Source of the DNA: an uncultured Methanomicrobiales archaeon
Lineage (GTDB): Archaea; Halobacteriota; Methanomicrobia; Methanomicrobiales; Methanospirillaceae
Direction: 5' to 3'
Assembly: GCA_963697895.1 (NCBI GenBank)
Contig: OY969100.1
Coordinates: 160,001 to 224,000 of the forward strand
DNA length: 64,000 bases
Shown piece by piece: positions 1 to 64,000 of this stretch. The notes beneath the pieces are model-generated. The model was not told where the DNA came from. It searched no databases and saw only the letters and a program-made list of their open reading frames with translations. Position 1 is the stretch's first letter. Each line of letters begins with the position of its first letter. Both the position numbers and the translations under genes were made by a program.

Positions 1-148
1 TGGTGCACGCCTGTTCGTGCAGGCCGGGGCAGGGGTCATGGCGGAATCAGATCCGGCACAGGAGAATGAGGAAGTCAGGATGAAAATGTCGCCTATGCTG
101 GCTGCCTTGTCCGGTACGAGAGACCACCCTCCAGATCGCAGGGGATGA
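1..148 (+). CDS. 3' end of a chorismate-binding (MST family: anthranilate/isochorismate/salicylate/ADC synthase-like) enzyme, truncated by window edge
   Basis: Not in the ORF track. Frame 2 reads GARLFVQAGAGVMAESDPAQENEEVRMKMSPMLAAL..., matching the QAGAGxxxxSDPxxExxE C-terminal motif of chorismate-binding enzymes. TGA at 146-148 overlaps the next ATG. Confidence 0.7.
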   Translation, partial: GARLFVQAGAGVMAESDPAQENEEVRMKMSPMLAALSGTRDHPPDRRG

Positions 149-933
149 TGATGGATACCCCGGAAAGAGTGGCAGTTATCAGTGGTGCTGCGCATGGCAT
201 TGGGAAAGCGACAGCCCTGATGCTGGCCGGGCAGGTGAATGCCCTGATACTGATGGACAGAGACGAAGAAGGGCTGGTCGGGACAAGGAACCGGATACGG
301 GAAAAAGCGGGGAAAGGCACCGCAGGAACCATTGATACGTATCCGGTTGATGCAACACGGGAAACCGAAGTAAAAGAAGTATTCGCCCGAATTCAGGATA
401 CGTATCCGAGGCTTGATATTCTCATCAATGCCGTTGGCGGCAGTTCGTCGGGAGGGTACGCGGGAGTCCTCACGGAGGAGATGGATCTGCTCCAGTGGCA
501 GTCGATCATCACGCTCAATCTGACTTCTGCCTTTCTCTGTTGCCGGGAAGCCATCCCGTTGATGAAAAAACACGGTTACGGCAGAATCGTCAATTTTTCA
601 TCGATTGCACGGCATGGCAGACGGGACAAGGTTTCCACTGCGTATGCCGCATCCAAAGCCGGGGTGGACGGGTTTACGCGGAAACTGGCACGTGAAATCG
701 CGCCCTTTGGCATTACCTGCAACGCTGTCGCCTCCGGAATTACCCTGACAGAACGGATCGACGAACAATTCTGGAGCGTCAGGTCTGATGCACAGAAACG
801 CGCAGTGCTTGATTCGATACCGCTCGGACGGCTTTCAACCCCTGAAGAACAAGCACAGGTGGTCGTTTTTCTGGCTTCGGAAGCCGCCAGCTACCTGACG
901 GGTCAGATTATCGAGGTGAGCGGTGGAATCTGA
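145..933 (+). CDS. Short-chain dehydrogenase/reductase (FabG-like SDR)
   Basis: SGAAHGIG nucleotide-binding motif, NAVG, GRIVNFSS, catalytic YAASK, C-terminal TGQIIEVSGG. Confidence 0.9.
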   Translation: MMMDTPERVAVISGAAHGIGKATALMLAGQVNALILMDRDEEGLVGTRNRIREKAGKGTAGTIDTYPVDATRETEVKEVFARIQDTYPRLDILINAVGGSSSGGYAGVLTEEMDLLQWQSIITLNLTSAFLCCREAIPLMKKHGYGRIVNFSSIARHGRRDKVSTAYAASKAGVDGFTRKLAREIAPFGITCNAVASGITLTERIDEQFWSVRSDAQKRAVLDSIPLGRLSTPEEQAQVVVFLASEAASYLTGQIIEVSGGI

Positions 934-1948
934 CCAAAAACACCTGAATGTGGTCGTCATCGGCGGTGGCACCATGGGCACGGCCCTGTCCCATGTGATC
1001 GCATCTGCCGGCCATTCCTGCACCCTCCTGACCGATGACAGGGTGGTTGCAGAATCGGTGAATACCCTGCACCGCCATCCCGTATTCTTTGATGGCCTGA
1101 ATATTCACGACAGGGTGAAAGGGGTGACTGCACCTGATGCCTGTATCCCCGATGCAGAACTGCTTGTCATGGCGGTGCCGTCTTACGATATGCGGGAGGT
1201 TGCACGGCGGATGGGACATTTGACGAAAACGCACCAATCGGTGCTGTCGGTGACGAAGGGGTTTGAACCGGTCACCCACAAGCTGATGTCCCGGGTCCTG
1301 CGCGAGGAGTGGGAGACGGTACATATAGGAACGCTTTCTGGTCCGAATATTACCCTGGATCTGGTCAGGAATCTGCCCACGACGCTTCTCGTGTCTTCAA
1401 CTTCACCGCAGATGCTGGATCACGGAAAACTCGCGTTCTCCTCGGGCACGGTCAACGTTGCCGTATCGACAGATATCCGGACGTTTGAACATATCAGTGC
1501 ATTAAAAAATGGTGTCGCCATTGAAGTGGGCATTGTCACCGGCCTGGGATTGGGCGACAACTTCAGGGCCCTGGTGCTGGCCAGGGGCATGGCTGAAATA
1601 AGCCGGCTTTTGAAACGAATGGGGCTGCATGCCGGGGCATTCTATGGTCCGGCGGGCCTGTCAGACATATTCCTGACCTGCTCCAGCCAATTTGCGAAGA
1701 ACTATGCCATCGGCCTGCAGCTGGGCGGCGGTGCATCCCTGGCCCGGCTGCTCGATGACCTGAAGAAACATGGCGAAGTCGTCGAAGGCCTCGAATCAGT
1801 GAAGGCAGGGCATTCGCTGGCGCAAAAATTTGGCTGTAAAGCCCCCCTGCTCGAGGCCACTCACCGGTTTATCTATCAGAACGCCGGCGGAGAGTTCGGT
1901 GCCGATCAGTTCATCTCAGCAGCGTTCAGGGATGGGAGCGCCTTCTAG
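923..1948 (+). CDS. gpsA: NAD(P)H-dependent glycerol-3-phosphate dehydrogenase-like protein (GpsA family, divergent)
   Basis: GGGTMGTAL, AVPS, TKGFE, LSGPN, ALKNxxAI, GLGLGDN, RGMAEI, DIFLTC motifs; canonical SRN reads AKN. Confidence 0.75.
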   Translation: MESDQKHLNVVVIGGGTMGTALSHVIASAGHSCTLLTDDRVVAESVNTLHRHPVFFDGLNIHDRVKGVTAPDACIPDAELLVMAVPSYDMREVARRMGHLTKTHQSVLSVTKGFEPVTHKLMSRVLREEWETVHIGTLSGPNITLDLVRNLPTTLLVSSTSPQMLDHGKLAFSSGTVNVAVSTDIRTFEHISALKNGVAIEVGIVTGLGLGDNFRALVLARGMAEISRLLKRMGLHAGAFYGPAGLSDIFLTCSSQFAKNYAIGLQLGGGASLARLLDDLKKHGEVVEGLESVKAGHSLAQKFGCKAPLLEATHRFIYQNAGGEFGADQFISAAFRDGSAF

Positions 1949-2155
1949 AATCAATCGCGGCCAACATTTCGCAGCGGGGAACCCGTGTCCGGGCCCTGAT
2001 CGCGGTGTGCCTGCTGCCGCTTGCGGCGCAGACACATGAATGTCGCGGAGCAGCGTCACGAATGCAGAGGAATCTGGTGTTGCCGGGATTATGCCTGCTG
2101 CGATATCCCACGCAGGGAAAAAAATTAAGAATATACGTGTGATACCGGGTATGAT

Positions 2156-2791
2156 ATGATAAAATCCAAGTCGGATTATACATTTTATCTGAAAGCGGAC
2201 AAAATAGCTCTGGAAATCCCCGACAGAAGGCGGCTTTTTTACCCCGATGAAATCTGGCGTTATCAGCGGTTGCTTCGAAAAGTGGAATATTTCATGAACT
2301 GTAAGAAAAAATCGAAAATCTGGAGGCCCTATACATTTTATTTAAAATTAAGATTACGGAGACGGGGAATGAAACTGGGTTTTTTAATCCCTCCCCATGT
2401 ATTTGGTCCCGGTTTATCAATAGCTCATTTCGGAACGCTTATTGTGAATCCTCAGGTAATGGTCGGAGAAAATTGCCGGATCCACAATTGTGTGCACATA
2501 GGGACGCATTGCCATGCGAAAGGAGAACCGGATAAATGTCCAACGATCGGGAACAATGTATTCATCGGACCCGGTTCGGTGATTGTCGGTGAGATTACCA
2601 TCGCTGACGACATTGTAATAGGAGCAAATTCTTTTGTTAATTCGTCTTTCCTGGAACCGGGGATTACCATCGCGGGGGCTCCGGCAAGAAAAGTAAGCGA
2701 TAAGGGATTCGATCGCTGTTTTCATAAAGCCACGGAAGTTTTAAGGAAAGAACTCCGGAACTCTCAAAATTGGTCCGATACGGTGAAATAA
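2156..2791 (+). CDS. Serine-acetyltransferase-like hexapeptide-repeat acyltransferase
   Basis: FGPGLSIAHFG, PTIGNNVFIGPG, IGANSFV, AGAPARK left-handed beta-helix motifs. Confidence 0.85.
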   Translation: MIKSKSDYTFYLKADKIALEIPDRRRLFYPDEIWRYQRLLRKVEYFMNCKKKSKIWRPYTFYLKLRLRRRGMKLGFLIPPHVFGPGLSIAHFGTLIVNPQVMVGENCRIHNCVHIGTHCHAKGEPDKCPTIGNNVFIGPGSVIVGEITIADDIVIGANSFVNSSFLEPGITIAGAPARKVSDKGFDRCFHKATEVLRKELRNSQNWSDTVK

Positions 2792-2992
2792 CAATAGTTA
2801 TCCGCGACGAATGCAGTTTATACCGGGGTATTCGAAATGACCGTATACCCGGCAGAGACGATGATCGGCAGGAAGGAGCAGACCGGGATATGAGTCAAAA
2901 GCATTAGGATCATAGCCGAAGAAACACTATGGTTAATGGATCCTGATTATATGAATACCGAGTCCACGTTCAAATCCAGGCGGATATGAACA

Positions 2993-4069
2993 ATGGCTGA
3001 ACAAATCCTTCTCATACGGACCGTATGGCCTCACTGGGGACAATTCTCCGGAATAAATCAATTTATAAAATATATTGATACTGATCGATATATCATCGAG
3101 GAGCATTTGACGTCACCTCGTGACGAGGACTTCCCCATCCGGAATCCCGCCGTACAAAAATTCCTTCGGAATTTCTTCCAAAAAGGGACCAAATGGTATA
3201 ATTTGAGTGATTTAAATGCTGAACTAAGCGCATTTTTATCGAGTATATCCTCGCAAACAGATCTCATCCATTTTTTAACCGCCGATCATGGAACTCAGTT
3301 TCTTCCTTTCCTGTTCAGGAGATCAGGTCGCAGAACCAAAATTATGGGGACGTATCACCAGCCCCCGTACCTGTTAAAACAAGTGACGAGTAAAGCCGTT
3401 ATTCGCAGGCTGGATGCAGTTATGGTCGTGTCACCGGATCAGATTCCTTACTTTACAGAAATAATGGATCCGGAAAGGATTCATCTGATCCTCCACGGAA
3501 TCGATACCCACTATTTTCAGCCCGGCAGTTATTCAATGGATAACGGCAGATTCAGGTGTATAACTGTTGGATTTTGGTTGAGGGACTTAATAGCAGTCCG
3601 GGAAGTTGCTTCCCGGCTGGCGCAGTATAAAAATATTGAATTCCATGTCATCCAGTCAAGGATGTCCGGTCCCCCGGAGCTGGGTTTAGAGGATCTGGAC
3701 AATGTCATCCTGCATAGGGACGAGATAAGCGATGAAATGTTGCGGGAGATGTATCAGAGATCTCACGTATTATTCCTGCCACTCAAGGAATCCACGGCAA
3801 ACAATGCGCTTCTTGAAGGACTTTCCTGCGGCCTCCCTATTGTATCGACCGTATTACCGTCAGTTCAGGCATATGTTTCCATGGAGGGGGCCGTATTAAT
3901 AGATAATAACGATCCCGATCGGTTGGCGGAAGCAATAGTATATCTGTATGAAAATCTGGATGAACAGAGAAAAATGGGTCAAAAATCGAGAGAAAGAGCG
4001 CTGGAATTAGACTGGCACCGGATTACACCTCTTATCGAAGATATGTACGGACAGGTGATTCATGAATGA
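2993..4069 (+). CDS. Glycosyltransferase family 4
   Basis: HGIDTHYF, NNALLEGLSCGLPIV and GT-B C-terminal helix pattern. Confidence 0.9.
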   Translation: MAEQILLIRTVWPHWGQFSGINQFIKYIDTDRYIIEEHLTSPRDEDFPIRNPAVQKFLRNFFQKGTKWYNLSDLNAELSAFLSSISSQTDLIHFLTADHGTQFLPFLFRRSGRRTKIMGTYHQPPYLLKQVTSKAVIRRLDAVMVVSPDQIPYFTEIMDPERIHLILHGIDTHYFQPGSYSMDNGRFRCITVGFWLRDLIAVREVASRLAQYKNIEFHVIQSRMSGPPELGLEDLDNVILHRDEISDEMLREMYQRSHVLFLPLKESTANNALLEGLSCGLPIVSTVLPSVQAYVSMEGAVLIDNNDPDRLAEAIVYLYENLDEQRKMGQKSRERALELDWHRITPLIEDMYGQVIHE

Positions 4070-4170
4070 ACAGGGTGTGCCTCGTACTGCATCAGGGAAC
4101 AGACTTCTTTTAAACCGGACCAATTTCGTGTCCATACTATTTTATAAAACTCAAATATATCATTAATGAA

Positions 4171-4410
4171 ATGAAACCGGATTACACAATCTGCCTTGCG
4201 ACCAGTCAATTTGAGGGAATAGACCCTGTTGGTGGCATTGGTACGTATTATCGGGAACTATCCCTCCTGTTCGCGAAAAACGGGTGGAATGTCACTGTCG
4301 TGTATCTCTCGGAGCGTGGGGGTGATCCGATTGAAAAGGATATCAACGCATTTTCAAATTATTTTTTCAATGCCTGCGGTACCAGAGACCTGAGCATCCG
4401 GAACGGATAA
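4171..4410 (+). pseudogene. N-terminal fragment of a GT4 glycosyltransferase
   Basis: ICLATSQF...GGIGTYYRELSLLFAKNGWNVTVVY is a typical GT4 N-terminus; stops after 79 aa with no recognisable continuation. Confidence 0.6.
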
Positions 4411-4556
4411 AATTGGCAGTTCCAGGGGCATCTCCCGAATACGGGTACAAAAACAGCAGACAGAGATCGGAGAGGATTTAACCCGTCGGATGGGCGACAT
4501 CAGCGGAAATATTTATTCCTGAAAGGTGAATTTACCTATGAAAGGGGCCATAAAGG

Positions 4557-6107
4557 GTGCTGGATATTGACGAAGCGGGAAAAAACTCATTCAAATTAAT
4601 TTTTTCGAAGAACGAGCCGGACTCGATTACCGTTGAAAAGTCCGGCAGGATACGGGTAAATAACAATACTATCCGCCTGGACTACAAGAATAATAGTGAA
4701 ACCATCGGATGGGCCGAAAATTCCGGTTGGATAATCAGGACCCTTCACCAGAATATTCTCCCCCTTTATGTGAGGGTTGTGCGGGATATGGTCTGGGTGT
4801 CGAATGACATCTCGGAATTATTGGTACCGGATGAAGTGGTCTCTGTCAGGCGGGTCGAGCTGTTGCTCGCCGCAGCCGGGTCCCAGGGAATCCGGACTGC
4901 ATTATCCCGTTTAATAGATGATATCATGTTATTGATGCCGTTATCGCGGTACCGGGTCTCTTTTGAGGATCGCATCCCTTCAGTTACCTGGTCGGATATC
5001 GATTTTGCATTTCGCAAAAACGCCACAAAGGAGGATTTTCTGGATCTTCTCACCGGCCAATATGACAAAGCGTATCATCAGGATCCCGAGATCTGCCTTG
5101 CGATATCCGGTGGATGGGACAGCAGGCTTGAGCTGGCTATATTAACCCGCCTGAATAAAAAAGTCCATTGTTACCATGCGATAATTTCCAAGCGCGAAGC
5201 GGAACAGGCCAGGCTTGTCGCCCGGACTGCCGGAGCATCCTTCCGCGAATTGCCGTACGAGCAATTGATCATGCCCGGGTGGGATCTCCTCAGACAAAAG
5301 GGGTATCTGACCAGATGGGATGGATTTTTTGCACCGGGAGCGCTGTATTCCGCCGGACTCTGTGCCGAGATGATAAAAGAGCACCCTGCTGCTGCCATAC
5401 GGGTGATGAGCTCTTTAACGGGTTGGAAAGGCCGGCTCTACGAGCATTCAGGGGATTTACGGGAGTACTGGCTGCACAAGGAGGAGAGTTATTTCGACAG
5501 GTGCCAGGTAATTTTCCCGGAATATGGCCCGCTTCTCGAGCAGGAACAGGAGCGAAGGCAGGAGATCGTCTCCGGTTTAATCCCGGTAATACTGGCAAAA
5601 TGCGAGAGGCCCGATATTGCTGTCGATATTTCATATAATATGCTGGCTTACAGCAGGATGGATACGAGAGAGACATTCTTGTGTGAAAATGGTATGCCTG
5701 TTTTTGATGGTGCGAAGGAAGCGGGAGATTTTTTCATATCATTGCCTGAAGAGGATAAAAAACAGCCCGTCTTTCTCGAATGGGCGATTGCGCAGCTGAG
5801 TCCCGTCCTTTCGAAGGTGCCGCATACCACCTCCTCGATGAAACGCACGGAGCGGGAGTTTGGCCTGATAGGGCGTATCCGCTTATTCAGTGGGTTCCTG
5901 GGCAGGTTTTCAAAACTGGACAGAGGTTACAGCCAGGATTGGTTTCGAGATCCGGACGTTGTCGACGTGTTTGAAATGATACCTGAAATAAAGCAGATAT
6001 CAGAACGGGTCAGTGATGGTAAACCCCGGTTATATATCGCCCAGATATGCAGGTTTCTGAAAGCCGTACAGGAAAAGAAAAATGTCTCTTTCCGGGTAGT
6101 CGAATAG
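4557..6107 (+). CDS. Asparagine-synthase-like PP-loop protein, divergent
   Basis: ISGGWDSR PP-loop; 516 aa. True start may be ATG 4538 (after AGGTGA) with one extra G near 4555. Confidence 0.6.
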   Translation: MLDIDEAGKNSFKLIFSKNEPDSITVEKSGRIRVNNNTIRLDYKNNSETIGWAENSGWIIRTLHQNILPLYVRVVRDMVWVSNDISELLVPDEVVSVRRVELLLAAAGSQGIRTALSRLIDDIMLLMPLSRYRVSFEDRIPSVTWSDIDFAFRKNATKEDFLDLLTGQYDKAYHQDPEICLAISGGWDSRLELAILTRLNKKVHCYHAIISKREAEQARLVARTAGASFRELPYEQLIMPGWDLLRQKGYLTRWDGFFAPGALYSAGLCAEMIKEHPAAAIRVMSSLTGWKGRLYEHSGDLREYWLHKEESYFDRCQVIFPEYGPLLEQEQERRQEIVSGLIPVILAKCERPDIAVDISYNMLAYSRMDTRETFLCENGMPVFDGAKEAGDFFISLPEEDKKQPVFLEWAIAQLSPVLSKVPHTTSSMKRTEREFGLIGRIRLFSGFLGRFSKLDRGYSQDWFRDPDVVDVFEMIPEIKQISERVSDGKPRLYIAQICRFLKAVQEKKNVSFRVVE

Positions 6108-6306
6108 ACGCACCATTCTGCAGGATAACGCTGCTGATGGGGACCCCCCCCCGATCAGAATGATAATTTCCCGTTTGCCGTCAAATGATGGTCTGGTATC
6201 GGCCGGTGAACCGATCCCATTTACCCTGTTCCGGGTCTGGCTATCGATCGGAATAAGCACATTGGCAGGGAGTTCTACAGGTTTCCCCGGAATGGGAGAC
6301 GGTGCA

Positions 6307-7683
6307 TCACTCAACACACCGGATATAATAGAGATTCTTTGCCAGTCTCGAGGCCTTAACCGACCCAAAACGCCCGGAGATCTCATGGAATCGGTTAATA
6401 CAGTCCAAAACATCGGATAGTTCAAGTTCTTCGAATTTATGCTCTAAATATCTTTTGTTCCCTCCGGACCGCTCGAACGTATCCAGGATGGACAAATACC
6501 CCTTAACCAAAAAAGGCCTGAACAGGTCTCCCCGACTCATATCACTTCCCCGGAGATTTTCCATAATGGGGAGGAGTGATCTGACGATGCGTTCACACGC
6601 GAACTCCCCATCGATGGAGGCGATATGCGCCTCTGCGATCGAACGCCGTTCCGGGTCGTGGAATAAAGAGTCATCTTCATCCCTCTCCCATACGTTCCGG
6701 ATCTTTTCTTTCAGTGCATGGGTATCGGAAACAATGTAGCTTAACGCATTCGGCAGATAATTGTCAAACTTCTCCGATACGACCGGACAATACGCGATCA
6801 CCGGAGTTTTCATAAGGAATGACTCTATCCCGGTGGTACACCCGTTATGAATCACGGCCCTGGCCGCCCCGAGCCAGGGGACAATGTACCCCTCGTGAAC
6901 TACCATGACCCGGCTCAGCCCACGGGTAATGTCTCTCCAGAATTGTTGGTTTTCCGAAGGATGCGGACGGAGAACGATTCGGTAGTCAGGAAACTCATCG
7001 TTCAGTTCCCGAATCATCCCGACAAAAAAATTCAGTATCGTCTTCTGGTGCGCCAGTCGTTCCCGGTGAAAGAGTTCATCATCCTTACCCTTGATCAACC
7101 CCCTCTGCTCAAGAAGGGTAAAACCAAAATCAGGGCCCTTGAAATGGTTTGAGGAGGCAAAATTGGTATTGATGAGAATAAAATCCCCGTAGGTATCCTG
7201 TATTTTTTTTATATCATCCTGAAAGACGGACCGGAATTCAGTTCTTAACAGGTCGAAACGGGGATTCCCTGTTGGAAGAACCTTTTCCTTCATCCCACCG
7301 GATTTTGAGAGAATAATGTCGGATTGGAAATTTCCCCACGCATAAAACTTCTCGACCAATCCCATTGCTTCCGGTGAGATCCGGTAGCGGAGGTACATTT
7401 CCGGGCTGTAGATAGCAAGCCCTTCCTCATCCAGAGCCACGTTTTTATGGCCGGAAGCCTGGACCGCCCTTAATGCCTTCACATGCTGTTGCGCAACTCC
7501 ATAATGCAAAGAGATACCCCTTGGCATATGCGGTAGACATCGGCCCAGACTATTTTCCTGGCCGATCACCACATGAAAACCATTCTCTGCCGAAAATAAC
7601 GCTAAAAGTAGTTTACCATACAGTTCGCGGGTTTTTACATCCATCGGGATATAAAACCATCCTCTTTTCTGAACACATTCCAT
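6307..7683 (-). CDS. Surface carbohydrate biosynthesis protein (GT-B-like)
   Basis: KTRELYGKLLLA, LDEEGL, TGNPRFDLL, ILINTNF, RPHPSE, IHNGCTTGIES motifs. Confidence 0.8.
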   Translation of the reverse strand: MECVQKRGWFYIPMDVKTRELYGKLLLALFSAENGFHVVIGQENSLGRCLPHMPRGISLHYGVAQQHVKALRAVQASGHKNVALDEEGLAIYSPEMYLRYRISPEAMGLVEKFYAWGNFQSDIILSKSGGMKEKVLPTGNPRFDLLRTEFRSVFQDDIKKIQDTYGDFILINTNFASSNHFKGPDFGFTLLEQRGLIKGKDDELFHRERLAHQKTILNFFVGMIRELNDEFPDYRIVLRPHPSENQQFWRDITRGLSRVMVVHEGYIVPWLGAARAVIHNGCTTGIESFLMKTPVIAYCPVVSEKFDNYLPNALSYIVSDTHALKEKIRNVWERDEDDSLFHDPERRSIAEAHIASIDGEFACERIVRSLLPIMENLRGSDMSRGDLFRPFLVKGYLSILDTFERSGGNKRYLEHKFEELELSDVLDCINRFHEISGRFGSVKASRLAKNLYYIRCVE

Positions 7684-8225
7684 GATACCGAACGCGAAGA
7701 AGAAATACCCTGGCCGGCCCTAATTGTCCCCCATCTCATTTCTCCTGTTACCCGGGAGAGTAGTACAATACATTGGCATGGCGCCCCCATCGACTCTGAG
7801 ATCAACGGGAATGAAAACCCAGCGACGTGAAGAATGTCTCATCTCCTCACGAAATTGCACCCGCTTCCAGATCCCCGGCATCCCGGCAGACCCGCACCCT
7901 CACTTCCCCGTCTTGCGTAAACCATTTGCGTTCTTCGCCCATAAATTCTCTCTTTTGACGTCTCTTGATGTTATCACCCGGGAATAGGAGTTCCCGCTTA
8001 CCGGTAGCGCACCGGTCAACTCTTCTTCCCGGGATGCCGGGAGTGGGAAGGTTTTTATGATCCCGTTTGGGGATAATCCGCGGTATCCGCTCCGGAATGC
8101 GAGGAATCTATCGCATATCACCACGCATGAGAGGAATCCCGCCGGGTGGTGAGAGAGGTATGAGAACCCATCCGCGGGGTGCCTTTCATGAGCTGATCTT
8201 AAGATGCGGTGAAAAAAACAGATGA

Positions 8226-9212
8226 GTGGATTATGCAGGCATGAAGGCACTTGTCACCGGGTGTGCGGGATTTATCGGGAGCACGCTGACCGACCAGCTG
8301 TTGGGCGAGGGGTACGAGGTCATCGGCATCGACCGGTTCTCGGACTACTATCCCCGGGAGATCAAGGAACGGAACCTCTCCCGTGCACGGGATCACCCGC
8401 GGTTTACCCTGATCGAAGAAGATATTGCGGGGATGAAGACCTTTCCGAAGGTCGATTATGTCTTCCATCTCGCTGCCCAGGCAGGGGTCCGGGCATCGTG
8501 GGGGAAGAATTTTGATATCTACACCCGCGACAACATCCAGGCGTCCCAGCGGCTGCTCGAATTCTACAAGGACGCGGGGATCAGGAAATTCGTGTACTCG
8601 TCATCTTCATCGGTGTACGGCGATGCGGAGCTTCCGATGCGCGAAGATCGCCCGGTATCCCCCGTATCTCCTTACGGGGTCACCAAACTCGCCGCAGAGC
8701 ACCTCTGCTCCCTCTACGGGAAGAACTATGCACTGCCCACCGTATCGCTCCGCTACTTTTCGGTGTACGGCCCCCGTCAGCGGCCGGATATGGGGATTTA
8801 CCGGTTCGTCGATGCCATACGGGGCGGCAGGGCGATCACCGTGTACGGGGAAGGCAACCAGACGAGGGATTTCACCTATATCGATGATATCGTGGATGCA
8901 AACGTCGTCGCCGCGGGAAGCGGGACTGCCGGAGGGGCATTCAACATCGGCGGGGGAAACCGGATACGGGTCAACGACCTGATCGAAGCGATCGAGGAGG
9001 CTACCGGGATGAATGCGACCCTTCGCTACATCGAACGGCAAAAGGGCGATGTAGAGGATACGTGGGCTGATACGCAGAAGGCCAGAGAGCTGCTCGGGTG
9101 GGGTGCAAAGGTGGACATCCGGGAAGGGTTGGATCGGTACGTGGCGTGGATCAGAGACGGAACGCACGAAACGGGAAGAGCACGGGGGTCGGGCATACCG
9201 GATCGTCTTTAG
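8226..9212 (+). CDS. NAD-dependent nucleotide-sugar epimerase/dehydratase
   Basis: TGCAGFIG, HLAAQAGVR, SSSSVYG, SPYGVTK, YGPRQRPDM, RDFTYIDD. Confidence 0.95.
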   Translation: MDYAGMKALVTGCAGFIGSTLTDQLLGEGYEVIGIDRFSDYYPREIKERNLSRARDHPRFTLIEEDIAGMKTFPKVDYVFHLAAQAGVRASWGKNFDIYTRDNIQASQRLLEFYKDAGIRKFVYSSSSSVYGDAELPMREDRPVSPVSPYGVTKLAAEHLCSLYGKNYALPTVSLRYFSVYGPRQRPDMGIYRFVDAIRGGRAITVYGEGNQTRDFTYIDDIVDANVVAAGSGTAGGAFNIGGGNRIRVNDLIEAIEEATGMNATLRYIERQKGDVEDTWADTQKARELLGWGAKVDIREGLDRYVAWIRDGTHETGRARGSGIPDRL

Positions 9213-9311
9213 GAAAAAAGGTTCATCCGATACGAATACTACAGATATGAAATAATGTAAACATCGGATGAATTCCGGAATTTCCCCCTTTCCCGGTAAT
9301 CCGGCCGGTGC

Positions 9312-10466
9312 CTAACCCTGCCACACGGCTAAGAGCTTTCCCGATTCGGTATCGATGTTGAATTGTTCAAAGGCTTTTTTATACCCGTTTTCGATGAATC
9401 TTTCCCGCAGAGGTTCATTGGTCAGCAATATCTTGATCTTTTCCACCAGCATCCCGACGTCATCCGGTTCAACGATAAAACCGTCCACCCCGTCCTGTAA
9501 AATTTCAGGAATACCGGTCACGTCCGGACCTATCACGGGTACCCGGCATGCCCAGGCTTCGGTGAATACATTGGGCCATCCTTCGGACCTGCTTGTTAAA
9601 ATGAGTAATTTTGCCCTGCCCAGGACCGCAAAGACCTCTTCCTGGTTTTTATATCCGAGGAGTCTTACCTCACCGGACAGATTCAATCCCTTTATCAGGC
9701 CGTCGAGACGGGGTTTTTCGGAACCATCCCCGACTATCAGGCATTCGAAGGGGATGTTCTCTCCTTTCAGGATCGCGCAGGCGTGTATCAGAGCATCCAG
9801 GTTTTTGACTTTTTCAAGACGTGCGACGGAGACCAGGGTATTTTTTCCCCTGCAATCCGCGACGGGATACGTCTTGGTAAAATCAAGCGCAGAGTGAATT
9901 ACGGTGATATCGCCCGCATCAACGCCAAAGCGGTCCATGATGTACCGCCGGTTATATTCCGTCACCGTGACATGTTTTTTCGCCAACTTTGACTTGATCC
10001 GGTAATTTTTTCCCGGTTTATCGAAGATTTCGTAGCGGTGTGTCGTGAAAGAAAAGGAAATCCCTGTCAGGAGATGGACGAGCAGGGCGAAATCCGAAGA
10101 CCTCGGCCAATGCGCATGAATGTGGTCGGGTCTCCGGTTATCGATCACCAGTGCATCATACAGATTTTCAAGAAATAAACGGCCGATACCGCTATGGGGA
10201 TGGAATGCAAATGCCGCTGTTTTTAAATAGGCAAACGGCTGGTGAAAAAACCAGTAAAAATGCCCATAAATCTTCTCCTTTCTGTTGTTTGAGAAATAAT
10301 GGACTGATTTTACGTCGCCCACCTCCGGATGGACGACCTTCTGGTTGGGTTTATAAAAAGCAAAAACCTCTATTTCGACCCCCTTCCTTTGCATTGCCAG
10401 AATCTCTCTCAAAATAAAGGTCTGGGAAATGCTCGGAAATGAATCCAAAATTTCAACGACTTTCAT
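9312..10466 (-). CDS. Glycosyltransferase family 4 (WcaL-like)
   Basis: FPSISQTFILREI, HIHAH, SVARLEKVK, EGWPNVFTEAWAC; start set at ATG 10466. Confidence 0.9.
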   Translation of the reverse strand: MKVVEILDSFPSISQTFILREILAMQRKGVEIEVFAFYKPNQKVVHPEVGDVKSVHYFSNNRKEKIYGHFYWFFHQPFAYLKTAAFAFHPHSGIGRLFLENLYDALVIDNRRPDHIHAHWPRSSDFALLVHLLTGISFSFTTHRYEIFDKPGKNYRIKSKLAKKHVTVTEYNRRYIMDRFGVDAGDITVIHSALDFTKTYPVADCRGKNTLVSVARLEKVKNLDALIHACAILKGENIPFECLIVGDGSEKPRLDGLIKGLNLSGEVRLLGYKNQEEVFAVLGRAKLLILTSRSEGWPNVFTEAWACRVPVIGPDVTGIPEILQDGVDGFIVEPDDVGMLVEKIKILLTNEPLRERFIENGYKKAFEQFNIDTESGKLLAVWQG

Positions 10467-10878
10467 TCCAATACCATATCTCCCGTTCACCGTCTTTAAT
10501 CATTCTTTCCTGAATACGGAGAAAATGGGCGATTGGACGAGAAAATGCGCAAATTGTTACGCCCATCGTCGCCAATTAAGTCCGGGATCGAAATGAGAAA
10601 AGATCGTCCAGAAGCATTTATTCCGGGGCAGGAGACGTGAATAAAGAATCTGACAATCCGTATCCGGGCAGTCATCATTCTATACAGGAATTTACCGGGA
10701 TGGATCTGCGTCGATTTGTCGAAGATCAGAGCGAGAGAGTGGAAACTCCAGACGCGGAGGTGTTTGCGCGATCCTTCCTATCAGGTCGCGGTCCGGATGT
10801 ACCGTATGGATACCCGTCTTCGTCCGTTCTTGAACCGTTCTCCGGCGATAATTATTATGCGCCGGGATATGACAAGAT

Positions 10879-11802
10879 ATGATGGAAGATCGATCTGAAA
10901 TGCCGGTTGTGAGCATAGTCCTCCCGACCTACAACCGGGCAGAGACGATCGGGCGTTCGATCCGGAGCGCACTAAACCAGACTTATACCCGGTTTGAACT
11001 GATAGTCGTAGACGATTGTTCAACCGATAACACTGCCGGAATTCTTGCAGCCATCTCCGATCCCCGCCTCCGGGTGATCAGACATACAAAAAACCGGGGA
11101 GCGCCTGCCGCACGGAATACGGGCATCGCGAACGCCAGAGGGGCGTATATTACGTTCCTCGACAGCGACGATGAGTGGCACCCGGATAAGATCGAGAAGG
11201 AGCTCTCTCTCATGGAGGAGCGGCCGGACGTCGGCGTTGTTTATTCCGGGTTCTGGCGTCATATCCACGGTAAAAAATCGTATGTACCGTTCAAATGGGT
11301 TAAATCCAAGGAAGGGAAGATCCACGAAGAGCTGTTATGGCGCAATTTCATCAATACACAAAGCCTGATCCGGAAGGATGTTCTCGATGCGGTTGGCGTT
11401 TTTGATGAGAATGCACCGAGGTTCCAGGATTGGGACCTGTTCATCCGGATATCAGGACACTATCCTTTTGCATACTCCCACGAGGCCCTGTTTGAGGTAT
11501 ATCACTCTGAACAGAGCATAACGGCAGACCCCCGGGCGCAGATAAGCGGACTGCTCTACATTCTTAAAAAACATTGTGCAGAGTTCTCTCTCCACACGCC
11601 GATCCTGGCCGAACAATATTTCCAGTTATCTCTCCTGTATTATTTTGCGGGAGATCGCACAAAGGCACACACGTTCCTCATGCACGCTTTGAAACTGGAC
11701 CATTTCAGGATAAAATTCCTCGCCGTACTCGGTTTATCCGTCTCGCCCCGGTTAATGCAGTATGTTTTTATCACCTACAGGTCTTTGAGGAACGAATGGT
11801 GA
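10879..11802 (+). CDS. Glycosyltransferase family 2
   Basis: VSIVLPTYNR, VVDDCSTD, ARNTG, FLDSDD, QDWDL. Confidence 0.95.
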   Translation: MMEDRSEMPVVSIVLPTYNRAETIGRSIRSALNQTYTRFELIVVDDCSTDNTAGILAAISDPRLRVIRHTKNRGAPAARNTGIANARGAYITFLDSDDEWHPDKIEKELSLMEERPDVGVVYSGFWRHIHGKKSYVPFKWVKSKEGKIHEELLWRNFINTQSLIRKDVLDAVGVFDENAPRFQDWDLFIRISGHYPFAYSHEALFEVYHSEQSITADPRAQISGLLYILKKHCAEFSLHTPILAEQYFQLSLLYYFAGDRTKAHTFLMHALKLDHFRIKFLAVLGLSVSPRLMQYVFITYRSLRNEW

Positions 11803-12090
11803 CCCGATATCCCGGAGTATGAACCCCCCCGGGATACATATTCAGAGGGAGCCATGGGAAAAAAGCGATCGAAAACCGGGAGTTTTCCGGCCAAAGGGAT
11901 TCTTCAGGGCTTTCCGGTCAGCAGGGCGGTCGGGAGCAGGGAGAATGGGATCCGGCTGTCATCAGAGATCGGATGGGTCGGGAAAATCCGATACGTGAAG
12001 TTGAATTAAAATATTTTACCCCCCCATAAGTACAGGAACAAATTTTACTGGAAAATTTGTCGGGTACCGAAATACCCGTTTCAATGATGC

Positions 12091-12163
12091 ACCCCCGTAG
12101 TGTAGCGGTCAATCATGCAGGACTTTGGATCCGGCGACGGCGGTTCGAATCCGCCCGGGGGTA
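12091..12163 (+). tRNA. tRNA-Gln(TTG)
   Basis: Acceptor ACCCCCG/CGGGGGT + discriminator A, anticodon loop CT-TTG-GA, T-arm GGCGG-TTCGAAT-CCGCC. A1-U72 pair is typical of archaeal tRNA-Gln; no encoded CCA. Confidence 0.95.
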
Positions 12164-12342
12164 CTGTTATTGCCTGAAGAATCTCTCGAAAGAGTTTTTT
12201 TCCCCGTTCATCGGGAAGAAACGGGATTGAGAACGGGCCACTCATTTCCTTCCGGTCATGCAACCGATGCATCTCCCTGAACGGGGAACCAGGCCTCCGA
12301 AAACGTATCTTAGGGGATAACCCCTGCGCCGGGGAGGTCCGA

Positions 12343-13431
12343 TCACAATACCGTGATCGGTGGGAGGGGGCCGATCCCCTGCGGCGGCTCGATCTCCCGT
12401 CCATGATCGTCCTCGGCCCCGAGATGGAGGTACCGGTATTCGATCGCATCTTCTATCAGGTCTGCAATCCCAAACACCCTCGTGTAAACCGGGCCGATTA
12501 TCCGCGACGGATCGATGAAATACCCCGGGGAATTCGGTGATGGGGAGATGGTGAAAGCAGAGGGGGCACCGTAATCGTCCGCAGGATCTTCCGCAACCCC
12601 GGGATACATATTCGCTCCCGTTCCGTCATAGAGCGTTTTTTCGGCATCGAGGTACTGCCGGGGAAAGAAATGGACATCCCGGATGGTAATCTTTGATACC
12701 TCCCCGTCACGATGGTACACGGTATACATCCGTCCGGCGGAGGTATCCCCGTCCCCCTGATAGTTGGTGAGATCTTCCACGCAGAGCGCATTATGGATCA
12801 GTTCTGAATCCAGGGTCGTCGCGTGGGCATGCCCGCTCAACACAAACGTAGGTTTCAGGACCAGATTTTGTTCGATGCTCTCGCCGAGCAGCGACTCAGA
12901 AAAATCCTCGTCATAAAAGTTATGCGCCGCGATCAGCACGAATTTTTGAGGATTTTCTTCAATAAAGGCCCTTCCCGTCACAATTTGCGAATCGCTCAGA
13001 GGTCCTTTCGAATATCCGATCCCGAGAAAGATGAAGTCATTGATGAGTGCATTCCAGTTGTACTTGTCCCCGACAAATGCATCAAAGAGCGGGTTAACCG
13101 CCTGGCCGCCCAGATCGTGATTCCCCGGTATTTCGAAGACGGGAACCGTCGTCAGGGATCGTGCGTTTGCATAATTCGTCCATTGACTGATATTGCTCCC
13201 GTTATCGACCAGATCGCCGGTAATGATTATCGCGGATATATTGTAATTGCCTTTCATCGATTCCAGGGAAGAAAACGTATAATTCAGAGTATCGGGATAC
13301 CGTGAGGAGAGGGTCTGGGTGTCGGATATATGTATGATTGAATAGGTATACGAATCGGCGGCCGAAACCGTCCCCCCGAATACGGCCAGCATTCCGATCA
13401 CGACGATAAAAAAGGGGACACGGGCGTTCAT
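12343..13431 (-). CDS. Secreted calcineurin-like metallophosphoesterase
   Basis: Signal peptide ending VSA-AD; motifs DTQ, TGD, GNHD, H, GHAH; start set at ATG 13431. Confidence 0.85.
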   Translation of the reverse strand: MNARVPFFIVVIGMLAVFGGTVSAADSYTYSIIHISDTQTLSSRYPDTLNYTFSSLESMKGNYNISAIIITGDLVDNGSNISQWTNYANARSLTTVPVFEIPGNHDLGGQAVNPLFDAFVGDKYNWNALINDFIFLGIGYSKGPLSDSQIVTGRAFIEENPQKFVLIAAHNFYDEDFSESLLGESIEQNLVLKPTFVLSGHAHATTLDSELIHNALCVEDLTNYQGDGDTSAGRMYTVYHRDGEVSKITIRDVHFFPRQYLDAEKTLYDGTGANMYPGVAEDPADDYGAPSAFTISPSPNSPGYFIDPSRIIGPVYTRVFGIADLIEDAIEYRYLHLGAEDDHGREIEPPQGIGPLPPITVL

Positions 13432-13638
13432 GGTATCTTTCCTCTGGTTATTTTTCAAATAGCCTTCCGTATGACCGGTAAAACCGGCATTTATGTAAAG
13501 TAAATTTTACAGAATAGGGTAAATACCTTCTGGAGGCGGTAACGGTAAGGTATCAGAACGAACTTCGGGGTTCATTCCTTTTGTAAATCCGGGGTAGCTC
13601 AGAAATAGATGCGGGACATGCCTAGAAGGACAAGGCCT

Positions 13639-14484
13639 TCACCCGGGAGATAACCCGAGGATCTTCCTCGCCTCCTCCGGTGTCGCAATCTCCCTCCCCA
13701 GTTCCCGGGCAATTCTCACGATGCGTTCCACCAGCGCCTCGTTCGTGGCCAATATCATCTGGTCATGATCGAAATAGATCGCATCCTCGACCCCCGTCCG
13801 TACATGCCCTCCCATAAGGATTGCCGCCGCATTGATCTGGCACTGGAATCTGCCGATACCCGCTCCCGACCAGGTGTTTCCGGATGGCAGGGATTCCACC
13901 AGGTACACAAGATCCCTGAAATCTGCAGGGATACTGCCGAGTGACCCGAGAAGGAGATTAAAATGAAGAGGAGGATGGATGATACCCCTCTTCGTCAGAT
14001 GCCGGGCCGTATTAATAAAGCCGGGTTCAAAAATTTCGAGTTCGGGTTTCACTCCCCTCATGTGCATCCTCTTGGCAAGGAATGCAACCGTATCGGGGGG
14101 ATTGATGCTCGGGTGATCAAAGAAGTTTACGGATCCTACCGATAACGTGGCCATCTCGGGCCCGAGATCGAGGACTTCTGCACGTTCACGGGGATCGCTC
14201 TGGAACCGTCCGCTTGTTGTGGCGCAGATTATGATATCCGGGCATTTTTTTCGGATTTTTTCGAATATCTCTTCAAAGACATCCTTCCGCGTCGTTGGCA
14301 GACCCTGTTCATCCCTGGCATGCACATGGACCATGGAGACACCGCGTCGGTACGTCCGGTAGGTATCCTCTGCGATCTCATCCGGAGTAACAGGTACATG
14401 CGGGGTCATGTCCTTCGTCGGGATCACCCCTGTGGGCGCGACCTGGATGATTAACTTCCCGACCCGGTTTCCCCTTGCTAGCAC
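13639..14484 (-). CDS. Beta-keto acid cleavage enzyme family (3-keto-5-aminohexanoate cleavage protein, DUF849)
   Basis: APTG, PVTPDEIA, VHVHARD, KPELEIFE, GGHVRTGVED, ATPEEARKILGL. Confidence 0.9.
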   Translation of the reverse strand: MLARGNRVGKLIIQVAPTGVIPTKDMTPHVPVTPDEIAEDTYRTYRRGVSMVHVHARDEQGLPTTRKDVFEEIFEKIRKKCPDIIICATTSGRFQSDPRERAEVLDLGPEMATLSVGSVNFFDHPSINPPDTVAFLAKRMHMRGVKPELEIFEPGFINTARHLTKRGIIHPPLHFNLLLGSLGSIPADFRDLVYLVESLPSGNTWSGAGIGRFQCQINAAAILMGGHVRTGVEDAIYFDHDQMILATNEALVERIVRIARELGREIATPEEARKILGLSPG

Positions 14485-14523
14485 GGTATCACCCTCCCCT
14501 TATTTTACTCAGACCGCTGGAAC

Positions 14524-15174
14524 TTATTCGTTCTTTTTCAGGATCTTTGCCGGTACCCCGACAACGACGACATCGTCCGGAACATTGCCCACGACTGCGG
14601 CCCCGGCACCCACGAAGGAGTGTCTGCCGATATGTATCTTGTCGATGACCGTTGCCCCGATCCCGATAGTGGTCCGGTCACCGACGGTGACCAGTCCTGC
14701 AAGTGAAGCTCCCGGATTTATCTGGCAGAATTCGCCGATCTCCGTATCATGCCCGATGTTACACGCCCGGTTGATCAGGGTGAAGCTCCCGATACGGACG
14801 TTGGGCCCGATCACGGCATGCGGACTGATGATAACGCCCCGGCCGATCCCCCCGTTCGACCCCACATACGCGGACGGATGTATGATGCTGGAAAACCGGA
14901 TATCATAGGTTTTTTCCAGATCTTCGAGGACCAATTCCCGGGTGGTTAAAAATCCGTACATATATTTATCCCCGGGAACCGGCCGAAAATCAGGGAGGGG
15001 TACAACGGGCACCGCATAGGAGAGAAGGGAGATTCTCCTCTCCAGATTTTCGGGTTCTGCCTGTCTCAGGCTGGGGTGATCAACCACTGCCTTGATTTTT
15101 CCCCCGTTTGCGTGAATGATATCGAAAACGTCGCTGATATAGTCCCCGAACCCGAAGATAACCCATTGGTCCAT
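14524..15174 (-). CDS. Sugar O-acyltransferase, NeuD/PglD-like hexapeptide family
   Basis: IIHPSAYV, IGHD, GAGAAVV, VVGVPAK motifs. Confidence 0.9.
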   Translation of the reverse strand: MDQWVIFGFGDYISDVFDIIHANGGKIKAVVDHPSLRQAEPENLERRISLLSYAVPVVPLPDFRPVPGDKYMYGFLTTRELVLEDLEKTYDIRFSSIIHPSAYVGSNGGIGRGVIISPHAVIGPNVRIGSFTLINRACNIGHDTEIGEFCQINPGASLAGLVTVGDRTTIGIGATVIDKIHIGRHSFVGAGAAVVGNVPDDVVVVGVPAKILKKNE

Positions 15175-15294
15175 AACAACCTATGGATAGTTCGGAACCG
15201 GGGACTATAAAATTTATCATGTACACCGGTATTTTTTGGAAATTGAGGCCGCGTATGACGAATAAGTGCCCTTCCGGAAGCTGCCGGTCTGTCG

Positions 15295-16101
15295 CTAGAG
15301 ATTCATCAGAGTCTGAATGAGCATGGTTGCCGAGATGAGCACGAGAAACACGGCAAATACCTTCGTCAGCTCTTCGGACCGTATCTTCGGGGCCATGTGC
15401 GCGCCGATCTGGGCACCGATGACCGCACCCAGGGAGAAGCTGATTACGTAATCGATCGACACCTGTCCCAGCCGCTGATGGACGATCGCCCCTGAGATGG
15501 ACGTCGCGAGGATGACGAGGAGGGATGTGGCGACGGCAAAGTGAATCGGCATGCCGATCGATGTCAGGGCAGGGACGTTGATCACCCCTCCCCCTATCCC
15601 GGTTATACCCCCGACGAATCCCGCAACCGCACCCCAGAAGAAGAGGTGAAGAAGATATGAACGGCAGTGTGCGGTCGTGCAGAAACAGTCGCTGCATTCC
15701 TCGTCGAAATAGGGGCCATATCTCAGAGATATGACAAACGGTACCCGGGGGGACAGCATGTGGAGGGCGATGAGGAGGAGGAGAATGGAGAAGATGATCG
15801 CGAGGGCACCCCCTGATATGTACTTCGTCGAATACGAGCCAACGGCTGAAAAGATGATACTGGGGATGACGATGAAGAGAGCGCTCCGGTAAAAGATGCG
15901 CCGCTGCCTCGCATAGGAGATGCTCCCGGAGAGCGACGTGAATATGATGATGGTGAGACTGGTGCCGATGGCGACCTTCTGGTCCAGACCGAAGAGCAGG
16001 GTAAGGGTCGGTACATAGAGAAATCCGCCGCCGACCCCGATGACGGACGAGACGATCCCGATGAGAATGGCGATAAAAAATCCCGCGACATATTCAATCA
16101 G
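15295..16101 (-). CDS. Sulfite exporter TauE/SafE (TSUP) family membrane protein
   Basis: The frame of ORF 15295..15759 stays open upstream (LIEYVAGFFIAILIGIVSSVIGVGGGFLYVP...AIGTSL), giving the two GxGGG...TSL repeats of TSUP. No in-frame ATG/GTG/TTG upstream; CTG 16101 taken as start. Confidence 0.8.
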   Translation of the reverse strand: MIEYVAGFFIAILIGIVSSVIGVGGGFLYVPTLTLLFGLDQKVAIGTSLTIIIFTSLSGSISYARQRRIFYRSALFIVIPSIIFSAVGSYSTKYISGGALAIIFSILLLLIALHMLSPRVPFVISLRYGPYFDEECSDCFCTTAHCRSYLLHLFFWGAVAGFVGGITGIGGGVINVPALTSIGMPIHFAVATSLLVILATSISGAIVHQRLGQVSIDYVISFSLGAVIGAQIGAHMAPKIRSEELTKVFAVFLVLISATMLIQTLMNL

Positions 16102-16427
16102 GAAGATCCCCTCTGGCTTTGGCAGACTGCCTTCGACGGTACCCTCACGGAACGTGGCACACTATGCGATTATCCCATTGATATATTCAGTCCTTCCTTT
16201 TTTGAGTACCGGAAAATTATGTTCTGCGTTTTTAGTGGGATCGACCGTGGTCTGATCAGGCAACCGTATGAGATCCATCTTTTCGGCCGTTCTGGGAGGC
16301 ATATGGACCCGACTGGACAGGAGATCACGAGGATGTACCTTCTCCTTCATCCCCTCCGCAATAAATCTGAAGTCTCCCGAAAAGGAGTTGATCGCGTTAT
16401 CGGGAGTTCGTGAGCTCTCCTCGCGAC

Positions 16428-16931
16428 CTAACTGCCCGCATTCAGGAACGCGATTGCCGCGAATATGAGAAGAACGAAGACAAAGAACGCGGTGTTCATG
16501 ATTCGTCCGGGGGCTCCTTTTCGCTGTGCCGGATCCGTCCGGGCAATGTATATGTGGAGCACGAGGGTGCAGAGCAGATACAGGCCATAGATGAGGAGCG
16601 CCATCCCGCAGGCAAGATACCCCCAGTCGAGGATGGATGCGGTGAGCGCTCCGATCCCGATCGCGAGGTTTGCAAACCCCACCTCTATCTGGAACAGGGG
16701 ATGATCCGGTGTCCATCCCATCCTGAGCTGATCTGAACGAAAGAAGAGGGAGTGACGGATAAAACTGAGGACCCCGACAACCCCGACGATCAATGCAGTC
16801 ACGATCCGGATGGACAGGGGGATATCGGAGAAGAGGAAGAAAATTCCGAGGAATGTACCGGTTACGGTTACGACAACGGTGGCTCCGAACAGGAGAGATG
16901 CCGGCCGGGAAGAAACGGAAAGAGCAGACAT
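16428..16931 (-). CDS. Uncharacterised multi-pass membrane protein (DUF6790-like)
   Basis: About five hydrophobic segments; H...MGW...FQIEVGFANLAIG motif. Confidence 0.65.
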   Translation of the reverse strand: MSALSVSSRPASLLFGATVVVTVTGTFLGIFFLFSDIPLSIRIVTALIVGVVGVLSFIRHSLFFRSDQLRMGWTPDHPLFQIEVGFANLAIGIGALTASILDWGYLACGMALLIYGLYLLCTLVLHIYIARTDPAQRKGAPGRIMNTAFFVFVLLIFAAIAFLNAGS

Positions 16932-16952
16932 AGTGAAACCCTGTTTTGGTTT

Positions 16953-17480
16953 CCCCTGAAACCCATATATGGCTGCCTGATTTCATTTCACCGATCATCG
17001 CCGGATGGAGAGGGAGAAAATATGCAAGGGTCCCGGCGATCCGAACCCCCTGAAACCCATATATGGCTGCCTGATTTCATTTCACCGGTTCGTCGCCGGA
17101 TGGAGAGGGAGAAAATATGCAAGGGTCCCGGCGATCCGAACCCCCTGAAACCCATATATGGCTGCCTGATTTCATTTCACCGGTTCGTCGCCGGATGAAC
17201 AGGGAGAAAATATGCAAGGGTCCCGGCGATCCGAACCCCCTGAAACCCATATAGGCTGCCTGATTTCATTTCACCGGTTCGTCGCCGGATGAACAGGGAG
17301 AAAATATGCAGGGTCCCGGCGATCCGAACTCCCTGAAACCCATATAGGCTGCCTGATTTCATTTCACCGGTTCGTCGCCGGATGAACAGGGAGAAAATAT
17401 GCAGGGTCCCGGCGATCCGAACCCCCTGAAACCCATATATGGCTGCCTGATTTCATTTCACCGATCGTGCCGGATGAAGG
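16953..17480. repeat. Tandem array, ~5.5 copies of a 93-95 bp unit
   Basis: CTGAAACCCATAT recurs at 16956, 17050, 17145, 17240, 17333, 17426. Confidence 0.95.
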
Positions 17481-17559
17481 GAGGGGTTGAACCGGTGACC
17501 CGAACCATTAAATCCCGGTACAGCGATCACCCCTGTTCATCCGTGATGGATAGGTGAAA

Positions 17560-18471
17560 ATGATGAAGTACCTTTTAATCGTGATCGGCATCGTCCTGGC
17601 AGCAGTGCTCGCAGCCGGGTGTACCCAGCCGGGTGTACCAACACCCACTCCGACGGCGACGCCGACGGTGACCACCGGACCGACCGGGGTTCCAACGACG
17701 GTGAAACTGGCAACGAATACGACGCTCGGGATATACCTTGTCGACGAGAACGGGATATCCCTCTACTACTTTGCCCTGGACGTTCCCGGCAACGGCACGA
17801 GCGCCTGCAGCGGTAACTGCAGCCAGCTCTGGCCCCCGTTCTATACCGAGAATATCGTCGTGAACCCTCCGCTCTCCGCAGCGGACTTCGGGACGATTAC
17901 CCGGACGGACGGGACGAAACAGACCACCTATGGCGGATGGCCGCTGTACTACTACTCCGGTGACAAAGGCGTCGGGCAGACGAACGGGGAAAACGTCGCC
18001 GACCTCTGGTGGGTCGTGAAACCCGATTATTCGGTCGTGGTCATGAGAAACAACGCCGTGGGAACGTACCTTGCGGACCCCGCCGGAATGACGCTCTATA
18101 CACTCACACGCGACACACCCGGGGTCAGCACCTGCATCGGTAACTGCAGCCAGATCTGGCCGATCTTTTATGTGGAGCCGCCGGTCGTCGCACCGTCGCT
18201 CATCCCTTCGTCCGATTTCGCCCGGATAACCCGCACGGACGGCGGGTTCCAGACCACGTACCAGGGAAAGCCGCTCTACTGGTACTCAGGTGATACCAAA
18301 CCCGGACAGACGAACGGCGAGGGCTTCAACAACATCTGGACCGTCGCAACGGTAGCCGGCACCCCGCCGCCACCGACACCGACGACGGTCGCTACCACGG
18401 TACCGGCAACAACCCCGACGACCGCGCCGACGACCCAGTCGTCGTCCGGTGGAGGAGGGTATTACTACTAA
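17560..18471 (+). CDS. Secreted lipoprotein with Yx(FWY)xxD (Lipoprotein_15-type) repeats
   Basis: Lipobox LAAGC; duplicated G.xLY...D...S.C.GNC.Q.WP / QTTY.G.PLY.YSGD domains; Thr/Pro-rich linkers; AGGTGA RBS. Confidence 0.85.
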   Translation: MMKYLLIVIGIVLAAVLAAGCTQPGVPTPTPTATPTVTTGPTGVPTTVKLATNTTLGIYLVDENGISLYYFALDVPGNGTSACSGNCSQLWPPFYTENIVVNPPLSAADFGTITRTDGTKQTTYGGWPLYYYSGDKGVGQTNGENVADLWWVVKPDYSVVVMRNNAVGTYLADPAGMTLYTLTRDTPGVSTCIGNCSQIWPIFYVEPPVVAPSLIPSSDFARITRTDGGFQTTYQGKPLYWYSGDTKPGQTNGEGFNNIWTVATVAGTPPPPTPTTVATTVPATTPTTAPTTQSSSGGGGYYY

Positions 18472-18584
18472 TATCTCCCTTTCTTTTTTTCAGGCAATCT
18501 TACCCAAATTTCACCTTGGGCCACATGTATCCGGCCGCTTCAGGAAAGTCCTCTGCGAAGCGGCCCGGTTTATCCAAAAAACCC

Positions 18585-19196
18585 TCACCCGCACTTCTCT
18601 GCCGCTTCTGCGCAGGGGATGCAGAGAACCTTTCCTTCCCGTCTCCGGGTCCGGGGTTCGGCTACGAGTTCCCCGCAGCCGGCACAGATGACGGAGTTGA
18701 AAATACGGGCCTTTTCGGGGATCGGCACCCTGACCCGGCGGATGGAGAAGAGCTCCTCCGGGGGTGCCGCGAGGATCTTCGCGATCACCCCATCCATCCG
18801 CTCCCGGTACTCCTCTTCTTCCGCCGCGGTGGCGGTTCCGGCCATCACCCGCTGCCGGAGGTCACTGGCACGGCTGTCGATCCGCCGCGTGGAGGAGTCC
18901 GGATGCTGGGCGATCCGGACCGCCTCACCGGAGTCCCGGTTGATGAACGTATACACGTTCTTCCCGTAGTCCCGGAGGACCAGGTTCCCCTTCCCGAGGG
19001 TACAGCCGGTCAGGTACTGGACCGCATCGACCCCGCAGGCGTCGTGTTCGACGATACAGACCAGTTCCTCGTCGCCCGACCGTCCGGACCTGAGTTCATT
19101 CAAAGCGATCTCTGCTACCCGGTACCCGAGCGCGAGACCGGGACAGCGGTGCCCGTGGAACCGGACCACTGCGGAAAAGGATGAATCGGATGACAT
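18585..19196 (-). CDS. fmdE: FmdE/FwdE-family protein with C-terminal C4 zinc finger
   Basis: FHGHRCPG, CGVDAVQ, GCTLGKGNL, CAGCGE...CIPC. Confidence 0.85.
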   Translation of the reverse strand: MSSDSSFSAVVRFHGHRCPGLALGYRVAEIALNELRSGRSGDEELVCIVEHDACGVDAVQYLTGCTLGKGNLVLRDYGKNVYTFINRDSGEAVRIAQHPDSSTRRIDSRASDLRQRVMAGTATAAEEEEYRERMDGVIAKILAAPPEELFSIRRVRVPIPEKARIFNSVICAGCGELVAEPRTRRREGKVLCIPCAEAAEKCG

Positions 19197-19735
19197 GCGG
19201 GTTTCTCTCCGATCAGTATGGGGAGGGAATGGCGAAAAAGAGTTCAGTCGGGGCAGACCGTCCGGATACGGGAATGGACCGGTATCCCTCTCCGGCGGCA
19301 GACCGTCCGAATATGCAAAGAACGGAATGGAAAAATTCTGTCGCCGGAGGTGTCATGGACGATGAAAAGAACTATTCATCCGGAAGAGACCCGGGAAATC
19401 GGAACATGCGCGTGAGCGAGACGGAATCTCAAGTCAGATTAAAAAGAAGGAAAAGGCGGATATCAAGGTGTGAGGGGATAATTCCATTTTCCGGTCGTGA
19501 GATATGTGTGTGGTCCGGTGCGTGAACAACGGATATTTCGCGGTCCTGGCCATCCCGGATTGCCCGATCCGGTATGTCCAGCGACTGCCTGTATCTGTTA
19601 CGCTGATAATGAGATAAATATTACCGTGTTGCTATCGCCTTTCCGGGTCCTCGCGCTATCCTGTGCCACTCCTGAAGAAGGGAACGAATCAGGTTCCGGG
19701 AATCCGGACGGTGTCTCCATGGACAAAAAGAGAAC

Positions 19736-20077
19736 TTATTCACCGGCATCGCAGATCGCCAGCTGATAGATCCAGTCGAGGAGCCGGTGGCACTTCTCCA
19801 CCGTGCATTCCTCCTCGCAGGCGATGCAGGGGATGAGCTCTTCCCCCGCGAGGATATGGCAGGGATCTATCGGGCGGCGGCAGGCGATCAGGACGAATGT
19901 CTTGATCCCCTCCTTCCGGAACTCCACCCGCCGGATCAGCCCCGAATCGAGGAGCTTCTTCACGATGCGCGAACATTTCCGCGAGTCCACATCGAGGATC
20001 TTCCAGAGCTCACTCTGCAGCACTCCTTCAGGCTTGGACTGAATGAGCTTCAGTGCATCGTCTGCTGAATTGGACAT
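19736..20077 (-). CDS. Winged-helix protein with C-terminal 4-Cys motif; probable TFE-beta/RPC34-like factor
   Basis: GVLQSELWKILDVDSRKCSRIVKKL wHTH plus PCIACEEECTVEKC...LDW; directly downstream of Lsm. Confidence 0.65.
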   Translation of the reverse strand: MSNSADDALKLIQSKPEGVLQSELWKILDVDSRKCSRIVKKLLDSGLIRRVEFRKEGIKTFVLIACRRPIDPCHILAGEELIPCIACEEECTVEKCHRLLDWIYQLAICDAGE

Positions 20078-20085
20078 GTGACCTC

Positions 20086-20322
20086 TCAGATCACAGGAGA
20101 TATCGCCAGGATGTTATTTCCCCGGATGACGACCGTGCCGAGGCTTCGCCCGCGCTGGTCCCCCTCAAATTCGATCGTCTCCTCCATGTGGATATTCAGA
20201 TACTCATCCACAGCGACCAGTCGACCCTGCAACTTCTTCCCTTCATCCTTTATTTCGACGGTAATTTTCGAATCCACGAGAGAAAAAACCTTTTTGATTG
20301 GCAATACGATACCGTTGACCAT
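20086..20322 (-). CDS. Sm-like (Lsm) RNA-binding protein
   Basis: GRLVAVDEYLNIHM (Sm1) and VIRGNNI (Sm2); start set at ATG 20322. Confidence 0.92.
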   Translation of the reverse strand: MVNGIVLPIKKVFSLVDSKITVEIKDEGKKLQGRLVAVDEYLNIHMEETIEFEGDQRGRSLGTVVIRGNNILAISPVI

Positions 20323-20417
20323 CTGCCTTAATTTGGAGGGCAAGATGATTAAAGTTTGTGCACCGGCAAGAGGCCTGGAATATGACACCCTGCGGTTATC
20401 GTGCCATTCCGGGTTGC

Positions 20418-20655
20418 CTTCCGGCTATCCGGCCATGCTTCAGGATGCCCGGGCCCCGGTCGCCGGTAAGCTGCCGGCTGTCCTGTCCTGCTCCGAGATG
20501 TCCCAGGTACCGAATCGCCCGGCAGGCCTTCCGGCTGTACTGTCCCGCTCCGAGATGTATCGGGTACCGATCGCTTGGAGTCTTCCGGTCGTCCCGGCCA
20601 TGCTTCAGGATGTTCGGGTCCCGATCACCGTCAGCTTCCGGTTACCCGGCCACCT
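20418..20655. repeat. Degenerate tandem array, ~4.3 copies of a ~54 bp unit
   Basis: Units begin CT(T/G)CCGG; CCGGCCATGCTTCAGGATG and GCTCCGAGATGT each occur twice. Confidence 0.7.
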
Positions 20656-22248
20656 GTCGACAGAGTGATCCCGGGTGCGAATCGTCCGGGACGGAGAAAA
20701 CCTTCTCACAGGTCGGGAACGACGTAGACTCTTCTTCTGCGGGTCGAAACCCTCCGGCGGGTGGCCTTCTTTCAGGGGGACTGCATATCGCTCCGCCCCC
20801 TTGAGCAGGTAATAAACGGCAAGCCTGCCGATCGTGAGGGAGATGATCCCCCCGCCGGTCATGGTGTGGGAGAGTCCGTGGGCGACCTGCACATCGTGCT
20901 CCATGCAGGCGCCGAAGAGCTGCCAGCGTGCCGGGGTCATCTGTGTCGCCGAGAAGGATTTACTCTCCGAGAGGCGTGCCGGGTCCATCGAGACGAAGTT
21001 CATCGGGACGACGAGCGCCCGGAGCCCTTTGATCCGGTCCATCAGCTCCAGGCTCTTCTGCACGTCCTCCTCCTCCTCGCCCGGGAGCCCGACGATCATC
21101 GTGCCCGCGATCGCCCAGTTCAGGTCGTGGAGGATCCCGAGGCTCTCGACCACGATATCCGGCCAGAGTTCAGGCCCGGAGGGGGCAGGTTTCCCCCGCA
21201 TGTGCTTCGCGATCAGTTTCGGGCTCCCGGTCTCGATCCCCGTCTGCGCCCCGAGGAACGGTACTTCGGGAAGGCTGTTCATGTAATCGGAGATCTCCTC
21301 GACCAGCCGCGGGTTATGATAGACCGTGGCGAGGGCAATGTGCGAGAACCCGATATTGGTGATCCCCTCGACCTTCCCCACCCGTTTGACGAGGGAGATC
21401 AGCTTCTCCGGATCGGGGTGAATCGGACGCCCCCCGTAGCAGAGCATGTCCTCCGCGTGGAGCAGGGAGCCGCGGTTACCCGCCCGGGCATTGACCTCCG
21501 TATCCCGGATGATCTGGTCGGCGGGTTTATGCCGGAGAGACTGGAGGGTCGGGGTGCAGAATGCGCAGCCCCGTCCGCACCCCCGGGAACACTCGACCAA
21601 CCCGTGGATCGTGGCATGGACCAGGGGCGGGATCTCCGCGGCCGGCACCTCCTCCCCGGTGATGATCGGCGGCACCACCTCACCGGCCAGGATCGCGGCA
21701 AATGCCTTCGGCACCGACCGTTCCCCTTCCCCGAGGTGCACGTGATCGATCCCCAGCCGCTCCCGGATATGGGGAGGTACCAGCTGCCAGGCGCTCTTTC
21801 CGCCGGCGACCGTGGTTGCCTTCCGCATCACCGGGTGCGCCATCAGCGCGAAGAACTTCATCCGGTTGTAAGGCGGGCCCGTCCGGACGAAATCGGAGAA
21901 GGTGGATGTCGGCGGGTTGATCCCGAGGAAATCATGCCCCGTGATCGAGACGATCCGGGTTTCATCCCCCGCCATCCGGGAGAGATCCCGGGGGTGGACG
22001 ACTGCGACCTCGTCCTCCGTAAACCCGTGCGAGAGGAGTGCCGCCTCGATCGACCGGACTCCGCCGTCGGCAAAGAGGGCCCGGCCGTGTTTCCGGGGTA
22101 CCGGCGGTCCGAAGGCATGGAAAAACATCCAGTCTGGCATGATCCCGCTCGGGGCACACATGGTAAACCCCGTGAATATGCCTCCCCGGTATTTGCTCAT
22201 CATCGTCTCGTCGGCCGTGAGGATGATCGCTGGCGATCTGCGTGACAT
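20605..22248 (-). CDS. Radical SAM protein with B12-binding-like N-terminal region, function unknown
   Basis: GCGRGCAFC CxxxCxxC motif, GEGE, GIETGS, VGLPGE. True stop is probably 20706 (YVVPDL*) if one extra base near 20728 is removed. Confidence 0.85.
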   Translation of the reverse strand: MSRRSPAIILTADETMMSKYRGGIFTGFTMCAPSGIMPDWMFFHAFGPPVPRKHGRALFADGGVRSIEAALLSHGFTEDEVAVVHPRDLSRMAGDETRIVSITGHDFLGINPPTSTFSDFVRTGPPYNRMKFFALMAHPVMRKATTVAGGKSAWQLVPPHIRERLGIDHVHLGEGERSVPKAFAAILAGEVVPPIITGEEVPAAEIPPLVHATIHGLVECSRGCGRGCAFCTPTLQSLRHKPADQIIRDTEVNARAGNRGSLLHAEDMLCYGGRPIHPDPEKLISLVKRVGKVEGITNIGFSHIALATVYHNPRLVEEISDYMNSLPEVPFLGAQTGIETGSPKLIAKHMRGKPAPSGPELWPDIVVESLGILHDLNWAIAGTMIVGLPGEEEEDVQKSLELMDRIKGLRALVVPMNFVSMDPARLSESKSFSATQMTPARWQLFGACMEHDVQVAHGLSHTMTGGGIISLTIGRLAVYYLLKGAERYAVPLKEGHPPEGFDPQKKSLRRSRPVRRFSPSRTIRTRDHSVDRWPGNRKLTVIGTRTS

Positions 22249-22460
22249 ATCGAATATTTCCCTTCTCTCTCGTGTAATGATGGATGATTTAAATATCCTG
22301 ATACCTGATAAAATTTATGCCCCCACATGGCACAGGGCCGTGAACACCGGAAATATCTGGCGTTTCCTGGTCCATCGAACGTGTTTCGTCTCCGTCCTGA
22401 ACCATATGCAACCGCGGATACGTTCCTATCATGGAATGGGGAACCGGAAAAAAAATTGTT

Positions 22461-23558
22461 TTAATCGGGAATCGGCTTCCAGCGATCTTTTAACTTTTTC
22501 TCGACGCCGGGGAGGGTCGTGTACTCCATCTCGTCGAGGGAGAGCCGGTGCGGTTCAAACGGCCCGTGCGCCCGCATCACGTCGGCCAGCTCGTTGCACC
22601 GGTCCCGGACCCGGTTATATGCCGGGTCGTCGAACATGTCGACCGGGCCGATCAGCTTCCCGTTCGAGACCTGGAACCCGAGGCAGATCACCCGGGGCGG
22701 CCCGTCGAACCGGGTGCAGTTCGCGTCCGGCAGCCCCACCGGCATGAACGGCCCGTGATGCGACCCCCGCATCCAGCCGGCGACGAAGATCGGTATCGTG
22801 AACGGGTCGATCACCTCGCCGACCGAGGGAAGGCCGCTCTGTGCCCGGACGATCATGACGGGATCGTCCTTCCCGACGTACCGGCCGGCCATCAGGTTCA
22901 GCCGCTGCGTGCTCGTGCATGCGGCGACCAGGCCGTCCTTCCGCCAGACGCCCTTCACCACGTACCGGGACGGCGCCCCGATGTACGCGAGGAGGTCGTA
23001 TGACTCCTCCGGGGTCCTGAACCGGACCAGCCGCTTGTCGATGACGTCGTGCACCTCGAAGATGAATCCGTCGTGCATCCCGGGATCGATCACGAGGCCC
23101 GGGTTGGACATCGGGTCGGCAAAGATCTTGTACAGGAAGAAGTTCCATGCACCCGGCTCGGTCTTGTCTGCCATGAAGACGAGTACCGGGTCGCTTCCCC
23201 GCTCCTCGAACTCCATCTCGGCCACACCGGGGCCCATCCCCTTCACGTTGCCCGAAAAGGCATCGGAAAGGATGTCCTGTCCCGCCCCGTAGAGCTTCAT
23301 CTCCTTTGCGATCGCGGCGCATTCGGTGAAGACCTTCCACGCCAGGCGGTGGATCTCGGGGTCGTCCTCGCCCCGGGTATGGGTCATGATCAGCTCGAGG
23401 TCGTCCCCGCAGTGCGTGACGAGCGAGTCGATCAGGAGGCGCCCCTCCTCAGCTTTCACTATCTGGGCCGCCCGCTCGAGGAGCTTCGGGTGGGTACGGG
23501 AGTGGCCGGGAAAACTGCCGACATCCGCTTTTATGACAGATACGGTCGTCTTCACCAT
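22461..23558 (-). CDS. fbp: Fructose-1,6-bisphosphate aldolase/phosphatase (class V)
   Basis: IKADVG, GDDLEL, LYGAGQD, DKTEPGAWN, YVGKDDP, GWMRGSH, RFDGPP, GPFEPHRL. Confidence 0.97.
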   Translation of the reverse strand: MVKTTVSVIKADVGSFPGHSRTHPKLLERAAQIVKAEEGRLLIDSLVTHCGDDLELIMTHTRGEDDPEIHRLAWKVFTECAAIAKEMKLYGAGQDILSDAFSGNVKGMGPGVAEMEFEERGSDPVLVFMADKTEPGAWNFFLYKIFADPMSNPGLVIDPGMHDGFIFEVHDVIDKRLVRFRTPEESYDLLAYIGAPSRYVVKGVWRKDGLVAACTSTQRLNLMAGRYVGKDDPVMIVRAQSGLPSVGEVIDPFTIPIFVAGWMRGSHHGPFMPVGLPDANCTRFDGPPRVICLGFQVSNGKLIGPVDMFDDPAYNRVRDRCNELADVMRAHGPFEPHRLSLDEMEYTTLPGVEKKLKDRWKPIPD

Positions 23559-23756
23559 GGCACATCCCTCATCGGTATCTGGTGGTTTGCCATCTGCATC
23601 GCCTTTACGTGAGAATCTGGTTCGGAATTTACGAATCGAATCACACAGGTATTGCGCCCTGTCTCTAAAAAGGTGTTGGAACGTGACGCGGGACGATCGA
23701 AAAAGGAGGAAAGGGGGCCCGGTCTCCCAGGGGCGTTTTGGAATTCCGGCCCGGTT

Positions 23757-24185
23757 TTACTGGTACCCCTGAGGGGTCGCCGGGGGCCGCTCGCGGTAGC
23801 TGACCTCGAGCACGCCGTGCCGGAAGCTGATCGCGACCGAATCCCGGTCGGCCGGCGGGACCTCTGCACTCGTCTCGAAGGACCGGTTCCCGTCGCAGGC
23901 CCGGATATGGACGGTGGTGCCCCGGAAGAGCACCTGGACGTTCTCGGCAGACATCCCCGGCAGTTCGGTGATCAGCTTCACCTCGTTTCCGACGCGGTGG
24001 ATCTCGACATCCGGCGCATGGTCCGTCTCCGGTGCGGCCGCGAGGCCGGCCGGGGGCTGCATGATGATCACCTTGATCCCGATCAGGATCGGCTTCTCGT
24101 TTCCCTGGCTTTGTGACTCGGCAATGATACGGCGGATCATCTCGTCGATCCCCGTGAAATCGGTGTCGTTTGGTTGGATTCCCAT
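23757..24185 (-). CDS. Small heat-shock (Hsp20-like) protein
   Basis: ELPGM...FRHGVLEV alpha-crystallin-like signature; follows cdc48. Confidence 0.75.
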   Translation of the reverse strand: MGIQPNDTDFTGIDEMIRRIIAESQSQGNEKPILIGIKVIIMQPPAGLAAAPETDHAPDVEIHRVGNEVKLITELPGMSAENVQVLFRGTTVHIRACDGNRSFETSAEVPPADRDSVAISFRHGVLEVSYRERPPATPQGYQ

Positions 24186-24203
24186 CGATGTATGCTCTCT
24201 GGA

Positions 24204-26596
<2,393 letters not shown>

Positions 26597-26644
26597 GGAT
26601 AACTCCTGTACGCATAATTTACCTAAAGTTAGGGTTTAATAATA

Positions 26645-26653
26645 TATAAAAAT
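26645..26653 (-). promoter_or_regulatory. Putative TATA box of cdc48
   Basis: TTTTTATAT on the minus strand in an AT-rich patch ~50 bp upstream of the start codon. Confidence 0.5.
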
Positions 26654-26676
26654 AACGTAAAAACAGAAGCACATAA

Positions 26677-27246
26677 TCACGGCGGATTACAGCGCAAAAT
26701 GCCTTTCTCCGTCACAATAATGTCCATTCCGACATCGTTTGCATCGGCGGGGATCGCTGCCGCCTCCTGGCAGGTGAAGGCGACCCCGATCTTCCGGAGA
26801 CCCGGGTGTGCGGCAAGGAAGCGGTCATAGTACCCGGCCCCGTACCCGAGCCGGTGGCCCGACCGGTCATAGGCGATCACCGGGACCACGACCGTCCGGA
26901 TCTCTTCGGGGCGGGCGGGGTCTTCGTTCCCGATCGGCTCCGGGACAGAGAACGTGCTTGGTATCAGGCATGAGACCCGGGTGATATAGGACAACCGGAG
27001 GCTGCAGGTTTCCCGCTCGATGATCGGGACCACGACCCGGGTGCCGCGGGAGAGGAGACCGGTGATGAGCTCTTCGGTCCTCACCTCGGGGGGCTTCGAC
27101 GCATACACCATCACCGGATCTTCGCCATCGACAAGCCGGAGTACCTGGGCGCAGATCGACCGGCTCTTCTCCCGGATCTCCCCGGGAGAGAGACCGGAAC
27201 GCCGTGCCCGGGCCGCTTCCCGGATCTCCTGCTTGGAACGGGACAT
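26677..27246 (-). CDS. 5-formyltetrahydrofolate cyclo-ligase family protein
   Basis: SKQEIR, VPEP, VVPVIAYD, RLGYGAGYYDRFL, D...D.IVTE. Confidence 0.92.
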   Translation of the reverse strand: MSRSKQEIREAARARRSGLSPGEIREKSRSICAQVLRLVDGEDPVMVYASKPPEVRTEELITGLLSRGTRVVVPIIERETCSLRLSYITRVSCLIPSTFSVPEPIGNEDPARPEEIRTVVVPVIAYDRSGHRLGYGAGYYDRFLAAHPGLRKIGVAFTCQEAAAIPADANDVGMDIIVTEKGILRCNPP

Positions 27247-27327
27247 CGCTACCGGTACTATGCACCGGACGGCATCTTAAAGCGTGACGAACCGGCATCG
27301 TTAAGCGGATAACGAAACTCACGGCTC

Positions 27328-27456
27328 TTACAGGTCCCTGCCTTCTGCAAGGACCGTCTGGATAAGGATATTGCCTCTGCGGACCATCTCATCGAACTCC
27401 TGGGAAGTATAACAGAGGGCTTCGACCGGCAGGTCGGTCAGGTCACGAATGAACAT
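27328..27456 (-). pseudogene. Possible C-terminal remnant of a minimal nucleotidyltransferase (MNT) gene
   Basis: Manual translation MFIRDLTDLPVEALCYTSQEFDEMVRRGNILIQTVLAEGRDL* resembles MNT C-termini; no N-terminal GSxxxG...DxD seen. Confidence 0.4.
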
Positions 27457-27535
27457 TCCCGTTCTTAAAAACGCCCGGGAACTTCGGTATTCCTGGCAAA
27501 AAGACGGGAACGGAAAAAAAGGGGTATAGTTTTCC

Positions 27536-28814
27536 CTAGAACTTGAAGTGCCGGTTCACGATCTTGATCGCACAGTAATCGCCGCACATCGTGCAGGCTT
27601 CCGCATCCGCGGGCAGCCGCTCCGCCCGGATCTGCCGGGCACGTTCCGGGTTCATCGCGACCTGGAACTGCCGTTCCCAGTCCAGGTCCCGGCGGGCATG
27701 CCCCATCTCGAGGTCGGCCTCGCGGGTCTTCTTCAGCTTGATCATGTCCCCGACGTGGGCGGCGATCCGGGAGCTGATCACGCCTTCGTAGACCTCTTCG
27801 GGGGTGGGCAGCGCCAGGTGCTCGGCGGGGGTGACGTAGCAGATGAAGTCGGCACCGCAGGCAGAGGAGATCGCGGCACCGATCGCGGCGACCCGGTCGT
27901 CGTATCCCGGGGCGATGTCGGTGACGAGCGGGCCGAGCATATAGAACGGCTTCCGGTTCGTCACCCGTCTTCTCGAGGACGACGTTCGCCTGGATCTCGT
28001 CGAGGGGGACATGGCCCGGCCCCTCGACGATCACCTGGACCCCGTCGGCATGGGCTTTGTCCGCGAGCTCCGCATTGATCAGGAGCTCCTGGATCCCGGC
28101 CCGGTCGGTCGCGTCGTGGATCGCCCCGGCCCGCATCCCGTTCCCCATCGAGAGGGTGACCTCGTGCTCCTTCATGATCTCGAGGAGGTAGTCGAACTCG
28201 GCGTACAGCGGGTTCTCCTTCTCGTTGTGGATCATCCACGCGGTCATGAACGCACCGCCCCGGGATACGAGTCCGCAGTGCCTGCCCTGGTTCCGGAGCC
28301 GCTTCACCGTCTCCCAGTTGATCCCGGTGTGGATCGCCATGAAGTTGGTCCCGAGTTTCGCCTGCTCGGCGGTGATCCGGAAGAGGTCGTCCTCCCGCAT
28401 GTGGACCACCGCGCCGTCCCGCTCCGCTGCCTCGATGAACGCCTGGTACAGCGGGACGCTCCCGACCGAGAGGGAGGTCGCCGCGATCACCCGCCGCCGG
28501 ATCTCGGCAAAGTCCCCGCCGGTGGAGAGCTCCATCAGGGTGTCGGCCCCGGCGAGCTCCGCCTGCCGTGCCTTCTCGATCTCCATATCGATATCGACGA
28601 TATCCGAAGAGGTGCCGATGGACGCGTTCACCTTCGTCCGGAGCCCCTCCCCGATCCCGCAGATCTTCACGTCGCGGTAGGGGGAGACGGGGATCACGAT
28701 ATGGCCGTCGACGATCCCCCGCCGGATGAACTCCTCCGGGACCTGTTCCGCTGCAGCGACCGTTCTCATCGCCTCGTTGATGATGCCTGCCCGGGCATCT
28801 CCGATCATGCTCAT
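27536..28814 (-). CDS. thiC: Phosphomethylpyrimidine synthase ThiC family (one apparent +1 frameshift near 27968)
   Basis: [30 protein letters not shown], then in the shifted frame [29 protein letters not shown]. Confidence 0.9.
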
Positions 28815-29038
28815 GGATCAGAGGTGCGCCAAAAGACCAGATAAAAGGCTCGGTTATCCGAAAAAGACTCAATCTGGCTTGTTCTCTCCGCAAGTAAAGT
28901 TGATCTTCCTCAAGGAAAGAAAAGTTGTGCAACGGGGACCTCCCCGGGGATGCCGCCCGGGCCACCGGGTGCCGCCCCGCTTCAATAGATTGAATAAACC
29001 GTCCTTCCCTATTAGTACTCACAACGGGGAGTCGTGTT

Positions 29039-29839
29039 TTGCAGGTAAACTTCGGCGGATTTATCGATACCAGCACCGTTGACTGGCCCGGGAGGGCGGT
29101 CTGCACGGTCTTTCTCCGGGGATGCCCGCTCCGGTGCTCCTATTGCCATAACGCCCCGATCCAGACCGGGCAGACCTGGTGCGATACCGACGAGGTGATC
29201 TCCCTCATCGAATCGGCGCGCATCGCGATCAGCGGGGTCGTATTCTCCGGCGGCGAACCGACGATGCAGAAAGAGGCGCTCACCGTCCTTGCCCGGGCGG
29301 CACGATCGATGGGGCTCGGCGTAGGAATCCAGACGAACGGGTACTTCCCGGAGACGCTCGATCACCTGATCCGTGAGGGTCTCCTGGATCGGGTGGCACT
29401 GGACTACAAGATGCGGTGGGAAGGATACAGCAAGCACTGGGAGGGGTACGGCGATATCTGCCGGGAGGACTATACCCGGCAGGTGCGCAGATCCCTGGCT
29501 GTCTGCCGGTCGGCCCGGTCCCGGGATGCGCTCTCCGAGTTCGAGGTGGTGGTGACGATCTTCCGGGGCAACCGGGACGAGGTGCTCGCGATCGCCCGGG
29601 AAGCGGACGGGACGGACCTGGTGCTCCAGCAGGGAGTGCACAAGCACCCCTGGTCCCCGGGAAAGGAGATCGAAGATATCCGGCAGGGAACTCCTGAGAT
29701 CGACCGTTCCCCGTACAGCCTTGAGGAACTGCGCCTGATCGCCGACCGGATCGGAAGGCCGGTCAGGATCCGAACCCACGAGGGAGGTGAGTCCGTCTAT
29801 GCGGGTGATCGGGGTCGTCGGGCTGCCTGCCAGCGGTAA
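29039..29839 (+). CDS. nrdG: Anaerobic ribonucleotide reductase activating protein (radical SAM)
   Basis: STVDWPG, GCPLRCSYCHN, FSGGEPT, TNG. Confidence 0.85.
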   Translation: MQVNFGGFIDTSTVDWPGRAVCTVFLRGCPLRCSYCHNAPIQTGQTWCDTDEVISLIESARIAISGVVFSGGEPTMQKEALTVLARAARSMGLGVGIQTNGYFPETLDHLIREGLLDRVALDYKMRWEGYSKHWEGYGDICREDYTRQVRRSLAVCRSARSRDALSEFEVVVTIFRGNRDEVLAIAREADGTDLVLQQGVHKHPWSPGKEIEDIRQGTPEIDRSPYSLEELRLIADRIGRPVRIRTHEGGESVYAGDRGRRAACQR

Positions 29840-30347
29840 GGGAGAATTCTCCCGGATCGCAGGAGAAATGGGGATTCCGGTCGTGGTCATGGGGGACATC
29901 ATCCGGCAGGCGGTGGTGGAGGCCGCGCTCCCCCTCTCGGACCTGAACATGGGAGAGGTCTCCCGGGGGCTCCGTGAGCGCGAGGGGATGGACGCGATCG
30001 CCCGCCGCTGCATCCCGGTGATCGAGGCGACCGGTGCGCCCGTCGTCCTCGTCGACGGGATACGGGGGGATGCGGAGGTCGACGCGTTCCGCCGGCATTT
30101 CGAGGATTTCATCCTGATCGGTATCGAATCTGCGTTCGAAACCCGGTTGCGGAGGCTCTCGGAACGGGGCCGGCCGGACGATCTCCTCGACGGGGAGGAG
30201 CTCCTGCTCCGCGACCGGCGTGAGGTCTCCTGGGGACTGGACCGCGCCCTCTCGATGGCGGACTATATCCTCGAGAACGACGGGTCGCTCGAGGCCTTCA
30301 CCGGGACGGTCAGGGAACTTCTCACCCGCCTCCGGGGCACGACATGA
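29799..30347 (+). CDS. UPF0200 P-loop kinase (dephospho-CoA-kinase-like)
   Basis: GLPASGKG, MGDIIR, DGIRG, RDRRE, ADY.LEN; start ATG 29799. Confidence 0.85.
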   Translation: MRVIGVVGLPASGKGEFSRIAGEMGIPVVVMGDIIRQAVVEAALPLSDLNMGEVSRGLREREGMDAIARRCIPVIEATGAPVVLVDGIRGDAEVDAFRRHFEDFILIGIESAFETRLRRLSERGRPDDLLDGEELLLRDRREVSWGLDRALSMADYILENDGSLEAFTGTVRELLTRLRGTT

Positions 30348-31117
30348 GGTTTCCCCTCTATTTCTCCTCGTCGGCAAAGGTCTGGGAGGAGATCTCCTGG
30401 GTGTACGGGATCGAGGAGGCCGGCTACGAGGGATGGGAGGTGGTCGCAGACGGCCGGTACCGGCTGGACGACCCGGAGAATCTCAAAGAGATCACCGACG
30501 TGCTCGAGAGCACCCGGCTCCGTGCATCCGTCCATGCCCCGTACGGGGACCTGAACCTCGCCACGCTGAACTACCCGATCTGGCGGGAATCGATCCGCCA
30601 GATCGTCGGCTGCATCACCCATGCCGCATCGTTCGCCGACCGGGTGACGATCCATCCGGGGTACCTCTCCCCGGCCGGCAAGATGATGCCCGACCGTGCC
30701 TGGAGCCGGCAGAAAGAGGCATTAACAGAGATCGGCCGCGTTGCCGCCGATAACGGGGTCCTCGCCTGCCTCGAGAACATGATCGGGGTGAAGGAGTTCC
30801 TCTGCCGCGAGCCCGGGGAGCTGCTCGGGATGACCGAAGGGATCGAGGGGATCGGTATCACGATCGATATCGGGCATGCGCACACGATCGGGCAGGTCGA
30901 TGCGTTCCTCCCGTGTCTTTCCCGTGCCCGGCATCTCCACATCCATGACAACCACGGGTCCTCCGATGAACACCTGGCCCTGGGAGACGGCACGATCGAC
31001 TGGGAGCGGGTCGGCAGGGCCGTCGCCCGGGACTACCACGGGGTGGTCGTGGTGGAGGGCCGCTCGGTCGAAGAAGGCCGGAAAAGCCGTGCAGCAGTGG
31101 AGAGGTGGTTTGTATAG
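30344..31117 (+). CDS. Sugar phosphate isomerase/epimerase (xylose-isomerase-like TIM barrel)
   Basis: HAPYGDLN, HPG, LENM, DIGHA, HIHDN, HLALGDGTIDW. Confidence 0.88.
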   Translation: MRFPLYFSSSAKVWEEISWVYGIEEAGYEGWEVVADGRYRLDDPENLKEITDVLESTRLRASVHAPYGDLNLATLNYPIWRESIRQIVGCITHAASFADRVTIHPGYLSPAGKMMPDRAWSRQKEALTEIGRVAADNGVLACLENMIGVKEFLCREPGELLGMTEGIEGIGITIDIGHAHTIGQVDAFLPCLSRARHLHIHDNHGSSDEHLALGDGTIDWERVGRAVARDYHGVVVVEGRSVEEGRKSRAAVERWFV

Positions 31118-32052
31118 CCGGAGAAACGCTCCAGGTCTTCTTCCTCGGCACCGCGGGGGCGCTTCCCACCCCGTCACGGAATCCCCCGTGCATCATGGTG
31201 AAGCGGGGACCGGACACCCTGCTCTTTGACTGCGGCGAAGGGGCGCAGCAGCAGATGATGCGGGCGAGGACGGGTTTCCTGGTCGATGCGATCTTCATCA
31301 CGCACTGGCATGCGGACCATTTTCTCGGGATCATCGGCCTGCTCCAGACCCTCTCGTTCACGGGAAGGAAAGACCCGCTCCCGATATACGGCCCTGCATG
31401 GGTGCACGAGTGCGTCTCGGCGATCCGGCAGATCTGCCGGTTCAACCTGAAATTTCTCCTCACCTCGATCGAGATGGAGCATGGTTCGGCGGTCCGGTTC
31501 AACGGCTACACGGTGACGGCATTCTCGACCGACCACGGGCTCGCCGGGGTCGGGTACATCCTCGCCGAAGACCCCCGGCCGGGGAGGTTCGACCGGGAGC
31601 GTGCGGTCGAGCTCGGGGTGCCGCCCGGTCCGCTCTTCGGGCGGCTCCAGCGGGGGGAAACGGTCTGCATTGGGCGGGATGGCCAGGCAGTGGATATCCT
31701 GCCCGGGCAGGTGATGGGACCGCCCCGGCCGGGGAGGATGATCGTGTATACCGGGGATACCCGCCCGGTCCATTCGCGGATCCGGGACCTGGCGGAGCGG
31801 CCCGATCTCCTGATCCATGACGCGACGTACGATGACGAGGCGGGAGACCGGGCGCGTGAGGTCTTTCATTCCACGGCCGGCGAGGCGGGGGAAGCCGCGA
31901 CGGTCCTCGGGGCGGGCACGCTTGCACTCGTGCATCTCAGTTCGCGGTACACCACGCAGGCAGGCCATATCCGGGATGCCGGTAAACGGTTCAGCGGGGC
32001 CGTGCTCGTGCCGTCCGACCTCGAGATGGTCGAGATCCCCTTCCGGGACTGA
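31105..32052 (+). CDS. rnz: Ribonuclease Z
   Basis: FLGTAG...P...RN, DCGEG, THWHADH, GVPPGP exosite, YTGDT, HDATY, HST, HLSSRY. Confidence 0.95.
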   Translation: MVCIAGETLQVFFLGTAGALPTPSRNPPCIMVKRGPDTLLFDCGEGAQQQMMRARTGFLVDAIFITHWHADHFLGIIGLLQTLSFTGRKDPLPIYGPAWVHECVSAIRQICRFNLKFLLTSIEMEHGSAVRFNGYTVTAFSTDHGLAGVGYILAEDPRPGRFDRERAVELGVPPGPLFGRLQRGETVCIGRDGQAVDILPGQVMGPPRPGRMIVYTGDTRPVHSRIRDLAERPDLLIHDATYDDEAGDRAREVFHSTAGEAGEAATVLGAGTLALVHLSSRYTTQAGHIRDAGKRFSGAVLVPSDLEMVEIPFRD

Positions 32053-32283
32053 TCGCCGGCGCATCCCGGGAGAGCATCCCGGTGAATCATCCTGCGACGC
32101 CCCGAATAACTGCAGCACCCCATGATCATGTTCCGGGGAATCACCCTCCGCGGGCATACCGCCGAATAACTGCTGCAGGATACGAACAGGAAGATTAACC
32201 CGTCCTTAAAACACAGTACATCACGACAGGATGCGGCCGCTGCAGGGTTCGGGGGCGGTCGCACCCGATACGGAGTTCACTAC

Positions 32284-34125
32284 ATGGAAAATGATACCAA
32301 TACAACCGTTTATCGCCTGGGGCCGAGCTGCGACCTCAACGACGTGGAGCAGGGGAAGATCTATATCGGCCGGGTGCAGGGGTTCGCAAACTTCGGGGCG
32401 TTCGTCCAGCTGAACGACCGGGTCAAGGGGCTTGTCCACAAGAGCAACATCCGGACCCAGCTGAAGGAACGGGAGAACGTCCTCGTCAAGGTCCGGATGA
32501 TACGGCCGAACGGGAATATCGATCTCGAGGAGGTGCTCATCCCGGTGTACACCACCGAGATGGTGGAGAAGAAGTCCGCTGCGGTCCGGCTCTCGGACCT
32601 CCGGAGCAGGATCGGGAGAGTCGTCCGGATCGAGGGAGAGATCGCCCAGATCAAACAGACGAGCGGGCCGACGATCTTCACCCTCGTCGACGAGTCGGGG
32701 ACCGAGAATGCGGCTGCGTTCGTGGAGGCAGGGGTCCGGGCGTACCCGGAGGCAGAGCTCGGGGACATCGTCCGGATCTTTGGAGAGGTGATGCAGCGGA
32801 ACAACCAGATGCAGGTGGAGGTGGAGAGCCTCTCGATCCTGACCGGCGAGGATGCGGAGCAGGTACGGGACCGGATCGAAAAGGCCCTCGAGATACGGTC
32901 CGAACCGGAAGACATCCCCTTCCTGATCGAGAGCGAAACGCTCTCCCGCCTCAGGCCGGAGATGAAAAAGATCGCCCGGATCATCCGGAAGGCGGTCTTC
33001 ACCGCACAGCCGATCATCCTCCGGCATCATGCGGATGCCGACGGCATCTGTTCTGCGGTCGCGATCGAACAGGCGGTCACGTCGCTCATCCGGGAGTCGG
33101 GAGGGGATTATGACGCGGATTATTTTCTCTTCAAGCGGAGCCCCTCGAAGGCGCCCTTCTACGAGATCGAGGACATCACCCGTGACCTTGACTTTTCCTT
33201 AAAAGATCACATCCGTTTCGGCCAGAAAATGCCCCTGATCCTTCTTACCGACAACGGTTCGACCGAGGAGGATCTCCCCGCGTACAAGATGGCCCAGGTC
33301 TACGGACTCCCGATCGTCGTGATCGACCACCACCACCCGGACGAGATCGTGGACCGGTACGTGATCGCCCATGTGAACCCTTATCACGTGGGCGGGGACT
33401 TCGGCCTCACCTCCGGGATGCTCGGGACCGAAGTGGCCCGGATGATCAACCCGGCGATCGGCGATCTGATCCGTCACCTTCCTGCGGTCGCCGGGGTCGG
33501 AGACCGGAGCGAGGCGCCCGAGTGCCCCCGGTACCTCGCGCTCGCGGCGGACCGGTACAGCGAACAGCAGTGCCGGGATATCGCCCTCTCCCTCGACTAC
33601 GAACAGTTCTGGCTCCGGTTCAATGACGGCCGCGAGATAGTGAAGGACATCCTGAACCTGACCGGAAACCCGGAACGTCATACCCGGCTGATCGCGACCC
33701 TCGTCGAGGGGGCCAATGCGGCGATCGAGGACCAGATGAGCGCCAGCCTGCCCCATGTGCGGAAGGAATCCCTGAAAAACGGCGCCCTTTTATTCCTCCT
33801 CGACGTGGAGATCCATGCCCACAAGTTCACCTTTCCACCCCCGGGCAAGACGTCGGGGGAGGTGCACGACCGGCTCTGCAGGGAGAATGCCGGCACCCCG
33901 GTCGTCACGATCGGGTTCGGCCCCGACTTCGCGGTCCTCCGCTCCCGGGGGGTCATGATGAACATCCCCCAGATGGTCCGCGAGCTCCGGGACGAGATCC
34001 CGGGCGGAGGGATCAGTGGCGGTGGTCACCTCGTCGTCGGGAGCATCAAGTTCGTCGAGGGGATGCGGGACGAGGTGCTGCAGGGGCTGATCGCAAAGAT
34101 CTCCCGGGCACCGGCGGGTTCTTAA
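32284..34125 (+). CDS. RecJ-like DHH phosphoesterase with S1 and OB-fold domains
   Basis: S1 (FGAFVQL...GLVH), OB (QTSGPTIF), HHADADG, DNGST, DHH, GGGH. Confidence 0.9.
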   Translation: MENDTNTTVYRLGPSCDLNDVEQGKIYIGRVQGFANFGAFVQLNDRVKGLVHKSNIRTQLKERENVLVKVRMIRPNGNIDLEEVLIPVYTTEMVEKKSAAVRLSDLRSRIGRVVRIEGEIAQIKQTSGPTIFTLVDESGTENAAAFVEAGVRAYPEAELGDIVRIFGEVMQRNNQMQVEVESLSILTGEDAEQVRDRIEKALEIRSEPEDIPFLIESETLSRLRPEMKKIARIIRKAVFTAQPIILRHHADADGICSAVAIEQAVTSLIRESGGDYDADYFLFKRSPSKAPFYEIEDITRDLDFSLKDHIRFGQKMPLILLTDNGSTEEDLPAYKMAQVYGLPIVVIDHHHPDEIVDRYVIAHVNPYHVGGDFGLTSGMLGTEVARMINPAIGDLIRHLPAVAGVGDRSEAPECPRYLALAADRYSEQQCRDIALSLDYEQFWLRFNDGREIVKDILNLTGNPERHTRLIATLVEGANAAIEDQMSASLPHVRKESLKNGALLFLLDVEIHAHKFTFPPPGKTSGEVHDRLCRENAGTPVVTIGFGPDFAVLRSRGVMMNIPQMVRELRDEIPGGGISGGGHLVVGSIKFVEGMRDEVLQGLIAKISRAPAGS

Positions 34126-34224
34126 AAATCCCCCCGGGGATACTCTCACCCTTGGGAAATTGGTGAATTTTTCCGTCCGATCATCAAAATAGCCGGAAAT
34201 AACGCGCTATGTAAGACAAATATG

Positions 34225-34232
34225 TTTATATA
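34225..34232 (+). promoter_or_regulatory. Putative TATA box
   Basis: TTTATATA ~50 bp upstream of ATG 34280. Confidence 0.55.
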
Positions 34233-34279
34233 GCGGCGATTGGATACCAGATCCTCAACATTGCTTGGGTGAAGATCAC

Positions 34280-34531
34280 ATGACAGCAACACGCAGATTA
34301 CGTGATAAATACAACGAGACCCAGCACCGCATAATCCTGTATCTCGATTCAGGCCTGAAGAAGGGAAAGCACTACTTCAAGTCCAAATATATCGCAAAGG
34401 AGCTCGGCCTCTCGGCAAAGGAGGTAGGCACCAATATGGCGATCCTCGCCGAGATATGCCAGGAGCTCGCGATCATCAAGTGGAGCTATTCCAACAGTAC
34501 GACCTGGATGGTGACGCCGAAGGCGGCGTAA
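34280..34531 (+). CDS. Small winged-helix DNA-binding protein (conserved euryarchaeal)
   Basis: YFKSKYIAKELGLSAKEVG...KWSYSNSTTW; GGTGA RBS. Confidence 0.8.
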   Translation: MTATRRLRDKYNETQHRIILYLDSGLKKGKHYFKSKYIAKELGLSAKEVGTNMAILAEICQELAIIKWSYSNSTTWMVTPKAA

Positions 34532-34540
34532 GGAGGGTGC

Positions 34541-34726
34541 ATGGGAGACAAGATCGAGTTCATCTCTACGCTCGAATTCATCGGGAACGTGAATGCGGTG
34601 AAGGACTGCCTCATGTCCCAGGAGAAGACGGAGGATCCGAAGGTCCTCTGGTTCAACATCGATGTGCCGAAGGGTCATGAGCTCAAGCCCGGGGACCGCG
34701 TCCGGGTTACCGTGGAAAAACTGTAG
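34541..34726 (+). CDS. Small hypothetical protein (61 aa)
   Basis: Strong AGGAGGG RBS, host-like codon usage, LKPGDRVRVTVEK beta-barrel-like tail. Confidence 0.65.
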   Translation: MGDKIEFISTLEFIGNVNAVKDCLMSQEKTEDPKVLWFNIDVPKGHELKPGDRVRVTVEKL

Positions 34727-35147
34727 GGAATCAATACCCCGTAGACTTTTACGGACCGCAATTCCGGGGATTCGTGCACCGGAGGGGATGGTTTGCCGGG
34801 GATGAAAGAGGCACGAAGGAGATCGGGTTTTATTTCTTCGGATACCGCGTGGGCTTGTCTGCTCACTCGGGAAATGATTCCTCAGGTCCCCTGGTCAGCT
34901 CCCCTTTCTGATATTGCAATAGCGTGCGGTTACCGGTGACCATTACGAGGTTTTTCCCTCTCTGATCCGGTTTCCCACTGAATCCACCTGCAGATAGTGA
35001 CATGGTGCGGGTCTGGGATTCGTGACGTTCATGTTTTGTTCTCCGGTACCTTCCCGATTCTTCATGCGGATGGCACACTCTGAGTGGTTACGAATATTCT
35101 CTGAAAGGAACCCGTTCTCCTTCCCGATCCCCTTGAGCCACTTTCCT

Positions 35148-35807
35148 TCAGGTGTCCGTTGGAGGAGCGTCAAGAATGAGGTCCCCCGCTCCGGATGCGA
35201 TGCAGCCCCGGATCTCAGAAAGACGCCGCTCGTCCCGGTCCAGCTCCTCTCTCATCCGGGTGATCGTGCGGGAGGGTTCCCTTCCCTTCCGGCGGGAAGC
35301 CGGATCTGCCTGTTCCAATAGGAAGATCAGGCGGCGGTTCCCGATCACGCGTCGGGAAAGTTCCCTGTACTCCGTTATTGTCCCGTCCGGGAGACCGGCC
35401 GCGGACGCATCGCGAAGTTCCTCCTCGATCTGCCGGGTTCGTGCGAAAAAGTCCCCGATCGCCCCGAGGAGATCGCGATGGGTGATCGGCTTCTGGAGGA
35501 AGTCTTCGATCCAGCTTCCGTACTCCTCCGCCTCCCCCGGGGTCAGGTCCTTTGCGGTGATCATCATCACCGGGATTGTGGCGGTCCGGGGATCTGCCTT
35601 GATCCGGACGAGGGTCTCCCAGCCGTCCGGCGGTTCCATCATGATGTCGAGGAGGATCAGGTCCGGCCGGATCCCTTTCTCCAGGATATCCAGGCATTCT
35701 CTCCCGCCTGATGCGGATATCGTCCGATAATTGCCTTTTCCGAGCATGGCCGAGAAGATGTCGATGATGAACGGGCTGTCATCGACGATGAGGATCGTGT
35801 ACATCAT
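35148..35807 (-). CDS. Response regulator receiver protein with C-terminal helical domain
   Basis: ILIVDD, PDLILLDIMM, ITAK, KP. Confidence 0.9.
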   Translation of the reverse strand: MMYTILIVDDSPFIIDIFSAMLGKGNYRTISASGGRECLDILEKGIRPDLILLDIMMEPPDGWETLVRIKADPRTATIPVMMITAKDLTPGEAEEYGSWIEDFLQKPITHRDLLGAIGDFFARTRQIEEELRDASAAGLPDGTITEYRELSRRVIGNRRLIFLLEQADPASRRKGREPSRTITRMREELDRDERRLSEIRGCIASGAGDLILDAPPTDT

Positions 35808-36068
35808 GAACCCCCGGTTCCTGGTTTACCGTCCTGGACGGAAGATCGGGAATCCTGTCTGGGGATTCCCTCCAACCCTCCGGATATGGGACGCAACCAT
35901 CAGATATGCCACCCATCTCTTTATAGCTTGCAGGTTTGCACCCGATCCACCGTGAAGAGCCTCCATGACCCGGCCGGTCCCTGCCCTCCCGGAGGATCCT
36001 CTCAAACCCTGCCCGGTACAGGAAGATCAGGAGACGAAATCCGGATCCGAACCTCCGGTACTTACCTA

Positions 36069-36074
36069 TTATAA
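36069..36074 (+). promoter_or_regulatory. Putative TATA box of tRNA-Pro
   Basis: TTATAA ~30 bp upstream of the tRNA 5' end. Confidence 0.5.
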
Positions 36075-36100
36075 GGGATATGGACGAACCGTATAAGAGC

Positions 36101-36174
36101 GGGGCCATAGGGTAGCCTGGCCATCCTAGGAGACTGGGGGTCTTCTGACCCGCGTTCAAATCGCGGTGGCCCCA
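36101..36174 (+). tRNA. tRNA-Pro(GGG)
   Basis: Acceptor GGGGCCA/TGGCCCC + A, anticodon arm GGAGA-CTGGGGG-TCTTC, T-arm CCGCG-TTCAAAT-CGCGG. Confidence 0.95.
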
Positions 36175-36209
36175 TTCCATTCATGAGGTCTCCCCCTCCG
36201 GTGCCCGAG

Positions 36210-37064
36210 ATGAAATTTGATACCCGTTGTTTTGACTGCCTGCTCTCCCGAGTCGCCCTCGAGTGCCAGCTCTGCGGGGCGGATCCGCGGCAGAGCGAAG
36301 AGACCCTGCAGGCATGTGCCGCACTCCTCGATACCCTGAAGGCCGGGCCGCTCCTGCACCCGCAGATCGCCAGTGCCATGCACCGGAAGGCGTATGCTCT
36401 CCTCGGAGACCGGGACCCGTTCGCCGCGCTCAAGGAAGCGGGCAACCGGGAGGCGATCGCGGTCTGCCGGCAGGTGCGGCCGATGCTCACCGGATTCCGG
36501 GACTACTGCATCGCGAGCATCATCGGGAATACCTACGACTACGGGGTGAAGTCCCACACGGTGGAGAAGGACTTCCTCGCATTCTTCCGCGAGGCCTTCT
36601 CCGCCGGGCTGGCGATCGACGATACGGCCCGCATACAGAAGAAGATCGCACGGGTTGTTTATTTCACGGATAACTGCGGGGAGATCGTCTTCGACCGGCT
36701 GCTCCTCGAGGATCTCCATCGTCGTGGCTCCCGGATCACCCTGGTCGTCCGGGACGAGCCGATCCTCAACGATGCGACGATGAAGGAGGCACGGGAGCTC
36801 CGGCTCGAACGGTTCGTCGATACCCTTGCAACGACCGGATGCGGCTGCGAGCTCGGGGTACGGCTGGAATGCCTCTCCCCGGAGGTATCCCGTGCCCTTC
36901 GCGACTGCACGCTCGTCATCTCCAAGGGGATGGCGAATTACGAGTCTCTCTCCGAATTTTCGGGTCTGCCCCCGGTCGCCTACCTGATGGCGGTCAAATG
37001 CGACCCGATCGCGGAGGCGGTCGGTGTGCCCCGGGGTTCCCGGATCGCGATGCTGCAGGAATAA
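36210..37064 (+). CDS. Damage-control phosphatase, ARMT1/DUF89 family
   Basis: CFDC, DPF..LK, GNTYDYG, DNCGEIVFD, PILNDAT, SKGMANYE, KC; start ATG 36210. Confidence 0.92.
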   Translation: MKFDTRCFDCLLSRVALECQLCGADPRQSEETLQACAALLDTLKAGPLLHPQIASAMHRKAYALLGDRDPFAALKEAGNREAIAVCRQVRPMLTGFRDYCIASIIGNTYDYGVKSHTVEKDFLAFFREAFSAGLAIDDTARIQKKIARVVYFTDNCGEIVFDRLLLEDLHRRGSRITLVVRDEPILNDATMKEARELRLERFVDTLATTGCGCELGVRLECLSPEVSRALRDCTLVISKGMANYESLSEFSGLPPVAYLMAVKCDPIAEAVGVPRGSRIAMLQE

Positions 37065-37495
37065 ACCAGAGAAGAACCGATCGTTGTGCAGGAATAAATC
37101 AGGGGAGAAACGGATCATTCCTGCAAAAATGAACCAGGGAAGAACCGATCGTTGTGCAGGAATAAATCAGGGGAGAAACGGATCATTCCTGCAAAAATGA
37201 ACCAGGGAAGAACCGATCGTTGTGCAGGAATAAATGGGAAGGAATAGATCGTTCCCGGTTCACGATTCTTCAGGAATGAACCGGGGAAAAACCGATCATT
37301 CCGGATCGCGATGCTGCGGGAATGAACCGGGGAAAAACCGATCTTTCCGGATCGCGTTGCTGCGGGAATGAACAGGGGAAGACCCGATCGTTCCGGATCG
37401 CGTTGCTGCGGGAATGAACCGGGGAAAAACCGATCATTCCGGATCGCGATGCTGCAGGAATGAATCGTTCCCGGTTTACGGCGCTGCAGGAATAA
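37037..37495. repeat. Compound tandem array (68 bp period, then 46 bp x4) derived from the DUF89 3' end
   Basis: ACCGATCGTTGTGC at 37076/37144/37212; TTCCGGATCGCG at 37299/37345/37391/37437. Confidence 0.92.
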
Positions 37496-37551
37496 CACAA
37501 GGCTTACGGGAGGTGGCGTCCCCGGCAGACGCGCAACCGACCCGAAATCAA

Positions 37552-37605
37552 ATGTTATAAATATCCCCGGGTTATACAAAATAAATTGTATTAAAACAAA
37601 ATAAG
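37552..37605 (+). promoter_or_regulatory. AT-rich promoter region of the cbi operon
   Basis: TTATAAAT and TTATACAAAATAAATTGTATTAA (imperfect ATACAA-N6-TTGTAT dyad) upstream of cbiM. Confidence 0.5.
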
Positions 37606-37619
37606 TTGAGGTATTCAAT

Positions 37620-38312
37620 ATGCACATCATGGAAGGATTCCTGCCGCTCTCCTGGGCGGTTTTCTGGTGGATCATCGCCCTGCCCTGCCTGATATTCGGC
37701 ATCTACCGGCTGAAGAAAGTCCTGGATGCTGACCGCGAGGCGCTCCCGCTCCTCGGGGTGACGGGGGGGTTCATCTTCATCCTCTCCTCCCTGAAACTCC
37801 CGTCGGTCACCGGCAGCAGTTCGCACCCGACGGGGACGGGCCTGACCGCCGTCTGTTTCGGGCCCTGGATCACGACGGTGATCGCGGCGATCGTGCTCCT
37901 TTTCCAGGCCCTCTTTCTCGCCCATGGCGGGCTCTCGACCCTCGGGGCCAATCTCGTCTCGATGGGGATCGCCGGCCCGCTGGTCGGGTGGGGGATCTAC
38001 CGGGCGCTCCGGGATACCCGGGTCAATATGTACCTGACCGTTTTTCTCGCCTGTGCGTTCGCAGACCTGTTCACCTACGTGGTCACCTCGCTGGAACTGG
38101 CGCTCGCATTCCCGGCGGCAGTGGGCGGGGTAGGGAGCTCGTTCCTCCTGTTCATGGGCATCTTTGCGATAACCCAGGTACCCCTGGCGATCGTCGAGGG
38201 GGTCGTCCTCGCCCTGGTCTTCAAGTACATCGTCCAGCTCAAACCCGATATCCTTCTCCGTCTGCACGTCTTTCCGGAGGAGAAGATCCGGTCCGCCCGG
38301 GGGGAGGACTGA
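37620..38312 (+). CDS. cbiM: Cobalt ECF transporter substrate component CbiM
   Basis: MHIMEGFLP N-terminus, TGSSSHPTG, AHGGLSTLGAN, TQVPLAIVEG. Confidence 0.97.
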   Translation: MHIMEGFLPLSWAVFWWIIALPCLIFGIYRLKKVLDADREALPLLGVTGGFIFILSSLKLPSVTGSSSHPTGTGLTAVCFGPWITTVIAAIVLLFQALFLAHGGLSTLGANLVSMGIAGPLVGWGIYRALRDTRVNMYLTVFLACAFADLFTYVVTSLELALAFPAAVGGVGSSFLLFMGIFAITQVPLAIVEGVVLALVFKYIVQLKPDILLRLHVFPEEKIRSARGED

Positions 38313-38626
38313 TGGCGTTCCGGTTCCGGCTGGAGATCCTTGCGATCGTCGCCGTCCTGGTGTTCGCGGGGATGTTCCTGTACACGAGTTCGATCGCCGG
38401 CAGCGGGGAGTTCTCCGGGTCGGACGATAAAGGGTCGGAGCAGGTCGCGAATATCACGGGAGTACCCGCGGAGGAGGTCCATCCCCTGATCCCGCAGTGG
38501 ATCCCTCCCGGGGCGGAGGTGGAATCCGCCTTGTTTGCGCTCCAGGCGGCGGCAGGCGGGATCATCGTCGGCTGGGTCTTCGGGTACTGGAAAGGTTTGA
38601 AAACGAAGGAGACCAAGAATAAATGA
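38312..38626 (+). CDS. cbiN: Cobalt transport protein CbiN
   Basis: FSGSDD, PPGAEVESALFALQAA; GGAGG RBS; TGATG overlap with cbiM. Confidence 0.92.
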   Translation: MAFRFRLEILAIVAVLVFAGMFLYTSSIAGSGEFSGSDDKGSEQVANITGVPAEEVHPLIPQWIPPGAEVESALFALQAAAGGIIVGWVFGYWKGLKTKETKNK

Positions 38627-38636
38627 GATTTCAGCC

Positions 38637-39426
38637 ATGTACGACGAACTCCTCGAGGACATCGCCCAGACGAACGGTCTCCGGGAAGTCAATACATACC
38701 TGAAACTGGCAGCGGGGCTCTGGGGGATCCTCCTCGTCCTCCTCTCTTCCAGTTACATCGCACCCCTTTCGATCGCCCTCCTCTTTACCGGGGCGATCCT
38801 TCTCCTCGCCCGGATAGACGGATGGACGTATGCGAAGCTCTTCATCGTGCCCTTCTGGTTTGCGGTCATGAGTGTCGCCGTCATCATCCTGCTTTCGGGG
38901 GGCAGCACGGTCTACTGGAGCTGGAGCCCGGCATCCTGGCTCTCGTTCTCGCTCACGGCAGAGAGCATCAACCAGGGAATTTTTGTGTTCTGCCGGGTTA
39001 TCGGAGGCATGTCGGCGCTTATCTTTATCGCCCTCACGACCCCGATGACGGATCTATTCGTGGTGATGCGCCGGGCCCGGATCCCGGAAGCCGTGCTGGA
39101 TCTCGCGATGATCATCTACCGGAGCATCTTTTCGATCATGGACCAGCTCGTGCAGACGTACCAGGCCCAGGTGATGCGATCCGGATATACCTCGTTCCGG
39201 GAATCGGTGCAATCCTTTTCTTCCCTCTGCGGCTCAGTATTTATCAGCGAGCTGGGAAGAAGGGGAGGATCTCATCCGGGCGATGGATGCACGCTGTTAC
39301 GCGGGAAAGTTTGCGATACTGGGGGAAAACCGCCCGGTGGAGCGTGTACCCCTCCTCGTGGTGGTGACATTCATCGCGCTGTCGTCCGCCATCGTGATCC
39401 TCACCGGAAATATAAGACTGATGTAG
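38637..39426 (+). CDS. cbiQ: Cobalt ECF transporter T component CbiQ (apparent +1 frameshift near 39247)
   Basis: LTTPM, IYRSIF, AQVMRSGY; removing one base restores FIASWEEGEDLIRAMDARCY to TAG 39426. Confidence 0.9.
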
Positions 39427-39438
39427 GGCAGAAATTCC

Positions 39439-40674
39439 ATGAGCAGCATCATCCTCGAGGCACGGGAGATCCGGTATCGCTACCCGCGGGGACCGGAGGC
39501 GCTCCAGGGGATCAGCTTTCATATCCGGAAAGGAGAGAAGATCGCCCTTGTCGGCCCGAACGGGGCCGGAAAATCGACGCTCATGCTGATGTTCAACGGC
39601 ATGATCCGCCCCGATTCCGGGGTCCTCCTCTTCGACAACGCGGAGGTCCGGTACGACAAGGCGTCGCTCCGGATGCTCCGGAAACGGGTCGGGTTCGTCC
39701 TCCAGAACCCGGACCGGCAGATCATCGCGCCGACGGTGTACCAGGACGTCGCATTCGGGCCGACGAACCTCGGGTACACGGGAGAGGAGATCTCCCGTGC
39801 GGTGGCAGGAGCGCTCGGCCAGGTCGGGCTCGGGGGGTTCGAACGGCGTCCCCCGCACCAGCTCTCCGGCGGGGAGAAGAAACGGGTGGCGATCGCCGGG
39901 GTGCTTGCGATGAACCCCGACCTGCTCGTGCTGGACGAACCGACGAGCGGCCTCGACCCTTCCGGGTCGGAGGATATCATGGAACTCCTCGACGAACTCA
40001 ATCACCAGGGAAAGACGATCATCATCGCCACGCACGACATCGAGCTCGCCTATCCCTGGGCCGACCGGGCGATCCTCCTCTTAAAAGGCAGGATCCTCCA
40101 GGAGGACGTCCCGGACGTGGCCTTCGGCAGGCAGGAGTATGTCCGGCTGGCCCGGCTTTCGGTCCCGATCCTCCTCGACCTCTACTTCGAACTCGTAAAA
40201 CGGGGTTTTCCCGTTCCCGAAAGAAAGCCGCGGACGGTCCTCGACATGCTGAACGTGATCGACCGGGCATTTCAGAACCGTCCCTGTTACACCGAGCCCG
40301 GGACGATCAGCGTCATCGATGTCGATTCTTCCCCGGAGGGTCCCCTTCCGGCATGGCTCGCGGCGCATCCGGGGGGGACGGTGGGTGCGATGGGGACCCG
40401 GGCGAAACAGCGTGCCGCGGACCGGGAGGTCGTCCTCGATTTCACCTACGGGGTGATCGACAAGTGTATCCTGAAGGCCCTGCTCGGCGAAGACGCCCTC
40501 ATCCTCACGACGGAGAGCATGGTCCACCGGGTCTTCGACCGGGTCGGGGAGTTTTCGCGGGAGAACGGCCTCTCTATCCCGGTGAAACTTCTCGGCGGAT
40601 CGACGGGGAATGAATCCGCCGAAAATAAGCAGGATCCGGAATCGGCCGATCCGGTCGGGGGTTATCCACATTGA
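39439..40674 (+). CDS. cbiO: Cobalt ECF transporter ATPase CbiO with C-terminal extension
   Basis: GPNGAGKST, QNPD, LSGGEKKR, LDEPT, THD. Confidence 0.93.
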   Translation: MSSIILEAREIRYRYPRGPEALQGISFHIRKGEKIALVGPNGAGKSTLMLMFNGMIRPDSGVLLFDNAEVRYDKASLRMLRKRVGFVLQNPDRQIIAPTVYQDVAFGPTNLGYTGEEISRAVAGALGQVGLGGFERRPPHQLSGGEKKRVAIAGVLAMNPDLLVLDEPTSGLDPSGSEDIMELLDELNHQGKTIIIATHDIELAYPWADRAILLLKGRILQEDVPDVAFGRQEYVRLARLSVPILLDLYFELVKRGFPVPERKPRTVLDMLNVIDRAFQNRPCYTEPGTISVIDVDSSPEGPLPAWLAAHPGGTVGAMGTRAKQRAADREVVLDFTYGVIDKCILKALLGEDALILTTESMVHRVFDRVGEFSRENGLSIPVKLLGGSTGNESAENKQDPESADPVGGYPH

Positions 40675-41245
40675 AATACCGGGAAGTCGATGTACCTGAA
40701 GAGACCATGACGGTGCATTCTGCCGGAGGCGAGACCGCGGACGAGGTGCTGGCGATCGACCTCTGGAAGCTCGGACTGCGGCCGGAGGACCATGTCGTCG
40801 AGATCGGGTGCGGGAGCGGAAAGGTAACGATCGCGCTCGCGAACCGGGTCCGGGCGGTATCCGCGGTAGACCGTAATCCGGATGCGATCCGGGCCGCGAA
40901 GAACCGGAGCGATGAGGCCCGGGTGGGGAATATCACGTTTTTCCCGGAGCATGGCGTGGATTTTCTCGTGCGGCACGACGGGTTCGACTGCGCCTTCATC
41001 GGGGGATCGCACCGGCTGGCGGAGGTCCTGCCGCTCCTTGCGGAACGGGTGGACCGGACGATCGTGGTGAATGCCGTGCTCCTCTCGACCCTCCATACGG
41101 CCATCGCCGGGATGCGGCGGCTCGGCATCTTCCGCGAGGCGATCCAGGTACAGGTAGGGAGAAGCCATCCGATTGCCGGGGACTTCATGTGGAAGCCGAT
41201 CGATCCCGTGTACATCGTCGTGGGGGGGGGAGCGGATGCTCGTAG
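40671..41245 (+). CDS. cbiT: Cobalt-precorrin-6B C15-methyltransferase CbiT (frame slips at G9 run 41222-41230)
   Basis: EIGCGSG SAM motif, FIGGS, IVVNAV, PIDPVYIV; expected stop TAG 41243-41245 overlapping the cbiL start. Confidence 0.85.
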
Positions 41246-41841
41246 GACTCGGGCTCGGCCCCGGCGACCCGGAACTCCTTACCCTCCGGGCGGTCAGGCT
41301 GCTCCGGGAGGCCGATCACGTGTACGTCCCCGGCGAGATCGCCCGGAGGCTCGTGGCGCCCTACCGGGATGCACAGGTGCTCGAGTTCCCGATGACCGGG
41401 GACGAGAAATGGATCCGCCGCTGCCTGGAGGGGCATGCGGACCGGATCGCGAAGGAGGCAGAAGCCGGGCTCGTCCTCCTCGCCCTGATCGGGGACCCGA
41501 ACTTCTTTTCCACCTTCACCCGGCTCTGCACCCTGATCCGGGAGCGGTACCCGGGTATCCCGTACGAGACCGTGCCCGGCGTCAGCGCGATCACCGCGTT
41601 CGCATCGGTCGCCGGGCTCTCCCTCTCGGACGGTTTTTCGGTCTCCGACGGGAAGGCGAGCCCCCGGTCCCGGATCATCCTCAAGGTGACCCGTCCTGCC
41701 GAACTGGCGGAAGCGCTCCGGAAAGAAGGATATACCCGGTTTGTCCTGGTCGAACGAATGTACATGGAAGGGATGGCGGTCTACCACGGGGAGCTCCCGG
41801 AGACGAGCCATTACCTGTCCATCCTGTATGCGAGCGAATGA
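41236..41841 (+). CDS. cbiL: Cobalt-factor II C20-methyltransferase CbiL
   Basis: GLGPGDPELLTLRA, FPMT, GDPNFFSTF, VPGVSA. Confidence 0.92.
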   Translation: MLVGLGLGPGDPELLTLRAVRLLREADHVYVPGEIARRLVAPYRDAQVLEFPMTGDEKWIRRCLEGHADRIAKEAEAGLVLLALIGDPNFFSTFTRLCTLIRERYPGIPYETVPGVSAITAFASVAGLSLSDGFSVSDGKASPRSRIILKVTRPAELAEALRKEGYTRFVLVERMYMEGMAVYHGELPETSHYLSILYASE

Positions 41842-42560
41842 ACATGGAAACGGTCTATTTCGTCGGTGCGGGCCCGGGGGACCCGGACCTGATCACGGTG
41901 AAGGGGCTCTCGCTCCTCACGCAGGCAGACGTCCTCGTCTATGCCGGATCGCTCGTCAACCCGGAGCTCGTGGCAAGATCCCCGGCCGGGGTGAAGCTGA
42001 ACAGCATGGGGATGCAGCTCCCGGAGCTGGTCCGGGTGATGGAGGGGCATGCCCGGGAGGACCGCCGGGTGGTGCGCCTCCATTCCGGGGACCCCTCGCT
42101 GTACGGGGCAATCGTCGAGCAGATTGCCGGCCTCTCCGCACTCGGGGTGCCGGTACGGTGCGTTCCGGGGGTCTCGTCCCTTTTCGGTGCCGCCGCGGCG
42201 TTGCAGACCCAGCTCACCCTCGCGGGGGTCTCCGAGACCCTGATCGTCACGCGGCCGGCGGGGAAGACCCTCGAACACGACCAGATCCGGGAACTCTCCG
42301 GGCTCGGAGCGACCCTCGTCGTCTTCCTCGGCACGGAGCACCTCGGGGAGATCACGGCGAAGCTCGCCTGCCCGCCGGAGACCCCGGCGGCGGTCGTCTA
42401 CCACGCGAGCTGGCCGGACGAGCAGGTCGTCCTCGGGACCGTCGCGGATATCGCGGAGAAGGCCCGGGATGCCGGCATCACCCGTTCGGCCCTCCTGATC
42501 GTCGGCGCCGTGGTCGACCCGCTCCATTCGGGATTCCGGAGGTCGGTTCTCTACTCATGA
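41838..42560 (+). CDS. cbiF: Cobalt-precorrin-4 C11-methyltransferase CbiF
   Basis: VYFVGAGPGDPDLITVKG, YAGSLV, RLHSGDPSLYGA, ASWPDE. Confidence 0.95.
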   Translation: MNMETVYFVGAGPGDPDLITVKGLSLLTQADVLVYAGSLVNPELVARSPAGVKLNSMGMQLPELVRVMEGHAREDRRVVRLHSGDPSLYGAIVEQIAGLSALGVPVRCVPGVSSLFGAAAALQTQLTLAGVSETLIVTRPAGKTLEHDQIRELSGLGATLVVFLGTEHLGEITAKLACPPETPAAVVYHASWPDEQVVLGTVADIAEKARDAGITRSALLIVGAVVDPLHSGFRRSVLYS

Positions 42561-43429
42561 CAGGCACGGCGGTCGTCACGTTCCCCCGCACGGGGGGTGA
42601 AGCGGCGCAGATCGCGGAGTACCTCTCCGGGGAGACGGTCCTGTACCGCGAAGGGGTATTCGCAGAGGCCTGGACGGAATACGAAGGGATCGTCGCGCTG
42701 ATGGCGACCGGTATCGTGGTCCGGCAGGTCGCCCCGCTGCTCCGGGACAAATGGAACGATCCCGCGGTCGTCGTCGTCACCCCGGATCTCCGGTACGCGA
42801 TCCCCCTGGTCGGCGGGCACCACGGGGCAAATGAACTCGCCCGCCGGCTCTCCGGCATGGGGATCACCCCGGTGATATCCACCGCAACGGAGGTCCGGGG
42901 ACGCGAGGCGGTGGAACAGGTGGCGGAGCGGACCGGGTGCCGGGTGATCAACCGCGAATCGACCCGGGAGGTCAATGCGGCGGTCCTGGACGGGGACGTG
43001 CCGGTGTACCGTATTCCGGGCCCCGGGATCGTGATCGCCGGCCCGGGGGTCTCGTTTCTCTGCCGGGCGGGGGAGTTTTCTGTGGGCATCGGCTGCAGGA
43101 AGGGGGTCTCCCGGGACGAGGTGATCGGGGCGGTCGGCCGGGCACTCGGCGATGCCGGGATCGCCGCCGGGGAGATCGCGGTCTATGCGACCACCGATAA
43201 GAAGGCCCGCGAACAGGGGCTGATCGACGCCGTAACGGCGCTCTCGGGGAACCTCGTCTTCATCGATCCCGGGGCGATCGGACGTCAGGGGAGCGTGTCT
43301 CCCTCGCGGGCCGCGCTCATCGGGCTGAAAGGAGTGGCGGAGCCCTGCGCGCTCGCCGTATCCCGGAAGGGAGAACTCGTGATGGAAAAGAAGGTGTACG
43401 GGAGGGTGACCGTTGCTATCGCCCGATGA
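42557..43429 (+). CDS. cbiG: Cobalt-precorrin-5A hydrolase CbiG
   Basis: MATGIVVR, KWNDPAV, GGHHGAN, TAT, GIGCRKG, GVAEP. Confidence 0.93.
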   Translation: MTGTAVVTFPRTGGEAAQIAEYLSGETVLYREGVFAEAWTEYEGIVALMATGIVVRQVAPLLRDKWNDPAVVVVTPDLRYAIPLVGGHHGANELARRLSGMGITPVISTATEVRGREAVEQVAERTGCRVINRESTREVNAAVLDGDVPVYRIPGPGIVIAGPGVSFLCRAGEFSVGIGCRKGVSRDEVIGAVGRALGDAGIAAGEIAVYATTDKKAREQGLIDAVTALSGNLVFIDPGAIGRQGSVSPSRAALIGLKGVAEPCALAVSRKGELVMEKKVYGRVTVAIAR

Positions 43430-44198
43430 TCGCCCGGGAGCCCTCTTCATCGTGGGGATCGGGCCCGGGGACCTCCGGTCCCTGACCGGGCGGGCGTGCG
43501 ATGCGATCGCGGCCTCCGCATATGTCATCGGGAACGATCGGTACCTCCGGTCGATCGAGCCGCTGATCGAAGGGAAAGTGATCATCCGGAGCGGTATGGG
43601 TCAGGAGGTTGCCCGGGCGCGTGAGGCGGTCGATCTCGCCCGGGAGCATGTCGTCTCGATCGTGAGCGGCGGCGATCCCGGGGTGTACGGGATGGCGAGT
43701 ATCGTCCTCGAGGTGATCGAACATTCGGATGCCGATCTCCGGGTGGAGATCGTACCCGGAGTCACGGCGGCGACGGCGGCGGCTGCCCTGGCGGGGTCAC
43801 CCCTCTCGGGAGACTTCGTCGTCATCAGCCTCTCCGACCTCCTCACCCCGTACGAGGAGATCGCCCGGAGGCTCGGATGCGCATTTGCGATGGGGGTGCC
43901 CGTGGTCCTCTATAACCCGAAGAGCCGGGGAAGGCCGCACCACCTCGTCGCCGCATACGCGATCGCCCGCACCCATCTTCCCCCGGGGACCCCGGTCGTG
44001 ATCGTGAGGAACGTATCCCGGGCCGGGGAAGGGGTCTTCGTCACCACCCTCGGGGAGGCGGATGCGGCTGCCGGAGAGGTGGATATGCATACCACGGTCA
44101 TCATCGGGGGAACAGAAAGCAGAATATGGAGGAATAAGGATGAAACAGTCAGAGGGGTCATCACCCCGCGGGGATACCACCGGAAATACGTATATTGA
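43413..44198 (+). CDS. cbiH: Cobalt-precorrin-3B C17-methyltransferase CbiH
   Basis: VGIGPG, SGGDPGVYGMA, ISLSDLLTP, YNPKS, DM.T, TPRGY. Confidence 0.95.
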   Translation: MLSPDDRPGALFIVGIGPGDLRSLTGRACDAIAASAYVIGNDRYLRSIEPLIEGKVIIRSGMGQEVARAREAVDLAREHVVSIVSGGDPGVYGMASIVLEVIEHSDADLRVEIVPGVTAATAAAALAGSPLSGDFVVISLSDLLTPYEEIARRLGCAFAMGVPVVLYNPKSRGRPHHLVAAYAIARTHLPPGTPVVIVRNVSRAGEGVFVTTLGEADAAAGEVDMHTTVIIGGTESRIWRNKDETVRGVITPRGYHRKYVY

Positions 44199-44835
44199 TC
44201 TCGGGGCGGTCACCCCGGAGGCGTACGAGATCTCGGCGGCGAGCCGGAGGCTTGCCCGGAAGGAGATCGGCGACCGGGATTTCGAGGACCGGGTCCGCCA
44301 GCGCTGCGCGGTCGCGGTCGGCGATTTCTCTCTCGCCGATCTCATCCGGTTCCGGGGCGACCCGGTCGCTGCCGCGCTCCGGGCACTCGGCCGCGGGGCA
44401 CCGGTGATCGCCGATATCCGGATGGTGCAGGTGGGGATACAGAAGAAGGGTCACCGGAGCGAGATACGCTGTGCGCTCGATTACGGGAGCGATATTGCCA
44501 CGGAACGGGGGATTACGCGGTCATCCGCGGGTTTTCTCGCGCTGCAGGACGAACTGCCGGGAGCGATCGTCGTCGTCGGCAATGCGCCGACGGCTCTCCT
44601 GACGGTCTGTGCGCTGGTATCTGCCGGGCAGCGCCCGGCCGTGATCATCGGCACCCCGGTCGGGTTCGTCCGTGCGGCGGAGTCGAAGGAGCTCCTCCGC
44701 ACCCTCGATATCCCCTCCGTTTCCACCGAGGGGACCCGGGGCGGGACCCCGGTCGCGGTCGCGGCGATGAACGAGTGCATCACGATCCACGCGGAACAGG
44801 CAGGAGGAGATGGAGGATCCGGTCACCGGGTTTGA
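44140..44835 (+). CDS. cbiC: Cobalt-precorrin-8 methylmutase CbiC
   Basis: TRS, VGNAPTAL, GTPVGFV.AAESK, RGGTPVAVA; GGAGG RBS before ATG 44140. Confidence 0.92.
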   Translation: MKQSEGSSPRGDTTGNTYIDLGAVTPEAYEISAASRRLARKEIGDRDFEDRVRQRCAVAVGDFSLADLIRFRGDPVAAALRALGRGAPVIADIRMVQVGIQKKGHRSEIRCALDYGSDIATERGITRSSAGFLALQDELPGAIVVVGNAPTALLTVCALVSAGQRPAVIIGTPVGFVRAAESKELLRTLDIPSVSTEGTRGGTPVAVAAMNECITIHAEQAGGDGGSGHRV

Positions 44836-45814
44836 GTACCCGGAGCGCTGGGTGCAGGCCTGCACCACCCCCGCACTGCTCGGGGATGTCGCGCGGGGGC
44901 TCGCGGTACTCACCGCGTCCGGGACCGTGCTCCGGAGAGGGTTCACCACCGGGACGACCGCAGCGGCGGCATGCAAGGCGGCGGTCCTCTCGCTTGGCGG
45001 GACGGCGTACGACTGGGTACCGGTCACGATCCCGGCAGGTCTCACCGTTGATGTGCCGGTATCCGCACGGGAGGGAACGGCTGTCGCCTCGAAATTCGCC
45101 GGGGGCTACCCCGGAGACCTCACCGCCGGGCTCTGTTTTCAGGCCATGGCCCGGCCGGCCGAAGAGATCCGCGTCATCCCGGGGGAGGGGATCGGCCGGT
45201 TCTCCCGGGGCACGCCGCGGTTCAGGAAGGGAGATCCGGCGATCAGTCCTCCCGCACGGGACTGCATCGGGAGATCCGTCCGGGAAGCATGCGACGCATG
45301 CGGCCTTCGCGGCGCAGAGATTACTCTTGTGGTCCCCGGCGGCGCGGAGGTGGGTAGGATGACCCTCAATCCCCGGGTGGGAGTCGTTGGCGGGATCTCG
45401 ATCCTCGGCACGACCGGGCTCGTCGAACCCTGGGACGACCACCTCGGGGAATCGGTCCGGGAACGGGTCGCTTCCGCACCCCGTGTCGTCCTCACCACCG
45501 GGCGGACGGGCCTCCGCTTCGCCCGCCTCCTCTTTCCGGACCACGAACCGATCCTCGCCGGTGCACGCCTGGAAGAGGCGCTCGGTGTCGCCCGGGGGGA
45601 TGTGATCCTCTGCGGTCTTCCCGGGCTTATCCTCCGGTTCTGCGACCCGGAGATCCTTTCCGGGACCGGATGTGTCACGGTCGAGGAGCTCGTCCCGGAC
45701 CCGGTCTTCCCGGAACGGTTCGATCGGGCGGTGATCTCCCTCCACAAAAGATATCCCGGGATCCGGATCGTCTGCGTGGACCGGAGCGGCCGGGTCATCG
45801 GTGATAGCGGATGA
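44810..45814 (+). CDS. cbiD: Cobalt-precorrin-5B C1-methyltransferase CbiD
   Basis: LRRGFTTGT.AAAA.KAA, GEGIG, TLNPRVGVVGGISILGTTG.VEP. Confidence 0.95.
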   Translation: MEDPVTGFEYPERWVQACTTPALLGDVARGLAVLTASGTVLRRGFTTGTTAAAACKAAVLSLGGTAYDWVPVTIPAGLTVDVPVSAREGTAVASKFAGGYPGDLTAGLCFQAMARPAEEIRVIPGEGIGRFSRGTPRFRKGDPAISPPARDCIGRSVREACDACGLRGAEITLVVPGGAEVGRMTLNPRVGVVGGISILGTTGLVEPWDDHLGESVRERVASAPRVVLTTGRTGLRFARLLFPDHEPILAGARLEEALGVARGDVILCGLPGLILRFCDPEILSGTGCVTVEELVPDPVFPERFDRAVISLHKRYPGIRIVCVDRSGRVIGDSG

Positions 45815-46389
45815 AGGTCGTCGGGGTGGGCTGCGGACCGGGAATGCTCACCGAGGAGGCGATCCGGGCGATCTCCGCGGCACGGGAGATCTACGGGTCG
45901 CGGCGGGCGATCGTCCTCGCCGGACGGTACATCTCTTCCTCGTCGGCGGTGCATGAACTCGCAGACTTCCGGCACCTCCGCGACCTCCCGGACGATGCGG
46001 TCCTCCTCTCCACGGGTGACCCGATGCTCGCCGGTCTCGGGGGTTCGGGGGATCTCGTGATCCCCGGCATCTCTTCCCTGCAGGTCGCCGCTTCCCGGTT
46101 GCAGATCCCGCTCGCCCGGATCTCGGTCGTTTCGGCGCATGGAAAGGACCATGCGGATGCGATCTGTGCAACGATCGGGGAGCTCTCGCGGGGGCGTGCG
46201 GTCTTCCTTCTCGCAGACCCGGCGTTCGATCTCCGGCTTGCCGCAGCAGCGGTTGCGGCCCGGCGAACGGACACCCGGATCGCCGTCTGTGAACGTCTGG
46301 GATATCCGGACGAACGGGTCTGCGTCGGAACCGCGGCCGCGCCGCCGGAGGTCTGCTCCGATCTCTTCGCGATCCTGATCTGGGAGTGA
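45811..46389 (+). CDS. cbiE: Cobalt-precorrin-7 C5-methyltransferase CbiE
   Basis: VGVGCGPG, STGDPM, IPGISS.Q, SAHG, ERLGYPDE. Confidence 0.92.
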   Translation: MKVVGVGCGPGMLTEEAIRAISAAREIYGSRRAIVLAGRYISSSSAVHELADFRHLRDLPDDAVLLSTGDPMLAGLGGSGDLVIPGISSLQVAASRLQIPLARISVVSAHGKDHADAICATIGELSRGRAVFLLADPAFDLRLAAAAVAARRTDTRIAVCERLGYPDERVCVGTAAAPPEVCSDLFAILIWE

Positions 46390-46825
46390 CGGACTCCCCC
46401 TTTCCTGTCCGCCGCCGACCAACTTACCTGATCAGAATGACAATCACGGCCGCTTCTCCGTGTTGTGTCTCACGAACTCCTGTTTTCCCGATATAAACCG
46501 TGAGATGAGGCGGGTTTCATCATTCAGAGAGTCCGGGACATGCCGGCCGGGGGAACAACAACCTGCCTGTCGGGAAGAAGAGATAAAACAAAATGATCGA
46601 TGCATTCGAACGTATTGGACAGATGCTTCATAGCCCGGGCTGAAAAAGAATTGGAGCCTCCGGGGAGTCCGCCCGGAGGTTACTGTTATCCCCCCTCCAC
46701 CAATGTGGATTACGAGAGACCTTGCAGCCTGATCATATGAATGTTTCTATCACCCTGAAACGGGAGGCCGTGGGGGGGGGAGAGGGAATGTACCAGGGAC
46801 CCGGCATAGTGACCTGAATACGGGT

Positions 46826-47260
46826 CCGATGGGGGGCGATCGTCAGGTTTCCTGCCATTCCGGGCTCGGATTTCCACCGGGTCGGATCAGGCGTTCAGGA
46901 GGAGGGAGGATCAGCATGATCAGCATTACCACGATCGCAAAAGATCGATAGGAGGGACAATCGCCCGGGTTCCTTCCACCAGGTCGGATCAGTCATTCAG
47001 GAAGGCAGGGGAGGAATACCCGCATTATCGGCTCACGGCGAACGATCATAGAGGGGATAATCGTCCGGGTTCCTTCCACAAGGTCGGATCAGTCATTTGG
47101 GAAGGCAGGGGAGGAATACCCGCATTATCGGCTCACGGCGAACGATCATAGAGGGGACAATCGTCCGGGTTCCCGTCATCGCGGGCGGTTTTCCACCGGG
47201 TCAGATCAGGCAAGGAGGTAGGGGAGGAGGATCAGCATGATCAGCATCACCACGATCACC
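46826..47260. repeat. Tandem array (~4 copies, 100-117 bp) derived from the site-2 protease 3' end
   Basis: TTCCAC.nGGTC.GATCAG at 46872, 46974, 47074, 47191; 46871-46936 mirrors 47190-47257. Confidence 0.85.
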
Positions 47261-48495
47261 GAGGAGACGGCGGAGACGACGACCGGGACATACTTTGCCA
47301 GCCCCCGGCGAACGAGCAGCCGGTTCACCCCTTCCTTCATGATATATCCCCCGTCCAGCGGGATCATCGGTATCGCGTTGAAGATCCCGACATTGAGGTT
47401 GATCCAGCCGGACCAGAAGAGGATATGGATGACGCTCCAGAAGAGGGGAAACGGAATGCTGTAGAAAGCGGTCGCCGGGGTGTCTACCGCAAGGAGGCGA
47501 AGGGACTGACCGGCGACGCTCATATCGAAGGGGATGGTGATCAGCCGGAGGAACCCGACGATGGAGAGGCTGTTCGCCACCTCGGCGGAGACCAGCTGAC
47601 CGCTGAAGTAGTATACCCCCATGAACCCGGTGGTGCGGTTTCCGATCTCCTCCGGCCAGGGGGAGAGCGTCAGCGCATAGGTATCGGGGACCCCGCTGGT
47701 TTCGGCCGCGAGGGTGATGTTCTGACCGGGCACGGTCGTGTTGAGGAACGCGGCGACCTGGTCCGGGGTCTGCACCGCGGTCCCGTTCATCGCCGTGATG
47801 ACCGACCAGGGCGGGACCCCCGCCTCGGCGGCGGAATAGTTCGCGTAGACTCCCTGGATCACGGGGGCGTCGGTCGGCACTGCCGCCCCGAAGAGGAGGA
47901 TCATCGCGGTGAAGCAGATCACGCCGAGGACGATGTTGTTCGTAATCCCGGCCCCGAACATCCGGACTTTCGGCGCCGGTTTTGCCTGCTCGAGATCCTC
48001 CTCGTCCGGTTCGACAAAGAACCCGATAGGGATCACCGCGATGATAATCCCTATCGCCCGCACCCGGATCCCCTCTATCCGGGAGAGCACCCCGTGCCCG
48101 AGCTCGTGGACCGCAATGGTAAGGATAAAGGCAAACCAGACTGCAAAGGTGGACGGGACGTACTGGTTGATCCCGGGGATGAGCAGGATGTTCTGGGGTT
48201 CATAGATCCCCGTCGGGGGCGGGTGCACGGCGAGCGTGTACTGGAGCGAAAAGAAGAGGAGCACGGTGATGGAGACCGAGATCACGGCGACCATGATCAC
48301 GCCGAACGTGGCGTATATCCGGAGGAACGGGCCGAGGCGGTCGAACGCGTCCAGGAATCCTACGGTTTTGCTCCTGATCGCCATAATCGGACCGTAAAAC
48401 CCGATATGGTCGGGGAGTATCTTCTTCCGCCAGATGAAGAGGGCGATGATCGCATACGCGAGGATAAAAAGAATGACGATCAGGAGCCAGTTCAT
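47206..48495 (-). CDS. Site-2 protease (M50) with PDZ-like domain
   Basis: HELGH, GFFVEPD, FNAIPMIPLDGG, multiple TM segments. Confidence 0.93.
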   Translation of the reverse strand: MNWLLIVILFILAYAIIALFIWRKKILPDHIGFYGPIMAIRSKTVGFLDAFDRLGPFLRIYATFGVIMVAVISVSITVLLFFSLQYTLAVHPPPTGIYEPQNILLIPGINQYVPSTFAVWFAFILTIAVHELGHGVLSRIEGIRVRAIGIIIAVIPIGFFVEPDEEDLEQAKPAPKVRMFGAGITNNIVLGVICFTAMILLFGAAVPTDAPVIQGVYANYSAAEAGVPPWSVITAMNGTAVQTPDQVAAFLNTTVPGQNITLAAETSGVPDTYALTLSPWPEEIGNRTTGFMGVYYFSGQLVSAEVANSLSIVGFLRLITIPFDMSVAGQSLRLLAVDTPATAFYSIPFPLFWSVIHILFWSGWINLNVGIFNAIPMIPLDGGYIMKEGVNRLLVRRGLAKYVPVVVSAVSSVIVVMLIMLILLPYLLA

Positions 48496-48560
48496 TTCTA
48501 ACAGGTTATCGTTCCGAACCCATAAAACACATCGACGTTAACCCGAAGGAGGACGGTTTT

Positions 48561-49205
48561 TCAGGGTTCGAAATCGAAGATGCTCGTCTGTTCCAGCCGT
48601 TCGCGGAGGGCCCGGACGGTCTCCCAGCTCCACCGGGCGCAGAGGGGGGGCCGTCCCCGGGAGCGCATCTCTCCTTCCAGGAACGCGATCGTCACGTCAT
48701 CCGACGGGTACCCGCTCCCGACCGGACCGTACTGCTCCGCAAGCCGGGCGACCTCCCGGTCACGGGTGACTTTTGCCACGATGCTCGCCGCCATCACCAC
48801 CGGATAGGTCTCGTCCGCATGGTGCCGTGCCACCACCCGGCAGGGGAAACCGAGCCTCCCCCTGACCTGCCTCCCGTGACGCGGGGCAACAACGTCGCAG
48901 GCATCGACGTAGGCGACCGACGGGCGGATCCCCGCGATCACCCGTGCGTGTGCATCCACGAGGAGGACGTTCATCGTCATCCTCCTCCTCCGCTCGTCGA
49001 TCTCCCCGGGAGGGATGACGAGGACGGTGCTCGGGAATCTCGCGGTGATCTCCTCGTAGAGGAGCTCCCGCCGGGGGGGCGCCAGCTGCTTCGAGTCCTT
49101 CAGCCCGAGCGGGAGCAGCTCGCCCGGGTCTCCGCAGCCGACGGCGGCAACGACCATCGGGCCGAGGACCGCTCCCTTTCCGGCCTCGTCCACACCGCAG
49201 AACAC
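48561..49205 (-). CDS. rnhB: Ribonuclease HII
   Basis: GVDEAGKG, KDSK, VDA, AASIVAKVTRD, GSGYPSD. Confidence 0.96.
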   Translation of the reverse strand: MFCGVDEAGKGAVLGPMVVAAVGCGDPGELLPLGLKDSKQLAPPRRELLYEEITARFPSTVLVIPPGEIDERRRRMTMNVLLVDAHARVIAGIRPSVAYVDACDVVAPRHGRQVRGRLGFPCRVVARHHADETYPVVMAASIVAKVTRDREVARLAEQYGPVGSGYPSDDVTIAFLEGEMRSRGRPPLCARWSWETVRALRERLEQTSIFDFEP

Positions 49206-49226
49206 ACCATTCCGGTTTGATCTGCA

Positions 49227-49644
49227 GATATTTCAAGGATGGTACCGGGACAGTGCCGGGGATATTTCAAGGATGGTACCGGGACAGCGCCGGGGATATT
49301 TCAAGGATGGTACCGGGACAGCGCCGGGGATATTTCAAGGATGGTACCGGGACAGCGCCCGGGGATATTTCAAGGATGGTACCGGGACAGCGCCCGGGGA
49401 TATTTCAAGGATGGTACCGGGACAGCGCCCGGGGATATTTCAAGGATGGTACCGGGACAGCGCCCGGGGATATTTCAAGGATGGTACCGGGACAGCGCCC
49501 GGGGATATTTCAAGGACGGTACCGGGACAGTGCCGGGGATATTTCAAGAAGGGTACCGGGACAGCGCCCGGGGATATTTCAAGAAGGGTACCGGGACAGC
49601 GCCCGGGGATATTTCAAGGATGGTACCGGGACAGTGCCGGGGAT
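49227..49644. repeat. Tandem array, 12 copies of 34-35 bp GATATTTCAAGGATGGTACCGGGACAGCGC(C)CGGG, no spacers
   Basis: Unit starts at 49227, 49261, 49295, 49329, 49364, 49399, 49434, 49469, 49504, 49538, 49573, 49608. Confidence 0.97.
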
Positions 49645-49709
49645 GTGCCGAAAAAAAGGAGCGAAAAGAACGGGTTCCCGGTTTTTTTTTTGCAGCCGGT
49701 CCCCGCAAC

Positions 49710-50906
49710 CTATTTGATTTTGCCCATCAGTTTTGCGAGTTCGACGAGGAGAGAGGGGTTATGCCGGATCAGTTCCTTGATCAGGTTGAACGTGGAGAAC
49801 TCCTGCAGGTTGATCCGGGAGATCGAATGGGCGAGCGCGTTCAGCTTCTCGTCCGAGAGGCCGATGAAGTACTCCTTGATGTGCCAGTTCCGCGCGATCG
49901 TCTTTCCCATGGGGGACACCCGCCACCGGGCATCGTAGGGCAGGAGCCCTTCACACGAACATTCATCGTTCGCTATCGCTTCGCACGCGACCTCTGCCGC
50001 GAGCCTTCCCGTGAACATCGCATTATAGATCCCGCCGCCGGTGATCGGGTCGACCACGCGGGCCGCATCCCCGACGATCATGAGCCCGTCGCCGACCGTG
50101 CAGGGGAGCGGACGGCAGACCGAAACGCCGCCGACGATGCATTCGATCGTCTTTCCTTCCGGGAAATGCGCCTGCACGAACCGGTCCAGGTAGTCCTTTG
50201 CCCGGTGGCCGGTCCCGCTCTTCCTCCCGGAGATCCCGATCCCGACGTTCGCGGTCCGGTCTCCCTTCGGGAAGACCCAGACATATCCCTCGGGCGCGAT
50301 ATGGTTACCGAGATAAAACACCGTCGTGTGCGGGTCGATATCGATATCCGTCATGAGATACTGTGCCGAACTCATGATCTCCCTGATCGGGACCGTCGTA
50401 TCGAATCCCGACCAGCGGGCGAACTTGGACTCCACCCCGTCCGCCGCGATCACGACATCGGCATCGACCCGGGAACTGGTCCCGCAACAGTCGAGAAAGG
50501 CGCCTTTCACCGCTCCGTTCTCGATCACCGGGCAGGTTGCACGGGTCTTCACCGCGATGTCGGAGCCCATCTCCGCCGCCTGCCAGACGAGCTCCCGGTC
50601 GAAGACCTTCCGGTCGAGGATATAGCCTACCTTGCCGCCGGCATGCCGGGACTCGAGGATCATGGACGTGCCGTCGGGCGAGACGAGCTCCGCCCGTTTC
50701 ATATCCGCGGAGATCCAGCGCGGGTCAGGGTCGATGAACTCGGCGAGCGCCTCCTTCCCGATCCCTTCCGCACACCGGACCGGGGTGCCTATCGCGGCCC
50801 GCTTCTCCACGAGGCAGACGGAGAGCCCCTTCTCTGCCGCGGTGCGTGCCGCGATCGCCCCGCCCGGGCCTCCCCCGATGACGAGCACATCATACCGATC
50901 CTTCAT
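49710..50906 (-). CDS. Digeranylgeranylglycerophospholipid reductase (GGR)
   Basis: [40 protein letters not shown]...P.TGGGI; start ATG 50906. Confidence 0.93.
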
Positions 50907-51072
50907 GCACAACCTCCAGCGCCCCGAGGGGGCAGACCTTTGCACAGATGCCACAGCTGGTGCAGTTTTCCTCCACCTCCAGGTAGGCGTCGATCAGCTC
51001 GAGCGCCCCTTCCGGACAGACCGACACGCAGCACCCGCAGTAGCCACAGATATCCCGGTGAACCCGTAACAT
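50890..51072 (-). CDS. 2[4Fe-4S] ferredoxin
   Basis: [12 protein letters not shown] and [12 protein letters not shown]; overlaps the GGR start. Confidence 0.93.
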
Positions 51073-51155
51073 TCCTGATCCTGTTGGAGAGGTATTCCCA
51101 TAATCCTTTCTTTGGTTCCCACCGGCCCCGGGAAGGGAATTCCCGGATGTCCGGT

Positions 51156-52275
51156 TCAGAAAAAAGAGAACGAGCCGTACCGCCCTCCGCCGCCGGGGGA
51201 GAGCGCCACCCGCCCGTCCCGGAGGGATGCGATCGCCCCGCCCGCCTCCGGGTCGCAGGCGATAATCTCGTCCAGGGGGGCTTCGGTGAGGACCGCGATC
51301 TCGTTCCCGAACCGGGCAATCAGACGGTCGTACCGGACCCGGACGCGCTTCGCCCCGGGGGAGGAAACCCCGGAGACGCGTGCGACGATCTCTGCGAGGG
51401 GGATCACGCGGATATACGGCGGACGGGAACCCGGGTCCCCGGCAGAGAGCTCCCGGGCCCTATCGGCGACCCCTTTTTTGATGAGCCCGCGATCCGCCGG
51501 GCAGCGCCACCCGAGGCTTGCCGCTTCCTCGTGCGAGTACTGCCGGAAACACCGCACGCAGGCCGTGCGGTTGTATTTCCCCTCTTCGGGGAAGAGACCG
51601 GCATTCATCAGGATTCGGCCGGCGCGGATGCTCTCCAGCACGCCCGCCGGCGTCCTCCGGTCGACCGCGATCCGCGTCCATTCCCGCCCCAGCCGGAAGG
51701 GTTCCGGGCTGTGTGCGTCCGAGTTCGAAAGGAAAGGGACCCCGGAGAGCCCGGGGATGCCGGCACCATAGACTGCTGTCGGCAGAGAGGCCGAGCTCGA
51801 GGAAGTCGATCGGTTCATCCCCGTAAGAGCCGGCGACGTGGTCGAACGCCGCATAGAGGGAGGTCCAGGGGGTGAACGCATGGGCCGGCCCGATAAGTCC
51901 CCCGCATGCATGCGCAGCGGCCGCAATCTCCCTGCCGGAAAGCCGCACCCGCGGCCGCCCTCCGGTCCCGATGTCGCGGCTTGCCGGTGCAAGGATCCGG
52001 GCGAGGTCCGCGAATCCGGGAAAGTCGCTCATCAGGATCAGGTGATGGACCCGGTCGCGGTCCTCCACTTCTGCCGAAGGAACGATGAGGATGCCGGCAT
52101 CGTTATCGAGGAACGGTTCCCAAACCTCCCGCCAGGCGGCAAGGAGTGCATCGCCGCTCCCGAGAACAGAGAGCCCCTTACTCGTGCAGGCAGCGATCAG
52201 GTTCTCCGGCCGCATCGACCGGGATGAACCGATGGAAAACGGGGAGTGGATATGGAGATCGGCATCTGCATACAT
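51156..52275 (-). CDS. PHP-family Zn-ribbon protein, TIGR00375/EndoQ-like (apparent +1 frameshift near 51771)
   Basis: DLHIHS, VHHL, PAHAFTPW, ELGLSAD, then NSDAHS, GKY...CVRC...CP, PGGGGRYG. Confidence 0.88.
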
Positions 52276-52276
52276 T

Positions 52277-53032
52277 TCAGACGAAGTACCGGAGTTCCTC
52301 GTCCCGGGAGACCCGTTCCCCCTCGATCAGGTGCTGGATCACCTGCTCCATCTCGGTCCCCCGCTGCTGGAGCCGGGTCGGATCCACCGTGATGCCGAGG
52401 AGGGTGGAGAGAACCCGGAGCAGGCTTGCGGCACTGAGGGGATCGACGAGGTACCCCGAGGTCTCCCCCATCAGGCAGATCCCGTCCATGCCCCGTTCCA
52501 CCCCGAGGCCGAGCAGGAGGCCGGCTGCACCGACGATGCCGCCGCCGGGTTCTCCCCGGTCAAAGACGGCGCCCGCCGCCTCGACCTCCGGACGGAGCTC
52601 CGGCCGGTTGACCGCCCCGAGCACCCGTGGCTCGTCGACCAGGTGGCCGACCCCGTACCCGCCGAGCGTATAGATCCGTTTCACGCCGCATGACGAAGCG
52701 ATCGAGAGGTAGCGGTCGGCAAGATGGTAGTGCCCTTCATGCGTTCCGCTCTGGTGATCGCCGACGAGAAAGAGGATACTCAGGTCCTCCCCCGCATAAT
52801 GGTACAGCTCGTTGTTCGCGAGCCTGACGGTCCCGCTCTCATCGATGATCACCTGCGGGGGAAAATAGACTGCATGAATCTCGGCGACCTTCCGTGCGCC
52901 GAGCTCCTCGATCAGGTGCTCCGCAACGAGCTTCCCGACGTACCCGATCCCGGGCAGCCCCTCGATCAGGATCGATGCCCGGATCTCCTCTTCCGCGATT
53001 CCCGGTGAGAACTGGACCGTGATCTCTTTCAT
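52277..53032 (-). CDS. Proteasome assembly chaperone PAC2 family protein
   Basis: EGLPGIGYVGKL, FPPQV, GDHQ, TLGGY, GGIVGAAG, MGETSGYLVDP; start at the last MKEITV copy (53032). Confidence 0.92.
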   Translation of the reverse strand: MKEITVQFSPGIAEEEIRASILIEGLPGIGYVGKLVAEHLIEELGARKVAEIHAVYFPPQVIIDESGTVRLANNELYHYAGEDLSILFLVGDHQSGTHEGHYHLADRYLSIASSCGVKRIYTLGGYGVGHLVDEPRVLGAVNRPELRPEVEAAGAVFDRGEPGGGIVGAAGLLLGLGVERGMDGICLMGETSGYLVDPLSAASLLRVLSTLLGITVDPTRLQQRGTEMEQVIQHLIEGERVSRDEELRYFV

Positions 53033-53286
53033 CGGCACCCGTCCCTCCGGTATTTTCCGCAGGGATCCTGCGGGGAGAACTGGACCGTGATCTCTTTCAT
53101 CGGCACTCGCCTGACCGGTATTTTCCATAGGGATCCTGCAGGGAAAAATGGACCGTGATCTCTTTCATCGGCACTCGCCTGACCGGTATTTTCCGTAGGG
53201 ATCCTGCGGGAAAAAAATGGACCGTGATCTCTTTCATCGGCATTCGTTCCTCCGGTATTTTCCATAGGGATCCTGCGGGGAGAACC
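53007..53286. repeat. Tandem array, 4 copies of a 68-69 bp nop10-end/PAC2-start junction
   Basis: GGACCGTGATCTCTTTCATCGGCA recurs; minus-strand ATG at 53237, 53168, 53100, 53032. Confidence 0.95.
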
Positions 53287-53386
53287 GCGCCGGATGGGGA
53301 GTGCCGGTCGGCTCCCCGCAGGCAGGGCAGACGGGCTGTAAGGTATAGGTACCGTCTGCGGGGCAGCGCCGGATCCTGCCCTTCAT
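53234..53386 (-). CDS. nop10: H/ACA RNP protein Nop10
   Basis: Below ORF-track cut-off; MKGRIRRCPADGTYTLQPVCPACGEPTGTPHPARFSPQDPYGKYRRNECR*. Confidence 0.95.
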   Translation of the reverse strand: MKGRIRRCPADGTYTLQPVCPACGEPTGTPHPARFSPQDPYGKYRRNECR

Positions 53387-54171
53387 ACCGCCTTTCCGGA
53401 CTTGGGTTTCTTGATGAACCTGCCTTCGCCGCCGGCCCGTTCAACGACGGCGATCGCAGATCCCGCAGCCTTTTCTATCGCTTTTTCCGCCTTCTTGTAG
53501 TCCGGTGCCGTCACCTTGATCCGGTAGGCCGGAGCCCCGAGATAGGTGAGTTCGATATCCACGTCCGGGATCTTCGGTTCCGCACTCCGGAGCGCCCGGC
53601 GGATGATATTGACCCCCTCAGGCTTGGTGGAGAGGAGGATGATATTGCCCGATACCGTCACGCGGGGGACCTTCACGTTCTCCCGGGCGACGGTTGCGAG
53701 CGCCTCCCGGACTTTCCGGTCGAGGCCCGTCTTCTCGAGCACCTCGTCCCCGTTCACGACGATATCTTCAAAAACAGAATAGAGGTCCCCGTATTGCTTA
53801 TAGAGCGCCGATTCGATCGCCCCGGCCTCTACGCCGGATGCCTCGGCCGCAAACCCGATCCATTTCTTCGATTTGGCCTCGTTCTTCCACTCCCGGATCT
53901 TTTCACGCCGCTGGTGTTCGTTGACATCCTTGAGCGAGAGGTCGATGTGGCCGCGGGAGGTGTCCACGTGGAGCACCTTGCAGACGACCTTCTGCCCTTC
54001 CCGGATATGGTCCCGGATGTACTTGATCCAGCCGGTCGCGATCTCGGAGATCGGGATGAGTCCCTCGCGGTCTTCGTACTCGTCAAGACTCACGAACGCG
54101 ACAAAGTCCCGTACATTCCTGACCGTGCAGACGACCAGTTCCCCTTCCGTCGGCCATTCCCTCTCGTTCAT
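53383..54171 (-). CDS. eif2a: Translation initiation factor 2 subunit alpha
   Basis: WPTEGELVV, LDEY, WIKYIRDH, IDLSLK, GAPAYRI. Confidence 0.97.
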   Translation of the reverse strand: MNEREWPTEGELVVCTVRNVRDFVAFVSLDEYEDREGLIPISEIATGWIKYIRDHIREGQKVVCKVLHVDTSRGHIDLSLKDVNEHQRREKIREWKNEAKSKKWIGFAAEASGVEAGAIESALYKQYGDLYSVFEDIVVNGDEVLEKTGLDRKVREALATVARENVKVPRVTVSGNIILLSTKPEGVNIIRRALRSAEPKIPDVDIELTYLGAPAYRIKVTAPDYKKAEKAIEKAAGSAIAVVERAGGEGRFIKKPKSGKAV

Positions 54172-54178
54172 CCGGCGA

Positions 54179-54367
54179 TCACTCGAACGTGGCCAGGATC
54201 TCGGCCTTTATAACGGCTTTTCCCCCGGTGGGTTCCGAAAGGACCTTTCCGCAGACGACGCAGACCACCGGGGTGCTGGCCTTCTCAAAGACGATCTGTT
54301 CGTTCTCGCAGTCCGGGCATTTCACCCGGAAAAACCTGCTCCGGTTCTCTCTCTGTAGTTGTACCAT
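54179..54367 (-). CDS. rps27e: 30S ribosomal protein S27e
   Basis: [18 protein letters not shown]...CVVCG...PTGGKA. Confidence 0.97.
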
Positions 54368-54373
54368 TCCCCT

Positions 54374-54652
54374 TCACTCCGTCAGTTCGAATTTTGCAAT
54401 CCGGAATCCGCTTCTCAGGTGTGCCTTTTTGCAGACGCTGCAGCGGTACCGCACATTGATCTTCTTCGTCGGTTTGTCTCCGCCGGGTACTTTGGAGAAC
54501 TTCCCCATATTGCCCACGCTTCCCCTGCGTGCCTTCTGCCGGTCGATCCAGTGAAGTCCGTTGGTCTTGGCCTTCTTCACCTTCTCCACCTCATGCAGCT
54601 GGTGATTCCTGCAGAACGGGCAGTATGTCCTGAATTTTGCTGGCATTTTCAT
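54374..54652 (-). CDS. rpl44e: 50S ribosomal protein L44e
   Basis: TYCPFC..H..H, KPTKK, CSVC. Confidence 0.97.
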
Positions 54653-54705
54653 GAAATTGGCCTCTGTATTTCTATAACAAATATCAGTATTATTTGAAGA
54701 GATTC

Positions 54706-54713
54706 ATATATAA
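54706..54713 (-). promoter_or_regulatory. Putative TATA box of the rpl44e-rps27e-eif2a operon
   Basis: TTATATAT on the minus strand ~55 bp upstream of rpl44e. Confidence 0.55.
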
Positions 54714-54908
54714 GAGTGTGGGATTACTCAACGTTCCGGAAAAATCCGGCCCGTACTGCGGGATCATGCGGGACAGGAGGTTGCCGGATAGTTTTTCGGG
54801 ATGTACGCCCCCGGTCCGGAGCCTCATTTTCCGGGAAAGCACCGATCTCTCCCGGATTGAAGGGAACCGGTCCCGGTCTCTTCGCATCTGCGGGGATCAG
54901 GCCGCATA

Positions 54909-55532
54909 TCAGGTATGGGGGAGATCGCCCGGGCTTTCCACGGAGAGGACGATCTTCCGGTCGCAGAGGACCGCGGCATTCCGTTCGGGGAGCGTCACGA
55001 TATCCTCTTTCTCGAGCGCATATATCCTTCCGTCCACTCCCATGAACGGTTCCATCGTCTCGAGCGCCCGGACCAGCACGTAGGGCGGCGAGAGCGGTCC
55101 GGCCTCCCCGGGGGGTGCCTCCCCCTCGGCGGCTTCCATCTGGCCCGGGATCGGTCCGGTCCCGGAACCGGTGAGGAAGCACCGGCATTCTGCGATCCCC
55201 AGGGTGATCTGGTCGAACATCGTCCGCTCGGCCGGGAGCATCCGCTTCAGCTCGTCGCGGTCGATGTACAGGCCGTCCTCCTGGCTGGTGGCGAGGGCGA
55301 GGATCTTCGCGGTGCGGGCACGGAACAATTCGGCCACAATCTCCCGGAGGCTCCCCACCTCCTCGATGAGGAGACGGGTCTCTTCGGAGAAGGGGTCCTG
55401 CTGGGCATAGACCTCCGTGGTGAGACGCTCGATCTCCATCCGGGCCTTTTCGAAGAGGTCGGCGGGCAGGGAGAGGAGCCTTCCGCTCTCCCGCTCGGTG
55501 AGGAGGAGGGTGTGGAGCTCTTCCAGCTGCAT
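54909..55532 (-). CDS. GINS complex protein (Gins51-like)
   Basis: ER...L..LP.D.F, R..KI, C-terminal B-domain FMGVDGRIY.L..EDIVTLP..NA; conserved position after priS. Confidence 0.85.
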   Translation of the reverse strand: MQLEELHTLLLTERESGRLLSLPADLFEKARMEIERLTTEVYAQQDPFSEETRLLIEEVGSLREIVAELFRARTAKILALATSQEDGLYIDRDELKRMLPAERTMFDQITLGIAECRCFLTGSGTGPIPGQMEAAEGEAPPGEAGPLSPPYVLVRALETMEPFMGVDGRIYALEKEDIVTLPERNAAVLCDRKIVLSVESPGDLPHT

Positions 55533-55534
55533 CT

Positions 55535-56683
55535 TCAGGCACCTCCCGCGATCTCGGCGATCCCCCGGCAGCAGAGGAAGACCGCGAGTGCCTCGGGGAC
55601 GGTTGCCTCCCCCTTCGGGAGCGTATGCTGCTCCCCGAGGAGCGTCATCGAGACCGGCAGCGAACAGGCGACCGTCACCGGGCGGGTTCCGAAGATCACT
55701 GCGTCGACGAGGGGATCGAAATCGGGAAGGTCCCGGAGCGGCACCCGGGTTACCCGGAGACCGCTCCCGCCGTGCAGGGAGGTGGGCATCCGGATCAGCC
55801 GCCGGGTATCGGTGGTGACCGGTTCGTCGGCGAGCGCCGCCTTCTCCCGGAGCCTCTGCCGGAACTCCCCGTCCTTCTCCTCCTGCAGCGCGGCAAGGAT
55901 CGCCCACGTCGTCCGGTCTTCCCGCTTTCCGAAGGAACCGCGCCCGAGTTTCTCCGCGAGCTCCGCTCTTCCCCGGTAAAACCGTTCCGCAGATGTTTTC
56001 CCCACGCCCTCAAGCGACATGAGCCGTTCCACCGCCTCTTCTTCTGTCCGGCCGTCGAGCCACGAAAGGTACTCGAGCAGTGCTGCTATATAGCGCTGCT
56101 GCCACCCGCGGGGTGAAGGTGAGGGGGCCGGGAGCAGGAGCTGCGGGTCGATCCCGATCCCGCAGACATAGTCGATCAGCTCCCTCCGTTCCGCGCTCGA
56201 CAATCCCCGCACCGCGAGATCCCGGATATGGACATGATACCCCCGTCCGCCGGAGAAGACCACGTCCAGGTGCTGCCGGTCGAACCCGAGCTCCCCGGTG
56301 AGCATCTCCACGAGCTTCTCCGTCTCGACCTTTACCCGGGCGAGCATCTGCTCGTAGGGGCCCCGCACGATATGGTCCGCATCGAGGTCGAAGACGAGGT
56401 CCGCACCTGCCCATCCCTTCCCGTCCATCGTCCCGGCACCCGGCGTCGCGTAATACGCGACCGAGTAGTACGCATGTGCGGGGGCCATGGCCCGCAGGTA
56501 CTCCAGGAGTTCTGTCCGGCCGGGAAATCCCAGGTGCCGGCGCATCCGGATCTCCGGGTAATCGGGGTCGAAGAAGACGAATCCCCACTCCCGCTGGTCT
56601 GCTGACGGGGGAGGGACCAGTTGCTCCCCGGAGTAATATTCACCGAACCGCTGCCGCAAAAATTCAAGGGTGGCCGCCTTCAT
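55535..56683 (-). CDS. priS: DNA primase catalytic (small) subunit
   Basis: REWGF, DLVFDLDAD, FSGGRGYHVH, DEPVT.D..RLIR.P.SLH. Confidence 0.96.
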   Translation of the reverse strand: MKAATLEFLRQRFGEYYSGEQLVPPPSADQREWGFVFFDPDYPEIRMRRHLGFPGRTELLEYLRAMAPAHAYYSVAYYATPGAGTMDGKGWAGADLVFDLDADHIVRGPYEQMLARVKVETEKLVEMLTGELGFDRQHLDVVFSGGRGYHVHIRDLAVRGLSSAERRELIDYVCGIGIDPQLLLPAPSPSPRGWQQRYIAALLEYLSWLDGRTEEEAVERLMSLEGVGKTSAERFYRGRAELAEKLGRGSFGKREDRTTWAILAALQEEKDGEFRQRLREKAALADEPVTTDTRRLIRMPTSLHGGSGLRVTRVPLRDLPDFDPLVDAVIFGTRPVTVACSLPVSMTLLGEQHTLPKGEATVPEALAVFLCCRGIAEIAGGA

Positions 56684-57000
56684 CCCCGCTCCTGATCAGG
56701 TATGGACCCTTCCCGTGATATCCGTGTCTCCGGTACCAGGGCCGCACCCCGATCCCGGATCAGGTGCGGACTCTTCCCGTGATATCCGTGTCTCCGGCGT
56801 CAGGGCCGCACTCCGCTCCCGGATCGGACTAGCCCCTCGGGGTGGTACCCGCGTCTCTGGTATCCGGCCGCCTCATCGCCGCTCCCGGATCGGACTGGCC
56901 CCTCGGGGTGGTACCCGCCGCCTCATCCCTGCTCCCGGATCAGGTACGGGCCCTCGCGGTGATATCCGTGTCTCCGGTACCAGGGCCGCACCCCGATCCC
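56673..57000. repeat. Degenerate tandem array (~5 copies, 50-66 bp) of the elp3 3' end / priS start junction
   Basis: GTGATATCCGTGTCTCCGG at ~56715, 56779, 56959; GCCGCCT(T)CATC at ~56673, 56867, 56917. Confidence 0.88.
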
Positions 57001-58491
57001 GCTCATCACCGCGATGCGCCGGTACCCGGCCGCCCACGCCGCCTCTTCCGCGGCGGCGAGGAGCCGGTCGCCGAACCTCCGGTGCTGCCGCTGTTCCGGG
57101 TCGGGCGACCGTCCGATCGGGACCATGCTCCCGTAGACGTGGAGCTCCCGGATGAGCGCGGCATCCTTCGTCTCCTCCCGCCACCGGTCACCGCCGGTCC
57201 GGAGCCGGGCAAACCCGATCAGGGAGTCGCCGGAGACCGCGGAGATGAAATGCTCCTCCCCCCCGCAGCAGGAGTACCGTTCTTCCGTCATTTCAGCCGC
57301 TGCCTCGGACGGGAGGCGCCCGATCTCCCGGCACCGGATGCACCGGCACCGCCCGCCCTGATCCTCCAGCCGGTCCCGGGCGAGCTGGCGGAAGTTGCTG
57401 TGCCGCGAACCGGCGACGATCAGCTTTGCCGGGATGTCCCGCTGGATCCGCTGGAGCCGGACATACGGGGGGAGCAGGGACTTTCCGTATGCACAGAGGT
57501 CGATCAGGAGATCCTCATCGTAGGGGGCATACGCCCCCTCCTGCCAGAGCGCCTCGATCTCCGATCCCGGCGTGACCAGGGTCGGGTAGATCTTCAGGAA
57601 GTCGGGGCGGAACCGGTCGTCCGAGAAGAGCCCCTCGAAGAGGTGGCGGTCGTCCGCGATCGTGCTCCCGGGGAGGTTCGGCATCACATGGAACCCGACC
57701 TTGAGCCCGGCGTCCCGGAGGAGCCGGTTTGCGTTCACGGTGTCCGCAACGGTGCAGCCCCGCCGGTTGAAGGCGAGGATCCGGTCGTCGATCTGCTGCA
57801 CCCCGAGCTCGACCTTGGTGACCCCGAGGCTGAGCATACGGTCGATCTCCGGCTGCCGGCACCAGTCGGGGCGGGTCTCGAACGTCATCGCGACGCAGCG
57901 GACCGGTGCGGTCTCGTTTCTCGCAAAGACCTCCTCTCTGGTTGGGGAACCGCCGGTCGGGACCTTCCCGTATTCGTTCATCGCCCGGATGCACGCGGTC
58001 ACGAACCCCTCCTGGTATTCCCAGGGACGGGCGGTCATCGTCCCGCCCATCACGATCAGCTCCGCCTTATCCACCGCATGCCCGAGGGCCTCGAACTGTC
58101 CGAGCCGGGCCTGTACCTGTGTATACGGGTCGTAGTCGTGCTCCCGTGCCCGGAGGGCGGCGGGTTCCTCCCCGGTATAGCTCTGCGGCGACTGGAACGG
58201 GTGATCGGGCCCCCCGGGGCAGGGGAGGCATTTCCCGTGGGGGCAGGGGGCCGGGGAGGTCATCACGGCGATCGGGGCGACCCCCGAGAGCGTCCGCCCG
58301 GGCTTGACCAGGAGGAGTCGCCGGAGTTTTTTCCTGTCCTCCGGCGACGCGGCGGCAAGGAGGAGCGAGTTCCGGGGAACCACCGGGAGGGAGTACTTCC
58401 GTGAAACAACCAGTTTTATCCGGTGAATATCCGGGTTCGGCTCAGAAAAGCACAGGGATATGATCTCCCTGCAGACGTCGCGTTCATCCAT
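56923..58491 (-). CDS. elp3: tRNA uridine(34) acetyltransferase Elp3 (radical SAM + KAT)
   Basis: RTLSGVA, CPHGKCLPCPGG, SYTGEEP, ETRPD, RIQRDIP, CIRCRE, RELHVYG, SGIGVR; start ATG 58491. Confidence 0.95.
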   Translation of the reverse strand: MDERDVCREIISLCFSEPNPDIHRIKLVVSRKYSLPVVPRNSLLLAAASPEDRKKLRRLLLVKPGRTLSGVAPIAVMTSPAPCPHGKCLPCPGGPDHPFQSPQSYTGEEPAALRAREHDYDPYTQVQARLGQFEALGHAVDKAELIVMGGTMTARPWEYQEGFVTACIRAMNEYGKVPTGGSPTREEVFARNETAPVRCVAMTFETRPDWCRQPEIDRMLSLGVTKVELGVQQIDDRILAFNRRGCTVADTVNANRLLRDAGLKVGFHVMPNLPGSTIADDRHLFEGLFSDDRFRPDFLKIYPTLVTPGSEIEALWQEGAYAPYDEDLLIDLCAYGKSLLPPYVRLQRIQRDIPAKLIVAGSRHSNFRQLARDRLEDQGGRCRCIRCREIGRLPSEAAAEMTEERYSCCGGEEHFISAVSGDSLIGFARLRTGGDRWREETKDAALIRELHVYGSMVPIGRSPDPEQRQHRRFGDRLLAAAEEAAWAAGYRRIAVMSGIGVRPWYRRHGYHREGPYLIREQG

Positions 58492-58501
58492 GAAGGAGAT
58501 G

Positions 58502-58768
58502 TTAGTGTTCCACCGCCACCCGTCCGGAACCGACCTCGGGGGAGTACTCAACCATGAGCGGGCGCTGTGCCCTGATATGGCTGACAATTTCGTCGCCGAG
58601 CGTCAGAATCGCGTCTTTGTGGCATTTTTTGTTTTTGTGAATATGAACAGGAGAGATTTCAAGTGCTGAATACCGTTTTGTCTCGATTTCATCACCGGTG
58701 ATGGATTCATGGTATTTTTTGATGTGAATCATCAACATGTGTAAATGAAGCAATTCTTCCTTTTGCAC
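58502..58768 (-). CDS. UPF0058 family small metal-binding protein
   Basis: (M)QKEELLHLH...ISPVHIHK.K..HK.AI..LG; GTG start 58768. Confidence 0.88.
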   Translation of the reverse strand: MQKEELLHLHMLMIHIKKYHESITGDEIETKRYSALEISPVHIHKNKKCHKDAILTLGDEIVSHIRAQRPLMVEYSPEVGSGRVAVEH

Positions 58769-58818
58769 GCTATCACCTAACCTCAAAAATTACTTTTTCC
58801 CTGACCAGATATAGCTTA

Positions 58819-59706
58819 TTGGTGATCTTTATATCCGATATCGGGAGGGTAACAGGCGCCCTGGCGGGGCTTGCGATCGGCGATGCGATGGGTGCGCCCT
58901 TCGAGGGGTACCCGGCTCCGGCCCGGAGAATCACGGATCTTTCCGGGGGAGGCCCGCGGCTGCGTGCACCCGGCCGGTTCACCGACGACACCCTCCAGGC
59001 GCTGGCGGTTGCGGAGTCTCTCTCCCGCTGCCGCGGGTTTCATGCCGGAGACATGGCAGAACGGCTCCTCGCCGGGTACCTGCGGTGCCCGGAGTTCTAC
59101 GGCCCGACCTCCGGCCTCGCCCTCGACCTGATCTCGCGGGGCGTCCCCCCGGAAGAGGCGGCACGGATCGCCCACCGGATGAACAACGGCAGCAGGAGCA
59201 ACGGCAGCGTGATGCGGGGATTCCCCATCGGGATATACTACGCGGGACCGGAGGTGGCCGTCGTGAGCTCCTGTGCCTCCCGCCTGACCCACTACGACCC
59301 GCTCCCCGGCGCCTGCTCCGCCTGGCTGAACGGGATGGTCTCGGCACTCTGCCGGGGGGCGTCCCGCGAGGAGGCATTTGCCCGTGCTCTCCGGGGGTGC
59401 CGGGACGCGGAGGTCGCCGGGTACCTCGGCGGGTACCACCGGTACGACCCAGAGGCGGGACTGGACGCCCTCCTCTGCAGCCACGCGGCGCTCTCGGTTT
59501 TCATGGAGAACAGAAATTTCGCCGACGCAGTGATCGCCGCCGTGAACATGGGCGGTGACACGGACACTGTCGGGGCATGCACGGGAGCACTTGCCGGTGC
59601 ATGCTACGGGATCGGGGCGATCCCCCGGGACTGGCTCTCTCATCTCCAGGATGCGGACACGGTGATCGGGACGGCGGTACGGCTCTGGACGGTTTCTCAG
59701 GATTAG
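58819..59706 (+). CDS. ADP-ribosylglycohydrolase family protein
   Basis: GLAIGDAMG, FTDDT, NGSVMR, LTH, GGDTDTVGA. Confidence 0.93.
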   Translation: MVIFISDIGRVTGALAGLAIGDAMGAPFEGYPAPARRITDLSGGGPRLRAPGRFTDDTLQALAVAESLSRCRGFHAGDMAERLLAGYLRCPEFYGPTSGLALDLISRGVPPEEAARIAHRMNNGSRSNGSVMRGFPIGIYYAGPEVAVVSSCASRLTHYDPLPGACSAWLNGMVSALCRGASREEAFARALRGCRDAEVAGYLGGYHRYDPEAGLDALLCSHAALSVFMENRNFADAVIAAVNMGGDTDTVGACTGALAGACYGIGAIPRDWLSHLQDADTVIGTAVRLWTVSQD

Positions 59707-59771
59707 GCCGGGGTCCCTTTCCTGACCCGGTTCAACTGTTCGTTCAGAACGCTTCGCCGGCTTTCTGTTTT

Positions 59772-59927
59772 CCTGTCCGGTCGTTCAGATCCATCCGGTG
59801 CTCTCCGTTCACCGGACTTCGGTTTCCTTCAGAGGGGACAGTGCCTGTCCGGATATCCCGATCCATCCGGTGCTCTCCGCTCATCGAAAACCCGGTCTCC
59901 TTCCGGGAGGGGACAGTGCCTGTCCCC
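59772..59927. repeat. Imperfect duplication (~72-75 bp x2) ending in palindrome GGGGACAG-TGC-CTGTCCCC
   Basis: GATCCATCCGGTGCTCTCCG at 59788 and 59860; GGGGACAGTGCCTGTCC twice. Confidence 0.75.
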
Positions 59928-60336
59928 TCCCCGGCCCACCCCTCCGCAAGGGATAACCTCCCGCACCGTTCGATAAGATCCTATTTTAGAATAACAATAG
60001 CGAAATCGATCGCTGCGTTTTCGTTCCTTCCCTTTCTATCGCATAGAGAGGTGAGTCACCGGATGGGAATTCAATCCCTCTCCTTCAAGAGATACCCTAT
60101 CGAGCCGTTCGATGAGATTGTTTTTTAATTATTCTCCTCTGTATATGCGGTCTAGATGTACCCCTATCCCGCCATAGGGAGGGTCTGTAGGGAGGGGATT
60201 GGAAATCCCCGCCCTTACCGGTTCGAAGTCGATCGGGAAATGAAGATGGAATGAGATCTGATGCTGAAAAAAAGATAAAAAAAAATGCCCGGAAAAGGAT
60301 TTGGAAATCCTCCGGAGATCGAAGATGAAAAAGTGA

Positions 60337-60783
60337 TCAGAAAGACATCAGCTCGACGAGGGTGAGTTGCTTCCCCCGTTCGCAGGCGTCCGGAGAGGTG
60401 CCGAGGACCTCGAGCACCGTGTATTTCTCCCCCTCGACGATCCCCTCCGGGTGGCAGAGCAGGTAGGACTCGCACTCCTCCCGGTTGCAGACGAATTCGT
60501 ACTGGATCCGGGTATTTTTTATCGCCTTTTCGGAACCGATCAGGGCGGCGATCGGGGACTCCACCACTTCCACCGCACAGGTCCCGTTCAGGTGCACGAG
60601 GCAGTCGTGCCGTGCCGGCCGGATGCCGACGATCCGGTACCGTTTCCCCGACTGGAGGTTGTTGCATGCCTTCCGGACCTTGCACGACCCGCAGTCATCG
60701 AGCTCCCCTTCATAGATGAACTCCAGTCCCTGCTTTGCCAGTTCCATCCCGATCAGGGTTACCTTCGGTTTTGTCTGCGCCAT
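60337..60783 (-). CDS. UPF0179 family protein
   Basis: VTLIG..LA..G.EF.Y, C..C....C.NL, H.C.VH, several Cys pairs. Confidence 0.85.
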   Translation of the reverse strand: MAQTKPKVTLIGMELAKQGLEFIYEGELDDCGSCKVRKACNNLQSGKRYRIVGIRPARHDCLVHLNGTCAVEVVESPIAALIGSEKAIKNTRIQYEFVCNREECESYLLCHPEGIVEGEKYTVLEVLGTSPDACERGKQLTLVELMSF

Positions 60784-60791
60784 GGTTCTTC

Positions 60792-61871
60792 TCACTCCTG
60801 GTAGAGCATCTTCACGAGGTGCTCTGCCGATTCCCGCGTGAGCCCCATATCGAGTATGGTGAGACGCTCAGGGCGAATAGTCTTTGCCGTCATGAGCGCG
60901 TCCGCGACGGTGTCGTCCGGGATGCCGAGCTCCTGCGGCGTAACAGGGGCTCCGATAGTCCGGAGCGCCCCGCGAATCGCCCGCCAGTCGCCCCCGTGGA
61001 GGTACATGCAGATGATCGTCCCGATCCCGCAGGCCTCGCCATGGAGCGCCTTCCCCGGGCATAACCGCTCGAGGGCGTGCCCGAACTTATGCTCCCCGCC
61101 GCTCCCCGGACGGGAGGAACCGGCGATGCTCATCGCCACCCCGGAAGATACCAGGGCATTGGTGACGAACCGGGCGCTCTCCTCGTGATGGGGTTTAATC
61201 CCCGTGGCGTTGTTCATGACGAGCTCCGCGGTCATCCGGGAGAGGGAGACGGCATACTCGCTCACCCGTTCCCCGGTCAGCCGGTGCGAGAGGTCCCAGT
61301 CGAGGACAGCGGTATAGTTGGAGAGAACGTCGGCACAGCCCGCGGCGAGGAGCCGGTGGGGTGCGGCCGCGATGATCGCGGTGTCGGCGACGATCGCGAT
61401 CGGCGGGGCCGCCTGGAGGGAGCTGGCGCCGCCCTCCATCGGCACGGACGCCCGGGAAGAGGCGATCCCGTCATGGGATGCGGCCGTCGGCACGCTGATG
61501 AACGGGTGGTCGAGGTTGTAGGAGACGATCTTCGCCGTATCGATCACCCGGCCGCCGCCGACCCCGACGAGGAAATCGACCCCGGCGGCCGCCTCTTCCG
61601 CCTCGCGGATGATCGCCGGGCTGATCACCGGGGCGATGAACGAGCGGACCTCGTGGTCCTTCGAGAGGAGGTCGATCACCTGTTCCCCGGCAAACCCGAG
61701 CGTATGCGACCCGGTTATGACGAGGACCGACCGCCCCATGCAGAGGTCGTGGGCGACGTCCGGCAGGTTCGGGAGGGCGTCGTGCCCGATGATCACGGTC
61801 CGCGGGAGCTGTAACCACCGCGATTTATCGATGATCTTCTCTTTCAGAACATTTATGCCATCGCCGCTCAT
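60792..61871 (-). CDS. egsA: NAD(P)-dependent sn-glycerol-1-phosphate dehydrogenase
   Basis: GGGRVID, PTAASHDG, SSRPGSG.EH..H, LHGE.CG. Confidence 0.96.
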   Translation of the reverse strand: MSGDGINVLKEKIIDKSRWLQLPRTVIIGHDALPNLPDVAHDLCMGRSVLVITGSHTLGFAGEQVIDLLSKDHEVRSFIAPVISPAIIREAEEAAAGVDFLVGVGGGRVIDTAKIVSYNLDHPFISVPTAASHDGIASSRASVPMEGGASSLQAAPPIAIVADTAIIAAAPHRLLAAGCADVLSNYTAVLDWDLSHRLTGERVSEYAVSLSRMTAELVMNNATGIKPHHEESARFVTNALVSSGVAMSIAGSSRPGSGGEHKFGHALERLCPGKALHGEACGIGTIICMYLHGGDWRAIRGALRTIGAPVTPQELGIPDDTVADALMTAKTIRPERLTILDMGLTRESAEHLVKMLYQE

Positions 61872-61882
61872 TAAACTCAGGA

Positions 61883-62725
61883 GTGATTAGGGAATTCATA
61901 TACAAATACTACATCGATCCGATACGCTACGGCCAGGCCTATACGATCGTCGATACCCTGACTTACGCGATCATTCTCATCATCGCCCTCTACGGGATCT
62001 ACCGGTTCCTCCGGTCCGTCGGGATCCCGGTGGACCGGCGGTTCGTCCTCGCGACCCTCCCGTACGTGGTGCTCGGCGGACTCGCCCGGGTCGTCCAGGA
62101 CACGGGGATGATCCAGTCGGATATCCAGTTCCTCCTTGTCACCCCGCTCATCTACATCCTCCTCTTCATCATCACCGTCATAGCCCTCTTCTTCTCGGTG
62201 CTCCTCCAGAAATACGGGATTATTAAGGATTACATCCCCCTCTACGCCCTCATCGGGATCGGCGGGTGTATCCTCACCGCAGGGGTGCTCGTGAGCTACG
62301 GCCTTTCGCACCAGATCGTACCGGCGGTCGTGGGGATCATCATCGGGCTTGCGCTGGTCGCGTCCGGGCTGACCTACGGCGCGATGCGGTACCTGCTCCG
62401 GTGGAAGTATGCCGCGGATCCTCTCTATATCGCCCTGATCTTCGGCCAGATGCTCGACGCGAGCGCCACGTACTACGGCATCGACCTCCACCCGCTCGTC
62501 TACGTGGAGCAGCATGTCGTGGGCTCCGGCCTGATCGCGCTGACCGGCACGGCCTTCGTGATGTACCCGCTGAAGCTCCTCGTCCTCTTCCCGGGCATCT
62601 ACATCCTCGAGCGGTTCCGGAACGAGGGGTCATCCGATCTCTGGCACCTGATCCTTCTCGCGATGATCACCGTCGGGCTTGCGCCCGGGGTGCGGGACAT
62701 GGTGCGGATGATGCTCTATGTCTGA
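61883..62725 (+). CDS. DUF63 family membrane protein
   Basis: YYIDPI, LVTPLIY, LDASAT..G, EQHV, GLAPGVRD. Confidence 0.88.
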   Translation: MIREFIYKYYIDPIRYGQAYTIVDTLTYAIILIIALYGIYRFLRSVGIPVDRRFVLATLPYVVLGGLARVVQDTGMIQSDIQFLLVTPLIYILLFIITVIALFFSVLLQKYGIIKDYIPLYALIGIGGCILTAGVLVSYGLSHQIVPAVVGIIIGLALVASGLTYGAMRYLLRWKYAADPLYIALIFGQMLDASATYYGIDLHPLVYVEQHVVGSGLIALTGTAFVMYPLKLLVLFPGIYILERFRNEGSSDLWHLILLAMITVGLAPGVRDMVRMMLYV

Positions 62726-62775
62726 ACCGGGTGCCCGCGGTATGAACGGTCCGCGGTTCGCGGGAGTGATGCGCT

Positions 62776-63357
62776 ATGTATGACCAGGGTGCGGCTGATC
62801 GGCGGTTTCCGATCGCGGTCTTAAACATCGCGATCCTCTTCGGGGCCGCCCTTGTCGCCGGTGTCCTGATCGCGATGGAGAACCCGGACTTCGGTACGAT
62901 GCTCCTCGACCTCTTCAGGGAGACGATCATGGGCGGGCTCGAGGATGCGGCCCCGCCGGTCCTCGCCGTCGGGATCTTTTTGAACAACCTGCAGGCATGC
63001 ATCCTCCTCTTCCTCGGGGGTGCATCCTTCGGTATCCTGACGGTCATCATCCTCGGGAGCAACGGGGTGATCATCGGGGCGATCATGGAGGTCGTCCAGC
63101 AGGAGAAGGGGACGCTCTTTGTCGCCGCCGCGATCCTCCCCCACGGGGTCTTCGAGATCCCGGCGTTCATCATCTCCGGGGCCCTGGGGTTCATGCTCGC
63201 CGGATCCCTCTGGCGGGAGTGGCAGGGGAAGGAGGACGCGGCCCGGGAAGCTGCACGCTCTGCCCGGCTTTTCATCACCGTTGTCGTCCCCATTGTCGCG
63301 GCCGCGGCTGTTATAGAGGCATTTATCACACCGGAGATCATACATCTGGTGTCATAA
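62776..63357 (+). CDS. SpoIIM/DUF95 family membrane protein
   Basis: IFLNN, NG..IG, ILPHGVFEIPA, AA.IEAFITP. Confidence 0.88.
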   Translation: MYDQGAADRRFPIAVLNIAILFGAALVAGVLIAMENPDFGTMLLDLFRETIMGGLEDAAPPVLAVGIFLNNLQACILLFLGGASFGILTVIILGSNGVIIGAIMEVVQQEKGTLFVAAAILPHGVFEIPAFIISGALGFMLAGSLWREWQGKEDAAREAARSARLFITVVVPIVAAAAVIEAFITPEIIHLVS

Positions 63358-63372
63358 GGAGAACCGGGCCGG

Positions 63373-64000
63373 ATGGAGGAAGAACAGGGCGCATTGCCGC
63401 CGAAATCGGATTTTAGCGCGTGGTACAACGAACTGCTCTGGCGTGCGGAGATCATGGATGTCCGGTACCCGGTCAAGGGGCTCTACGTCTGGTTCCCGTT
63501 CGGGTTTGCGCTGCGGAAAGCGGTGTACGGCCGGCTCCGCGAGCTGATGGACCGGGAGCACCAGGAGGCGCTCTTCCCCCTCCTGATCCCGGAGCACGAG
63601 TTCATGAAGGAGGCGGAGCACATCAAGGGGTTCGAGGACGAGGTCTACTGGGTGACCCGCGGCGGGAATACCCCCCTCGATGTCCCGCTCGCCCTCCGGC
63701 CGACGAGCGAATGCGCGATCTACCCGATGTACGCCCTGTGGGTCCGGTCGCACGCCGATCTCCCCCTGAAGATCTACCAGGTCGTGAACACGTTCCGGTA
63801 CGAGACGAAGCATACCCGCCCCCTCATCCGGCTCCGCGAGATCACCTCCTTCAAGGAGGCCCACACGGTCCATGCGACCTGGGCGGAGGCGGAGGCGCAG
63901 GTCGCGACGGCGCTCTCCCTCTACGCCGAGTTCTACGAGAGCCTCTGCATCCCGGTCATCGTCTGCCGGCGGCCCGACTGGGACAAGTTCCCGGGGGCGG
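63373..64000 (+). CDS. proS: Proline--tRNA ligase (archaeal type), truncated by window edge
   Basis: Not in the ORF track (no stop in window). [20 protein letters not shown]...YPVKG...[15 protein letters not shown]...LRPTSE...DLPLKIYQ...[16 protein letters not shown]. Confidence 0.96.

Follow-up and report, generated by a model that had tools for sequence, protein, structure and literature searches.

Tandem arrays at gene ends and junctions of an archaeal chromosome are consistent with local duplication under selection for intact genes

Why should tandem repeats in one region of an archaeal genome lie so often at gene ends, gene junctions and promoters? The first-pass annotation of the window (the whole 64-kb stretch of DNA analysed here) described at least eight arrays in 43 kb and proposed an ongoing, locus-independent duplication process acting at transcription start and stop sites, as a candidate for an undescribed system. 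Tandem Repeats Finder (TRF), run on the window, returned eight arrays at six of these loci, and two decayed arrays (20418 and 59772) that fell below the TRF score were recovered as direct repeats by a repeat finder, which bears out the count. Twenty trinucleotide-block shuffles of the window gave no TRF row with a period of at least 20 and a score of at least 100, and a single row at a score of at least 50 (period at least 20). The arrays are the following:

16953-17478, no strand: array 1, 95 nt x 5.6 copies, 97% matches (TRF); divergent spacer between gene 16428-16931 (-) and a Lipoprotein_15-repeat gene (17554-18471, +)
20418-20630, no strand: array 2, decayed, three copies of 43 nt spaced 53-57 nt, 63-86% identity (repeat finder); between an LSM gene (20086-20388, -) and a radical-SAM gene (20605-22248, -)
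37053-37464, plus strand: array 3, two sub-arrays (TRF)
46827-47257, minus strand: array 4, about four copies of a 100-117-nt unit, 65-93% (TRF and repeat finder); convergent spacer
49227-49644, minus strand: array 5, 35 nt x 12.1 copies, 96% matches (TRF); in the spacer between the geranylgeranyl reductase stop (gene 49710-50954, -) and the rnhB start (gene 48561-49205, -)
53003-53285, minus strand: array 6, 68 nt x 4.1 copies, 88% matches (TRF)
56694-56968, minus strand: array 7, two sub-arrays (TRF)
59772-60127, no strand: array 8, decayed, 2-3 copies of a 72-75-nt unit, 84-100% over parts (repeat finder); downstream of an ADP-ribosylglycohydrolase gene (58819-59706, +)

The arrays consist of direct copies, arranged head to tail, of sequence present once in relatives (compared at arrays 6 and 7, below), with the true end of the upstream gene kept in the first copy and the true start of the downstream gene in the last. 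The copies abut without unique spacers, which rules out a CRISPR array. As the first-pass annotation had stated, no array in the window interrupts a gene, the flanking gene ends being covered by Pfam matches or by alignments of relatives, and four arrays copy the stop-codon region of the adjacent gene (ARMT1-like/DUF89, M50 site-2 protease, nop10 and elp3). Array 3, upstream of cbiM (37620-38312, +) and its A/T-rich promoter region, repeats the final ~30 nt of the ARMT1-like/DUF89 gene (36183-37064, +) together with its stop codon (37062-37064) in sub-arrays at 37053-37235 (68 nt x 2.7 copies, 96% matches) and 37247-37464 (46 nt x 4.7 copies, 88% matches; both TRF). The source of array 4 is the M50 site-2 protease gene (47206-48495, -), whose C-terminal coding end, along with the sequence downstream of it, makes up the units. 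This coding end is duplicated at 46905-46936, and the TRF core of the array (46954-47173, 100 nt x 2.2 copies, 95%) was extended by the repeat finder to the whole interval of about four decayed copies. In array 2 a fourth related copy (20594-20630) covers the stop region of the radical-SAM gene, and array 8 shows one pair of copies 72 nt apart (84%) and another 139 nt apart (76%). The two TATA-like elements that had been reported at promoter distance were also located, as A/T-rich elements that look promoter-like from the sequence alone. The palindromic CCATATATGG is present in every unit of array 1, and its copy in the first unit, ~30-39 nt upstream of the minus-strand ATG of gene 16428-16931, may act as a promoter element. 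Each unit of array 5 carries a short G+C hairpin and GAAATATC, and a putative promoter element lies ~22-31 nt upstream of the rnhB ATG.

Arrays 6 and 7 duplicate an ancestral ATGA stop/start overlap. In array 6, nop10 (53234-53386, -) is intact in the first copy and PAC2 (52277-53032, -) in the last, and the inner copies give rise to two short ORFs (46 and 23 aa) that both close at the next ATGA. Array 7, with sub-arrays at 56694-56825 (64 nt x 2.1 copies, 88% matches) and 56858-56968 (50 nt x 2.2 copies, 82% matches; both TRF), repeats the C-terminal end of elp3 (56923-58491, -) and its ATGA overlap with the gene of the primase small subunit, priS (55535-56683, -). Orthologous junctions indicate that both arrays are lineage-specific: the array is absent and the junction single-copy in 19/19 relatives' loci for nop10/PAC2 and in 11/11 for elp3/priS, and 10 of these 11 retain the plain ATGA overlap. 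We also found that the single-copy nop10/PAC2 junction of the nearest-genus locus (L002) carries the 10-nt direct repeat TTCTCCCCGG twice, 68 nt apart as counted by hand from the printed sequence, which is the period of array 6. This spacing fits published microhomology-mediated tandem duplication (MTD) followed by slippage, and would identify the two repeats as the seeding arms; arms one period apart were seen at this one locus, in a relative of a different genus and not in a true ancestor. This junction, a conserved ATGA overlap multiplied four-fold whose likely seeding microhomology can still be read in a related genus, is an example of how minisatellites are born.

Does the position of the arrays require a process aimed at gene ends? 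A genome-wide census gave 74 arrays, 27 inside genes and 47 elsewhere. The period was divisible by three in 27/27 arrays inside genes and in 17/47 outside, and none of the 30 arrays genome-wide with a period not divisible by three lay inside a gene; such scarcity in coding sequence, where all units keep the frame, is the pattern of MTD-derived repeats. When the 47 non-coding arrays were set against a model of uniform duplication filtered for intact genes, which rests on a crude gene caller (2093 genes, 82.5% coding), observed and expected numbers were 26 and 25.3 in intergenic sequence, 13 and 8.4 over a 3' end, 5 and 8.8 over a 5' end, and 3 and 3.7 across a junction (chi-square p = 0.20), the excess of 3' over 5' ends being mild (p = 0.059). 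Furthermore, the units are depleted in runs of six or more A/T (0.30 vs 0.56 +/- 0.07) and in a crude TATA-like hexamer (0.04 vs 0.16 +/- 0.05). In this sense, targeting of stop codons or TATA boxes finds no support, the duplication process is not aimed at gene ends, and the simpler alternative that the first-pass annotation had set beside it, random duplication with selection, is the better reading. Once selection for intact genes is modelled, a position at stop codons or promoters needs no special mechanism.

Two other claims, that units are unrelated between loci and that the duplications occurred repeatedly over time, were upheld by the same census. Only 2/1081 pairs of non-coding units resembled each other (E<=1e-3), both being the two sub-arrays of one locus, and a dispersed intergenic repeat family (MIRU, REP or MITE) was rejected on this ground. 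Match levels among the 47 arrays were at least 95% in 13, 85-94% in 24 and below 85% in 10.

The quality of the assembly raises the question of whether the arrays were produced by noisy long-read metagenome assembly. Frame-split genes are many (24 split loci per 207 queries vs 0/66, 3/188 and 2/179 in relatives), 1-nt differences from all related populations occur, and none of the public runs held this strain (best share of words in any run 0.37), copy numbers being given as assembled. Small indels between copies are unreliable because of these many frameshifts. However, random artefacts would be expected to fall ~76% inside genes with any period, as 24% of positions are not wholly in a gene, which is not what the in-frame rule described above (0/30 and 27/27) reflects. 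Array copies also differ by substitutions, complete genomes of relatives contain arrays of the same kind at lower density, and it is precisely at array loci that contigs from other populations are broken, rearranged or different. We thus give almost no credence to an assembly origin.

These population contigs (k=31 short-read contigs, 90-99% alike, in which near-identical repeats can collapse) also speak for a recent origin and for variability, arrays 3, 4 and 5 being absent or shorter in them. Array 3 is mostly skipped in the X14 contig. Array 4 is absent from the X3 and X1 contigs (flanks of 137 and 27 nt, respectively) and is represented by 104 nt in place of 434 in X14. For array 5, the comparison most weakened by repeat collapse, X14 has ~2 of 12 copies (flank 255 nt), and X1 and X3 have 66 nt substituted.

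The arrays are probably minisatellites born in place by MTD-type duplication combined with selection against broken genes. The starting point would have been a short stretch (27-185 nt genome-wide) present once at each locus, which was copied head to tail, probably when replication slipped or switched template between a pair of short direct repeats acting as microhomology arms. Some duplications may then have grown or shrunk through further slippage or unequal recombination. As indirect evidence for such arms, a fractional copy of at most 0.3 was found in 26/47 arrays, where a uniform spread would give ~16 by our estimate, and in most simple two-copy arrays the remainder is 0-20 nt. Duplications wholly within a gene would survive only if in frame. 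Those that take in a whole junction, or the start or stop codon of a gene, would be nearly neutral because one intact copy of each flanking gene remains. With gene integrity as the filter, spacers, 3' ends and ATGA junctions would therefore be where arrays accumulate. They would later decay by point mutation while copy number diverges between close strains. The proposal of microhomology-mediated slippage or repair thus keeps its microhomology, at one ancestral-type junction, and loses its aiming at transcription start and stop sites. For annotation, arrays of this type yield false short ORFs and wrong start calls.

A possible role in regulating expression must also be considered, in which some arrays would be kept as multiplied promoter elements (rnhB, gene 16428-16931) or as chains of short ORFs leading from nop10 to PAC2, where ribosomes might be handed on through repeated ATGA overlaps by analogy with the coupling proposed for mycobacterial MIRUs. 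In arrays 1 and 5 the repeated A/T-rich element of the gene-proximal copy stands at leaderless-promoter distance. In array 6, whose period of 68 is 2 mod 3, every inner ATG opens a frame that closes at the next ATGA, in the order nop10, 46-aa ORF, 23-aa ORF and PAC2, and coupling of a MIRU ORF, at -4 nt, with the gene found where it is inserted is described in PMC12548453. Nevertheless, an ATGA chain is the automatic outcome of duplicating an ATGA junction, the chain of array 7 is broken by a TAG, and A/T runs are depleted in units genome-wide. No array matched an Rfam family (models at gathering score), the sole match in the window being a tRNA at 12091-12163. Additionally, absence of the arrays in all relatives examined and their variation between close populations argue against a conserved function. 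Regulation is therefore a very unlikely reason for some arrays being kept.

Duplication in place with selection for intact genes would account for where arrays lie relative to genes, and their distribution along the chromosome is a separate matter. Local duplication had been called locus-independent, which holds insofar as the events are independent, local and of different ages, but their rate is uneven: 25/47 non-coding arrays lie within the first 290 kb, in GC-rich regions. Local GC at arrays is 0.585 vs 0.529 at random intergenic positions (p = 1.7e-8), and the number of arrays in a 20-kb bin correlates with that of GC-rich 8-nt repeat pairs separated by 20-200 nt (Spearman 0.41), from which we infer that GC-rich microhomology may raise the local rate. 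Nevertheless, the first 300 kb has a supply of GC-rich microhomology only 2.2-fold higher and arrays 6.8-fold denser, and clustering persists at GC of at least 0.56 (20/32 arrays vs 34.9% of intergenic bases, p = 0.0013). GC alone does not set the rate, since G025, a relative whose GC content is 60.5%, shows 1 array per 400 kb.

Array density is also high. Counting arrays of period 20-199 nt and score of at least 100 per 400 kb, five tiles of this genome gave 31, 6, 13, 6 and 5 and six complete relatives 1, 8, 1, 5, 1 and 1; in another relative, G019, about 11 distinct arrays were counted by hand from listed rows, at non-orthologous places and with some arrays old or coding. At 22.5 arrays per Mb, this genome stands above four of the seven sampled relatives. 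A possible explanation may be a lineage-specific raised duplication rate due to repair genotype, atop the same selection filter, either through Ku/LigD end joining (strand-displacement synthesis and microhomology joining) or through a mismatch-repair defect. It could account for the density: Ku is present in 8/31 genomes searched, the sampled Ku-positive genomes (this one, G014 and G019) have a mean of 8 or more arrays per 400 kb vs 1-5 in five Ku-negative ones, and here Ku adjoins the LigD primase-polymerase and the LigD phosphoesterase adjoins a second ATP ligase. However, the Ku contrast is post hoc, with 3 vs 5 genomes, and is phylogenetically confounded, as the Ku-positive set includes the nearest relatives of this genome. 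For a mismatch-repair defect speaks one frameshift that divides mutS in the assembly, but it is not to be trusted: frame-split genes are about ten times more frequent here than in relatives, two such 1-nt insertions are missing from contigs of related populations, and G014 MutS has an intact 889-aa open frame. Neither repair idea explains the clustering of arrays in one region, and we regard a repair-genotype origin of the raised rate as unlikely. The sharp clustering and the high density thus go beyond what local duplication with selection for intact genes accounts for. More speculative still, and unlikely in our judgement, a Methanoregulaceae-like sub-lineage might have a raised tandem-duplication rate on GC3-rich, isochore-like regions, perhaps linked with the Ku/LigD end joining that it possesses or with recombination that is raised locally, which would repeatedly part translationally coupled ATGA junctions into strain-variable spacers with decoy starts and stops. 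The roughly seven-fold concentration in GC3-rich parts of the genome and the possible end-joining link bear on local structural-mutation rates in archaea.

Among known systems, the tandem repeats of Borgs, extrachromosomal elements of Methanoperedens, share with these arrays (PMC9879509) a unit of their own at each locus and units divisible by three in all in-ORF repeats vs only 14-38% of intergenic ones (here 27/27 in genes and 17/47 outside). The same source describes Borg repeats as perfect, A-enriched and carried on AT-rich extrachromosomal elements. In contrast, only 3/47 non-coding arrays are perfect here, unit composition is A 0.26, C 0.27, G 0.25 and T 0.22, and the arrays are found on the chromosome, amid core genes of GC-rich regions; Borg-type repeats were rejected on perfection and A fraction. 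Mycobacterial MIRU-VNTRs resemble the present arrays in their 40-100-nt units, located in operon spacers, and in a copy number that varies between strains. MIRUs are, however, one dispersed, apparently mobile family of related units, unlike the units here, which are unrelated between loci (the two alike pairs of 1081 being within one locus) and copied from adjacent genes. A unit ORF joined to the downstream gene by an ATGA-type overlap is a further shared trait (PMC12548453).

The closest likeness is with MTD, which arises de novo in bacteria, archaea and fungi, evolves nearly neutrally and is depleted from coding regions (PMC13167724), long GC-rich arms being ~1000-fold more prone to duplicate (bioRxiv 10.64898/2026.02.28.708716; see also PMC8639346 on MTD and derived tandem repeats). 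Head-to-tail duplication of single-copy segments with possible later expansion, near-neutral dynamics and coding depletion are common to both, as, probably, are flanking short direct repeats and favoured GC-rich arms. The events differ here in that they are fixed and partly decayed and run to as many as 12 copies; within one genome they are unusually dense and cluster by region, and arms were seen at one locus only. Indeed, the literature already describes microhomology-mediated tandem duplication under purifying selection in coding regions, and rather than the undescribed system first proposed, the window offers unusually clear textbook cases of minisatellite birth from gene junctions in an archaeon.

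Tandem arrays are present at all the loci of the window where the first-pass annotation had placed them. Tandem Repeats Finder (TRF) detected 8 arrays at six of these loci, and a direct-repeat search recovered direct repeats in a decayed state at the other two (20418 and 59772). Shuffling the window 20 times yielded no TRF array with a period of at least 20 and a score of at least 100. They are numbered here by position as arrays 1 (16953), 2 (20418), 3 (37053), 4 (46827), 5 (49227), 6 (53003), 7 (56694) and 8 (59772). The units of different loci are unrelated: among 1081 pairs of units, 2 were alike, both of them sub-arrays of one locus. No Rfam family matched at any array. The names proposed previously for the flanking genes also agree with Pfam, which identifies the following:

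ARMT1-like/DUF89 protein and CbiM (pair)
M50 site-2 protease
RNase HII and geranylgeranyl reductase (pair)
eIF2-alpha and PAC2 (pair)
Primase small subunit and Elp3 (pair)
ADP-ribosylglycohydrolase

The genome is a single contig (C1) of 2,091,725 bases with 53.8% G+C and a completeness rating of 93.85%, and no other of the 31 genomes compared belongs to its genus. At most 72% identity was found between its PAC2 protein and that of any relative; a related-locus search with PAC2 gave 10 loci, 1 of them from a close relative, too few to compare the orthologous region broadly. The closest named record is a Methanoregulaceae MAG. The quality of the assembly conditions the reading of fine detail. 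With 207 strong queries in the 12-412 kb region, open frames of relatives matched this genome as two neighbouring pieces, each in its own frame, at 24 distinct loci, and reciprocal controls with three complete relatives gave 0/66, 3/188 and 2/179, so that frame-split genes are about ten times more frequent in this assembly than in those relatives; the counts include antisense-frame artefacts, in the controls as well. Genome-wide, 54 of 590 queries were split, duplicates still included. At 39249 and 51772 one base of the assembly is missing from the contigs of three metagenomes of related populations (X1, X5 and X14); neither site lies in a homopolymer, and 41221 lies in a G-run. Site 51772 provides an example of a split gene:

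51156-52275, minus strand, gene split at 51772

The extra bases in the assembly are consensus errors or else mutations/pseudogenes of very recent date; in both cases, no biological meaning should be given to single-base differences in length between repeat copies. Separately, a nine-G run occurs at 41209-41230, in the cobalamin-cluster region, where contigs of two related populations carry one extra G.

Array 6, at the junction between nop10 and PAC2, is the clearest case of the anatomy of these arrays. The leading gene is:

53234-53386, minus strand, nop10, 50 aa, its terminal TGA overlapping the ATG of the next unit

Each unit runs from the nop10 codons F-S-P-Q-D through ATGA to the PAC2 codons Q-F-S-P, and the real PAC2 gene, with its ATG at 53032, continues out of the last unit. 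As the period of 68 nt equals 2 modulo 3, each inner ATG starts a frame that closes in the next ATGA, and the resulting order is nop10, a 46-aa ORF, a 23-aa ORF and PAC2. One inner copy measures 69 nt owing to an additional T within a T-run, which, given the assembly quality, may be an error. A similar construction is found in array 7, whose units contain the C-terminal end of Elp3 and the ATGA overlap with the primase gene, and where a TAG interrupts the chain of short frames. In array 3 the repeated segment is the final ~30 nt of the DUF89 gene, and later copies carry TGA in place of the TAA stop; in array 4 it is the C-terminal end of the protease gene. In arrays 1 and 5 an A/T-rich element is repeated, the gene-proximal copy lying 22-39 nt upstream of an ATG.

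Relatives retain the nop10/PAC2 and elp3/priS junctions in single form. The order eIF2-alpha/nop10/PAC2 was preserved with a single junction in 19 of 19 relatives' loci, and none of the 19 contained a tandem array at the nop10/PAC2 junction. At L002, the closest of these loci, nop10 and PAC2 each contain one copy of the 10-mer TTCTCCCCGG; counted from the sequence, the two copies lie 68 nt apart, which is the exact period of array 6. Likewise, elp3 and priS share a plain ATGA overlap in 10 of 11 relatives' loci, and no array was found between them in any of the 11. The other locus (L151, G012:C1:1716247-1720383) has an elp3-priS gap of ~50 nt where the 10 others have the ATGA overlap, and the open frame of 624 aa that contains its primase small-subunit match carries one in-frame TGA.

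No public sequencing run contained the strain itself, the highest share of sampled words being 0.37. We used contigs of the related populations X1, X3, X5 and X14 (90-99% alike), compared over window 37001-57000. For array 4, position 46747 is joined straight to 47200 in X3 (137-nt flank) and X1 (27-nt flank), and X14 has 104 nt where the assembly has 434. For array 5, X14 lacks 49288-49636, leaving ~2 of 12 copies, and in X1 and X3 66 nt substitute for 448 nt; array 3 is mostly missing from X14. These are k=31 short-read contigs, in which near-identical repeats can collapse, and the result for array 4 is the most reliable because its copies are diverged. The dips in depth and the breaks of contigs seen at arrays 6 and 7 were left out of the evidence.

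The first-pass annotation proposed an ongoing local duplication process, with a possible excess of arrays at stop codons and TATA boxes, and, as a simpler alternative, random duplication followed by selection. Over the whole genome TRF found 74 arrays with a period of at least 20 and a score of at least 100. Our own caller, based on codon usage, supplied 2093 genes (82.5% coding), to which nop10 was added by hand. The 27 arrays inside genes all have periods divisible by three (27/27), which holds for 17 of the 47 outside genes, and the 30 arrays whose period is not a multiple of three include none inside a gene. In the null model, arrays were collapsed and a segment of each observed period was placed uniformly and rejected if wholly within a gene, which retains ~24% of positions.

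Positions of arrays outside genes, observed and expected under the null model
Intergenic: observed 26, expected 25.3
Over a 3' end: observed 13, expected 8.4
Over a 5' end: observed 5, expected 8.8
Across a co-directional junction: observed 3, expected 3.7

The positions of the 47 arrays fit this filtered model (overall chi-square p = 0.20), and the 3'-versus-5' contrast gave p = 0.059, a mild 3' bias that is expected from selection, since a duplication over the start codon shifts the promoter off its gene. Moreover, A/T runs of at least 6 were rarer in the units (0.30 vs 0.56 +/- 0.07), as was a crude TATA-like hexamer (0.04 vs 0.16 +/- 0.05). The fit to the null model and the depletion of A/T motifs thus give no support to the proposed preference for stop codons and TATA boxes, and it is random duplication with selection that agrees with the data. 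Within genes we also noted long in-frame repeats with periods of 264-435 nt and up to 10.9 copies, in open frames of 454-1949 aa (C1 684-710, 957-963, 1216-1220, 1312-1315, 1487-1491 and 1810-1814 kb); these large frames probably encode surface proteins with repeated domains.

The non-coding arrays are unevenly distributed, with 22.5/Mb overall, 86/Mb in the first 290 kb and 12/Mb elsewhere; the first 290 kb holds 25 of 47 arrays in 17.7% of the intergenic bases (p = 4e-8). Relatives differ as well.

Array counts per 400 kb (periods of 20-199 nt)
This genome, five tiles: 31, 6, 13, 6, 5
G012: 1
G014: 8
G004: 1
G003: 5
G026: 1
G025 (60.5% G+C): 1
G019: about 11 (our own count of distinct arrays)

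Local G+C, with arrays masked, had a median of 0.585 around arrays versus 0.529 in random intergenic sequence (p = 1.7e-8), and no shift was seen around in-gene arrays. Pairs of GC-rich 8-nt repeats with a spacing of 20-200 nt, at tolerated positions, are 2.2-fold commoner in the first 300 kb, and arrays are 6.8-fold commoner there, the two being correlated per bin (Spearman 0.41). Long GC-rich arms are ~1000-fold more prone to duplication, according to a preprint on microhomology-mediated tandem duplication (MTD; bioRxiv 10.64898/2026.02.28.708716), an effect that could cover part of the gap between the 2.2-fold supply and the 6.8-fold arrays. Clustering holds within GC-rich sequence too (20 of 32 arrays vs an expected share of 34.9%, p = 0.0013). 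The genome has isochore-like composition throughout (G+C 0.35-0.64 per 20 kb), with a low-GC island (0.35) at 80-100 kb, and gene GC3 means range from 0.56 to 0.79 per 100-kb bin. A mosaic or chimeric origin was considered for the GC-rich blocks: identity to G014 increased with local GC (r = 0.42), a value confounded by paralogous hits, and the paired comparison comprised 2-3 low-GC loci only. An effect of origin or terminus was set aside because the signal was too weak, the Cdc6 genes being at 1.709 and 2.074 Mb and the extremes of cumulative GC skew at ~0.2-0.3 and 1.87 Mb.

Repair genes were also inventoried. The MutS domain V family occurs in 30 of 31 genomes, this one included, and MutL_C was found here; mutL is intact, downstream of a split mutS:

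C1:1226737-1229380, mutS, one frameshift near residue 177 (~1228850), with an ATG directly at the shift

We rejected this frameshift as evidence for mutS as the cause of the arrays, given the assembly-wide frame-splits and the related populations without two 1-nt insertions; the assembly quality makes the split unusable as a mismatch-repair defect. NucS had no match in this genome; of the 18 same-family genomes searched, 17 had none at E<=0.001 and one (G017) had a marginal match of 24.1 bits, so that NucS is not discriminating. Ku is present in this genome and 7 of 30 relatives (8 of 31 genomes). A complete archaeal-type end-joining kit is encoded at C1:465742-467092 and 1917989-1919098, where a LigD primase-polymerase adjoins Ku and a LigD phosphoesterase adjoins a second ATP-dependent ligase. 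The highest array densities are those of the three Ku-positive genomes sampled, a post hoc comparison of 3 versus 5 non-independent genomes.

In literature searches on Methanomicrobiales tandem repeats and archaeal minisatellites we found no such arrays described in this order. They are real and ordinary in kind: dense, well-preserved, locally born minisatellites; a regional hot zone and the differences in density between genomes stand outside this account. They share with MIRUs the ATGA coupling (PMC12548453), but MIRUs are one dispersed family, unlike the arrays described here. With Borg repeats they have in common a locus-specific unit, arrays that begin in the ends of ORFs, periods divisible by three within genes and variability in populations (PMC9879509); however, Borg repeats are perfect and A-rich, unlike these arrays. 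Their mechanism matches that of MTD, which, as published, arises de novo in fungi as well as in bacteria and archaea, is nearly neutral in its evolution and is depleted in coding regions (PMC13167724 and the bioRxiv version cited above).
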